Source: Eledone cirrhosa (lineage: Eukaryota). From it: 64,000 nucleotides of DNA. The stretch is from NCBI GenBank assembly GCA_964016885.1, contig OZ024747.1, positions 26,350,001 to 26,414,000 of the forward strand, written 5' to 3'. Made by a program: the position numbers and the translations under genes. The notes under the pieces were generated by a model, which had not been told where the DNA came from, did not search any database, and saw nothing but the letters and a program-made list of their open reading frames with translations. This document shows, piece by piece, positions 1 to 64,000 of this stretch (position 1 is its first letter; every line of letters starts with the position of its first letter).

Positions 1-103
1 TATATATATATATATATTTAACATAGAAATGGCTTCTACGGGAGTAGAACTGTTTCATTCGGAGGAAATCATCAGGTGGTTACATTCGATTGAACACGGG
101 ATA

Positions 104-165
<62 letters not shown>

Positions 166-225
166 TTGTAATAGAATGAAAACGAAATTTCATTTCTCAC
201 TCTTAGTACGGCACTTACTTAAATG

Positions 226-772
226 TAAGTATGTATGTATACGTACATACATATATGTATACAGACGTACAGTAGCATGCATATATATATATACATACAG
301 GTACACATACATATATGTACGCATCAGTTTAGCGGACGCTTATTATAGCGCCCGCTTTGTTCGTTTGTAAACAAACTGAACAGCCTGAATTTATGCCGCA
401 CGGTGTTAAGGCAACCACGTCACCTTTTTGTTCAACACTGACACAGGAACGATGTACTAGTTTCAAGCTTGTTAGCTATCATCAGCACCGTATACCCATC
501 TGCCAGATAGTTGAACGTTCGAAAGTATATACTTTCCTTATGAAAATTAACGGCTAAGCAGCCTAATTTGCATATCGAGTGAGTTAAATCGGTCAGGCGC
601 ACCGAAAACGATGAGTTGTAATAGAACAAAGCGGGCGCTATAATAAGCGTCCGCTAAACTGATGCGTACATATATGTATGTGTACCTGTATGTATATATA
701 TATATATATATATATATGCATGCTACTGTATGTCTGTATACATATATGTATGTACGTATACATACATACTTA
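226..772. repeat. Long inverted repeat (~140-bp arms 226-362 / 624-772) with ~260-bp spacer, (TA)n-flanked; PLE/MITE-like
   Basis: Arms are reverse complements (gcatcagtttagcggacgcttattatagcgcccgctttgttc vs gaacaaagcgggcgctataataagcgtccgctaaactgatgc). The spacer holds a hammerhead motif. Confidence 0.9.
449..491 (-). ncRNA. Minimal type I hammerhead ribozyme (PLE-type)
   Basis: Minus strand reads acggtg CTGATGA t-agct-aaca-agct-t GAAA ctag TA catcgt: 6-bp stem I (one G-U), 4-bp stem II, palindromic CTAG in place of stem III, GUA cleavage triplet. Confidence 0.75.
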
Positions 773-1053
773 TATATATATATATATATCTTTTACTGGC
801 TCCTGTCATTTGACTGCAGCTATGCTGGGACAAAGACAAAGACGTAATTTAATCGATGATATCTTTAAATAACAATAACATTACTCCTATCATTCTAACA
901 TGAGTGAAATAGCTTTGGGATTCGCTATATTTCATGGTTTGTTCCTACAGTTTTCCATTATAGTCCGTTCAATACCCTAATCTTTGTTACCTTAACGAAC
1001 AAAATATTTATCCTCCCTCGTTTGATACCTGAAGTAAATTTAACGGTTTAATA

Positions 1054-1362
1054 CAGGGGTGTGCAACATATTCCATTGGTGGGCCACTTTTGAACATTGG
1101 AACAATTATTTGAACAATTAATATTTATTAAGCACTATTCCAAAGATTCACCACAACTTCTTTCCATAACATGGAACTGGGAAATTATAACACACATTAT
1201 AACCCTATCAGTGAAGCCTTTTAGTATAGGTCAACTAACAAAAAATTGTATTACAGTCACGAAAAAAATTTTAAATAAGCCTACAAGGTAAAAATTAAAA
1301 ACGGTCAAATCAAAATTAAACGGTCAGATTGTGACCCGCGGGTCGCCTGTTACACACCCCTG
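1054..1362. mobile_element. hAT-superfamily MITE (309 bp)
   Basis: TIRs CAGGGGTGTGCAAC / GTTACACACCCCTG and a perfect 8-bp TSD GTTTAATA at 1046-1053 and 1363-1370. Confidence 0.9.
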
Positions 1363-2549
1363 GTTTAATATATCTCGAATGCGGCAAATTGAAATAGTCG
1401 TTAGGACGTCGGGTTATGTTGCTTCGGTATTTGTTCTGGCTCTCTACACTAAGATGCTTTACATCCTTTCGGAGCTCGATAAATAAATACCAGTTCAGAG
1501 AGGAATTGTTGGAGATTCAGATGGGATGATTTACAGTAACTGATCCGGTTCTGTGTATACCTAATTCAAACCCTGTCTCATTCTGCCAGGTGCTGCAACT
1601 GACAGAAGTTATCAGCAACGGAAAGATCAATGGAAATTTTTAATCGTAATGCTTCAGACTATATTAATCTCCATGTATTTCATTTTTTTTTTCAGACTGT
1701 AGGGTGTGATTTTAGGGAAATTTGGCCCTCTATTTCTAGCACGTACAATTATTACTGGCTCAAAGTCCCTTATAGACATAGGGATGTAATGATCGTGAGT
1801 TCAGTATGTAAGATTCGAAAAGGAATGTTACCACATATCCATGTTGAGATTTATAGCTCATATTAGAATTTAAGCACTGGAACTACGCACTGACCAGTAA
1901 AAAAACATGGACAGTTCACCGCTGTGGAAAACATTTCAATGCAAAGGAAAGAAGTTAATCGTCAGCTCTAACCAAGGAAACTTCCATTGGTCTTTCTATT
2001 GCTGATACTACGTGTCGGTCGTAACTCCTAGTAGAAGCGAGTGTGAGTTGAACTCGGGACACAACGAACCAGATAAGATACCGCAAAATACCTCGTTAGA
2101 CTGTAAACATTCCGCCAATAATCCACCACCCTCTGGACTGGTAATTTATTTATCGACCTCCGGAAGGATGAACAGTAAAGTCAAACTCAGTGGGATTTAA
2201 ACTTGTAGCGCAAAGAACCGAAAGAAATAGCAAGGCATTTAATTTAAAATGGAATGTGATATTAGATAGATAATGTCGTCCATGTTTAACTGTCTGAAAA
2301 GAAGATGAAGCGATTATGGCTGGATCATCTCTGATCAGAGACCTGCTCGGTCAGGAGCTGACCTAAGTATAAACAACAACAATATAACAACAACAACTTC
2401 ATCGTAATCAACAACTTCATCTTAATCAACATAAACTTATAACAACTTCATCGCAATCATCAATAACAACAATAACAACAATTTCATCATAATCAATAAC
2501 AACAATAACAACTTCAATAACAACATAACGATTTGTATAACAGCATGGA

Positions 2550-2863
2550 CATCATCTCTATGACATCAAAGTAGTATGTGTCATACTACATCATACTACA
2601 TACTACATCATCTCTATGACATCAAAGTAGTATGTGTCATACTACATCATACTACATACTACATCATCTCTATGACATCAAAGTAGTATGTGTCATACTA
2701 CATCATACTACATACTACATCATCTCTATGACATCAAAGTAGTATGTGTCATACTACATCATACTACATACTACATCATCTCTATGACATCAAAGTAGTA
2801 TGTGTCATACTACATCATACTACATACTACATCATCTCTATGACATCAAAGTAGTATGTGTCA
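2550..2863. repeat. 56-bp minisatellite, ~5.6 identical copies
   Basis: Unit catcatctctatgacatcaaagtagtatgtgtcatactacatcatactacatacta recurs at 2550, 2606 and onward. Confidence 0.95.
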
Positions 2864-2884
2864 AAATAACTCCGGCATATTGAT

Positions 2885-3310
2885 CAGTAATAATGCTTTC
2901 TAATTTAAGCATAATTACCCCAGTGCATTACTGGTACTTTATTTTATCGACCCCGTAAGGATGAAAGGCAAAGTTAACCTCGGCGGGATTTGAACTCAGA
3001 CCGTAAAGGGACGTAACTATGCTAGAAAGCATGCCGTCCAACCCTCTACCGATACTGCCAATTCACCGCCCTTTGATCAGTAATAATGCTTTCTAATTTA
3101 AGCACAAAGCCAGCAATTTCGAGAGTATGGAAAAGTTGATTATATCAATTCCAGTACATCACTGGTACATGACTGGTACTTTATTTTATCAACCCAAGAA
3201 AAAATGAAGGCAAAACTGACTTCCACGGGATTTGAACTCAAAACATACAGAGCCGGAACAGATAGTGCTATATGCTTGTCCGATGCTCTAACGACTCTGC
3301 CAACCCAGCT
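2885..3310 (-). mobile_element. Two tandem tRNA-derived SINE copies (octopus-type family)
   Basis: Reverse complement of the family at 13333-13725 (ggcgggatttgaactcag B-box, ctggtactttattttatcgacccc). The 32-bp tail segment is duplicated at 2880 and 3073. Confidence 0.8.
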
Positions 3311-4527
3311 AATAATAAGTACAACTTCAATAACAAAACATGTGTAATAACATTAAAAACTGCATCAACAATATTAACATTGACAACAATAACAATATCA
3401 AAAATAACATTACTCTTTATAATATAGCATAGTATAGCATAAACATCAACATCATTCATCGCCGCCATCCCATCACATTACCCTTAATAACAAAACCAAC
3501 CAACCAGGGTTTCTCAAAGTGTTCCATACAAATCTGTAGGGTGAATATAAAAGTTTAGGGATCCAAGAATGTAAATTTAAAAATTCCCATTTATTAATCC
3601 CTTTAGAACAGAAGAACAAACATCTCTGAATCGTGTGACTAGCTGCTAGATCTCTGATAGTTTAATGGTTGTTTTCTAATGCAAAAGACAGCGAATTGAC
3701 AGATTCATTTTGGTGTTGATTAAAAACTTCTGAGTTCAAATCCCACCGAGGTCGATTTTGCTTTCTATCCTTTCGAGGTTGATAAATGAAGCACCAGACC
3801 AGTAGTGGAGAGAAGGAAGGCTGATTCTTTCTCTGGATTAAATTATCTTATCTGTGTCACGACCTGGATAGAAGAGAGCTCCGTCAGGTTTTAAATGCAT
3901 GAGAAAAGTGATGCTAAAGAGCCCTTAAACCTTATTAGATTTGTAGGAGATTATTTTTCTCATGTAAGTTATATTAAACACTGGAAAATGTGTTATGTTT
4001 TGTAATTTTGTTCGCGGGAGAATACAATATAAATTTTGTTTCAGGGGTCTATCAAGTAAAAAGTTTGAGACACTCTGTTCTATGTGATCTCTTGATTTGC
4101 TAAAAAGGATGTGATGATCAGATGAGTCCAAGGAAACAATGTGTCCATTGGTCTTTCCATTACCTGCTGATCACAATTCCTGGCAGAAGTGTCGCTACTT
4201 TTCGGGTGATAGGAGGCGGGATTTGAACTCAGAGCGCACAGAGTTATTACAGATACCACAAAACATCCCATCTGTTCCCATTCTGCCAATAATCCATCAC
4301 TACTGGACTGTAACTGGTTCTTTATTTATTAATCAGCAGAAAGGCTGAAAGGAGAAGTTAACCTCTGCTACAAGATGGCAGCCAACTCTCCTTCAAATAA
4401 CACCTTAAAGCATTAAAAGAACCGAAGAACATTGTACAAAAACTAATCCTGGATATACAAACTGGACACAGCTAGAACCTCGTTGACAATAGGTTTGCTT
4501 GATCAAGGTTGACCTAGGGCTAAATAA

Positions 4528-4935
4528 TGACAACAACAATAACAAAAACAAACAAGGAATCACCACAATAACAAACACAGCCACAATAACAACAACCACA
4601 AAAACAATAACAACCACAAGCACTACAATAACACACACAAACACAATAACACACACAAACACAATAACACACACAAACACAATAACACACACAAACACAA
4701 TAACACACACAAACACAATAACAACCACAACCACCATAACAACCACAACCACCATAACAACCATAGCAACAACAATAACAACCACAACACCACCAACAAC
4801 AAGAACAGCAACAATAATAACCACAATAACAACCACAATAACTACAATAACAACTACAACAACAACAATATTAACCGCAGCAACAAACAACCACGATAAC
4901 AACCACAACAACAACACCACAGACAGTAACACCAA
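4528..4935. repeat. (ACA/ACC)-rich simple repeat including an 18-bp unit x5
   Basis: acaataacacacacaaac is repeated at about 4626-4720 inside a Thr-codon-like low-complexity tract. Confidence 0.9.
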
Positions 4936-5293
4936 CAGCGAAGAAATTGTCATAGAGTTTTATTTTTTGTTTGTTTGTTTGTTTTTGCTGTTTTCTTTTT
5001 GTTTGTTTGTTTTGTTGTTGTTTTTTTTTTGTTTTTTTTACTTACTTTGAGAGATGTTGGCAGTGGTGTAGGGTTGGTTCTGTTTCAATGAATTACTGTA
5101 GGTGATGTTGGTGAGGACGGTGCTGGTGACGGCGTAGTGGGTACAGTTCTGGTGGAGTAAATGTATTCTCTGGGAGTTAAGGAAACAAAAGTGTCGGCCG
5201 AATGACAAGAAGTTTTGAAGTGAATCTTGAGTTGGATATTGAGAAAGTTTCGATCAGTGTTCACTTTATATAACAACTGACTCCTCCTTAAGA

Positions 5294-6067
5294 GCAGCAG
5301 CAGCAGCAGTAGCAACAACAACAACAACGACGACAATAGCAGCAGCACTGCCTACACCAAGTAGCGTCACAGCAAAATGGCATTAAGAACAGCAGCAGCG
5401 GCTCCACCACCCCCACCAATAGTAACAGCAGCAGCAACTACAACCACAGCAACAGCAGCAGCAGCACCACCCCCACCAATAGTAACAGCAGCAGCAACAA
5501 CAACCACAGCAACAGCAGCAGCACCACCACCCCCACCAATAGTAACAGCAGCAGCAACAACAACCACAGCAACAGCAGCAGCACCACCACCCCCACCAAT
5601 AGTAACAGCAGCAGCAACAACAACCACAGCAACAGCAGCAGCACCAGCAGCAGCACCAGCAGCAACAACAACCACAGCAACAGCAGCAGCAGCAGCAACA
5701 ACTACAGCAGCAACTGCAGCAGCAGCAGCAGCAGCGGCAGCAACAGCAACAGCAGCAGCACTGCCTACACCAAATAGTATCAGCAAAACGGCAACTACAA
5801 CACCAGCAACAGCAACAACTACAGCAGCACCAAAACTAACAATAAACGCGACACCAGCAGCAGCAGCAGCAACAACAACAACAAGAGAGTAGCAATGTTT
5901 ACAACAAATAGTATTACAGCCAAACGGCAACTACAACACCAGCAACAAGTGCAGCAGCAAATGGTGTGGCGACAACAACGATAAATAAAAAGTAATATAA
6001 TTCTTCAGCTTCTCGTTACTACTACAAGAAGAAGAAGAAGAAGAAGAAGAAGAAGAAGAAGAAGAAG

Positions 6068-6125
<58 letters not shown>
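5294..6125. repeat. CAG/CAA-rich tract with a 60-bp unit x4, followed by (AAG)n(AAC)n
   Basis: A 60-bp period is visible at 5401/5461/5521/5581. The (aag)n(aac)n tract lies at about 6026-6112. Confidence 0.9.
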
Positions 6126-6134
<9 letters not shown>

Positions 6135-6214
6135 ACAACTACAACACCAACAGAATCAACAATGCCATCCTTACCAACAACACCATCGCCACTGACAACC
6201 ACAACAACACACAC

Positions 6215-6268
<54 letters not shown>

Positions 6269-7377
6269 GTGAAGAATATGCGTGACAGGAGTTATATGTG
6301 CATGTATCTGTCAGTGGGTTTATATGCATGTGTAGTCCTTTCTTTTTAGTTCAAATGTGTGCATGAATGCAACACCTGTTTTCTTGCATGTAGTGTGCGT
6401 GTGTGTGTGTGTGTTATGCGTATGTGTATGTATCTCTGTGTCTGTGTGTATGTGTGTGTGGAATATGTGTGTAGAATATCTGTATGGGTTCGTTAGCTGA
6501 GTGTATGTACTCAGAAATACTGAGTACTCATCAAGTTAATGTTTGAATATTTTAAGTACTGTGTCGTACTTCAAACACATTGTAACAAAAAGTCTCAAAC
6601 ACCGCCCGCCAACTACTTCTATGGCCCGCGGCAGAATAATTTTCATGACTAATATTTTCCTGAAATTTGGTTAATTTGTCCCTAGACCCTTCCATGTTAT
6701 TTCTTTATTGATTTAAATTAAAATATTTTTGGGGAATTTTTTGTTGAAGATGTCTGCTATTTCTTTAAATGTGATAAAACTTTGAATTTTGCTTTTATTT
6801 TTCGTTTTAATAATATTTATTGTAGGGTTTATTGCAATTTACCTATGAAATACAATAAAATGGGAACATAAAAAAGAAACAGAAAAAAGGGGGAATTTAC
6901 CAAAAATAAAAACGGGATTAAGGAATATTTAAAACGAAAGAATTGTCCCCCGCCCCCCACTCCACCCCCTCACACATTTTGTACTAATTCACATATCTCA
7001 CTTACTTTCATATACGTATTCATTTTGATGAAAAATAAATAAATAGTAGTTTATCGGCTGTATAGCAGAGTAACATCATAACTGGTGGAAATGACGCCCC
7101 TTATCAGACGTGTCAGCTCTCCCCGTCCGACGGGGAGATCTCCCATCCACTTTGGGGTGGGTGAGAGATGTCTTCTCTTGTGAAAATGGGTATAGTTTTC
7201 ATTGTGTAAAATCTCTCCATTTCGCCTCATTTTACCCCGTTTTGGGGCACTTGTTTTCATGGTACTCCCCGTTTGGGTTTTTGGAGGTTGGCAGGTCTGC
7301 CTTACTCATCTCACTTTTGGCCCCACTGTGCCTCTCTCCCAGGTTGTGATGGCCATTTTAAGTCCTTGAGTCTGAGA

Positions 7378-7464
<87 letters not shown>

Positions 7465-7469
7465 TATAA

Positions 7470-7575
7470 CCAAGATGGCGTAGGACAGAACAAAGGAGAG
7501 AAACAAAGTAAAAACCTAGTCACTGAGGAGGTCACAGAATGTGTGACGAAAGAGATTTTACAATATATAAACAAC
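7470..7575 (+). mobile_element. Short 3' fragment of a Penelope-like element with a degenerate hammerhead
   Basis: Follows (TA)n and matches 16260-16372 (caagatggcgtaggacagaacaaaggagag...cactgaggaggtcacagaatgtgtgacgaaag). Confidence 0.7.
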
Positions 7576-8621
7576 GATACCAGTCGAGGGTGATGTCGTG
7601 GTGGGGTGGTGAGATTGTTAGAGCAGCCACCGAGATGCCTTATGTTATTTGTTCTGGCTCTTTGTATTCTAAGTTCAAATCTCCTGGTGGCCAACTTGTA
7701 TGTTAGACTAAAACTATTGCCCTCTCTCTCTCTCTCTCTCTTTCTTTCTCTCTCTCTCTCTCTCTCTCTCTCCGTCATTCCCTCTCTCTCTCTCTCTCTT
7801 TCTTTCTTTTTCTCTCTCCCTCTCTTTATCTTTCTCTGGAAGAAATCTGCTGTACTCACACCTGGAGCGGGATGGGCTCCACCAGGCTTAAAATGTCCAA
7901 GAAACTCTATATGTCAATACGTCGCCCCTGCAACTCTAACAGCAGTTACGGGACAATACATACTCGCACACGCAGGACTACTTGCCTGCCCACCCCATCC
8001 ATCTTGATAAACCCTTTATTTTTGCCCCCCTCTATCGACCTCTTTCTCCTATCTTTACTCTTTTCTAATGAAGGACTAACGTCCGATATGTTGAAACATT
8101 CCTTTTCTTTTTCCAACAATTGTATCCCTGTAATTGTCTTTTTTATACAGATGTATTTAGCCGTATTACAGGTACACTGGGTACATTATAACTCTATCAA
8201 CCAAGAGATATACTTGGTGCAATGTCACATACAAGCATATTTGCTTATATGTGAAATTTTGCTTGTATGTCATATACAAGCATATCTCATGTACAGGTAC
8301 ATATTTGCTGTGTCGCGCATATATAACTGTATCATCAGTGCAGCTATATTTAATTCAAACACAGGTACGGCTTTATATAGTTTTAACACACGCTCAAGTA
8401 TGTTAAGTTCAATAACACATATAGATATATTTGACTTTAATACTCACACAAATACAGGTAGATATATTCAGTTCAATCATACGTACAGATATAATTTATT
8501 CAATGACATGTACACGTACTGATATTTTTACGCTCTATCGCAATTACAGGTATATTATAACTCTTTTACATGTCCAGATGTATTTGGTTCAATGACACAG
8601 TTATATTATTTAGCTGTATCA

Positions 8622-8838
8622 GGGTGGTGATTGGCAGTATCGGTAGAGGGTCGGACGCACTGCTTTGCAGCATAGAGTTAAGGCCCTTTTGTGATCTGAG
8701 TTCCAATTCTGCCGAGATTAACTTTGCCTTTCATCCTTACAGGGTCGCTAAATAAAGTACCAGTAATACACTGGAGTCGATTTAATCGACTTTCCCCTCC
8801 CCAAAAATTGCTGGCCTTGTGCCTATATAAGAAACCAT
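8622..8838 (+). mobile_element. tRNA-derived SINE (same family as 13333-13897)
   Basis: attggcagtatcggtagagggtcggac head, gagttccaattc B-box-like motif, aactttgcctttcatcct...gtaccagtaatacactgg body. Confidence 0.85.
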
Positions 8839-8974
8839 TATTTAGCTGTATCACAGGTAACAAGTATATTTGTTTCACAGATACAAGCATATTTGATTTT
8901 ATCTTATTTTCAGTATTTTTTATTCTACCTCACCAAGGTGTATTTGACTTTATCACACATACAGGTATAAATGT

Positions 8975-9095
8975 GAAGGCGTGTGGCTGAGTGGTAAGAG
9001 AATTGGATTCACAATCGTGAGGTTGTGATTTCGATTCCTGGACCGGACGATGCGTTATGTCCTTGAGCAAGACACTTTATTTCACGTTGTTCCTT
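8975..9095 (+). mobile_element. Second tRNA-derived SINE (tRNA head plus conserved central-domain motif), 3'-truncated
   Basis: A-box tggctgagtggt, B-box-like ttcgattcc, then tgtccttgagcaagacactt, a motif typical of conserved-domain SINEs. Confidence 0.7.
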
Positions 9096-10997
9096 CTACC
9101 TGGAGTTGCGACCGACCGATAGATAGTATTAAGCAATTGGAAAGACCAGCGGAAACATTGTTTCCTCGGTTCGATTTGGCGAAAGTCGATCGACCGTCGA
9201 GAGGTATAAATAGCTCTATCACACATACAGGTATATTTTGTCACACGTACAAGTATATCTAGTTGTATGACACACACATGTATACTTAGTGATCCCACGC
9301 ATGCCAGCATTTTTGTAACACAAATACAGGTATATCTGACACAATCACACTTACATGTATATTTCGTTCTACCACACACACATACAGGCATATTTGTATC
9401 ACACCTACACATATATTTAGCTATATCACACAGGTATATTTCTAGCTATATCACAAGTATATTTGTATAACCCTTACAGTCATATTTATTTCAATCTCAG
9501 ATATAGATATATTTAGCAGTATCGCATTTGTTTAATACTATTTTCCGAGCTCTTCTTTGAAAAGTTTTACTCTTTACTACAATGTATGAATGCAAGTTGT
9601 AACTATGGATGTAAATATGCTTTAAATGTCTGTTCGTATTTAATTTACCATACATACAGGTATATTTTATCACACGTATAGGCGTGAAACAATGTTTTTT
9701 TCTTACTTAAATTTTGTCGCTGGGGTAATATTTTTATAAGATTTCAAACATGGCGACTTCGGTGATATTAGGAGGAGACATTCCCCCCACCTCACCGTGA
9801 TAGAGATGGTAGCATTAGGTACATAGAAGAATGTAAACAAACCACTCCTACGTATTTACGAACATTTTCGATCTTTTTCCCGTTTAGGTAATTTTCGTTT
9901 GGTTTTAGACCGTAGTCTTAACATCGTTTGTGTTTATTTTTAAAGGCGGACAAAACAATGTGGCATTTCAATGTTTCTCTCGGGTCTTTACCATCTAGAG
10001 ATATTATATATAGTATAGATAAGGCAGTAAGCATACACATAGACGTACACCGAACATACACATAGACGTAAGTCCGAACATAAAGGAGCCGAACTCCCAC
10101 TGTCATCACCTCCATCCCTGTCGCCCTCCCCATCTCTCACTATTATGAGCACATGGGGTCCCACGCGCTAATCTAGAGATTAGTAACCGCTTGTGAACCT
10201 ATTATTCTCTTTAAGGAACATACAAACTTACCATAAACAGGTTGAGTGTTCTTTCTTTTGACAATCATAAACCTGATTTGATTGGTCCACCCATACTTCT
10301 TTAGTGAGGTGAGACAGGAAAATATTATTTCCGGTAACTTGCAGCAGTCACTTTTTTTAAAAATCCATTTCCGTTTGTAGTAATAAGCTTAATAAAGCCC
10401 AAAAGGGCTCAATAAACCGAAATGCACTTACCTACAGTTATACGATTTTATAATGCTTAATTCGGGGCTTTACTAACCTGATTTCTACAAAAAAACGTTT
10501 ATTAAAACAGAAGAGAAGCCTATAATCGGTAGAGCGTCGGACAAAATGCTTTGCAGCGTAGAGTTACATGTGTTGCTGTATATATATAAGAGATTTGGTG
10601 GATCCTAGCATGTATCGTCCTAGAGGGGAGCGGAAAGCTCCTGTAGGTAAAGAGGACCCGGAAGGAGAACTGGTCTGGGATCAGTCTGGAGATACTTCTC
10701 CAAATCAAACCAGAAAAAAATTAGCTTTATTAAGCTAATTCCTCTTCCGTCTGTACAGCAACACATTGCAACATTAGATCAGTTTAACGATCGTCTCCGA
10801 TTGAGAGAAAGTTCTCCAGAAATATATCAGGGTTTTTTAAAAAAATCCTTTCCACCGAAATTAACAAAGGACTTATTAGATCTACATAACAAAATTATAA
10901 AATTATAAAATTGTAAAATTATAAAATTAAATTGTTATAGAATACCAACTACAAATGAAGTCATTATTTTCCTTTTTTCATATATCTATATATAAAT

Positions 10998-11065
10998 AAT
11001 TCCAGTAATAATCAGGAGCTGATTATATATATATATATAATCAGCTCCTGATTATTACTGGAATT
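10998..11065. repeat. Perfect palindrome centred on (TA)n
   Basis: aattccagtaataatcaggagctgat-(ta)n-atcagctcctgattattactggaatt. Confidence 0.9.
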
Positions 11066-11097
11066 CTATAAGAATCCAGCTTCTATAATTTTCGGTG

Positions 11098-11168
11098 GAA
11101 GCAGGGGAGTGCGTGACTCTGATGAACGCCAACCAGCGTGAAACAGATTGTCAGCTTCTCTCCCTTCT
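11098..11168 (+). ncRNA. Hammerhead ribozyme candidate (type I)
   Basis: CTGATGA acgc-caacca-gcgt GAAA ca-gat-tg TC ag. Stem II is perfect and the triplet is GUC. Stem I has only 2 proximal bp plus possible distal ggggag/ctctcc pairing. Confidence 0.55.
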
Positions 11169-11280
11169 TTCGCCGAAAAGAAGTAAGTGACATAGTCACT
11201 ACTTTAAAACTGATAGCGTATGGTCTTCTAAATGTTTTTAATTAAATATACTGTATACTGCCAAATATACTATACATATA

Positions 11281-11344
<64 letters not shown>

Positions 11345-11399
11345 GAGGAAGTTATAGTTCACTTGAAGCAATGTGTAATGAGGTATAAACGTTTGTATA

Positions 11400-11736
11400 T
11401 GTATAATAAGGCCAAAACAATGCAGGTATGGACATAGAATAAAGAATGCAAATGCAAAAGATATTGACAATTAGTCTTTTCCCTTAGATTTATTTAAATG
11501 TCCTTAATTTTCGAGATAATTTCTCTTCTTGGGAGGGAAGTAAAGCGGTTAAACCAGTGTTCTAAATAGCTATTTAGAACACTGGTTTAACCGCTTTACT
11601 TCCCTCCGAAGAAGAGATATTATCTCGAAAATTAAGGACATTTAAATAAATCTAAGGGAAAAGACTAATTGTCAATATCTTTTGCATTTGCATTCTTTAT
11701 TCTATGTCCATACCTGCATTGTTTTGGCTTTATTAT

Positions 11737-11739
<3 letters not shown>
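11400..11739. repeat. 340-bp spacerless palindrome (170-bp arms)
   Basis: Centre ...gttctaaatag|ctatttagaac... at 11569/11570, with about 3 mismatches between arms. Confidence 0.95.
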
Positions 11740-11807
<68 letters not shown>

Positions 11808-11999
11808 GTATTAATTTAACAATGAAAATAATAACAACAAAGTCGAGTTATTTTACCTATTCATATCATTCTTTTACGATCGTTTCGGAGGGTTGATCAT
11901 ATTGACATATTGTCTGATCTATACCAGTTATATAACTGTATACTATCAGACCTCATATATAGGTTCGATCAGACCTACCAGCTAGGGTAGATAAGACTG

Positions 12000-12080
<81 letters not shown>

Positions 12081-12309
12081 TATATACACACACACATACA
12101 TTACAGGTGTTGAAATGCCGAAATGATTTTTAATACTCCATTAGAACCACCGTAGTCATCACAGCTCCGCTGTTGCTATACAATACATCCATTGCACGCC
12201 GCCACCACACTACCACCACACCACCACATCACCATCATATCTCTCCGAGATATCACTACGACAGACAAAATAATCACCGGTATACATCCAACACTATTAT
12301 ATACCTCAA

Positions 12310-12945
12310 TATACATCACCACTCATATACACCAATATACATCACCACTAATATACACCAATATATATATCACCACTAATATACACCAATACACCTCACC
12401 ACTAATATACACCAATATATATATCACCAGTAATATACACAAATACACCTCACCACTAATATACACCAATATACATCACCACTAATATACACCAATATAT
12501 ATATCACCAGTAATATACACAAATACACCTCACCACTAATATACACCAATATACATCACCACTAATATACACCAATATATATATCACCAGTAATATACAC
12601 AAATACACCTCACCACTAATATACACCAATATACATCACCACTAATATACACCAATATATATATCACCAGTAATATACACAAATACACCTCACCACTAAT
12701 ATACACCAATATACATCACCACTAATATACACCAATATATATATCACCAGTAATATACACAAATACACCTCACCACTAATATACACCAATATACATCACC
12801 ACTAATATACACCAATATATATATCACCAGTAATATACACAAATACACCTCACCACTAATATACACCAATATATATATCACCAGTAATTTACACAAATAC
12901 ACCTCACCACTAATATACACCAATATACGTCACCACTAATATATA
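12310..12945. repeat. 80-bp higher-order minisatellite (three 26-28-bp subunits)
   Basis: actaatatacaccaatatat recurs at 12401, 12481, 12561, 12641, 12721 and 12801. Degenerate monomers continue to about 13330. Confidence 0.9.
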
Positions 12946-13080
12946 TATAACCACTATATATACACCAATATACATTACCATTAGTATATACAATATACAT
13001 GACTATTAGTATCCGTCAATATACAACACCATTAGTATATACACCAATATATATCACCACTATACATTAGTATATACACC

Positions 13081-13171
13081 AATATATTGAGTCGTCCATT
13101 ATGAAATTTGTAGAAATTTGTATATTTTCTACAAATTTCTACACATTTCATACTTGATGACCCAATATATT
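13081..13171. mobile_element. Small hairpin MITE-like insertion
   Basis: aatatattgagtcgtccattatgaaatttgtagaaatttgta ... tacaaatttctacacatttcatacttgatgacccaatatatt is an imperfect inverted repeat interrupting the minisatellite at a TA-rich site. Confidence 0.55.
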
Positions 13172-13332
13172 ACCATTAGTATATACAATATATATGACTA
13201 TTAGTATCCGCCAATATACAACACAATTAATATATACACCAATATATATCACAACTAGTGTATACAGCAATATACATCACCAGTAATATACACCAATATA
13301 TATCAACGATAATATACCCAACTATACACCAT

Positions 13333-13897
13333 GGATTGGCAGTATCGGTAGAGGGTCGGAGGCCATGCTTTCCAGCATAGTTACGTCCCTTTACGATCTG
13401 AGTTCAAATCCCGCTGAGGTTGACTTTGCCTTTCATCCTTACGGGGTCGATAAAATAATGTACCAGTAATGTACTGGGTAATTGCTGGCCTTGTGCCAAA
13501 AGTAGAAACTATTATATTATATTATATTATATTATAGGCAGTGGATTGGCAGTATCGGTAGAGGGTCGGACGCCATGCTTTGACGCATAGAGTTACGGCC
13601 CTTGCCATTCTGAGTTCAAATCCCGCCGAGGTTAACTTTGCCTTTCATCCTTACGGGGTCGATAAAATGAAGTACCAGTAATACACTGGGTAATTGCTGG
13701 CCTTGTGCCTAACGTAGAAACAATTATATTATATTATATTATATTATATTATATTATATTATATTATATTATATTATATTATATTATATTATATATAGGG
13801 CGGTGGATTGGCAGTATCGGTACGGGGTCGATAAAATAAAGTACCAGTAATGCACTGGGTAATTGCTGGCCTTGTGCCTAAAGTAGAAACAATTATT
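13333..13897 (+). mobile_element. Three head-to-tail tRNA-derived SINE copies separated by (ATTAT)n; third copy internally deleted
   Basis: Copies start at about 13333, 13538 and 13798. B-box gagttcaaatcc is in the first two. The third joins atcggta to cggggtcgataaaat. Confidence 0.85.
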
Positions 13898-14133
13898 AGT
13901 ATATATACACCAATGCATATCACCAGATGAATATACATCCCAACTTGTGTATACAGCAATATACATCAATGACAGTTGCTACCAATATCACTGTCAACAT
14001 CCCGCCTACATGCTGGCACTCAGGCCAGCCGCCATGAGTTCAATACCAAGAGAGGCGTGTTACAATACAATATGACATATCCTGACAAGGCCACGCCTCT
14101 GACGACCATCTATGTTAGGTGCGAGTGTGTGTG

Positions 14134-14204
<71 letters not shown>

Positions 14205-14205
14205 T

Positions 14206-14236
<31 letters not shown>

Positions 14237-15070
14237 ATATATATATATATGTATATTTATATATATATATATATATATATATAAACAATCTCTTCTGAAC
14301 ACAACATATATATAATCACATGTATATATATATATACATTACATGTATCTTGTATGTATGTTTGTCTTTATGTAGATATGTAGATATGTATACACACACA
14401 TATATATATATCTGTTATTAATTCTGGCAATATTACGCAAATATGACCCTCCCCAAGTATAACAATATATATATATATATATATCCATGTATTCTTATGT
14501 GTATGTATAATTATGTATCTATGTACGTATGTAGGTATGTATGTGTGTGGGCGTGGGCGTGTGTGTGTCTGTGCGTGTGTGTGTGTGTGTAAGTTTATGT
14601 ATTTTATGTACGTATGTAGGAATGTGTATATTTACGTATGTATGCATTAAGCATCTACGTATGCATGTATGCATGTATATATATGTATGTATGTATTTGT
14701 ATACACTCTTGTATGTTGACTATATATGCTCGTATGTATGAATGCTTGCTTGTATACGTCTATATTACATATATAGTATGAATGTACTTGTTTGTTTAAT
14801 ATTCCATTTAGACATATGAACGAATCATATTATACATGTCTGTGTATTGGTGTTTATATGTATAGTACTATGCTTTGGGGTGAGTGTATATATATAGAAT
14901 CTGAATATATTTGTGTGTTTGCATGTGTTCGTGATTATGTTCGTATATATATATATTGGAAAATGTTTAACCCCAGGGTTAAACATTTTCCTATTACCCA
15001 CTCTACTACCCTAAGTATTGAGTACTCTGGTGCGTTATGGTCCATCTGGTTCCTTGCCACACTTCCTTCG

Positions 15071-15161
<91 letters not shown>

Positions 15162-15519
15162 TATAAAACCTCTAAACCTTTGTCACTTAGTAGAACCTTA
15201 ATGAATTTAGCTTTTAAAGATCTCCCTTTCCTTTAATTCTATCTACCATGACTGACCCCCCACTGATCTTATAGACATCTGTTAGCTTAAGAGAAACTTA
15301 ATGACAAGGAATGGTATGCCATCCGGAACCTGTTTATAGAATTCTGTCTGCCTTTGTTACTCTAAAAACAAAAATTAATAAAAATAAACTATAGCTTTAT
15401 AGAATTAGCTTTTAATGAATTCCCTTTTCTATCAACCAATGACCTACACCCATCCCACTCCCCACCCTCTCCTACCACTTGTAGAGACCTATAAATACCA
15501 TATTTATTTTTTGATACCC

Positions 15520-15570
15520 AGATTCCTGATGATTTCTAAAGAATGAAACAGTTCTAGTCCTGTAGAATCT
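15520..15570 (+). ncRNA. Type I hammerhead ribozyme at the 3' end of a (TA)n-flanked ~420-bp element
   Basis: agattc CTGATGA t-ttc-taaa-gaa-t GAAA cag-ttctagtc-ctg TA gaatct: 6-bp stem I, 3-bp stem II, paired stem III, GUA triplet. A degenerate relative lies on the - strand at about 25-80. Confidence 0.75.
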
Positions 15571-15755
15571 CATCTATATTAAAACTATATATATATATAT
15601 ATATTTATTTATTAAAATAACAGATTAAAGTTTAAGCAAAGAATCGCTGCTTTCACTCTTAACGGGATCTTCTGAAACTAACAAAGTCAATCTGTAAACG
15701 CAGAAGTGGATACTTCAAAAAACGTTGCAACCGGAGGAAGACAAGAAGACGATAC

Positions 15756-15821
<66 letters not shown>

Positions 15822-15840
15822 TTATATATATATATGTTTT

Positions 15841-16116
15841 TATATAGTGTACATAGGTGAGACACCTCGTAGTATAGGAGAAAGGTTAAATGAACACTGG
15901 CGAGAACTTCAAGATGAAAAATAATCATTACTACTCCACCAACATGCTAAAATAGAACACAAGGGCAAATTAGAGAACATAGAAATAAAAGTAGAATCTA
16001 CACACAGAAAAGACGCAATGTTTAGACAAATCACAGAAGCAATAAACATAAATGAACTCCAATCAAAATTAAATAGAAAACATGAATGGAATAGCAACAT
16101 CACAACTTACAATTAA
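15841..16116 (+). pseudogene. GIY-YIG endonuclease fragment of a Penelope-like element (5'-truncated, one internal stop)
   Basis: Translation YIVYIGETPRSIGERLNEH...*...HQHAKIEH...FRQITEAINI...LNRKHEWN has the YIGET, RL.EH, RQI.EA and LN.K.EW pattern of PLE GIY-YIG domains. Confidence 0.8.
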
Positions 16117-16317
16117 GGACAAAATGAAAACACACACACACACATAGAACAAACAATCAACCAGTAACATGTAAATCAACAAATAAATAAACAAATATAA
16201 ACATACACAGACACCCGGATGTAACACATGCGCAAACTAAGCACGCAACACACACAAAAACAAGATGGCGTAGGACAGAACAAAGGAGAGGCACAAAAAC
16301 AAAGAAAAGAATCCCAT

Positions 16318-16358
16318 TCACTGAAGAGGTCACAGAATGTGTGACGAAAGAACTTTGA
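16318..16358 (+). ncRNA. Hammerhead-like motif in the PLE 3' terminal region
   Basis: tca CTGAAGA g-gtcaca-gaatg-tgtgac GAAA gaac TT tga, about 200 bp downstream of the GIY-YIG fragment. Confidence 0.55.
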
Positions 16359-16509
16359 CAATATATAAACAACCAACCAACCGGAAATTTATAAATTCTT
16401 AAATTTATAAATTTTATTTATAATAAATTGGAGTGAAAAAGCAACTGGTGCGTGTGTTTCTTATTGGCAACATGACCCTCCCAAAGCATAACAATATATA
16501 TATATATAA

Positions 16510-16566
<57 letters not shown>

Positions 16567-17102
16567 TAAATAAATACAATATCGGAGAAAGCTTTTTACC
16601 GATACTCCGGCCAAATTCCAACTCACTCAACAAACATTAGGAAATAAGTGATTATATTCCTAATTAAGCATTCGGGGTGCTAACTAAAAGTATTGCGTGG
16701 AAAATTGGCTGTATTATTTCATATGGGACATATCGAATATATCTCTTCCCAGACGGACGTCTCGTTTCATTATAGGATTCCTACAATTTGGGTGAAATTA
16801 TACATATATATATAACAACAGAAGTCAGGTGTTTGTAGAGAATTATTTCATTGTTTGACGATCGTTTCAGAGGGTCAATTAATCAATGGAGATTGATATA
16901 TCGACTAGCATGGTAGTGGTTAAGTTACTACCTATTTCTAGTTTCGAAAACCTTGTTCAATCGGCCACCTCCTCAGAATTACTAAACTGATTTAGGGTGT
17001 CTTTCGTCGAGTAAAAGTGTATGGTTTGAGGTTGGCTTTGATTCTCTGGATGTGTTATATTTAGTTAGGTGTTAAGGCAATCGGCTTTGCTGCATATCTC
17101 TC

Positions 17103-17196
<94 letters not shown>

Positions 17197-17234
17197 TTGC
17201 AAGGTTTTTGATATGAAATCGTGTGTCGAAACAA

Positions 17235-17679
17235 ATATTGTTATACTTGGGGAGGGCCATATTCTTATAATATTGCCAGAAATAATAACAGAACAGACTC
17301 ATTATTCGATTGGTTTTCATCAGTGGTACTATTATGTTCCCTCCTATTGTATTGTAATGTCTACGCCATTTTAATTTTATTTTATAATATCTACATCATT
17401 TTTATTTTATAAAATAAAAATTGCGTAGACATTACAATACAATAGGAGGGAACATAATAGTATCACTGATGATGTTGCAGATGTGCAACGAAAGAACTTT
17501 GATAGACTATATATATATATCTGTATTTTTAACCGCTGGTCAATCAATGATAAACATTGATTTCCAAATAGATTAACTATGGAGATATAAAAGATACAGA
17601 AGCAAAAACCAAACAAACAGTTAGTGTGTTCTGTTATTAGTTCTGGCAATATTACAACAATATGACCCTCCCCAAGTAT

Positions 17680-17687
<8 letters not shown>
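17235..17687. repeat. Nested inverted repeats of PLE-like termini with a hammerhead-like motif at 17461-17504
   Basis: Outer arms about 17235-17299 / 17623-17687 and inner arms about 17317-17386 / 17407-17472. Motif: tatca CTGATGA t-gttgca-gatg-tgcaac GAAA gaac TT tgata. Confidence 0.75.
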
Positions 17688-17743
<56 letters not shown>

Positions 17744-17973
17744 TACTTTATAAATAAGAATATATATATATATATAAACAAAATTAGATTTTAGTTTGTC
17801 GCTGTATACGTAGATGCAATAGTGAGTTTTATATCAAATAATAATTAAAATATAATTATATATAATTATTTTGGATTTAAAGCTGACTTTGCCGAAAACT
17901 AAAAATAAAATTAGAATTTTGTTTTTCGCTCTAGCATAGTGGCTAAGTAAATGCATTCGTGAGTTTTACATAA

Positions 17974-18041
<68 letters not shown>
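17974..18041. repeat. (TAA)n microsatellite at the left edge of the retrotransposon array
   Basis: About 22 pure AAT units immediately before the first element. Confidence 0.95.
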
Positions 18042-21000
18042 GGGAAGAAGACGCACGAGGTGACGGAGGTCATGAAATCGCTCCCGTAAGTTTTGAATTT
18101 TTAACATATTTAAATCATTTGTGAAATAACAACTCTTAGTACAAATGCTACGTAAAGCACCCGGCTTGAGCCCCAAAAAATTCGGACCCAAAATATATTG
18201 TTATAAGGCTCAAATATTCAAATATTCAACTTTGTATTGTACACTGTATATCCAAAAAAAAATGGCTATAAATGGAAGAAGAAGAACCCCCCCCCCTCCT
18301 CTCCTCTGGCTACACTATATAGGACAGCTAAACTCACCAACACCAGAAACTAGATACACCACCCACCCCATCATCTGTGTACACTAAACACAACAGCATT
18401 TTCACCTTCACCGCCACCGCTCACTACGGCCATCATTACCACCACTATCCCATCACCGCCGCCACCACCCCTTGACTCCTTCACTGCTGCTGCCACCGCT
18501 ACAGCACCATCACTACAGTAATACGGCTCAAATATTCAAATATTCAACTTTGTATTGTACACTGTATATCCAAAAAAAAAAAAATAAAAAAAAAAAATGG
18601 CTATAAATGGAAGAAGAAGAACCCCCCCTCCCCTCCTCTCCTCTGGCTACACTATATAGGACAGCGAAACTCACCAACACCAGAAACTAGATACACCACC
18701 CACCCCATCATCTGTGTACACTAAACACAACAGCATTTTCACCTTCACCGCCACCGCTCACTACGGCCATCATTACCACCACTATCCCATCACCGCCGCC
18801 ACCACCCCCTGACTCCTTCACTGCTGCTGCCACCGCTACAGCACCATCACTACAGTAATACGGTCGCATCACCGCCACCACTGCCTCGGTATCGACATCA
18901 CCACCACCACTGTCTCAGTATCGCCAACGCCGCCAGTCTCTGCTGGCTACCACTTCCACATTATAGAATTCCTACTACTAACAAAGAGAAAGGCATCAAA
19001 ATATATAGATAGACTCAAAAGAAAAAAGAAAAAACAAACAACAAAAGCAGCACAGCAACAACAGTAAAAAACGAGAAAAACAGAGAAAAACAAAAACAAA
19101 AAAAAGAAACCCCAAAAACGTAAAGAAAATAAGAATGAAGAGAGAAGCAGGCGGACGGACAGAGAAGAGGGGGGAAAAAGTAAAACTTAAAAAACAAAAA
19201 CTAAGTCAGACATTCGAATACTACATTACAATGAAACTTATGCTTATTCATTTTTGGGGCCCTTTCTGCCCGTGTGTTTGTTTGTTTATGTGTGTCCGTA
19301 TACAGCGTGGTGATAATGCCACACAAGGGCCAAGTGGGATGGCGGATCCACAGATGGCTATGTAAACATACATTCGCCAATCCTCGATAAGAGTGTTTAA
19401 ATATCGAACATAAACAGTTCGAATAACGGTGAAATGGAGACTAGAACGTCATGTGACAGACTCTCACCCAACAGGTGCCCCCTGGCTCAGCAGCAGGAAC
19501 CTGACTGTCAACCAAATACTGCTGATGTTGGAGGAAGAAGAAGAAGGAAAGGGGCCAGAACCAACTGGACGAAAGAATTGAATAGAACTGTTATGCAATG
19601 CTACCTGAAAAGTAACCCCAAGGAGAGGGGCTACAGGAGACGGATGCATAACATCTGGAACGAGATTGGTTTATTTAAATTAGATGAACAAAAATTGGCC
19701 GGGCAGGCTCGGGTAATAAGAACTAATGGGTGGATAAGCGAGCTGGAACTGGAGGAACTGAGCAGAGAGAATGGCTTGGAGATGGCGGGTGTAGTATGCC
19801 AGACAAGCGAGCCGGCGGGAAATGAAGGTGAGGAGGTCCTGAGAACGGAGGAACCACCCGAAGCAGACAATGATCTGAATACTGAGATAAATAATACCTG
19901 GAACAGAGATACGGCCACTGAGGAGATGAATGCTGACGGGCTAGGACAAGATTCGGTTGACATCCTAAATTTAGTGGTAGATGAGTTGAACAATGATAGT
20001 GGGAGACCTATGAACCTAAGATTTGTAGACAGGAAAAAGTTAAAAGAAACAACAGCTAAGGTAAACAAAGTCATCCCATACCTTGAGGCGAGGAGTCTTC
20101 ACCAGTGCAACAATATCCTCAAAGCAACAGCAAATACGGTGAGGAAACTACTTGGTTTAAAAGCGAGAGGAAACAACAGACAAGAAAGAGCAGAGCCGTG
20201 GTGGAAGAAGCGACTGAGTGGGCAAATCGGGGAAATGAGAAATGACATAGGAAAGCTTGAGTCACTACTGAATGGGACACTAAAAAACATAGGCACTAAA
20301 AATAGACTGGAAATAAAATACAAAACTAGGAGTAAAAAGCTAAATATTATCATAGAGGAATTGAAGCAACGCATTGTAGCAAAGAGTGCCAAAATCAGGC
20401 GATACGAGAACAGAGTCAGTCAGTATAAACAGAACCGCATGTTCGACAACAAACAGAAGATGCTGTTTGGACAGCTTGAGGGGAAAGAAAGAGGCAACGA
20501 CTTGATCCCTGGGGCGGAACAAGCTAAAACATTCTGGAGAGGAATATGGGAGCAGGATGTTAGACACAATGCCCAGGCAGGGTGGATTGAGACAGTACAG
20601 AGGGAGATCGGTGAGCAGGCACAGCAACAGACTGATTTGAGTATCACAGTTGAAACTCTTAAGGGGCAAGCCAAAAAACTAACCAACTGGAAATCACCAG
20701 GCCCAGATGGTGTGCAGGGGTATTGGATTAAACATTTAACATCCCTCCACCCGAAGCTGACGGCCATGTTCAATGACTGCTTGGTGTCGGGTGAGGTGCC
20801 AGAGTGGTTGACAAAAGGTACCACAGTTCTGATAATGAAAGACCGAATCAAGGGTAATGATGTTACCAACTATAGACCTATCACATGTCTGCCCGTAATG
20901 TGGAAACTGTTGACGAGCATTGTGTCTGAGGAAATCTACCATCACCTCCACACAAACAACTTGTTGCCGGACGAACAGAAAGGATGCCGAAAGAAGTCAC

Positions 21001-22899
21001 GTGGTACAAAGGACCAGTTGCTTATTGATAAGATGGTAATGGGGAATTGCAGGAGGAGACACACTGATCTTGCCATGGGATGGATAGACTACAGAAAGGC
21101 ATTTGACATGGTGCCTCATTCCTGGATCACCAAAAGCCTGGAGATCTTCAGGGTGGCAGATAACATCAGACAGTTGCTGGGCAGGAGTATGGGGTCCTGG
21201 GAGACAGAGTTGACATCAACTGGAGTATCCTTGGGAAGCGTGAAGATCAAGAGAGGTATCTTCCAGGGAGATAGCCTGTCCCCTCTGTTGTTTGTCCTTG
21301 CCCTGATGCCCTTGACCATTATGCTGCGAAAAGTGAGAGCAGGATACAAGTTGGGAAGGGGAGAGCTTACCATCAATCACCTCCTCTTCATGGACGATCT
21401 TAAGCTCTTCGGGAAAAGTGAGAAGGAGTTGGATGTGCTTGTTGACACTGTCCGTATTTTCAGCAGTGATATATGTATGCAGTTTGGTATTGGTAAATGT
21501 GGAGTCATTGTGATGAGGAGGGGTAGGTTGAGCAGAAGTAACGGGATCCAGATACCAACAGGTGAGATGATAAAGGAAATTGACTCTGAGGAAGGATACA
21601 AGTATTTGGGCGTTCTGGAGGCTGATGGCATAAAGAACAAAAAAATGAAGGAATTGTTAAGAACTGAATACATTCGGAGAGTAAGGAGCGTATTGAAGTC
21701 ACATCTGAACAGCAGAAATGCCATAAGCGCAGTAAATTCCCGAGCTGTGTCTATTATTAGGTACAGTGCGGGAATTCTGAGATGGAATGTTGCTGAACAA
21801 AAAGAAATGGATAGGAAGACTAGGAAGCTATTGACTATCTACAACATGTTCCACAAGAGGAGTGATGTCGATAGACTCTACCTAAGGAGATCTGAGGGTG
21901 GAAGAGGTCTTATCAGCATAGAGGACTGTGTTCAGATGGAGAAAAACAACCTATACAAATACGTGACCTATAGTAAGGAGCCAATGCTCAGAGCTGTACT
22001 GAAGGAGGGGACAGTAGGCCAGGGGATACCCAAGGAGGAAATAACATCAAGGAGGAAGAGCAGCCTTAAGGGAAAATCCCTTCATAGTACCTTCTTTGAG
22101 AAAACTGAATTTAGAGATCCACAGACATGGAACTGGTTGAGAAGAGGAGACCTCAAAAAGGCTACAGAAGGAATGCTAATGGCTGCGCAGGAGCAGGCCC
22201 TCAAAACGAAGTGGTTGAAGCACCATATCTACAAGGAGGAGGCTAGCCCACTGTGCAGGATCTGTGGAGAGAGAGAGGAGACTGTGGCTCACATTGTGTC
22301 CGAGTGTAAACGCCTAGCCAGACCCACTATAAGGGCTGGAGACACGATGTGATGGGCAGGGTGATCCACTGGCACCTGTGCAAAGTAAACAATCTACCAC
22401 ATTCTGAGAAATGGTATGAGCATAGGCCAGAGGCGGTGATGGAGAACAGTCAGGTGAAGGTGCTGTGGGATTTTAGGATACAGACGGACAAAAAACTGGA
22501 ACACAATAGACCTGACCTGGTGGTTGTGGACAAAGAAAAAAGATCGTGCCTGATTGTGGATGTGGCCTGCCCGTTCGACACGAGAGTGCAAGAGAAGGAG
22601 AGGGAGAAAATTAACCGATACCAGGACCTAAAGTGGGAGGTGAAAAGGATTTGGAACTGCCATGAAGTCAAAGTGATCCCGATTGTCATAGGCGCACTGG
22701 GGACTATCTCCAAAGGTTTCCAGGCATGGTTAAAGAAAATCGGCCCCTTCACGCTTTTTGGAACGCTTCAAAAGGCATGCTTGCTTGGAACGGCAAGAAC
22801 CCTCCGATACGTCCTGAATATCTGAGGCTGCAGGTAGTGGCTTGATATTCAATCCAACGGACTTTCCAGTTAACCAACATCAATGACTGAGATTCAAGG
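18042..22899 (+). mobile_element. R4/Dong-clade non-LTR retrotransposon family A, copy A1 (with leader; frameshifted)
   Basis: Leader plus single ORF 19434-22825 with RT (QGDSLSP, FMDD), CCHC finger and RLE (RHD, RPDLVVVD). Ends in an AATAACAATAAC(AAT)n tail. Confidence 0.92.
19434..22825 (+). pseudogene. Family A RT-RLE ORF, 1-nt deletion near 22317
   Basis: ctagccagacc vs ctagcccagacc in the intact copy splits it into 972-aa and 158-aa ORFs. Confidence 0.9.
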
Positions 22900-22937
22900 A
22901 ATAACAATAACAATAATAATAATAATAATAATAATAA

Positions 22938-25900
22938 GGAGACGGATGCATAACATCTGGAACGAGATTGGTTTATTTAAATTAGATGAACAAAAATTGG
23001 CCGGGCAGGCTCGGGTAATAAGAACTAATGGGTGGATAAGCGAGCTGGAACTGGAGGAACTGAGCAGAGAGAATGGCTTGGAGATGGCGGGTGTAGTATG
23101 CCAGACAAGCGAGCCGGCGGGAAATGAAGGTGAGGAGGTCCTGAGAACGGAGGAACCACCCGAAGCAGACAATGATCTGAATACTGAGATAAATAATACC
23201 TGGAACAGAGATACGGCCACTGAGGAGATGAATGCTGACGGGCTAGGACAAGATTCGGTTGACATCCTAAATTTAGTGGTAGATGAGTTGAACAATGATA
23301 GTGGGAGACCTATGAACCTAAGATTTGTAGACAGGAAAAAGTTAAAAGAAACAACAGCTAAGGTAAACAAAGTCATCCCATACCTTGAGGCGCGGAGTCT
23401 TCACCAGTGCAACAATATCCTCAAAGCAACAGCAAATACGGTGAGGAAACTACTTGGTATAAAAGCGAGAGGAAACAACAGACAAGAAAGAGCAGAGCCG
23501 TGGTGGAAGAAGCGACTGAGTGGGCAAATCGGGGAAATGAGAAATGACATAGGAAAGCTTGAGTCACTACTGAATGGGACACTAAAAAACATAGGCACTA
23601 AAAATAGACTGGAAATAAAATACAAAACTAGGAGTAAAAAGCTAAATATTATCATAGAGGAATTGAAGCAACGCATTGTAGCAAAGAGTGCCAAAATCAG
23701 GCGATACGAGAACAGAGTCAGTCAGTATAAACAGAACCGCATGTTCGACAACAACCAGAAGATGCTGTTTGGACAGCTTGAGGGGAAAGAAAGAGGCAAC
23801 GACTTGATCCCTGGGGCGGAACAAGCTAAAACATTCTGGAGAGGAATATGGGAGCAGGATGTTAGACACAATGCCCAGGCAGGGTGGATTGAGACAGTAC
23901 AGAGGGAGATCGGTGAGCAGGCACAACAACAGACTGATTTGAGTATCACAGTTGAAACTCTTAAGGGGCAAGCCAAAAAACTAACCAACTGGAAATCACC
24001 AGGCCCAGATGGTGTGCAGGGGTATTGGATTAAACATTTAACATCCCTCCACCCGAAGCTGACGGCCATGTTCAATGACTGCTTGGTGTCGGGTGAGGTG
24101 CCAGAGTGGTTGACAAAAGGTACCACAGTTCTGATAATGAAAGACCGAATCAAGGGTAATGATGTTACCAACTATAGACCTATCACATGTCTGCCCGTAA
24201 TGTGGAAACTGTTGACGAGCATTGTGTCTGAGGAAATCTACCATCACCTCCACACAAACAACTTGTTACCGGACGAACAGAAAGGATGCCGAAAGAAGTC
24301 ACGTGGTACAAAGGACCAGTTGCTTATTGATAAGATGGTAATGGGGAATTGCAGGAGGAGACACACTGATCTTGCCATGGGATGGATAGACTACAGAAAG
24401 GCATTTGACATGGTGCCTCATTCCTGGATCACCAAAAGCCTGGAGATCTTCAGGGTGGCAGATAACATCAGACAGTTGCTGGGCAGGAGTATGGGGTCCT
24501 GGGAGACAGAGTTGACATCAACTGGAGTATCCTTGGGAAGCGTGAAGATCAAGAGAGGTATCTTCCAGGGAGATAGCCTGTCCCCTCTGTTGTTTGTCCT
24601 TGCCCTGATGCCCTTGACCATTATGCTGCGAAAAGTGAGAGCAGGATACAAGTTGGGAAGGGGAGAGCTTACCATCAATCACCTCCTCTTCATGGACGAT
24701 CTTAAGCTCTTCGGGAAAAGTGAGAAGGAGTTGGATGTGCTTGTTGACACTGTCCGTATTTACAGCAGTGATATACGTATGCAGTTTGGTATTGGTAAAT
24801 GTGGAGTCATTGTGATGAAGAGGGGTAGGTTGAGCAGAAGTAACGGGATCCAGAGACCAACAGGTGAGATGATAAAGGAAATTGACTCTGAGGAAGGATA
24901 CAAGTATTTGGGCGTTCTGGAGGCTGATGGCATAAAGAACAAAAAAATGAAGGAATTGTTAAGAACTGAATACATTCGGAGAGTAAGGAGCGTATTGAAG
25001 TCACATCTGAACAGCAGAAATGCCATAAGCGCAGTAAATTCCCGAGCTGTGTCTATTATTAGGCACAGTGTGGGAATTCTGAGATGGAATGTTGCTGAAC
25101 AAAAAGAAATGGATAGGAAGACTAGGAAGCTATTGACTATCTACAACATGTTCCACAAGAGGAGTGATGTCGATAGACTCTACCTAAGGAGATCTGAGGG
25201 TGGAAGAGGTCTTATCAGCATAGAGGACTGTGTTCAGATGGAGAAAAACAACCTATACAAATACGTGACCTATAGTAAGGAGCCAATGCTCAGAGCTGTA
25301 CTGAAGGAGGGGACAGTAGGCCAGGGGATATCCAAGGAGGAAATAACATCAAGGAGGAAGAGCAGCCTTAAGGGAAAATCCCTTCATAGTACCTTCTTTG
25401 AGAAAACTGAATTTAGAGATCCACAGACATGGAACTGGTTGAGAAGAGGAGACCTCAAAAAGGCTACAGAAGGAATGCTAATGGCTGCGCAGGAGCAGGC
25501 CCTCAAAACGAAGTGGTTGAAGCACCATATCTACAAGGAGGAGGCTAGCCCACTGTGCAGGATCTGTGGAGAGAGAGAGGAGACTGTGGCTCACATTGTG
25601 TCCGAGTGTAAACACCTAGCCCAGACCCACTATAAGGGCTGGAGACACATGTGATGGGCAGGGTGATCCACTGGCACTTGTGCAAAGTAAACAATCTACC
25701 ACATTCTGAGAAATGGTATGAGCATAGGCCAGAGGCGGTGATGGAGAACAGTCAGGTGAAGGTGCTGTGGGATTTTAGGATACAGACGGACAAAAAACTG
25801 GAACACAATAGACCTGACCTGGTGGTTGTGGACAAAGAAAAAAGATCGTGCCTGATTGTGGATGTGGCCTGCCCGTTCGACACGAGAGTGCAAGAGAAGG

Positions 25901-26200
25901 AGAGGGAGAAAATTAACCGATACCAGGACCTAAAGTGGGAGGTGAAAAGGATTTGGAACTGCCATAAAGTCAAAGTGATCCCGATTGTCATAGGCGCACT
26001 GGGGACTATCTCCAAAGGTTTCCAGGGATGGTTAAAGAAAATCGGCCCCTTCACGCTTTTTGGAACGCTTCAAAAGGCATGCTTGCTTGGAACAGCAAGA
26101 ACCCTCCGATACGTCCTGAATATCTGAGGCTGCAGGTAGTGGCTTGATATTCAATCCAACGGACTTTCCAGTTAACCAACATCAATGACTGAGATTCAAG

Positions 26201-26201
<1 letters not shown>
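22938..26201 (+). mobile_element. Family A copy A2, 5'-truncated inside the ORF, frameshifted near 25648
   Basis: Starts at aggagacggatg directly on the (TAA)n tail of A1. gacacatgtg vs gacacgatgtg. (AAT)n tail at 26202-26243. Confidence 0.92.
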
Positions 26202-26246
<45 letters not shown>

Positions 26247-26338
26247 TTTTAACATATTTAAACCATTTGTGAAATAACAACTCTTAGCACAAATGCTACG
26301 TAAAGCACCCGGCTTGAGCCCCAAAAAATTCGGACCCA

Positions 26339-28312
26339 AAATATATTGTTATAAGGCTCAAATATTCAAATATTCAACTTTGTATTGTACACTGTATATC
26401 CAAAAAAAAAAATGGCTATAAATGGAAGAAGAACCCCTCCCCTCCTCTCCTCTGGCTACACTATATAGGACAGCTAAACTCACCAACACCAGAAACTAGA
26501 TACACCACCCACCCCATCATCTGTGTACACTAAACACAACAGCCAGATAACGACACATTTTCACCTTCACCGCCACCGCTCACTACGGCCATCATTACCA
26601 CCACTATCCCATCACCGCCGCCACCACCCCTTGACTCCGCTACAGCACCATCACTACAGTAATACGGTCACATCACCGCCACCACTGCCTCGGTATCGAC
26701 ATCACCACCACCACTGTCTCAGTATCGCTAACGCCGCCAGTCTCCCACTTCCCTGCTGGCTGCCACTTCCACATTATAGAATTCCTACTACTAACAAAGA
26801 GGAAGGCATCAAAATATATAGATAGACCCAAAAGAAAAAAGAAAAAACAAACAACAAAACCAAAGCAGCACAGCAACAACAGCAAAAAACGAGAAAAACA
26901 AACAGAGAAAAACAAAAACAAAAAAAAGAAACCCCAAAAACGTAAAGAAAATATATTGTTATAAGGCTCAAAACGTAAAGAAAATATATTGTTATAAGGC
27001 TCAAAACGTAAAGAAAATATATTGTTATAAGGCTCAAATATTCAAATATTCAACTTTGTATTGTACACTGTATATCCAAAAAAAAAAAAAAATGGCTATA
27101 AATGGAAGAAGAACCCCTCCCCTCCTCTCCTCTGGCTACACTATATAGGACAGCTAAACTCACCAACACCAGAAACTAGATACACCACCCACCCCATCAT
27201 CTGTGTACACTAAACACAACAGCCAGATAACGACACATTTTCACCTTCACCGCCACCGCTCACTACGGCCATCATTACCACCACTATCCCATCACCGCCG
27301 CCACCACCCCTTGACTCCGCTACAGCACCATCACTACAGTAATACGGTCACATCACCGCCACCACTGCCTCGGTATCGACATCACCACCACCACTGTCTC
27401 AGTATCGCTAACGCCGCCAGTCTCCCACTTCCCTGCTGGCTGCTACTTCCACATTATAGAATTCCTACTACTAACAAAGAGGAAGGCATCAAAATATATA
27501 GATAGACCCAAAAGAAAAAAGAAAAAACAAACAACAAAACCAAAGCAGCACAGCAACAACAGCAAAAAACGAGAAAAACAAACAGAGAAAAACAAAAACA
27601 AAAAAAAGAAACCCCAAAAACGTAAAGAAAATATATTGTTATAAGGCTCAAAACGTAAAGAAAATATATTGTTATAAGGCTCAAAACGTAAAGAAAATAT
27701 ATTGTTATAAGGCTCAAATATTCAAATATTCAACTTTGTATTGTACACTGTATATCCAAAAAAAAAAAAAAAATGGCTATAAATGGAAGAAGAACCCCTC
27801 CCCTCCTCTCCTCTGGCTACACTATATAGGACAGCTAAACTCACCAACACCAGAAACTAGATACACCACCCACCCCATCATCTGTGTACACTAAACACAA
27901 CAGCCAGATAACGACACATTTTCACCTTCACCGCCACCGCTCACTACGGCCATCATTACCACCACTATCCCATCACCGCCGCCACCACCCCTTGACTCCG
28001 CTACAGCACCATCACTACAGTAATACGGTCACATCACCGCCACCACTGCCTCGGTATCGACATCACCACCACCACTGTCTCAGTATCGCTAACGCCGCCA
28101 GTCTCCCACTTCCCTGCTGGCTGCTACTTCCACATTATAGAATTCCTACTACTAACAAAGAGGAAGGCATCAAAATATATAGATAGACCCAAAAGAAAAA
28201 AGAAAAAACAAACAACAAAACCAAAGCAGCACAGCAACAACAGCAAAAAACGAGAAAAACAAACAGAGAAAAACAAAAACAAAAAAAAGAAACCCCAAAA
28301 ACGTAAAGAAAA
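26339..28312. repeat. ~680-bp tandem triplication within the A3 leader, with a 33-bp sub-repeat at the joins
   Basis: Near-identical segments offset by 680/681 bp (26523, 27203, 27884). aaaacgtaaagaaaatatattgttataaggctc is reiterated at the joins. Confidence 0.92.
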
Positions 28313-28616
28313 TAAGAGTGAAGAGAGAAGCAGGCGGACGGACAGAGAAGAGGGGGGAAAAAGTAAAACTTAAAAAACTAAAACTAAGTCAGACATTCGA
28401 ACACTACATTACAATGAAACTTATGCTTATTCATTTCTGGGGCCCTTTCTGCCTGTGTGTTTGTTTGTTTATGTGTGTTCGTATACAGCGTGGTGATAAT
28501 GCCACACAAGGGCCAAGTGGGATGGCGGATCCACAGATGGCTATGTAAACATACATTCGCCAATCCTCGATAAGAGTGTTTAAATATCGAACATAAACAG
28601 TTCGAATAACGGTGAA

Positions 28617-31600
28617 ATGGAGACTAGAACGTCATGTGACAGACTCTCACCCAACAGGTGCCCCCTGGCTCAGCAGCAGGAACCTGACTGTCAACCAAAT
28701 ACTGCTGATGTTGGAGGAAGGAGAAGAAGGAAAGGGGCCAGAACCAACTGGACGAAAGAATTGAATAGAACTGTTATGCAATGCTACCTGAAAAGTAACC
28801 CCAAGGAGAGGGGCTACAGGAGACGGATGCATAACATCTGGAACGAGATTGGTTTATTTAAATTAGATGAACAAAAATTGGCCGGGCAGGCTCGGGTAAT
28901 AAGAACTAATGGGTGGATAAGCGAGCTGGAACTGAAGGAACTGAGCAGAGAGAATGGCTTGGAGATGGCGGGTGTAGTATGCCAGACAAGCGAGCCGGTG
29001 GGAAATGAAGGTGAGGAGGTCCTGAGAACGGAGGAACCACCCGAAGCAGACAATGATCTGAGTACTGAGATAAATAATACCTGGAACAGAGATACGGCCA
29101 CTGAGGAGATGAATGCTGACGGGCTAGGACAAGATTCGGTTGACATCCTAAATTTAGTGGTAGATGAATTGAACAATGATAGTGGGAGACCTATGAACCT
29201 AAGATTTGTAGACAGGAAAAAGTTAAAAGAAACAACAGCTAAGGTAAACAAAGTCATCCCATACCTTGAGGCGAGGAGCCTTCACCAGTGCAACAATATC
29301 CTCAGAGCAACAGCAAATACGGTGAGGAAACTACTTGGTATAAAAGCGAGAGGAAACAACAGACAAGAAAGAGCAGAGCCGTGGTGGAAGAAGCGACTGA
29401 GTGGGCAAATCGGGGAAATGAGAAATGACATAGGAAAGCTTGAGTCACTACTGAATGGGACACTAAAAAACATAGGCACTAAAAATAGACTGGAAATAAA
29501 ATACAAAACTAGGAGTAAAAAGCTAAATATTATCATAGAGGAATTGAAGCAACGCATTGTAGCAAAGAGTGCAAAAATCAGGCGATACGAGAACAGAGTC
29601 AGCCAGTATAAACAGAACCGCATGTTCGACAACAACCAGAAGATGCTGTTTGGACAGCTTGAGGGCAAAGAAAGAGGCAACGACTTGATCCCTGGGGCGG
29701 AGCAAACTAAAACATTCTGGAGAGGAATATGGGAGCAGGATGTTAGACACAATGCCCAGGCAGGGTGGATTGAGACAGTACAGAGGGAGATCGGTGAGCA
29801 GGCACAGCAACAGACTGATTTGAGTATCACAGTTGAAACTCTTAAGGGGCAAGCCAAAAAACTAACCAACTGGAAATCACCAGGCCCAGATGGTGTGCAG
29901 GGGTATTGGATTAAACATCTAACATCCCTCCACCCGAAGCTGACGGCCATGTTCAATGACTGCTTGGTGTCGGGTGAGGTGCCAGAGTGGTTGACAAAAG
30001 GTACCACAGTTCTGATAATGAAAGACCGAATCAAGGGTAATGATGCTACCAACTATAGACCTATCACATGTCTGCCCGTAATGTGGAAACTGTTGACGAG
30101 CATTGTGTCTGAGGAAATCTACCATCACCTCCACACAAACAACTTGTTACCGGACGAACAGAAAGGATGCCGAAAGAAGTCACGTGGTACAAAGGACCAG
30201 TTGCTTATTGATAAGATAGTAATGGGGAATTGCAGGAGGAGACACACTGATCTTGCCATGGGATGGATAGACTACAGAAAGGCATTTGACATGGTGCCTC
30301 ATTCCTGGATCACCAAAAGCCTGGAGATCTTCAGGGTGGCAGATAACATCAGACAGTTGCTAGGCAGGAGTATGGGGTCCTGGGAGACAGAGTTGACATC
30401 AACTGGAGTATCCTTGGGAAGCGTGAAGATCAAGAGAGGTATCTTCCAGGGAGATAGCCTGTCCCCTCTGTTGTTTGTCCTTGCCCTGATGCCCTTGACC
30501 ATTATGCTGCGAAAAGTGAGAGCAGGATACAAGTTGGGAAGGGGAGAGCTTACCATCAATCACCTCCTCTTCATGGACGATCTTAAGCTCTTCGGGAAAA
30601 GTGAGAAGGAGTTGGATGTGCTTGTTGACACTGTCCGTATTTTCAGCAGTGATATATGTATGCAGTTTGGTATTGGTAAATGTGGAGTCATTGTGATGAA
30701 GAGGGGTAGGTTGAGCAGAAGTAACGGGATCCAGATACCAACAGGTGAGATGATAAAGGAAATTGACTCTGAGGAAGGATACAAGTATTTGGGCGTTCTG
30801 GAGGCTGATGGCATAAAGAACAAAAAAATGAAGGAATTGTTAAGAACTGAATACATTCGGAGAGTAAGGAGCGTATTGAAGTCACATCTGAACAGCAGAA
30901 ATGCCATAAGCGCAGTAAATTCCCGAGCTGTGTCTATTATTAGGTACAGTGCGGGAATTCTGAGATGGAATGTTGCTGAACAGAAAGAAATGGATAGGAA
31001 GACTAGGAAGCTATTGACTATCTACAACATGTTCCACAAGAGGAGTGATGTCGATAGACTCTACCTAAGGAGATCTGAGGGTGGAAGAGGTCTTATCAGC
31101 ATAGAGGACTGTGTTCAGATGGAGAAAAACAACCTATACAAATACGTGACCTATAGTAAGGAGCCAATGCTCAGAGCTGTACTGAAGGAGGAGACAGTAG
31201 GCCAGGGGATGTCCAGGGAGGAAATAACATCAAGGAGGAAGAGCAGCCTTAAGGGAAAACCCCTTCATAGTACCTTCTTTGAGAAAACTGAATTTAGAGA
31301 TCCACAGACATGGAACTGGTTGAGAAGAGGAGACCTCAAAAAGGCTACAGAAGGAATGCTAATGGCTGCGCAGGAGCAGGCCCTCAAAACGAAGTGGTTG
31401 AAGCACCATATCTACAAGGAGGAGGCCAGCCCACTGTGCAGGATCTGTGGAGAGAGAGAGGAGACTGTGGCTCACATTGTGTCCGAGTGTAAACACCTAG
31501 CCCAGACCCACTATAAGGGCTGGAGACACGATGTGATGGGCAGGGTGATCCACTGGCACCTGTGCAAAGTAAACAATCTACCACATTCTGAGAAATGGTA

Positions 31601-32009
31601 TGAGCATAGGCCAGAGGCGGTGATGGAGAACAATCAGGTGAAGGTGCTGTGGGATTTTAGGATACAGACGGACAAAAAACTGGAACACAATAGACCTGAC
31701 CTGGTGGTTGTGGACAAAGAAAAAAGATCGTGCCTGATTGTGGATGTGGCCTGCCCGTTCGACACGAGAGTGCAAGAGAAGGAGAGGGAGAAAATTAACC
31801 GATACCAGGACCTAAAGTGGGAGGTGAAAAGGATTTGGAACTGCCATGAAGTCAAAGTGATCCCGATTGTCATAGGCGCACTGGGGACTATCTCCAAAAG
31901 TTTCCAGGGATGGTTAAAGAAAATCGGCCACTTCACGCTCTTTGGAACGCTTCAAAAGGCATGCTTGCTTGGAACAGCAAGAACCCTCCGATACGTCCTG
32001 AATATCTGA
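28617..32009 (+). CDS. Intact 1130-aa R4/Dong-type retrotransposon protein (myb-like N-terminus, RT, CCHC finger, restriction-like endonuclease)
   Basis: WTKELN..MQCY N-terminal motif; KSPGPDG, YRPITCL, IDYRKAFDMVPH, GIFQGDSLSP, HLLFMDD, YKYLG; CRIC..ETVAH...EC; RHD...RPDLVVVD...DVACP...K..RY. Confidence 0.95.
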   Translation: METRTSCDRLSPNRCPLAQQQEPDCQPNTADVGGRRRRKGARTNWTKELNRTVMQCYLKSNPKERGYRRRMHNIWNEIGLFKLDEQKLAGQARVIRTNGWISELELKELSRENGLEMAGVVCQTSEPVGNEGEEVLRTEEPPEADNDLSTEINNTWNRDTATEEMNADGLGQDSVDILNLVVDELNNDSGRPMNLRFVDRKKLKETTAKVNKVIPYLEARSLHQCNNILRATANTVRKLLGIKARGNNRQERAEPWWKKRLSGQIGEMRNDIGKLESLLNGTLKNIGTKNRLEIKYKTRSKKLNIIIEELKQRIVAKSAKIRRYENRVSQYKQNRMFDNNQKMLFGQLEGKERGNDLIPGAEQTKTFWRGIWEQDVRHNAQAGWIETVQREIGEQAQQQTDLSITVETLKGQAKKLTNWKSPGPDGVQGYWIKHLTSLHPKLTAMFNDCLVSGEVPEWLTKGTTVLIMKDRIKGNDATNYRPITCLPVMWKLLTSIVSEEIYHHLHTNNLLPDEQKGCRKKSRGTKDQLLIDKIVMGNCRRRHTDLAMGWIDYRKAFDMVPHSWITKSLEIFRVADNIRQLLGRSMGSWETELTSTGVSLGSVKIKRGIFQGDSLSPLLFVLALMPLTIMLRKVRAGYKLGRGELTINHLLFMDDLKLFGKSEKELDVLVDTVRIFSSDICMQFGIGKCGVIVMKRGRLSRSNGIQIPTGEMIKEIDSEEGYKYLGVLEADGIKNKKMKELLRTEYIRRVRSVLKSHLNSRNAISAVNSRAVSIIRYSAGILRWNVAEQKEMDRKTRKLLTIYNMFHKRSDVDRLYLRRSEGGRGLISIEDCVQMEKNNLYKYVTYSKEPMLRAVLKEETVGQGMSREEITSRRKSSLKGKPLHSTFFEKTEFRDPQTWNWLRRGDLKKATEGMLMAAQEQALKTKWLKHHIYKEEASPLCRICGEREETVAHIVSECKHLAQTHYKGWRHDVMGRVIHWHLCKVNNLPHSEKWYEHRPEAVMENNQVKVLWDFRIQTDKKLEHNRPDLVVVDKEKRSCLIVDVACPFDTRVQEKEREKINRYQDLKWEVKRIWNCHEVKVIPIVIGALGTISKSFQGWLKKIGHFTLFGTLQKACLLGTARTLRYVLNI

Positions 32010-32083
32010 GGCTGCAGGTAGTGGCTTGATATTCAATCCAACGGACTTTCCAGTTAACCAACATCAATGACTGAGATTCAAGG

Positions 32084-32095
32084 AATAACAATAAC

Positions 32096-32185
<90 letters not shown>

Positions 32186-32274
32186 AAGAAGAAGAAGAAG
32201 AAGAAGAAGAAGAAGAAGAAGAAGAAGAAGAAGAAGAAGAAGAAGAAGAAGAAGAAGAAGAAGAAGAAGAAGAA
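32084..32274. repeat. Compound tail (TAA)n then (GAA)39
   Basis: TAA run to 32157 and GAA run 32158-32274. A similar tract lies at 36824-36957. Confidence 0.95.
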
Positions 32275-35200
32275 GGGAAGAAGACGCACGGGGTGACGGA
32301 GGTCATGAAATCGCTCCCGTAAGTTTTGAATTTTTAACATATTTAAATCATTTGTGAAATAACAACTCTTAGTACAAATGCTACGTAAAGCACCCGGCTT
32401 GAGCCCCAAAAAATTCGGACCCAAAATATATTGTTATAAGGCTCAAATATTCAAATATTCAACTTTGTATTGTACACTGTATATCCAAAAAAGAAAATGT
32501 CTATAAATGGAAGAAGAAGAACCCCCCCCCCTCCTCTCCTCTGGCTACACTATATAGGACAGCTAAACTCACCAACACCAGAAACTAGATACACCACCCA
32601 CCCCATCATCTGTGTACACTAAACACAACAGCCAGATAACGACATTTTCACCTTCACCGCCACCGCTCACTACGGCCATCATTACCACCACTATCCCATC
32701 ACCGCCGCCACCACCCCTTGACTCCTTCACTACTGCCACCGCTACAGCACCATCACTACAGTAATACGGTCACATCACCGCCACCACTGCCTCGGTATCG
32801 ACATCACCACCACCACTGTCTCAGTATCGCTACCGCCGCCAGTCTCCCACTTCCCCCTGCTGGCTGCTACTTCCACATTATAGAATTCCTACTACTAACA
32901 AAGAGGAAGGCATCAAAATATATAGATAGACTCAAAAGAAAAAAGAAAAAACAAACAACAAAACCAAAGCAGCACAGCAACAACAGCAAAAACGAGAAAA
33001 ACAAACAGAGAAAAACAAAAACAAAAAAAAAACCCCAAAAAACGTAAAGAAAATAAGAATGAAGAGAGAAGCAGGCGGACGGACAGAGAAGAGGGGGAAA
33101 AAGTAAAACTTAAAAAACAAAAACTAAGTCAGACATTCGAATACTACATTACAATGAAACTTATGCTTATTCATTTTTGGGGCCCTTTCTGCCTGTGTGT
33201 TTGTTTGTTTATGTGTGTTCGTATACAGCGTGGCGATAATGCCACACAAGGGCCAAGTGGGATGGCGGATCCACAGATGGCTATGTAACTATACATTCGC
33301 CAATCCTCGATAAGAGTGTTTAAATATCGAACATAAACAGTTCGAATAACGGTGAAATGGAGACTAGAACGTCATGTGACAGACTCTCACCCAACAGGTG
33401 CCCCCTGGCTCAGCAGCAGGAACCTGACTGTCAACCAAATACTGCTGATGTTGGAGGAAGAAGAAGAAGGAAAGGGGCCAGAACCAACTGGACGAAAGAA
33501 TTGAATAGAACTGTTATGCAATGCTACCTGAAAAGAAACCCCAAGGAGAGGGGCTACAGGGGACGGATGCATAACATCTGGAACGAGATTGGTTTATTTA
33601 AATTAGATGAACAAAAATTGGCCGGGCAGGCTCGGGTAATAAGAACTAATGGGTGGATAAGCGAGCTGGAACTGGAGGAACTGAGCAGAGAGAATGGCTT
33701 GGAGATGGCGGGTGTAGTATGCCAGACAAGCGAGCCGGTGGGAAATGAAGGTGAAGAGGTCCTGAGAACGGAGGAACCACCCGAAGCAGACAATGATCTG
33801 AATACTGAGATAAATAATACCTGGAACAGAGATACGGCCACTGAGGAGATGAATGCTGACGGGCTAGGACAAGATTCGGTTGACATCCTAAATTTAGTGG
33901 TAGATGAATTGAACAATGATAGTGGGAGACCTATGAACCTAAGATTTGTAGACAGGAAAAAGTTAAAAGAAACAACACCTAAGGTAAACAAAGTCATCCC
34001 ATACCTTGAGGCGAGGAGCCTTCACCAGTGCAACAATATCCTCAAAGAAACAGCAAATACGGTGAGGAAACTACTTGGTATAAAAGCGAGAGGAAACAAC
34101 AGACAAGAAAGAGCAGAGCCGTGGTGGAAGAAGCGACTGAGTGGGCAAATCGGGGAAATGAGAAATGACATAGGAAAGCTTGAGTCACTACTGAATGGGA
34201 CACTAAAAAACATAGGCACTAAAAATAGACTGGAAATAAAATACAAAACTAGGAGTAAAAAGCTAAATATTATCATAGAGGAATTGAAGCAACGCATTGT
34301 AGCAAAGAGTGCCAAAATCAGGCGATACGAGAACAGAGTCAGTCAGTATAAACAGAACCGCATGTTCGACAACAACCAGAAGATGCTGTTTGGACAGCTT
34401 GAGGGGAAAGAAAGAGGCAACGACTTGATCCCTGGGGCGGAACAAGCTAAAACATTCTGGAGAGGAATATGGGAGCAGGATGTTAGACACAATGCCCAGG
34501 CAGGGTGGATTGAGACAGTACAGAGGGAGATCGGTGAGCAGGCACAACAACAGACTGATTTGAGTATCACAGTTGAAACTCTTAAGGGGCAAGCCAAAAA
34601 GCTAACCAACTGGAAATCACCAGGCCCAGATGGTGTGCAGGGGTATTGGATTAAACATCTAACATCCCTCCACCCGAAGCTGACGGCCATGTTCAATGAC
34701 TGCTTGGTGTCGGGTGAGGTGCCAGAGTGGTTGACAAAAGGTACCACAGTTCTGATAATGAAAGACCGAATCAAGGGTAATGATGCTACCAACTATAGAC
34801 CTATCACATGTCTGCCCGTAATGTGGAAACTGTTGACGAGCATTGTGTCTGAGGAAATCTACCATCACCTCCACACAAACAACTTGTTACCGGACGAACA
34901 GAAAGGATGCCGAAAGAAGTCACGTGGTACAAAGGACCAGTTGCTTATTGATAAGATGGTAATGGGGAATTGCAGGAGGAGACACACTGATCTTGCCATG
35001 GGATGGATAGACTACAGAAAGGCATTTGACATGGTGCCTCATTCCTGGATCACCAAAAGCCTGGAGATCTTCAGGGTGGCAGATAACATCAGACAGTTGC
35101 TAGGCAGGAGTATGGGGTCCTGGGAGACAGAGTTGACATCAACTTGAGTATCCTTGGGAAGCGTGAAGATCAAGAGAGGTATCTTCCAGGGAGATAGCCT

Positions 35201-36823
35201 GTCCCCTCTGTTGTTTGTCCTTGCCCTGATGCCCTTGACCATTATGCTGCGAAAAGTGAGAGCAGGATACAAGTTGGGAAGGGGAGAGCTTACCATCAAT
35301 CACCTCCTCTTCATGGACGATCTTAAGCTCTTCGGGAAAAGTGAGAAGGAGTTGGATGTGCTTGTTGACACTGTCCGTATTTTCAGCAGTGATATATGTA
35401 TGCAGTTTGGTATTGGTAAATGTGGAGTCATTGTGATGAAGAGGGGTAGGTTGAGCAGAAGTAACGGGATCCAGATACCAACAGGTGAGATGATAAAGGA
35501 AATTGACTCTGAGGAAGGATACAAGTATTTGGGCGTTCTGGAGGCTGATGGCATAAAGAACAAAAAAATGAAGGAATTGTTAAGAACTGAATACATTCGG
35601 AGAGTAAGGAGCGTATTGAAGTCACATCTGAACAGCAGAAATGCCATAAGCGCAGTAAATTCCCGAGCTGTGTCTATTATTAGGTACAGTGCGGGAATTC
35701 TGAGATGGAATGTTGCTGAACAGAAAGAAATGGATAGGAAGACTAGGAAGCTATTGACTATCTACAACATGTTCCACAAGAGGAGTGATGTCGATAGACT
35801 CTACCTAAGGAGATCTGAGGGTGGAAGAGGTCTTATCAGCATAGAGGACTGTGTTCAGATGGAGAAAAACAACCTATACAAATACGTGACCTATAGTAAG
35901 GAGCCAATGCTCAGAGCTGTACTGAAGGAGGAGACAGTAGGCCAGGGGATGTCCAGGGAGGAAATAACATCAAGGAGGAAGAGCAGCCTTAAGGGAAAAC
36001 CCCTTCATAGTACCTTCTTTGAGAAAACTGAATTTAGAGATCCACAGACATGGAACTGGTTGAGAAGAGGAGACCTCAAAAAGGCTACAGAAGGAATGCT
36101 AATGGCTGCGCAGGAGCAGGCCCTCAAAACGAAGTGGTTGAAGCACCATATCTACAAGGAGGAGGCCAGCCCACTGTGCAGGATCTGTGGAGAGAGAGAG
36201 GAGACTGTGGCTCACATTGTGTCCGAGTGTAAACACCTAGCCCAGACCCACTATAAGGGCTGGAGACACGATGTGATGGGCAGGGTGATCCACTGGCACC
36301 TGTGCAAAGTAAACAATCTACCACATTCTGAGAAATGGTATGAGCATAGGCCAGAGGCGGTGATGGAGAACAATCAGGTGAAGGTGCTGTGGGATTTTAG
36401 GATACAGACGGACAAAAAACTGGAACACAATAGACCTGACCTGGTGGTTGTGGACAAAGAAAAAAGATCGTGCCTGATTGTGGATGTGGCCTGCCCGTTC
36501 GACACGAGAGTGCAAGAGAAGGAGAGGGAGAAAATTAACCGATACCAGGACCTAAAGTGGGAGGTGAAAAGGATTTGGAACTGCCATGAAGTCAAAGTGA
36601 TCCCGATTGTCATAGGCGCACTGGGGACTATCTCCAAAAGTTTCCAGGGATGGTTAAAGAAAATCGGCCCCTTCACGCTTTTTGGAACGCTTCAAAAGGC
36701 ATGCTTGCTTGGAACAGCAAGAACCCTCCGATACGTCCTGAATATCTGAGGCTGCAGGTAGTGGCTTGATATTCAATCCAACGGACTTTCCAGTTAACCA
36801 ACATCAATGACTGAGATTCAAGG
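32275..36823 (+). mobile_element. Family A copy A4, full length, nonsense mutation at 35145-35147
   Basis: ORF 33357-36749 is interrupted by GGA->TGA. Otherwise colinear with A3. Confidence 0.93.
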
Positions 36824-36864
36824 AATAACAATAACAATAATAATAATAATAATAATAAGAAGAA

Positions 36865-36895
<31 letters not shown>

Positions 36896-36957
36896 AAGAA
36901 GAAGAAGAAGAAGAAGAAGAAGAAGAAGAAGAAGAAGAAGAAGAAGAAGAAGAAGAA

Positions 36958-39900
36958 GGGAAGAAGACGCACGGGGTGACGGAGGTCATGAAATCGCTCC
37001 CGTAAGTTTTGAATTTTTAACATATTTAAATCATTTGTGAAATAACAACTCTTAGTACAAATGCTACGTAAAGCACCCGGCTTGAGCCCCAAAAAATTCG
37101 GACCCAAAATATATTGTTATAAGGCTCAAATATTCAAATATTCAACTTTGTATTGTACACTGTATATCCAAAAAAGAAAATGGCTATAAATGGAAGAAGA
37201 AGAACCCCCCCCCCCCTCCTCTCCTCTGGCTACACTATATAGGACAGCTAAACTCACCAACACCAGAAACTAGATACACCACCCACCCCATCATCTGTGT
37301 ACACTAAACACAACAGCCAGATAACGACATTTTCACCTTCACCGCCACCGCTCACTACGGCCATCATTACCACCACTATCCCATCACCGCCGCCACCACC
37401 CCTTGACTCCTTCACTACTGCCACCGCTACAGCACCATCACTACAGTAATACGGTCACATCACCGCCACCACTGCCTCGGTATCGACATCACCACCACCA
37501 CTGTCTCAGTATCGCTACCGCCGCCAGTCTCCCACTTCCCCCTGCTGGCTGCTACTTCCACATTATAGAATTCCTACTACTAACAAAGAGGAAGGCATCA
37601 AAATATATAGATAGACTCAAAAGAAAAAAGAAAAAACAAACAACAAAACCAAAGCAGCACAGCAACAACAGCAAAAACGAGAAAAACAAACAGAGAAAAA
37701 CAAAAACAAAAAAAAACCCCAAAAAAACGTAAAGAAAATAAGAATGAAGAGAGAAGCAGGCGGACGGACAGAGAAGAGGGGGAAAAAGTAAAACTTAAAA
37801 AACAAAAACTAAGTCAGACATTCGAATACTACATTACAATGAAACTTATGCTTATTCATTTTTGGTGCCCTTTCTGCCTGTGTGTTTGTTTGTTTATGTG
37901 TGTTCGTATACAGCGTGGCGATAATGCCACACAAGGGCCAAGTGGGATGGCGGATCCACAGATGGCTATGTAACTATACATTCGCCAATCCTCGATAAGA
38001 GTGTTTAAATATCGAACATAAACAGTTCGAATAACGGTGAAATGGAGACTAGAACGTCATGTGACAGACTCTCACCCAACAGGTGCCCCCTGGCTCAGCA
38101 GCAGGAACCTGACTGTCAACCAAATACTGCTGATGTTGGAGGAAGAAGAAGAAGGAAAGGGGCCAGAACCAACTGGACGAAAGAATTGAATAGAACTGTT
38201 ATGCAATGCTACCTGAAAAGTAACCCCAAGGAGAGGGGCTACAGGGGACGGATGCATAACATCTGGAACGAGATTGGTTTATTTAAATTAGATGAACAAA
38301 AATTGGCCGGGCAGGCTCGGGTAATAAGAACTAATGGGTGGATAAGCGAGCTGGAACTGGAGGAACTGAGCAGAGAGAATGGCTTGGAGATGGCGGGTGT
38401 AGTATGCCAGACAAGCGAGCCGGTGGGAAATGAAGGTGAAGAGGTCCTGAGAACGGAGGAACCACCCGAAGCAGACAATGATCTGAATACTGAGATAAAT
38501 AATACCTGGAACAGAGATACGGCCACTGAGGAGATGAATGCTGACGGGCTAGGACAAGATTCGGTTGACATCCTAAATTTAGTGGTAGATGAATTGAACA
38601 ATGATAGTGGGAGACCTATGAACCTAAGATTTGTAGACAGGAAAAAGTTAAAAGAAACAACAGCTAAGGTAAACAAAGTCATCCCATACCTTGAGGCGAG
38701 GAGCCTTCACCAGTGCAACAATATCCTCAAAGAAACAGCAAATACGGTGAGGAAACTACTTGGTATAAAAGCGAGAGGAAACAACAGACAAGAAAGAGCA
38801 GAGCCGTGGTGGAAGAAGCGACTGAGTGGGCAAATCGGGGAAATGAGAAATGACATAGGAAAGCTTGAGTCACTACTGAATGGGACACTAAAAAACATAG
38901 GCACTAAAAATAGACTGGAAATAAAATACAAAACTAGGAGTAAAAAGCTAAATATTATCATAGAGGAATTGAAGCAACGCATTGTAGCAAAGAGTGCCAA
39001 AATCAGGCGATACGAGAACAGAGTCAGTCAGTATAAACAGAACCGCATGTTCGACAACAACCAGAAGATGCTGTTTGGACAGCTTGAGGGGAAAGAAAGA
39101 GGCAACGACTTGATCCCTGGGGCGGAACAAGCTAAAACATTCTGGAGAGGAATATGGGAGCAGGATGTTAGACACAATGCCCAGGCAGGGTGGATTGAGA
39201 CAGTACAGAGGGAGATCGGTGAGCAGGCACAACAACAGACTGATTTGAGTATCACAGTTGAAACTCTTAAGGGGCAAGCCAAAAAACTAACCAACTGGAA
39301 ATCACCAGGCCCAGATGGTGTGCAGGGGTATTGGATTAAACATTTAACAACCCTCCACCCGAAGCTGACGGCCATGTTCAATGACTGCTTGGTGTCGGGT
39401 GAGGTGCCAGAGTGGTTGACAAAAGGTACCACAGTTCTGATAATGAAAGACCGAATCAAGGGTAATGATGTTACCAACTATAGACCTATCACATGTCTGC
39501 CCGTAATGTGGAAACTGTTGACGAGCATTGTGTCTGAGGAAATCTACCATCACCTCCACACAAACAACTTGTTACCGGACGAACAGAAAGGATGCCGATA
39601 GAAGTCACATGGTACAAAGGACCAGTTGCTTATTGATAAGATGGTAATGGGGAATTGCAGGAGGAGACACACTGATCTTGCCATGGGATGGATAGACTAC
39701 AGAAAGGCATTTGACATGGTGCCTCATTCCTGGATCACCAAAAGCCTGGAGATCTTCAGGGTGGCAGATAACATCAGACAGTTGCTGGGCAGGAGTATGG
39801 GGTCCTGGGAGACAGAGTTGACATCAACTGGAGTATCCTTGGGAAGCGTGAAGATCAAGAGAGGTATCTTCCAGGGAGATAGCCTGTCCCCTCTGTTGTT

Positions 39901-41508
39901 TGTCCTTGCCCTGATGCCCTTGACCATTATGCTGCGAAAAGTGAGAGCAGGATACAAGTTGGGAAGGGGAGAGCTTACCATCAATCACCTCCTCTTCATG
40001 GACGATCTTAAGCTCTTCGGGAAAAGTGAGAAGGAGTTGGATGTGCTTGTTGACACTGTCCGTATTTTCAGCAGTGATATATGTATGCAGTTTGGTATTG
40101 GTAAATGTGGAGTCATTGTGATGAAGAGGGGTAGGTTGAGCAGAAGTAACGGGATCCAGATACCAACAGGTGAGATGATAAAGGAAATTGACTCTGAGGA
40201 AGGATACAAGTATTTGGGCGTTCTGGAGGCTGATGGCATAAAGAACAAAAAAATGAAGGAATTGTTAAGAACTGAATACATTCGGAGAGTAAGGAGCGTA
40301 TTGAAGTCACATCTGAACAGCAGAAATGCCATAAGCGCAGTAAATTCCCGAGCTGTGTCTATTATTAGGCACAGTGCGGGAATTCTGAGATGGAATGTTG
40401 CTGAACAAAAAGAAATGGATAGGAAGACTAGGAAGCTATTGACTATCTACAACATGTTCCACAAGAGGAGTGATGTCGATAGACTCTACCTAAGGAGATC
40501 TGAGGGTGGAAGAGGTCTTATCAGCATAGAGGACTGTGTTCAGATGGAGAAAAACAACCTATACAAATACGTGACCTATAGTAAGGAGCCAATGCTCAGA
40601 ACTGTACTGAAGGAGGGGACAGTAGGCCAGGGGATATCCAAGGAGGAAATAACATCAAGGAGGAAGAGCAGCCTTAAGGGAAAATCCCTTCATAGTACCT
40701 TCTTTGAGAAAACTGAATTTAGAGATCCACAGACATGGAACTGGTTGAGAAGAGGAGACCTCAAAAAGGCTACAGAAGGAATGCTAATGGCTGCGCAGGA
40801 GCAGGCCCTCAAAACGAAGTGGTTGAAGCACCATATCTACAAGGAGGAGGCTAGCCCACTGTGCAGGATCTGTGGAGAGAGAGAGGAGACTGTGGCTCAC
40901 ATTGTGTCCGAGTGTAAACACCTAGCCCAGACCCACTATAAGGGCTGGAGACACGATGTGATGGGCAGGGTGATCCACTGGCACCTGTGCAAAGTAAACA
41001 ATCTACCACATTCTGAGAAATGGTATGAGCATAGGCCAGAGGCGGTGATGGAGAACAGTCAGGTGAAGGTGCTGTGGGATTTTAGGATACAGACGGACAA
41101 AAAACTGGAACACAATAGACCTGACCTGGTGGTTGTGGACAAAGAAAAAAGATCGTGCCTGATTGTGGATGTGGCCTGCCCGTTCGACACGAGAGTGCAA
41201 GAGAAGGAGAGGGAGAAAATTAACCGATACCAGGACCTAAAGTGGGAGGTGAAAAGGATTTGGAACTGCCATGAAGTCAAAGTGATCCCGATTGTCATAG
41301 GCGCACTGGGGACTATCTCCAAAGGTTTCCAGGGATGGTTAAAGAAAATCGGCCCCTTCACGCTTTTTGGAACGCTTCAAAAGGCATGCTTGCTTGGAAT
41401 AGCAAGAACCCTCCGATACGTCCTGAATATCTGAGGCTGCAGGTAGTGGCTTGATATTCAATCCAACGGACTTTCCAGTTAACCAACATCAATGACTGAG
41501 ATTCAAGG
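36958..41508 (+). mobile_element. Family A copy A5, full length, nonsense mutation at 39599-39601
   Basis: ORF 38042-41434 is interrupted by AAG->TAG. Ends in an AATAACAATAAC(AAT)n tail. Confidence 0.93.
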
Positions 41509-41549
41509 AATAACAATAACAATAATAATAATAATAATAATAATGATAA

Positions 41550-44358
41550 AAAAGTACAGTATAATAAAAAAAAGTACAGTAGAAAATTGAAAAAAAAGTA
41601 CAGTATAAAATCAACATGTGACATAGACATGCTGATAGAAATAATCAAGCAAAAAGTGTCGGCCAAAGCTGCTCGTATAAGGCGCTTTGAAAAACGATCT
41701 AGATTCTATAAGGACAATAATATGTTCAAAAACAACCAAAGAAACTTCTACAGAAAAATTGGTAAGTCAACAATAACTGCTAAATCAATACCACCCAAGC
41801 AGGAAGTGCAAGAATTCTGGGAAAAGATCTGGGCCGAAGAAAAAGTTCATAACATACATGCCCCATGGATAGACAGACAAATGAAAGATACAGCTCACCT
41901 TGAGGAACAAATATGGGAAAATATAACAGTTGAACAGTTGCGCTTGGCTCTAAGAAAAACCAGCAAATGGAAATCCCCAGGAAAAGACAAAATACAAAAC
42001 TTTTGGATAAATGCCTTCACAGAGTCTCATGAGCTGTTAGCCCAACTTTACAATGAAATAGTTAAGGAGCCAGAAAAGATACCTTCATGGCTAGTTAACG
42101 GCATTACATTACTGCTTCCGAAGAATGATGAGACAAACAATCCCAAAAATTACAGACCGATAACTTGCTTGACCACAATGTATAAAATTTTAACATCAGT
42201 CCTAACTGAATACACATATGACCACCTGATAACAAATGATCTATTTCCCATTGAGCAGAAAGGGTGTAAACGAGGCTCATATGGCTGTAAGGATCAGCTT
42301 CTGGTTAACAAAATGATACTGGAAGATTGTCATAATAGACACAAAAATCTATCGATTGCTTGGATAGATTATAAAAAAGCATTCGATAGTTTGCCACACA
42401 GTTGGATTGAAAAATGTTTAGAGATTTTCAAAATACCCCCCGTTGTCAGGAGGTTTTTGTCATTCAGTATGAAGACATGGAAAACGACACTCCTTTTGAA
42501 TAGTGAAACAAAATCACTGGAAGCTGGAGAAGTTAATATTAATTGTGGAATTTTTCAGGGTGACTCTTTATCACCGCTTTTATTCTGCATCGCACTTATA
42601 CCATTAAGTAAAATGCTCAATGAAACAAAACATGGATATAAAGTCTATGACAGAACCATTAATCACCTGTTCTACATGGATGAACTATTTGCAAAAAATG
42701 ATGAACAATTGCAAGGGCTATTATCCACTGTGGAGCAGTTCAGTGATGACATTAAAATGGAGTTTGGACTAGATAAATGCGCCAAAGCAACGTTCACCAG
42801 AGGAAAGCTGCTGAAGAGTTCAGACATTAATCTTGATCGGGGGAACGTGATAAGAGAACTTGATCAAGAAAAAACTTACAAATATCTAGGTGTTTGTGAA
42901 GGAGACGGAATCAAGCACTCGACAATGAGGGAAAGGATAAGGAAGGAATGTTTCCGCAGAGTAAGAGCAATCTTAAGAACGGAATTGAATGCAAGGAATA
43001 GGATCGATGCCATAAACACGCTTGCCATACCAGTAGTAACCTACAGTTACAATGTCATCAACTGGTCAAGCACAGAGATCCGTAGGCTCGATACAAAAAT
43101 TCGAAAATTCTTAACCATGCACAGAATGCATCACCCTAAGGCAGATATAGATAGAATATATCTCCCTGGGAAAGAAGGAGGACGTGGGTTAATCCAGTTA
43201 GACATTGCGTTGAAAACTGCAACAATTGGATTATCTACATATCTAAGGGAATCACATGATTGGATGATCAAACTCGTTTTGAAACACGAAAGCATCAAAA
43301 GATCATATTCCATTACAAAAGATGCACAAAGATACAGTAATGGACTACAAATTTCAGAAGTCCCATTTACTGCTGAAATGGAAAACAGAAAAAGCAAAGC
43401 AGGTAAAAGTAACTGCAAAGAAAGAACTGCTACAGAAACTGGCTAAGAAATGGCAAGAAAAGCCTCTGTATGGAAAATACCCAGAGCGAGCTAACAATCC
43501 TGATGTTGACAAAACTTTAACCCATCAGTGGTTGGCATCCTCTGGACTGAAATCGGAGACTGAAGGACTGATTATATCAGCACAAGATCAGTGTCTGCCA
43601 ACAAAAAATTACCAAGCCAACATAATAAAAAATGGATGCAACCCATTATGCCGTGTATGCAAATAACAACCAGAGACCATTGACCATATAATTTCAATGT
43701 GCAGTCCTATAGCTCCAACCGAATACCTAAACAGGCATGACAGAGCTGCACAATACATACATTGGATAATGTGTAAGCATTTTGACCTGCCCCATCAAAA
43801 GAATTGGTGGGAGCATCAACCACCTCCCATACTTGAAAAAGATCACATCTCAATCTTGTGGAACTTTAGCATCCAAACAGACCGAAAAATAGATGCAAAT
43901 AGACCTGATATAATATTGAAGGACTTTAAAAAGACGGTATGCCTGCTAATTGATATGTCTGTTCCAATAGACAAGAATGTATCTATAAAAACATTTGAAA
44001 AATTGAGCAAGTATAAGGACCTGGAGATAGAAATTGGAAAAATGTGGAAATTGAGAACTAAAACAATACCAGTGGTTGTAGACGCTCTGGGAATGATACC
44101 TAAGGAGTCTAATGATTACTTATCGCAAATCCCAGGAAACCCGCGTATAGGAGAAATACAAAAGATAGTACTAATGGGAACTGCCCATATACTAAGGAAG
44201 ATTCTGTCAATATAAGTACATCACAAGTCTAAACACTAAAGATGCATGTGTGAGTATGTATGATCTTTCTTGAACATGGCGGACCTTGTTGTCTCTTGAG
44301 GTCACTGGTTGTGACTTGGGGATAAGTCGTATGAACATAAAGCAAGATAAATGCAACT

Positions 44359-44359
<1 letters not shown>
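41550..44359 (+). mobile_element. Second R4/Dong-clade family B, copy B1, 5'-truncated and defective
   Basis: RT motifs (WIDYKKAFDS, GIFQGDSLSP), but the catalytic motif reads FYMDELFAK. Frameshift near 43385, stop at 43664, RLE RHD/RPDIILKD, (TAA)n tail 44360-44401. Confidence 0.9.
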
Positions 44360-44401
<42 letters not shown>

Positions 44402-45115
44402 GGGAAGAAGACGCACGTGGTGGTAGAAGGTCATGAAATCGCTCCCGTAAGTTTTTGATTTTTAACATATTTAAATCAATTGTGAAATAACAATTCTTAG
44501 TACAAATGATGCATAAATCACCGAATCAAGTCTCATAAAAATTCGGATCCATAATATATTGTTATATCGCTCAAATATTCAATTTTGTATCATATATTTT
44601 ATACTCAAAAAAGAAAATGGTTATTGGAAGAAAATGGTTAATGGAAGAAAACCGCCTCTATATAGAATAGCCAAATAACAGCAATTTCACCAACACCAGA
44701 AACTTGATACACCACCTACCCCATCACCCCGCTGTGTACACTAAATATAACAGCCAGATAACGGCAATTTCACCACCACCACCACCAATCCCAGCATCAT
44801 AATAATAATTACTATTATTATTGTCTCAAGTTTTAACAAAATGTTTAATTCCAATATTAAGGGAATATGTCAACACATATATTAAACATACGCGACACAA
44901 ACGCGTAGATACTACAGATCAAACAAAACTAGTCTATTCAACACATATATTAAACATACGCGACACAAACGCATAGATACTACATATCAAACAAAACTAG
45001 TCCATTCAACAAAACTCAGTAACGACAACGCCACCGCCGCCACCACTCCATCCATCATTGCTACCACTATCCCATCACCGCCGCCACCACTCCTTCATTG
45101 CTACCACCACTATTC
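44402..45115 (+). other. Diverged paralogue of the family A leader, upstream of B2
   Basis: Begins gggaagaagacgcacg right after (TAA)n and shares gtcatgaaatcgctcccgtaag, caccaacaccagaaact and ccactatcccatcaccgccgccacc with 18042-18800. Confidence 0.8.
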
Positions 45116-45454
45116 CCCTGTTAACTTAATAAAGGGGAAGGTGGCGGTATCACAAGACAAGGGAGGCTAGCAAAAGATATAAATAGATTGAGTTAGTGAC
45201 CCGGCCACCGGCGGCCAAATGTCAACAACTATGGCACTGCTGGCTCCCCCTTTCCTCACCAACAATATAAAAAGCCCCAGCACCACTACCGACATAGCCA
45301 TCAACTATAACAGGCAACTTCAGCAAAAAGTATATTATATTATTGTAATGCACTGGGTGATTGCTGGCCTTGTGCCTGGAGTGGGGACAATTATTAATAA
45401 TTTCATTCTTAAGCCACGCAATGCTCACATTAAGGAACCACTCATGATAATAAC

Positions 45455-48400
45455 AATTTAAAAAAACAACAAAAAAGAAAACCCCGTGACCAAGAAATAC
45501 CGGGATGGCGGCCGGCGGGGAATAGCCGTGTCTCTAGGGGAGAACGACCCCTCTAGTCTTGGTTGACACTCGTTCTAGAAGTGGTAACACGAAATGATTA
45601 CCCCTTGGCGGATAAGGGTAAAACGCGACAAAATAAAGTAAATGTCTAATGATAAAATCTCATACCGGATCGGCCGTCACCCGGGTCAAAAAGGGCCGCG
45701 TCCCTCAGAGAGGAACCAGACTGGGGTCGAAAAATCAGCTAATGGTTCAAACCTTCCCATCACTTCGGAGCTGGAGACCTCCCATAACCGGAATACTCCT
45801 ACTGTTGGCCCTCCATGCTCACCACCAAGAAATCCAAAGAAAAAGAGAGAAAAATGGTCAAGGGAAGATAATAAAGAAGTCCTTGAGGCTTTCTACACTG
45901 CCATGTACTAGCCATCAAATACATCGAATACAGAGCAAACATATATCAACTGGAAAAAGAAACATCCCGAAAACAGAGGCTATATTGACAGTAACAAACT
46001 AGTCAATATACGAAGAAATATTGTAAAAAAAAAGTTACTAACTGATATAGAAATTGATCAGATCAAGCTATTAGCACAAAGTCAGCGAAGGGAAAATGAA
46101 ACATGTGTCAGTGAAAACGAGGTAAATTGTAACACTTCGAATCCCAGGGTTGGGGCGGAATCACTGGCAACAGAACAAATTAAAGAAAGGATCGAAAAAG
46201 TGGAGGGAGTGCATACTCAAGATGAAACTCCAAATGAAAATAATGAGATCGTAAATGATAAAGAAATGAATGAGATTGAACTTGCCAACTTGAAGGATGA
46301 AATTATGATCGAATGGATGAAAATGAAAGAATCTGACATGGGGCAACGAGACACCCTCCCTAAGATCCAGAACTCCAAACAGAACCAAAAGATAATACAC
46401 AAGACTAACATAATTCTCAAAAACATTATCATCGCAAACAAACTAAACATTACTGATTTAAATCATCTCTATTATGCATCGGCTAAAGTCAGCACTCACT
46501 TATGTGGAGTGAAGATGAAAAAACAAAGGAATTCCCACAAGAAATCTACTTGGCAAGAGAACATCAATCGCCAAATAAACCTTCTCCGATCTGACATAGA
46601 AATTTTAACAAACTATAAAGTAGGTGAACATGTTAAACAAACTAAACTTAGAAAATTGAAAAGAAAGTACAGTATAAAATCAACAAGTGACATAGACATG
46701 CTGATAGAAATAATGAAGCAAAAAGTGTCGGCCAAAGCTGCTCGTATAAGGCGCTTTGAAAAACGATCTAGATTCTATAAGGACAATAATATGTTCAAAA
46801 ACAACCAAAGAAACTTCTACAGAAAAATTGGTAAGGCAACAATAACTTCTAAATCAATACCACCCAAGCAGGAAGTGCAAGAATTCTGGGAAAAGATCTG
46901 GGCCGAAGAAAAAGTTCATAACATACATGCCCCATGGATAGACAGACAAATGAAATATACAGCTCACCTTGAAGAACAAATATGGGAAAATATAACAGTT
47001 GAACAGTTGCGCTTGGCTCTAAGAAAAACCAGCAAATGGAAATCCCCAGGAAAAGACAAAATACAAAACTTTTGGATAAATGCCTTCACAGAGTCTCATG
47101 AGCTGTTAGCCCAACTCTACAATGACATAGTTAAGGAGCCAGAAAAGATACCATCATGGCTAGTTAACGGCATTACATTCCTGCTTCCGAAGAATGATGA
47201 GACAAACAATCCCAAAAATTACAGACCGATAACTTGCTTGACCACAATGTATAAAATTTTAACATCAGTCCTAACTGAATATACATATGACCACCTGATA
47301 ACAAATTACCTATTTCCCATTGAGCAGAAAGGGTGTCAACCAGGCTCATGTGGCTGTAAGGATCAGCTTTTGGTTAACAAAATGATACTGGAAGATTGTC
47401 ATAATAGACACAAAAATCTATCAATTGCTTGGATAGATTATAAAAAAGCATTCGATAGTTTTCCACACAGTTGGATTGAAAACTGTTTAGAGAATTTCAA
47501 AATATCCCCCGTTGTCAGGAGGTTTTTGTCATTCAGTATGAAGACATGGAAAACAACACTCCTTTTGAATAGTGAAACAAAATCACTGGAAGCTGGAGAA
47601 GTTAATATTAATTGTGGAATTTTTCAGGGTGACTCTTTATCACCGCTTTTATTCTGCCACGCACTTATACTATTAAGTGTAAGAGCAATCTTAAGAACGG
47701 AATTGAATGCAAGGAATAGGATCGATGCCATAAACACGCTTGCCATACCAGTAGTAACCTACAGTTACAATGTCATCAACTGGTCAAGCACAGAGATCCG
47801 TAGGCTCGATACAAAAATTCGAAAATTCTTAACCATGCACAGAATGCATCACCCTAAGGCAGATACAGATAGAATATATCTCCCTAGGAAAGAAGGAGGA
47901 CGTGGGTTAATCCAGTTAGACATTGCGTTGAAAACTACAACAATTGGATTATCTACATATCTAAGGGAATCACATGATTTGATGATCAAACTCGTTTTGA
48001 AACACGAAAGCATCAAAAGATCATACTCCATTACAAAAGATGCACAAAGATACAGTAATGGACTACAAATTTCAGAAGTCCCATTTACTACTGAAATGGA
48101 AAACACAGAAAAAGCAAAGCAGGTAAAAGTAACTCCAAAGAAAGAACTGCTACAGAAACTAGCTAAGAAATGGCAAGAAAAGCCTCTGTATGGAAAATAC
48201 CCAGAACGAGCTAACAATCCTGATGTTGACAATACTTTAACCCATCAGTGGTTGGCATCTTCTGGACTGAAATCGGAGACTGAAGGACTGATTATATCAG
48301 CACAAGATCAGTGTCTGCCAACAAAAAATTACCAAGCTAACATAATAAAAAATGGATGCAGCCCATTATGCCGTGTATGCAAAAAACAACCAGAGACCAT

Positions 48401-49060
48401 TGACCATATAATTTCAATGTGCAGTCCTATAGCTCCAACCGAATACCTAAACAGGCATGACAGAGCTGCACAATACATACATTGGATAATGTGTAAGCAT
48501 TTTGACCTGCCCCATCAAAAGAATTGGTGGGAGCATCAACCACCTCCCATACTTGAAAAAGATCACATCTCAATCTTGTGGAACTTTAGCATCCAAACAG
48601 ACCGAAAAATAGATGCAAATAGACCTGATATAATATTGAAGGACTTTAAAAAGACGGTATGCCTGCTGATTGATATGTCCGTTCCAATAGACAAGAATGT
48701 ATCTATAAAAACATTTGAAAAATTGAGCAAGTATAAGGACCTGGAGATAGAAATTGGAAAAATGTGGAAATTGAGAACTAAAACAATACCAATGGTTGTA
48801 GGCGCTCTGGGAATGATACCTAAGGGGTCTAATGATTACTTATCGCAAATCCCAGGAAACCCGCGTATAGGAGAAATACAAAAGATAGTACTAAGGAAGA
48901 TTCTGTCAATATAAGTACATCACAAGTCTAAACACACTAATGATGCATGTGTGAGTATGTATGTTCTTTCTTGAACATGGCGGACCTTGTTGTCTCTTGA
49001 GGTCACTGGTTGTGACTTGGTGATAACTCGTATGAACATAAAGCAAGATAAATGCAACTG
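45455..49060 (+). mobile_element. Family B copy B2, near full length, defective
   Basis: Probable ATG 45642 with a KWSREDNKEVLEAFY myb-like motif and a stop at 45909. An in-frame deletion near 47678 removes the YMDD region. A 21-nt deletion lies near 48890. (TAA)n tail 49061-49083. The 5' boundary is approximate. Confidence 0.88.
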
Positions 49061-49084
49061 TAATAATAATAATAATAATAATAT

Positions 49085-51931
49085 GTGAAGAGGTCGAGAG
49101 AACGGAGGAACCACCCGAAGCACACAATGATCTGAATGCTGAGATAAATAATACCTGGAACAGAGATACGGCGTCTGAGGAGATGAATGCTGACGGGCTA
49201 CGACAACATTTAGTTGATATCCTAAACTTAGTGGTAGATGAATTGAACAATGATAGTGGGAAACCTATGAACCTAAGATTTGTAGACAGGAAAAAATTAA
49301 AAGAAACAACAGCTAAGGTAAACAAAGTGCAAGGAGCCTTCACCACTGCAACAATATCCTCAAAGCAACAGCAAATACGGTGAGGAAACTACTTGGTATA
49401 AAAGCGAGAGGAAACAACAAACAAGAAAGATCAGAGCCTTGGTGGAAGAAACGACTGAGTGGTCAAATCAGGGAAATGAGAAATGACATTGGAAAGCTTG
49501 AGTCCCTACTGAATGGGACACTAAAAAACATAGACACTAAAAATAGACTGGAAATAAAGTACAAAACTAGGAGGAAAAAGCTAAATATTATCATAGAGGA
49601 ACTGAAGCAACGCATTGTAGCAAAGAGTGCAAAAATCAAGCGATACGAGAACAGAGTCAGTCAGTATAGACAGAACCGCATGTTCGACAACAACCAGAAG
49701 ATGCTGTTTAGACAGCTTGAAGGGAAAGAAAGAGGCAACGACTTGATCCCTGAGGCGGAACAAACTAAAACATTCTGGAGAGGAATATGGGAGCAGGATG
49801 TTAAACATAATGACCAGGCAGTGTGGATTGAGACAGTACAGAAGGAGATTAGTGAACAGGCACACCAACAAACTGATTTGCGTATCACAGTTGAAACTTT
49901 TAAGGGGCAGGCCAAAAAACTAACCAACTGGAAATCACCAGGCCCAGATGGTGTGCAGGGGTATTGGATTAAAAACATAACATCCCTCCACCCGAAACTG
50001 ACAACCATGTTCAATGACTGCTTGATGTCAGGTGAGGTACCAGAGTGGTTGACAAAAGGTACCACAGTTCTGATAATGAAAGACCGAATCAAGGGTAATG
50101 ATGTTACCAACTATAGACCTATCACATGTCTGTCCGTAATGTGGAAACTGTTGACAAGCATTATGTCTGAGGAAATCTACCATCATCTCCACACAAACAA
50201 CTTGTTACCGGACGAACAGAAAGGATGCCGAAAGAAGTCACGTGGTACAAAGGACCAGTTACTTATTGATAAGATGGTAATGAGGAATTGCAAGAGGAGA
50301 CACACTGGTCTTGCCATGGGATGGATAGACTACAAAAAGGCATTTGACATGGTGCCTCATTCTTGGATCACCAAAAGCCTGGAGATCTTCAAGGTGGCAG
50401 ATAACATCAGACAGTTGTTGGGCAAAAGTATGAAGTCCTGGGAAACAGAGTTAACATCAACTGGAGAATCCTTGGGAAGCGTGAAGATCAAGAGAGGTAT
50501 CTTCCAGGGAGATACTTTGTCCCCTCTGTTGTTTGTCCTTGCCCTGAAGCCGCTGACCAGTGTACTGCGAAAAGTGAGAGCAGGATACAGGTTGGGAAAG
50601 GGGGAGCTTACCATCAATCACCTCCTCTTCATGGACGATCTTAAGCTCTTCGGGAAGAGTGAGAAGGAGTTGGATGTGCTTGTTGACACTGTCCGTATTT
50701 TCAGCAATGATATATGTATGCAATTTGGTATTAGTAAGTGTGGAGTCCTTGTGATGAAGAGAGGTAAATTGAGCAGAAGTAACGGAATCCAGGTACCAAC
50801 AGGTGAGATGATAAAGGAAATTGACTCTGAAGAAGGATACAAGTATTTGGGTGTTCTGGAGGCTGATGATACCAAGAACAAAAAAATGAAGGTATTGATA
50901 AGAACTGAATACATTCGGAGAGTAAGGAGCGTATTAAAGTCACATCTGAACAGTAGGAATGCCATAAGTGCAGTAAATTCCCGAGCTGTGTCTATTATTA
51001 GGCACAGTGCGGGAATTCTGAGATGGAATGTTGCTGAACAAAAAGAAATGGATAGGAAGACTAGGAAGCTATTGATTATCTACAATATGTTCCACAAGAG
51101 GAGTGATGTCGATAGACTCTACTTAAGGAGATCTGAAGGTGGAAGAGGTCTTATCAGCATAGAGGACTGTGTTCAGATGGAGAAAAACAACCTACACAAA
51201 TACGTGACTGATAGTAAGGATCCAATGCTCAGAACTGTACTGTAGGAGGGGACAATAGGCCAGGGGATGTCCAAGGAGGAAATAACATCAAGGAGAAAGA
51301 GCAGCCTTCAGGAAAAATCCATTCATGGTACCGAGTGTAAACACCTAGCCCAGACTCACTATAAGGGCTGGAGACACGATGTGATGGGCAGGGTGATCCA
51401 CTGACACCTATGCAAGGTAAATAATTTACCACATTCTGAGATGTGGTATGAGCATAAGCCAGAGTCGGTGATAGAAAACGATCAGGTGAAGGTGCTGTGG
51501 GATTTTAGGATACAGACGGACAAGAAACTGGGACACAATAGACCTGACCTGGTGGTTGTGGACAAAGAAAAAAGATCGTGCCTGATTGTGGATGTGGCCT
51601 GCCCATTCGACACGAGAGTGCAAGAGAAGGAGAGGGAGAAAATTAACCGATACCAGGACTTAAAATGGGGGGTAAAAAGGATTTGGAACTGCCATGAAGT
51701 CAAAGTGGTCCCGATTGTCATAGGCGCACTAAGTACTATCTCAAAAAGTTTCCAGGGATGGTTAAAGAAAATTGGCCCCGCCACGCTTTTTGGAACGCTT
51801 CAAAAGGCATGCTTGCTGGGAACAGCAAGAACCCTCCGATACGTCCTGAATATCTGAGGCTGCAGGTAGTGGTTTGATATTCATTTCAACAAACTTTCCA
51901 GTTAACTAACATCAATGACTGAGACTCAAAG
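49085..51931 (+). mobile_element. Family A copy A6, older and diverged, 5'-truncated, defective
   Basis: Many substitutions vs A1-A5, frameshift near 49330, stops, and a deletion near 51330 that removes the zinc finger. (AAT)7 tail. Confidence 0.9.
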
Positions 51932-51952
51932 AATAATAATAATAATAATAAT

Positions 51953-54900
51953 GATTTCTTTATTAACCACAAGGGTTTACATAAAGTAGACATTAAGGAC
52001 AGTGCAGGACAATACAGGACGGTACAAATGGGCATTTCTGCGTGTAAAAAACAAAAACAGAGGTTGTAACAAAAAAATAACAATGAAAAATTCCCCAATA
52101 GGGGGTAGACTTCGGAGGGACATTTGTGGAGAAAGCCCATTAAAAGGCCACAGTGATCCCCTGACCACCAAGGCAAGTGCCGTCTCCCAGTTTTCCACTT
52201 TAATTTACAGACACATACTCAGACCACCAACGACAAGCGCCGAGAGCCGCGGCAGTCCGTCGAGGTAGACACTAAAGTCCATCCCTCGATCCGGCCCGCC
52301 GCTGCCCCCGAACAGTTGAGCGAAGTGTCGCTGAAAAGCTTCACACATTTTCCCAGGATCAAGGAAGCATGCGCCCGTCGTGGTCCACCACGACGGGCGC
52401 ATGCTACTCGGGCCCATTGAAGGGCTTTCGTCCCCTCGTGTCTGAGAGCACGCATCCTAGCTCTGACAACACAGCCTTCGTGCTTTGCATTGAAGAATTG
52501 GTCAAGGGCCAATTTCGCCGCAAGTACGTCGGTCGCGATGCCATTGCTAAGCGCCTCGTCTAATTTTCTAACAAGTTCTCCCTCTGCTCTATTTTTCTCT
52601 ATAACTAAAGCCTTACTAAACCTAATGGACTCTATTCTAGTCGCTCTTTTCAGAGCAAACCACCACTTGTTGTTGACGATTGTCCCCGTCAACGCTCGCT
52701 TAACTAGTTCGCTAATCCGGTCTCTGTAGGCCTTGCGCGCTGGTAAGGACGCGTTTAGCTTCCAGTAGCCGGGTCCTCGTCTATGAAGCCTATCTAAGTC
52801 AAACACACAGATCACGAATTTGTGGTCCGTGTAGCTGACTATCTTGAATTGTGGACAGCTTATGCTAAACCTATCTATTTCCCTACAAAATACTCTATCT
52901 AGATATGATCTGGATGACCAAATGCGATTTGTCCAAGTCCACATTGGCACATTTGGGAAATCCAATCGGTACCTGTCAGACAGTTCAAAACTCCTGAGCA
53001 GGTCGGTGAGACTCTTGCATCCTCCTCCCCTATCCGCTAATACCACACAGTCCCAGCGTGCATCTAAGATCCCGTTCCAGTCGCCCACTAACACTAAAGA
53101 GTGGGACGTTCCTAGAAAGGTCTCCAGACGCCGGAAGAAATCAGGCCGTCCTGCTCCTGTCGGGGCATAGACGGCCACAAGCCTGAAAGCTTGCCCTTCT
53201 CCGCTGGTCACGTCCAGCACCACCAACTTACCTTCTGGGTCCAGGAAGATGGCCCGTATGGCGAGATCCAAACCTCTCCGAAAAAGCACAGCAACTCCTC
53301 CCCCCGATCCCGGACGGCTGGGAGATGCGTACACTTCGTAACCGCCGAAGATCGGTGCGAAGGCCCGTGCTTCGGAGATTCTGGTCTCGCTGATAGCCAC
53401 TACATCTATGTTTAGTGACCTGAGGTCGTTGAGCAGGTGGCCCAGCTTCCATGTCGACCCCAAGCCACGCGCATTTATGCTGCCTATTCTGAGTGAGGTC
53501 ATGTTGAAATGGAGTGGAAATGATGGGAAAGACCACTTACCTTACTTCTTCTTTCAGAGGAAGGATGGTTTCACCATCCCTTTTTCACTTGATCGTCTGG
53601 TGAAGGGACCGTTGAATTGCCCCTTCGGTTGGTCGTCGGTTCTTCTGTGAGTATATCTGAATATACCCTCCGGTTGAGTGTCCCCCCTAGGTCTCTGAAA
53701 TCACCAACTGCGTTGGGGAATTTCGTTTTAATGTCCGTATATTGTTTCTGTGCTATTTTTACCAGTCTTATGTTCGTTGGTGTTTTGATTGGTGCTGGTA
53801 TTATATAGTCGTGCTGTGAAATGTCTGTGTGTTCAATTATGTAAGTCATTAATTTCTTGTTATATGTATTTATTGCTGTGCATTTGTTTTTCTGGGGGTG
53901 GGGTGTGGTTCTGCTATTTTCTTGTCGTTGTTGCTGGGTGTGTGTGTTTTGTTGTGTTTGCGATATTGGTGCTTGTGGTGGTGGTGTTGAAGGTGTTGTT
54001 GTTGTTGGCGGTGGGCTTGCCGCCGTTGGTGATGGTGGTGCTAGTGTGGGTGGTGATGGTGTTGGTGGTGTTGCTGCTGTAAATCTTTTTGCTGTAGCCT
54101 TTACCCTTTTTTCGTTTCTTTCCTCCCTTTACGAAGTCGACGATGCGCTGCTTCTGCGTTTGTGCCTTCTTGCGTCCTTTTGCCATCCCTCTCTCACCTC
54201 ACACTCCATGTCCGATTCTGTGAGGTCGGGGAGGGGTACCAGCTCCACTCTTTCACTTGTTGTTGTTGGTGATGTTTGCAGTGGAGTCTCTGTTGCAGCT
54301 GCAGTTGGTATTGCTGTTGTTGTTGTTAATACTTCCACTGCTGCTGCTGTTCTTGATTTCCGTGGCGTGGGTATGGGTGCCACGGACCTATCCTTCCTGG
54401 TTGCCGCCTGTCCTGTTGCTGGTAGCAGTGGAGCCTGTTTCGGAAGGAGGGGGGGTTCTCCTTTCTCAGGGTGTTCTTATTGCAGAAGGCCCTGAGGTGA
54501 GTCTTCGATCCACAGCGAAAGCATTTCGGGCATTTTCCCTCAACACTTATGGGCAGTTGAGTGCCGTTATCGAAGTCTATCACATCCGGGATAGCTTCGA
54601 TGCAGTCCTGGTTGGTTTGGATTAACATCTCAATGGAGGTGCCGACCCAATCTTCTCGAACTTTTTTCTGTACTTGCAGTACAGTTGTTTTGTCCTCGAT
54701 TCCGACGAGGACAGACGCGGCCAGCCAAGAAGGGGCCATCCCGGGGGGGACGTGGGTCAGTTTGACCCTCACAATTTTTTGTCCGCAGTAGGAGGGCACC
54801 AACACCATTTCCTCGCTCCTTAGGGTCACTAAGGATTGAGCCTTTGCCTCCTGGAGTGTGGCAAAAAGCACGTCCACGGTGGCATATTTCTTGCCTCGGG

Positions 54901-55909
54901 TGATATGCGTTTTCCGCTGCCACACAGACCCTAAGGCTTTTTGTATTTGAGCCTCTGTGGCCCTTTCAACCCTACAGGATTTTGTGCTTACTGTACGGTA
55001 CGACCGTACAGTGCTGTTGGGTTTCGAAAAAATTTTCGGCTGCCTTGCAGATTGCTCGGTGTCCAGTTTTCGTCACCATCTTCTTTGCTTCCTGTAATTC
55101 CTCATTTGTTATAAGGATGGTTTCCAGGTTCTTTGCGATACCTGCAAACGAGATTAGTTTTTCTTTGTTGTTGTTGTTGTTGTCGTCGTCAGAGCTGCTG
55201 TTACTTTTGTTGTTGCTGCTGGTACTACGACTGCCGCCGCCGCTGTTGCTGTGGTTGTTGTTGTTGTTGTTGTTGTTGTTGCTGCTGCTGCTGTTGTTGT
55301 TGCTGTTGCTGCTAATGCTGTTGTTGTTTATGCTGCTGCTGATGCTGTTGCGGCTACTACTATTGTTTTCCTTGTCACTGTTGCTGCTGCTGATGTTGTT
55401 ATTACGGCTGCTACTGCTATTATTCATGACGTCAGACGAATGAAATGGGTTTTCGTATTTACCGCACACCCTTTCGTCGTTGTCGTCGTCGTGGAGAAAT
55501 GTTCCACGTTTTGCACGTGATTTTGGAAACTTTTTTCTTTACTGGCGTCGCTTGCGAAAGAGAAGGCGGAGGGGAGAGAGACACATTTAGAGAATGGAGA
55601 GAGAGAGACAATCTTCTCTCTGGTGTAGTGACGAATGAGGAAGAAGAAGACGGAATGAGTGGGAGTGACTTATGAAAATTCTTTTTTGTAGCCATGTTTT
55701 TTTTGGTTTAAAATAAATATTGGGCACAACACCCCAATAAGCGGTTATTTAACCCCGAAGGGCCAAATAACGGGCAGAAAGACCCCTCTCACGAGGAGGA
55801 GGGTGTTTTTGTCTACAATTTGGTTAAAGTTTTAAACAATTTACAATTGTTATAGCGGTTAAAATTTACTATACCTTACAGAGCCGAGCCTCCGTCAACC
55901 ATGGCATTC
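51953..55909 (-). mobile_element. Tx1-clade non-LTR retrotransposon copy T1 (both ends present, RT deleted, ORF1 frameshifted)
   Basis: Same termini as T2. APE domain ORF starts at 53502. A large internal deletion lies near 52222-52240. Flanked by (AAT)n on both sides. Confidence 0.9.
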
Positions 55910-55962
<53 letters not shown>

Positions 55963-56223
55963 TTTCTTTATTAACCACAAGGGTTTACATAAAGTAGACA
56001 TTAAGGACAGTGCAGGACAATGCAGGACGGTACAAATGGGCATTTCTGCGTGTAAAAAAAACAAAAACAGAGGATGTAACAAAAATAACAATGAAAATAA
56101 CAATGAAAAATTCCCCAATAGGGGGGAGACTTCGGAGGGACATTTGTGGAGAAAGCCCAGTAAAAAGCCACAATGACCCTGACCACCAAGGCAAGTGCCC
56201 TCTCCCAGTTTTCCACCTTTAGT

Positions 56224-59200
56224 TTACAGATATATACTCAGAGTCGGCCCATTCACTCGGGCCATTCTTGCTTCTCTCACCCATCTTTCAACAAAATGCT
56301 GGGAAGAGAGCACTTCCTTCTCTACTCTGATTTTCCTTTTCAAATGAAATTTGAAAAAGTCAATCAGAGCATCACCGAAGAGGTAAGTGCTCGTCTTCAG
56401 CCCTTTCAAACGTGTCCACCATACTATCTCTTTCGCCATGGCCACCAGACAGATAAAAACTGCCTGCCCTTCCCGGCTAAAGGAGGAGGGCGGGGCAATC
56501 CTCACGATAGACTCAGATGATAGCTGGATCCGTCCTAAACGCGACAGCAGGTGTTCGACATAAACCCACAAGTCAGCAATTTTCGGACACTGGACGAGTG
56601 CGTGCAGGACGGTTTCGTCGCCCTGCGCGCATCTCGGACATGCCCGGCTGACGGCACCTCCATGCCTGTAGAGTTTATCCCGAACTGGCAAGGCTCCTCG
56701 GTAGCACTGCCAGGCCAGAGATTTCTGGAAGTTGTCCATAGGCCCTGGCCCGAAAGTTCTTCCGAAGAGATTGGCTAGTTGATTTTCGTCGACGCCTAGA
56801 GTTTCCCCAAGTACGTCGTCGCTCTTCCCCTCCACTAATCCTCTATAGAACGCCGAGGTGGAGTTTCCACCGATCACATTGCCCGATTGGTCGAGGGCTG
56901 TGAGCGCCTGAAGACATTCCAGTCTCCAGGCGCTCCCTCTCGGTCTTCGCTTGACCCAGGACTGCAGCTCCGTCAAGGAAACGAGCTGGGGAAAAACGCG
57001 TCTAGCAAACGGCGACCACACCTGATCACCGTCGAGGAAGAGGTGGAGATGTCGTAGCCTGAGCGCGTGCCTGCGCATCATCAGCCACGGCATGCCCAGC
57101 CCTCCACGTAGCGGGTGTTGACAACAGATGGACCGCCTGACCATCGGAGCACGTCCCTTCCACAAAAAGCGAAAGAGCAAACGCTCCAGCGCAGTCAGGC
57201 GAGGCTTAGGACAAGGTACGACGGTTAGGCGGTAGCAGATGACAGACGCGATGTACGCGTTAGCCACCTCCGCTCGACCTTTCAGGGATAGCTTCCTCTC
57301 CGCCCATTTCTGGGTGAGAGAAGCCACCCTGCTCGTCACCTCGTCCCAGTTTTTGTCCGTCTGGAGGTCCGGACCGAACCAGACCCCTAGCAATTTAACC
57401 GGTCCGTCCGTCCAGCGCCCGACGACGCTGTTGGACGGCATGGACCTGCCTCTCCAGGTGCCGAGCTGCAGGCCCACTGACTTTTCCTGGTTGATCATTG
57501 CTCCTGTCACCGCTTCGTATTCTCTTAGTGTAGTGCCGATCGCCTCGATGTGTTTGGCGTTCGACACCACTACGGTGACATCGTCCGCATATGCTGACAC
57601 GGATCTTCCGCATCCTAGTTCGCGCGGGACTCCCCTCAACGTCCCCAGTTTGTGCAGTAATGGCTCGAGAGTCAATACGTACAAGAGGGACGAGAGGGGA
57701 CATCCTTGGCGGACCGAGCGCATGATGTTGAACGGTTCCGACAGGTGACCGTTCACTCTCACCACAGAGCAGATGTCGCTGTGCATGGCAGCGATCCAGC
57801 CTCTGAAGACGGGCCCAAAGCCAGCCGCCCTCAGGACTGCCGCTAGGTAACGATGGTCGACCCTATCGAAAGCTTTCGACTGATCTAAATTGATCAAGGA
57901 CCCACCCGTGCCAGGTTCCCTAGCTACCCTCTCTACGATGTATCGCATGAGGTGGAGGTTGTCGTGGATGGATCTGTCGGGAATGGCGCATGTCTGCGCC
58001 TCTCCCACCAGACCACCAACGACAAGCGCCAACCTCTTTGCTAGCACCTTGGCCAAAATCTTAAACTCTGTGTTTAGCAGAGTTATGGGCCGGAAATTGT
58101 CTATGTTATCCCCCTTGTTCGGATCCTTTCTCAGCAGTGCCACCGCTCCTCGGCTCACAGAACTGGGAATTCTCCCGTTCTGTTGCCAGTTGCAGTAGAC
58201 GTCCGCCAAGAGGCCTCCGAACAAGTCTGGCATCTGTACGTAAAGTTCATAGGGCAGACCATCCAAACCAGGCGATTTACCCCTTGTGCAGCCAGTCATT
58301 GCCTCCCGTACTTCAGCGGCTGTTATCGGCTTTTCGCAACACTTCGCCTCAGTGGCCGAGAGCCGCGGCAGTCCGTCGAGGTAGACACTAAAGTCCATCC
58401 CTCTACCCGGCCCCCCGCTGCCCCCGAACAGCTGAGCGAAGTGTCGCTGAAAAGCTTCACACATTTGCCCGGGATCGAGTAGCATGCGCCCGTCGTGGTC
58501 CACCAAAGACCGGATCGTGGCTTTGTTGCCACGACGCGCCTCCGCCACTCGGGCCCATTGAACGGCTTTCGTCCCCTCGTGTCTGAGAGCACGCACCCTA
58601 GCTCTGACAACGCAGCCTTCGTGCTTTGCATTGAAGAATTGGTCAAGGGCCAATTTCGCCGCAAGCACGTCGGTCGCAATGCCTTTGCTAAGCGCCTCGT
58701 CTAATTTTCTAACTAGTTCTCCCTCTGCTCTATTTTTCTCTATTGCTAAAGCCTTACTAAACCTAATCGATTCTATTCTAATCGCTCTTTTCAGAGCAAA
58801 CCACCACTTGTTGTTGACGATGGCCCCCGTCAACGCCCGCTTAACTAGTTCGCTAATCCGGTCTCTGTAGGCCTTGCGCGCTGGTAAGGACGCGTTTAGC
58901 TTCCAGTAGCCGGGTCCTCGTCTATGAAGCCTATCTAAGTCAAGCACACAGATCACGAATTTGTGGTCCGTGTAGCTGACTATCTTGAATTGTGGACAGC
59001 CTATGCTAGACCTATCTATTTCCCTACAAAATACTCTATCTAGATATGATCTGGATGACCCTATGGGGTTTGTCCAAGTCCACATTGGCACATTCGGGAA
59101 ATCCAATCGGTACCTGTCAGACAGTTCAAAACGCCTGAGCAGGTTGGTGAGGCTCTTGCACCCTCCACCCCTATCCGCTAATCCCACACAGTCCCAGCGT

Positions 59201-59643
59201 GCATCTAAGATCCCGTTCCAGTCGCCCACTAACACTAAAGAGCGGGACGTTCCAAGAAAGGTCTCCAGACGCCGGAAGAAATCAGGCCGCCCTGCTCCTG
59301 TCGGGGCATAGACGGCCACTAGCCTGAAAGCTTGCCCGTCTCCGCTGGTCACGTCCAGCACCACCAGCTTACCCTCTGGGTCCAGGAAGATGGCCCGTAT
59401 GGCGAGATCCAAACCTCTCCGAAAAAGCACAGCAACTCCTCCACCGGATCCAGGACGGCTGGGAGATGCGTACACATCGAAGCCGCCGAAGATCGGTGCG
59501 AAGGCCCGTGCTTCGGAGATTCTGGTCTCGCTGATGGCCACTACATCTATGTTTAGTGACCTGAGGTCGTTGAGCAGGTGACCCTGCTTCCATGACGACC
59601 CCAAGCCACGCGCATTTATGCTGCCTATTCTGAGTGAGGTCAT
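56224..59643 (-). CDS. Tx1-like ORF2, 1139 aa: APE endonuclease, RT and C-terminal Cys/His finger
   Basis: SINARGL, ISETR, VYAP, GDWN, LDRVF, TDH (APE); YWKLN; KSPGLDG, FRPITLLN, DQSKAFDRVDH, QGCPLS, YADD (RT); CPRC..ETVLH..QC. Confidence 0.95.
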   Translation of the reverse strand: MTSLRIGSINARGLGSSWKQGHLLNDLRSLNIDVVAISETRISEARAFAPIFGGFDVYASPSRPGSGGGVAVLFRRGLDLAIRAIFLDPEGKLVVLDVTSGDGQAFRLVAVYAPTGAGRPDFFRRLETFLGTSRSLVLVGDWNGILDARWDCVGLADRGGGCKSLTNLLRRFELSDRYRLDFPNVPMWTWTNPIGSSRSYLDRVFCREIDRSSIGCPQFKIVSYTDHKFVICVLDLDRLHRRGPGYWKLNASLPARKAYRDRISELVKRALTGAIVNNKWWFALKRAIRIESIRFSKALAIEKNRAEGELVRKLDEALSKGIATDVLAAKLALDQFFNAKHEGCVVRARVRALRHEGTKAVQWARVAEARRGNKATIRSLVDHDGRMLLDPGQMCEAFQRHFAQLFGGSGGPGRGMDFSVYLDGLPRLSATEAKCCEKPITAAEVREAMTGCTRGKSPGLDGLPYELYVQMPDLFGGLLADVYCNWQQNGRIPSSVSRGAVALLRKDPNKGDNIDNFRPITLLNTEFKILAKVLAKRLALVVGGLVGEAQTCAIPDRSIHDNLHLMRYIVERVAREPGTGGSLINLDQSKAFDRVDHRYLAAVLRAAGFGPVFRGWIAAMHSDICSVVRVNGHLSEPFNIMRSVRQGCPLSSLLYVLTLEPLLHKLGTLRGVPRELGCGRSVSAYADDVTVVVSNAKHIEAIGTTLREYEAVTGAMINQEKSVGLQLGTWRGRSMPSNSVVGRWTDGPVKLLGVWFGPDLQTDKNWDEVTSRVASLTQKWAERKLSLKGRAEVANAYIASVICYRLTVVPCPKPRLTALERLLFRFLWKGRAPMVRRSICCQHPLRGGLGMPWLMMRRHALRLRHLHLFLDGDQVWSPFARRVFPQLVSLTELQSWVKRRPRGSAWRLECLQALTALDQSGNVIGGNSTSAFYRGLVEGKSDDVLGETLGVDENQLANLFGRTFGPGPMDNFQKSLAWQCYRGALPVRDKLYRHGGAVSRACPRCAQGDETVLHALVQCPKIADLWVYVEHLLSRLGRIQLSSESIVRIAPPSSFSREGQAVFICLVAMAKEIVWWTRLKGLKTSTYLFGDALIDFFKFHLKRKIRVEKEVLSSQHFVERWVREARMARVNGPTLSIYL

Positions 59644-59678
59644 GTTTAAAATAGAGTGGAAAAGATGGGAAAGACCAC

Positions 59679-61772
59679 TTACCGTACTTTTGGTAGAGGA
59701 GGGATGGTTTTTACATCCCTTTTCACTTGATCGTCTGGTGAAGGGACCGTTGAATCGTCCCTTCGGCTGGTCGTCGGCTCTTCTAAGAGAATGTCTGAGT
59801 ATACTCTTCGATTGATGGTTCCTCCTAGGTCCCTGAAATCACCAACTGCGTTGGGGAATTTCGTTTTAATATTTGTGTATTGTTTCTGTGCTATTTTTAG
59901 CAGTCTTATGTTAGTTGGCGTTTTGATTGGTGCTGGTATTATGTAGTCCTGTTGTGAAATGTCTGTGTGTTCAATTATGTAAGTCATTAGTTTCTTGTTG
60001 TGTGTATTTATTGCCGTGCATTTGTTTTTCTGGGGGTGGGGTGTGGTTCTGCTATTTTCTTGTCGTTGTTGCTGGGTGTGTGTGTTTTGTTGTTGTGTTT
60101 GCGATGTTGGTGCTTGTGGTGGTGGTGTTGAAGGTGTTGTTGGCGGTGGGGTTGTCGCCGGTGGTGATGGTGGCGCTAGTGTGGGTGGTGATGGTGTTGG
60201 TGTTGTTGCTGCTGTGGGTCTCTTTGCAGTAGACTTTACCCTTTTCTCATTTCTTTCCTCACTTTTCAAAGGCGACGATGCGCTGCTTCTGCGTTTGTGC
60301 CTTCTTACGACCTTTTGCCATCTCTCTCCCACCTCACACTCCATGTCTGATTCTGTGAGGTCGGGGAGGGGTACCAACTCCACTCTTTCACTTGTTGTTG
60401 TTGGTGATGTTTGCACTGGAGTCTCTGTTGCAGCTGCATTTGGTATTGCTGTTGTTGTTGTTAGTATTTCCACTGCTGCTGCTGTTTTTGATTTCCGTGG
60501 AGTGGGTATGGGTGCCACGGGCCTATCGTTCCTGGTTGCCGCTTGTCCTGTTGCTGGTAGCCGTGGAGCCGGATTCGGAAGGAGGGGGGTTTTCTCCTTT
60601 CTCAGGGTCTTCTCGTTGCAGAAGGCCCTGAGGTGAGTCTTCGATCCACAGCGAAAGCATTTCGGGCGTTTGCCCTCAACACTTATGGGCAGTTGAGTGC
60701 CGTTATCGAAGTCTATCACATCCGGGATAGCTTCGATGCACTCCTGGTTGGTTTGGATTAGCATCTCAATGGAGGAGCCGACCCAATCTTCTCTTACTTT
60801 TTTCTGTACTTGCAGTACAGTTGTTTTGTCCTCGATTCCGACGAGGACAGACGCGGCCAGCCAAGAAGGGGTCATTCCGGGGGGGACGTGGGTCAGTTTG
60901 ACCCTCACAATTTTTTGCCCACAGTAGGAGGGCACCAACACCATTTCCTCGCTCCTTAGGGTCACTACTGATTGGGCCTTTGCCTCCTGGGGTGTGGCAA
61001 AAAGTACGTCTACGGTGGCATATTTTTTGCCTCGGGTGATGTGCGTTTTCCGCTGCCACACAGACCCCAAGGCTTTTTGTATTTGGGCCTCTGTGGCTCT
61101 TTCCACCCTACGGGATTTTGTACTTACTGTACGGTACGTGACCGTACAGTGCTCTTGGGTTTCGAAAAAATTTTTCGCTGCCTTGCAGATTGCTCGGTGT
61201 CCGTTCTTGGTCACCATCTTCTTCGCTTCCTCTAATTCCTCATTTGTTATGAGGATTGTTTCCAGGTTTTTCGCAATACCTGCAAATGAGATTGGTTTTT
61301 CTCTGCTGTTGTTGTTGTCGTCAGAGCTGCTGGTACTTTTGTTGTTGCTGCAGGTACTACGACTACTGCCTCCGCCGCTGTTGCTGTGGTTGTTGTTGGT
61401 GTTGCTGCTGCTAATGCTGTTGTTGTTTATGCTGCTGGTGATGCTGTTGCGGCTGCTACTGTTGTTTTCATTGTCACTGTTGCTGTTGTTATTACGGCTG
61501 CTACTGCTATTATTCCTGACGTCAGACGAATGAACTGGGTTTTCGTATTTCCCGCACACCTGTTTCGTCGCTGTCGTCGTCGTGGAGAAACCTTGCACGC
61601 TTTGCACGAGACTTTTCTTTTCTTTCGTCACTTGCGAAAGAGAAGGGAGGGAGAGAGACACATTTAAAGAAGGGAGGGAGAGAGACAATCTTCTCTCTGC
61701 TGTAGTGATGATTGAGGAAGAAGAAGACGGAATGAGTGGGAGTGACGTATGAAATTTCTTTTTCGTAGCCAT
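59679..61772 (-). CDS. Tx1-like ORF1 (gag-like, ~697 aa) with one CCHC knuckle and low-complexity S/N and T/P tracts
   Basis: The ATG of MATKKKF is conserved in T1. Zinc knuckle CFRCGSKTHLRAFC. The ORF ends 35 nt before ORF2. Confidence 0.85.
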   Translation of the reverse strand: MATKKKFHTSLPLIPSSSSSIITTAERRLSLSLPSLNVSLSLPSLSQVTKEKKSLVQSVQGFSTTTTATKQVCGKYENPVHSSDVRNNSSSSRNNNSNSDNENNSSSRNSITSSINNNSISSSNTNNNHSNSGGGSSRSTCSNNKSTSSSDDNNNSREKPISFAGIAKNLETILITNEELEEAKKMVTKNGHRAICKAAKNFFETQEHCTVTYRTVSTKSRRVERATEAQIQKALGSVWQRKTHITRGKKYATVDVLFATPQEAKAQSVVTLRSEEMVLVPSYCGQKIVRVKLTHVPPGMTPSWLAASVLVGIEDKTTVLQVQKKVREDWVGSSIEMLIQTNQECIEAIPDVIDFDNGTQLPISVEGKRPKCFRCGSKTHLRAFCNEKTLRKEKTPLLPNPAPRLPATGQAATRNDRPVAPIPTPRKSKTAAAVEILTTTTAIPNAAATETPVQTSPTTTSERVELVPLPDLTESDMECEVGERWQKVVRRHKRRSSASSPLKSEERNEKRVKSTAKRPTAATTPTPSPPTLAPPSPPATTPPPTTPSTPPPQAPTSQTQQQNTHTQQQRQENSRTTPHPQKNKCTAINTHNKKLMTYIIEHTDISQQDYIIPAPIKTPTNIRLLKIAQKQYTNIKTKFPNAVGDFRDLGGTINRRVYSDILLEEPTTSRRDDSTVPSPDDQVKRDVKTIPPLPKVR

Positions 61773-61985
61773 GTTTTTTTGTTTAAAATGAAATTTTGGG
61801 TACAAAACCCCAATAACTGGTTATTTAACCCCGAAGGGCCAAATAACGGACAGAAAGACCCCTCTCACGAGGAGGAGGGTGTCTTTATCAACAATTTGGT
61901 TCAAGTTTTAAACAATTTACAATTGTTTTAACGGTTAAAAATTACTATACCTTACAGAGCCGAGCCTCCGTCAACCATGGCATTC

Positions 61986-62031
<46 letters not shown>

Positions 62032-62145
62032 GGGAACAGCAAGAACCCTCCGATACGTCCTGAATATCTGAGGCTGCAGGTAGTGGCTTGATATTCATTC
62101 CAACAGACTTTCCAGTTAACTAACATCAATGACTGAGATTCAAGG
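62032..62145 (+). mobile_element. Family A extreme 3' fragment (A7, 114 bp) between two Tx1 copies
   Basis: Last codons plus the whole 3' UTR of family A, flanked by (AAT)n on both sides. Confidence 0.92.
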
Positions 62146-62178
62146 AATAATAATAATAATATTAATAATAATAATAAT

Positions 62179-64000
62179 GTTTTCTTTATTAACCACAAGG
62201 GTTTACATAAAGTAGACATTAAGGACAGTACAGGACAATACAGGTCGGTACAAATGGGCATTTCTGCGTGTAAAAAAACAGAGGATGAAATAAAATAACA
62301 AAGAAAAATTCCCCAATAGGGGGGAGACTTCCGAGGGACATTTGTGGAGAAAGCCCATTAAAAGACCACAGTGGCCCTGACCACCAGGGCAAGTGCCCTC
62401 TCCCAGTTTTCCACCTTTAATTTACAGACACATACTCAGAGAAGGCCCATTCATTCGGGCCATACTTGCTTCTCTCACCCATCTTTCAACAAAATGCTGG
62501 GAAGAGAGCACTTCCCTCTCTACCCTGATTTTCCTGAAAAAGTTAATCAGGGCATCACCGAAGAGGTAAGTGCTCGTCTTCAGCCCTTTCAAACGTGTCC
62601 ACCATACTATCTCTTTCGCCATGGCCACCAGACAGATAAAAACTGCCTGCCCTTCCCGGCTAAAGGAAGAGGGCGGGGCAATCCTCACGATGGACTCAGC
62701 TGATAGCTGGATCCGTCCTACACGTGACAGCAGGTGTTCGACATAAACCCACAAGTCAGCAATGCTCGGACACTGGACGAGTGCGTGCAGGACGGTTTCG
62801 TCGCCCTGTGCGCATCTCGGACATGCCCGGCTGACGGCACCTCCATGCCTGTAAAGTTTATCCCGAACTGGCAAAGCACCCCGGTAGCACTGCCAGGCCA
62901 GGGATTTCTGGAAGTTGTCCATAGGCCCCGGCCCGAAAGTCCTTCCGAAGAGATTGGCTAGTTGATTTTCGTCGACGCCTAGAGTTTCTCCAAGTACGTC
63001 GTCGCTCTTCCCCTCCACTAATCCCCTATAGAACGCCAAGGTGGAGTTTCCACCGATCACATTGTCCGATTGGTCGAGGGCTGTGAGCGCCTGAAGACAT
63101 TCCAGTCTCCAAGCGCTCCCTCTCGGTCTTCGCTTGACCCAGGACTGCAGCTCCGTCAAGGAGACGAGCTGGGGAAAAACGTGTCTAGCAAACGGCGACC
63201 ACACCTGATCACCGTCGAGGAAGAGGTGGAGATGTCGTAGCCTGAGCGCGTGTCTGCGCATCATCAGCCACGGCATGCCCAGCCCTCCACGTAGCGGGTG
63301 TTGACAGCAGATGGACCGCCTGACCATCGGAGCGCGTCCCTTCCACAAGAAGCGAAAGAGCAAACGCTCCAGCGCAGTCAGGCGGGGCTTAGGACAAGGT
63401 ACGACGGTCAGGCGGTAGTAGATGACGGACGCGATGTACGCGTTAGCCACCTCCGCTCGACCTTTCAGGGATAGCTTCCTCTCGGCCCATTTCTGGGTGA
63501 GAGAAGCCACCCTGCTCGTCACCTCGTCCCAGTTTTTGTCCGTCTGGAGGTCTGGACCGAACCAGACCCCTAGCAATTTAACCGGTCCGTCCGTCCAGCA
63601 CCCGACGACGCTGTTGGACGGCATGGACCTGCCTCTCCAGGTGCCGAGCTGCAGGCCCACTGACTTTTCCTGGTTGATCATTGCTCCTGTCACCGCTTCG
63701 TATTCTCTTAGTGTAGTGCCGATCGCCTCGATGTGTTTAGCGTTCGACACCACTACGGTGACATCGTCGGCATATGCTGACACGGATCTTCCGCATCCTA
63801 GTTCGCGCGGGACCCCCCTCAACGTCTCCAGTTTGTGCAGTAATGGCTCGAGAGTCAATACGTACAATAGGGACGAGAGGGGACATCCTTGGCGGACCGA
63901 GCGCATGATGTTGAACGGTTCCGAAAGGTGACCGTTCACTCTCACTACAGAGCAGATGTCGCTGTGCATGGCAGCGATCCAGCCTCTGAAGACGGGCCCA
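62179..64000 (-). mobile_element. Tx1-clade copy T3, 3' part (continues beyond the window)
   Basis: Open ORF2 C-terminal half to the stop at 62422 (QGCPLS, YADD, CPRC). 3' UTR and (ATT)n tail as in T2. Confidence 0.92.

What the first reader, a model, noticed from the sequence alone, without database searches (positions are those of the whole stretch)
17974..64000. A >46-kb self-renewing (TAA)n landing pad shared by three non-LTR families with two unrelated endonucleases
Seen: twelve elements or fragments (A1-A5, B1, B2, A6, T1, T2, A7, T3) abut one another. A (TAA)n tract lies at every junction (17974, 22900, 26202, 32084, 36824, 41509, 44360, 49061, 51932, 55910, 61986, 62146). Several copies are 5'-truncated exactly on the previous tail (A2, A3, B1, A6, A7). 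Known: Dong (R4 clade, restriction-like endonuclease) targets (TAA)n, and 5' truncation marks target-primed reverse transcription. Inference: each insertion regenerates a (TAA)n target in its own tail, so the locus grows as a polarised multi-family array. It resembles HeT-A/TART or SART/TRAS arrays but is built on an interstitial trinucleotide repeat. Young near-identical copies lie left and older decayed ones lie in the middle.
Basis: partly seen in the sequence, partly recalled or inferred. Interest (0 to 1): 0.9.

Follow-up and report, generated by a model that had tools for sequence, protein, structure and literature searches.

The report
Retrotransposon stacks grown on TAA repeats
Two unrelated kinds of jumping gene lie stacked end to end on short TAA repeats, one kind on each DNA strand; this 53-kb stack is a large example of a genome-wide pattern that likely feeds itself, because each insertion would leave two TAA repeats where there was one.

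Summary
The array is real but is not a special locus. It runs from 17,976 to about 70,980 (53 kb, closed at both ends) and holds 14 LINE copies or fragments. A and B encode a restriction-like endonuclease (Dong/R4-like) and lie on the TAA strand. T encodes an APE endonuclease (Tx1/L1-like) and lies on the TTA strand. Genome-wide there are at least 10,133 A, 3,840 B and 9,671 T tails against 77,251 (TAA)6+ runs. Stacking is normal: 21/30 A, 22/30 B and 17/30 T tails abut another element. Only 2 of 510 LINE ends face the wrong way. A tRNA-type SINE uses the same sites. Marked repeats show 12-18-bp target duplications plus 2-5 added units, so renewal comes likely more from target splitting than from the tail. 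Orientation is polarised; age is not (24 vs 21 junctions). A4 is an A5/A3 mosaic, likely from unequal crossover. A and B share a recently exchanged 5' head. Dong-on-TAA, Tx1-on-microsatellites and opposite-strand SART/TRAS arrays are known; I did not find a TAA-targeting Tx1 or dispersed RLE+APE stacks in the searched papers. New variant of a known kind.

The parts
17976..18041 (+). (TAA)22, left boundary tract between non-element DNA and A1
18042..22913 (+). A1, full-length Dong/R4-like element; 318-bp duplication in the 5' UTR, 1-bp deletion frameshifts the ORF
22914..22937 (+). (TAA)8 junction
22938..26203 (+). A2, 5'-truncated at about element position 1275, frameshifted
26204..26245 (+). 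(TAA)14 junction
26246..32097 (+). A3, lacks about 55 nt of head, 680-bp 5' UTR unit repeated; open 1130-aa ORF from 28617 (RT, CCHC, PD..D nuclease)
32098..32274 (+). (TAA)20(GAA)~39 junction
32275..36837 (+). A4, full length, one stop; mosaic (5' half like A5, 3' half like A3), likely unequal crossover
36838..36957 (+). (TAA)7(GAA)~34 junction, same unusual linker as before A4
36958..41522 (+). A5, full length, one stop
41523..41543 (+). (TAA)7 junction
41544..44359 (+). B1, 5'-truncated second RLE family; repeated abortive-priming-like sequence at its 5' junction
44360..44401 (+). (TAA)14 junction
44402..49060 (+). B2, full-length head (shared with A), about 350-bp deletion in RT, stop near N terminus
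49061..49081 (+). (TAA)7 junction
49082..51933 (+). A6, older A (about 6% from A1-A5), 5'-truncated, internal deletion
51934..51951 (+). (TAA)6 tail-to-tail junction A6/T1
51952..55911 (-). T1, Tx1/L1-like, about 2.1-kb internal deletion, 91% to T2
55912..55959 (+). (TAA)16 junction T1 head / T2 tail
55960..61987 (-). T2, full length; ORF1 (CCHC knuckle) and 1139-aa ORF2 (APE, RT, zf) both open
61988..62029 (+). (TAA)14 junction T2 head / A7
62030..62147 (+). A7, 118-bp 3' fragment of A
62148..62177 (+). (TAA)4 TAT (TAA)5 junction
62178..64000 (-). T3, 5'-truncated T (continues to 64,536; array continues to about 70,980 with A8, a SINE scrap and a divergent T-like copy)

Best explanation
This is one large member of a genome-wide class of dispersed stacks of non-LTR retrotransposons that sit in (TAA)n tracts, RLE-encoding A and B on the TAA strand and APE-encoding T (with a SINE) on the opposite strand, likely grown by repeated target-primed insertion that turns one tract into two. 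Shown: families, nucleases, fixed orientations, TAA at both ends, genome-wide stacking. Inferred: the A/B nuclease nicks the TTA strand and the T nuclease the TAA strand (T junctions fit a T/A nick: TAAT|GA at the tail, TTATT|G at the head). A 12-18-bp target duplication plus 2-5 tail units and 5' slippage adds repeat units, so a stack of n elements offers n+1 targets and grows in proportion to its size (Yule-like). Tracts beside elements are used about 1.7-2 times more than average tracts, likely because A leaves long pure tracts and insertions there are harmless. Unequal crossover between copies likely adds further units (A4 here).
For: Nucleases: A best matches R2 proteins in PDB, with CCHC and PD..D motifs; T ORF2 best matches L1 ORF2p, with Exo_endo_phos; A and T align only in RT, 26%. 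Targets: 29/30 A heads, 30/30 T heads, 30/30 A and 30/30 B tails (each set of tails includes the window's own copy) abut TAA. Orientation: 2 of 510 LINE ends at 366 junctions reversed. Stacking: 150/187 A and T tails on C1 1-44.6 Mb have a neighbour within 12 kb (random mean 18, max 38 in 2000); 89/98 adjacent pairs share the strand; four other regions, chosen from the hit lists, hold stacks of about 8-11 elements. Duplications: marked units on both sides of X2, L137 (A) and L292 (SINE); L276 and L311 keep TAG(TAA)4 of a host repeat after 2-5 added units. Tract gain: median 20 (n=32) and 16 (n=29) units 5' of young A against 10-12 (n=38) at ends facing unique DNA, p=2e-6. Enrichment: 31/97 A/B tails are followed by a T/SINE tail against 18% of all runs, p=0.0008; 9/28 tract sides in 590 kb of random stretches are element-bounded against 60/90 beside elements, p=0.002. 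A4 mosaic: 20:1 vs 3:17 informative sites, p=1e-7.
Against: No pre-insertion allele of the same locus was seen, so tract gain cannot be separated from choice of long tracts. Several marked tracts show no duplication (L263, L226, L028). Half of the random tracts (7/14) are free, so targets are not saturated and a plain equal-weight Yule model is too simple. No nuclease was assayed. Samples are small, drawn largely from C1, and many loci were picked by element ends. Junctions were not confirmed by long reads.
Confidence: 0.85

Rival explanations
1. A single special locus (piRNA cluster, centromere or subtelomere) that traps the three families.
For: At 14 LINE copies it is larger than any of 89 clusters in the first 44.6 Mb of C1 (at most 6 exact A/T tails against about 10 here).
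Against: Most copies genome-wide lie in stacks. The site is at 26.4 Mb of a 94-Mb contig, with no telomere-repeat runs in the window. A geometric model predicts roughly 10-100 stacks this large under assumed parameters.
Confidence: 0.04
2. Assembly mis-join of dispersed copies through TAA microsatellites.
For: Junctions lie in simple repeats; no long reads were available.
Against: No N in the array (nearest gap 23 kb further). 5' junctions carry microhomology and added bases typical of insertion. Orientation is fixed by family, and tract length depends on which neighbour is younger, which random mis-joins would not give.
Confidence: 0.04
3. Stacks arise mainly in single events, by the reverse transcriptase jumping from one RNA template to the next.
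For: The tandem pair X1/X2 88 kb downstream differs by only 0.10% and shares private variants; 19/64 dated junctions are ties.
Against: It cannot place T on the opposite strand; 45/64 junctions join copies of different age; X2 has its own target duplication.
Confidence: 0.07
4. Stacks grow mainly by unequal crossover or tandem duplication, not fresh insertion.
For: A4 mosaic with duplicated GAA linker; an 8.65-kb multi-element unit is duplicated at 98.6% in a C5 stack.
Against: Most neighbours differ in family, truncation point and age; A1, A2 and A3 carry different variant sets.
Confidence: 0.08
5. Insertion is equal among all TAA tracts, and stacks are over-represented only because insertions elsewhere are removed by selection.
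For: It would give the 1.7-2-fold enrichment without a targeting preference; many free tracts lie in other host repeats or are short.
Against: It still needs sequence-specific TAA targeting, so it changes only the enrichment step; young A copies already show long 5' tracts.
Confidence: 0.25

Closest known systems
Dong (Bombyx mori), DongAg, DongBg; R4 clade
   Same: Single ORF with RT, CCHC and restriction-like nuclease; TAA microsatellite target (PMC3812793 passage, which lists a snail member); Dong-R4 is abundant and recently active in Octopus vulgaris (PMC13282606).
   Different: No HDV-like ribozyme found at the A/B 5' end, whereas B. mori Dong has one (PMC3774820; weak test). A and B share a swapped 5' head. 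Stacking is the usual state here and is not mentioned in the passages read.
Tx1-clade microsatellite specialists Kibi (TC)n, Koshi (TTC)n, crocodilian Tx1 (TTCC/TTTC)n
   Same: L1-group APE elements inserted specifically in a microsatellite (PMC4494074 passages).
   Different: Target is (TTA)n/(TAA)n, shared with an RLE family; I found no such Tx1 in the searched papers.
SART/TRAS telomeric arrays of B. mori
   Same: Several families inserted in one simple repeat in opposite orientations, forming arrays (PMC10088271 passages).
   Different: Those are both R1-clade APE elements in telomerase-made repeats at chromosome ends; here RLE plus APE, interstitial, at many sites, with no telomerase supply of target.
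R1 and R2 in 28S rDNA (recalled)
   Same: An APE and an RLE lineage share one multicopy target.
HeT-A/TART/TAHRE (recalled; background in PMC10088271)
   Same: Head-to-tail multi-family arrays with 5' truncations.
   Different: Those attach at chromosome ends in one orientation with an age order; here internal insertion, both orientations, no junction-level age order.

Membership tests
Dong / R4 clade (A, B) | Single ORF with RT, C-terminal CCHC finger and PD..D restriction-like nuclease, no APE | tested here: met
   A3 1130-aa ORF; RVT_1; CRICG..H..SEC and RPD..D motifs conserved in the 14 of 27 aligned rows printed; best PDB hits R2. B shows the same motifs, 34-42% identical to A.
Dong / R4 clade (A, B) | Insertion in (TAA)n, same orientation | tested here: met
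   29/30 heads, 60/60 tails; 31/53 unnamed relatives with a 3' flank also end in TAA.
Dong / R4 clade (A, B) | RT phylogeny groups with named Dong/R4 | not testable with these tools
   No named reference sequence came from any call; the clade name rests on anatomy, target and recall.
Dong / R4 clade (A, B) | 5' HDV-like ribozyme (shown for B. mori Dong and R4) | tested here: inconclusive
   No Rfam hit and no hit of my own descriptor, which had no positive control.
Dong / R4 clade (A, B) | Short target-site duplication (about 13 bp for R4, recalled) | tested here: inconclusive
   12-18 bp inferred in 2 marked A insertions; other marked cases show none.
Tx1 clade, L1 group (T) | ORF1 with zinc knuckle plus ORF2 APE-RT-zf of the L1 group | tested here: met
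   ORF1 CX2CX4HX4C; ORF2 Exo_endo_phos, RVT_1, zf-RVT; best PDB hit L1 ORF2p 6e-52.
Tx1 clade, L1 group (T) | Sequence-specific target, no poly(A) tail | tested here: met
   30/30 heads abut (TTA)5-15; 3' end runs into (TTA)n.
Tx1 clade, L1 group (T) | RT phylogeny groups with named Tx1 rather than L1 proper | not testable with these tools
   Homologues unnamed.
SART/TRAS or HeT-A/TART telomeric arrays | Chromosome-end location in telomeric repeats | tested here: not met
   26.4 Mb into a 94-Mb contig; no TTAGG or TTAGGG runs in the window.
SART/TRAS or HeT-A/TART telomeric arrays | Families on opposite strands of one repeat | tested here: met
   2/510 reversed ends.
piRNA cluster | Source of piRNAs | not testable with these tools
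   No RNA run was listed.

The most novel reading that the evidence does not exclude
A guild of unrelated retrotransposons (RLE and APE, plus a SINE) builds and renews a large share of this genome's long TAA microsatellites, trades promoter heads inside the stacks, and, because the two classes face opposite ways, turns thousands of dispersed stacks into self-growing dual-strand piRNA sources in which each class silences the other: a transposon sink made by the transposons themselves.
Probability: 0.2. Interest if true: 0.8.

Novelty: new variant of a known kind. Interest (0 to 1): 0.52.

Why it matters
It gives a concrete mechanism for some TE hotspots in large repeat-rich animal genomes: a target that multiplies when used. 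It adds a likely TAA-specific Tx1 lineage that converges on Dong's target from the other strand, a natural pair for comparing RLE and APE specificity, with intact young copies of both (A3, T2). It names a likely partner LINE for an abundant tRNA-type SINE. It shows 5'-head exchange between two RLE families whose proteins are only 34-42% identical. It also warns that repeat annotation and dating should treat such copies as stacks, with some made by recombination.

Tried and rejected
Rfam scan of the array: only two chance hits. Own HDV descriptor on five 5' regions: 0 hits, no positive control. ARAGORN: no tRNA. DNA search with the T 3' end returned nothing because common words are skipped; the pattern count replaced it. 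Age polarity (young left, old right): seen in the window and by eye in several other stacks, but 24 left-younger vs 21 right-younger vs 19 ties over 64 dated A/T junctions, p=0.77; rejected as a rule, and these junctions are biased by picking young anchors. The binomial test on '11 of 24' used a wrong hand count and is discarded; one search replaces it (31/97; strict locus count 14/47, p=0.04). Sequencing runs: no RNA holder listed. Short-read contigs of four runs laid on 17200-18560 stop at the repeats and neither confirm nor refute the left junction. AlphaFold of the A N-terminus: pLDDT 44, unusable. Cluster look-up and Atlas gave no clade names. Earlier findings: none. Not held: PMC309301 and PMC307436 (Dong and R4 originals). 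Supplements of PMC4494074 unavailable; its target tables, Kojima and Fujiwara 2004 and Repbase may already list a TAA-targeting Tx1.
Full report
Observation. The window is G000:C7:26,350,001-26,414,000 of a 3.0-Gb genome, on a 94-Mb contig. From recalled likeness of its SINE and repeats the animal is probably an octopod; no call tested this. Neighbouring stretches show that the array ends near 70,980: T3 to 64,536, an older A (A8), a SINE scrap and a T-like copy 77% identical to T2. It is 53 kb with 14 LINE copies or fragments. The nearest assembly gap is 23 kb beyond it.

The families. A3 has one open 1130-aa frame with RT, a CCHC finger and a PD..D nuclease; its best solved relatives are R2 proteins. 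B has the same anatomy and is 34-42% identical to A. T2 has an ORF1 with a zinc knuckle and an ORF2 with APE, RT and zinc finger, best matching L1 ORF2p. A and T align only in RT (26%). No call returned a named Dong, R4 or Tx1 sequence, so these clade names rest on anatomy, target and recall.

Genome-wide picture. Exact tail motifs occur 10,133 (A), 9,671 (T) and 3,840 (B) times; these are lower bounds. Runs of six or more TAA number 422,170 - 344,919 = 77,251; 14,111 are followed by a T-class or SINE tail. TAA abuts 29 of 30 young A heads, 30 of 30 young T heads and all 60 A and B tails examined. In position-ordered samples 21/30 A tails, 22/30 B tails (one doubtful hit counted as free) and 17/30 T tails abut another element. 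Of 187 A and T tails in the first 44.6 Mb of C1, 150 have a neighbour within 12 kb (random mean 18), and 89 of 98 adjacent pairs share the strand. Four other regions, picked from the hit lists, hold stacks of about 8-11 elements. At 366 junctions only 2 of 510 LINE ends are reversed. Further T-like heads and a 193-bp tRNA-type SINE, in T's orientation and with a similar 3' end, use the same tracts. The window's stack is unusually large but is the same kind of object.

How targets are renewed. Host repeats with imperfect TAA tracts give empty and filled versions. An A copy 88 kb downstream (X2) has TAACGACAACAACAA on both sides; L137 repeats a TAT mark on both sides; a SINE (L292) repeats a TTA mark; L276 and L311 keep TAG(TAA)4 of the host repeat after 2-5 added units. 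This points to a 12-18-bp duplication and a short element-supplied tail. Other marked cases (L263, L226, L028) show no duplication. Tracts 5' of young A copies are long (median 20, n=32 heads; 16, n=29 truncated) against 10-12 at ends facing unique DNA (n=38) and 7 for free tracts (n=23); p=2e-6. This means gain at insertion or choice of long tracts; the data do not separate the two. T junctions (TAAT|GA, TTATT|G) fit an L1-type T/A nick on each strand (inference). A stack of n elements thus offers n+1 targets and would grow with its size. Targets are not saturated: 7 of 14 tracts in 59 random 10-kb stretches are free, three of the 14 coming from one stack. Tracts beside elements are used more than average: 31/97 vs 18% (p=0.0008) and 60/90 vs 9/28 sides (p=0.002). 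Tract length, purity or selection may explain this.

Second growth route. A4 matches A5 in its 5' half (20:1 sites) and A3 in its 3' half (3:17), p=1e-7, and the (GAA)34-39 linker lies before both A4 and A5. That is the expected product of unequal crossover between A3 and A5. A C5 stack has an 8.65-kb multi-element unit twice, at 98.6%.

Polarity. Orientation is fixed. Age runs young-left to old-right among the A copies here (A1-A5 0.5-1% apart, A6 and A8 about 6%), but over 64 dated junctions left-younger and right-younger are 24 and 21, so it is not a rule.

Heads. A and B share their first 110 nt at about 90% and 385 nt at 76%, far above their ORF similarity, which indicates recent exchange. 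A and T heads share a weaker motif around CGCTCCCGTAAG (score 47, 0/1000 shuffles; AT-rich, a lead only). No HDV-like ribozyme was found, though B. mori Dong has one (PMC3774820, passages); my test lacked a positive control.

Generality. Among 79 metagenome loci of A relatives, 31/53 with a 3' flank end in TAA and 17/34 with a 5' flank begin in it. Of those with readable flanks, 6/23 tails (7 called, one a TAA self-match) are followed by another copy and 3/8 heads are preceded by a tail. These are short-read contigs and may be collapsed, but Dong-type stacking is probably not confined to this genome.

Known versus new. Dong on TAA, including a snail member, is known (PMC3812793, passages). Tx1 specialists for TC, TTC, TTCC and TTTC are known (PMC4494074, passages; supplements unavailable). 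SART and TRAS insert in opposite orientations at telomeres (PMC10088271, passages). Dong-R4 and L1-Tx1 are recently active in O. vulgaris and TE hotspots are reported without a mechanism (PMC13282606, parts 1-2 of 3); PMC9115989 and PMC8967140 (passages) mention Dong without targets or arrays; PMC4640811 (passages) gives background. Ten searches showed no TAA-targeting Tx1 and no dispersed RLE+APE stacks, but the library lacks the key subscription papers and Repbase.

Verdict. Observation confirmed; interpretation partly supported. It works like a SART/TRAS array without a telomere, built by a Dong-like and a Tx1-like lineage on a target that likely multiplies when used. New variant of a known kind; interest 0.52.

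Noticed in passing
window 18042-18430, 44402-44790; L023, L030: A and B share a 5' head far more similar than their ORFs; hybrid (L023) and third (L030) head variants exist, suggesting promoter exchange.
   Followed up: partly
window 18042-18150 and 61880-61987 (-); L188, L060, L053: RLE and APE heads share a motif around CGCTCCC-GTAAG (splice-donor-like) 30-45 nt from the 5' end, followed by an AT-rich stretch; possibly a common host promoter signal.
   Followed up: partly
L076, L107, L122, L292; window 45345-45411: A 193-bp tRNA-type SINE lies in T's orientation with TAA on both sides and a 3' end like T's (CCTTGTG...AGAAA); T is its likely partner LINE. A piece of it sits in B's 5' UTR.
   Followed up: partly
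L209; C7 at window coordinates 179,418-182,810: A sister Tx1-like family (about 72% to T) ends in (TATC)n instead of (TTA)n and lies in tandem in L209: a second microsatellite stack system.
   Followed up: partly
L202, L174, L179, L307: T-beta: ORF2 about 94% identical to T but a different 5' UTR and ORF1, suggesting a 5' module swap.
   Followed up: partly
G000:C5:83.23-83.25 Mb (L312-L313): A chimeric element with a B body and an A 3' end lies inside an 8.65-kb tandemly duplicated unit.
   Followed up: partly
C7 at window coordinates 157,761-163,620: Tandem A pair X1/X2, 0.10% apart, inserted in a host repeat with a marked tract; gave the clearest target duplication.
   Followed up: yes
window 32158-32274, 36859-36957; L075, L152: GAA runs before A heads may start by slippage on the head's GAAGAAG.
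   Followed up: no
L370, L399, L432: Some A relatives in other organisms start with a tRNA-like head by eye, hinting at Pol III promoters.
   Followed up: no
window 2549-2863, 5293-5960, 12281-13330, 13332-13794, 17137-17776: 56-bp tandem repeat; CAG/CAA-rich 60-bp repeat; 80-bp satellite; tandem SINE copies with (TATTA)n tails; a high-copy MITE-like inverted repeat just left of the array.
   Followed up: no
window 18054-18236: Contigs from a run of a second organism label (X5) match the A head with no difference over 183 bases.
   Followed up: no
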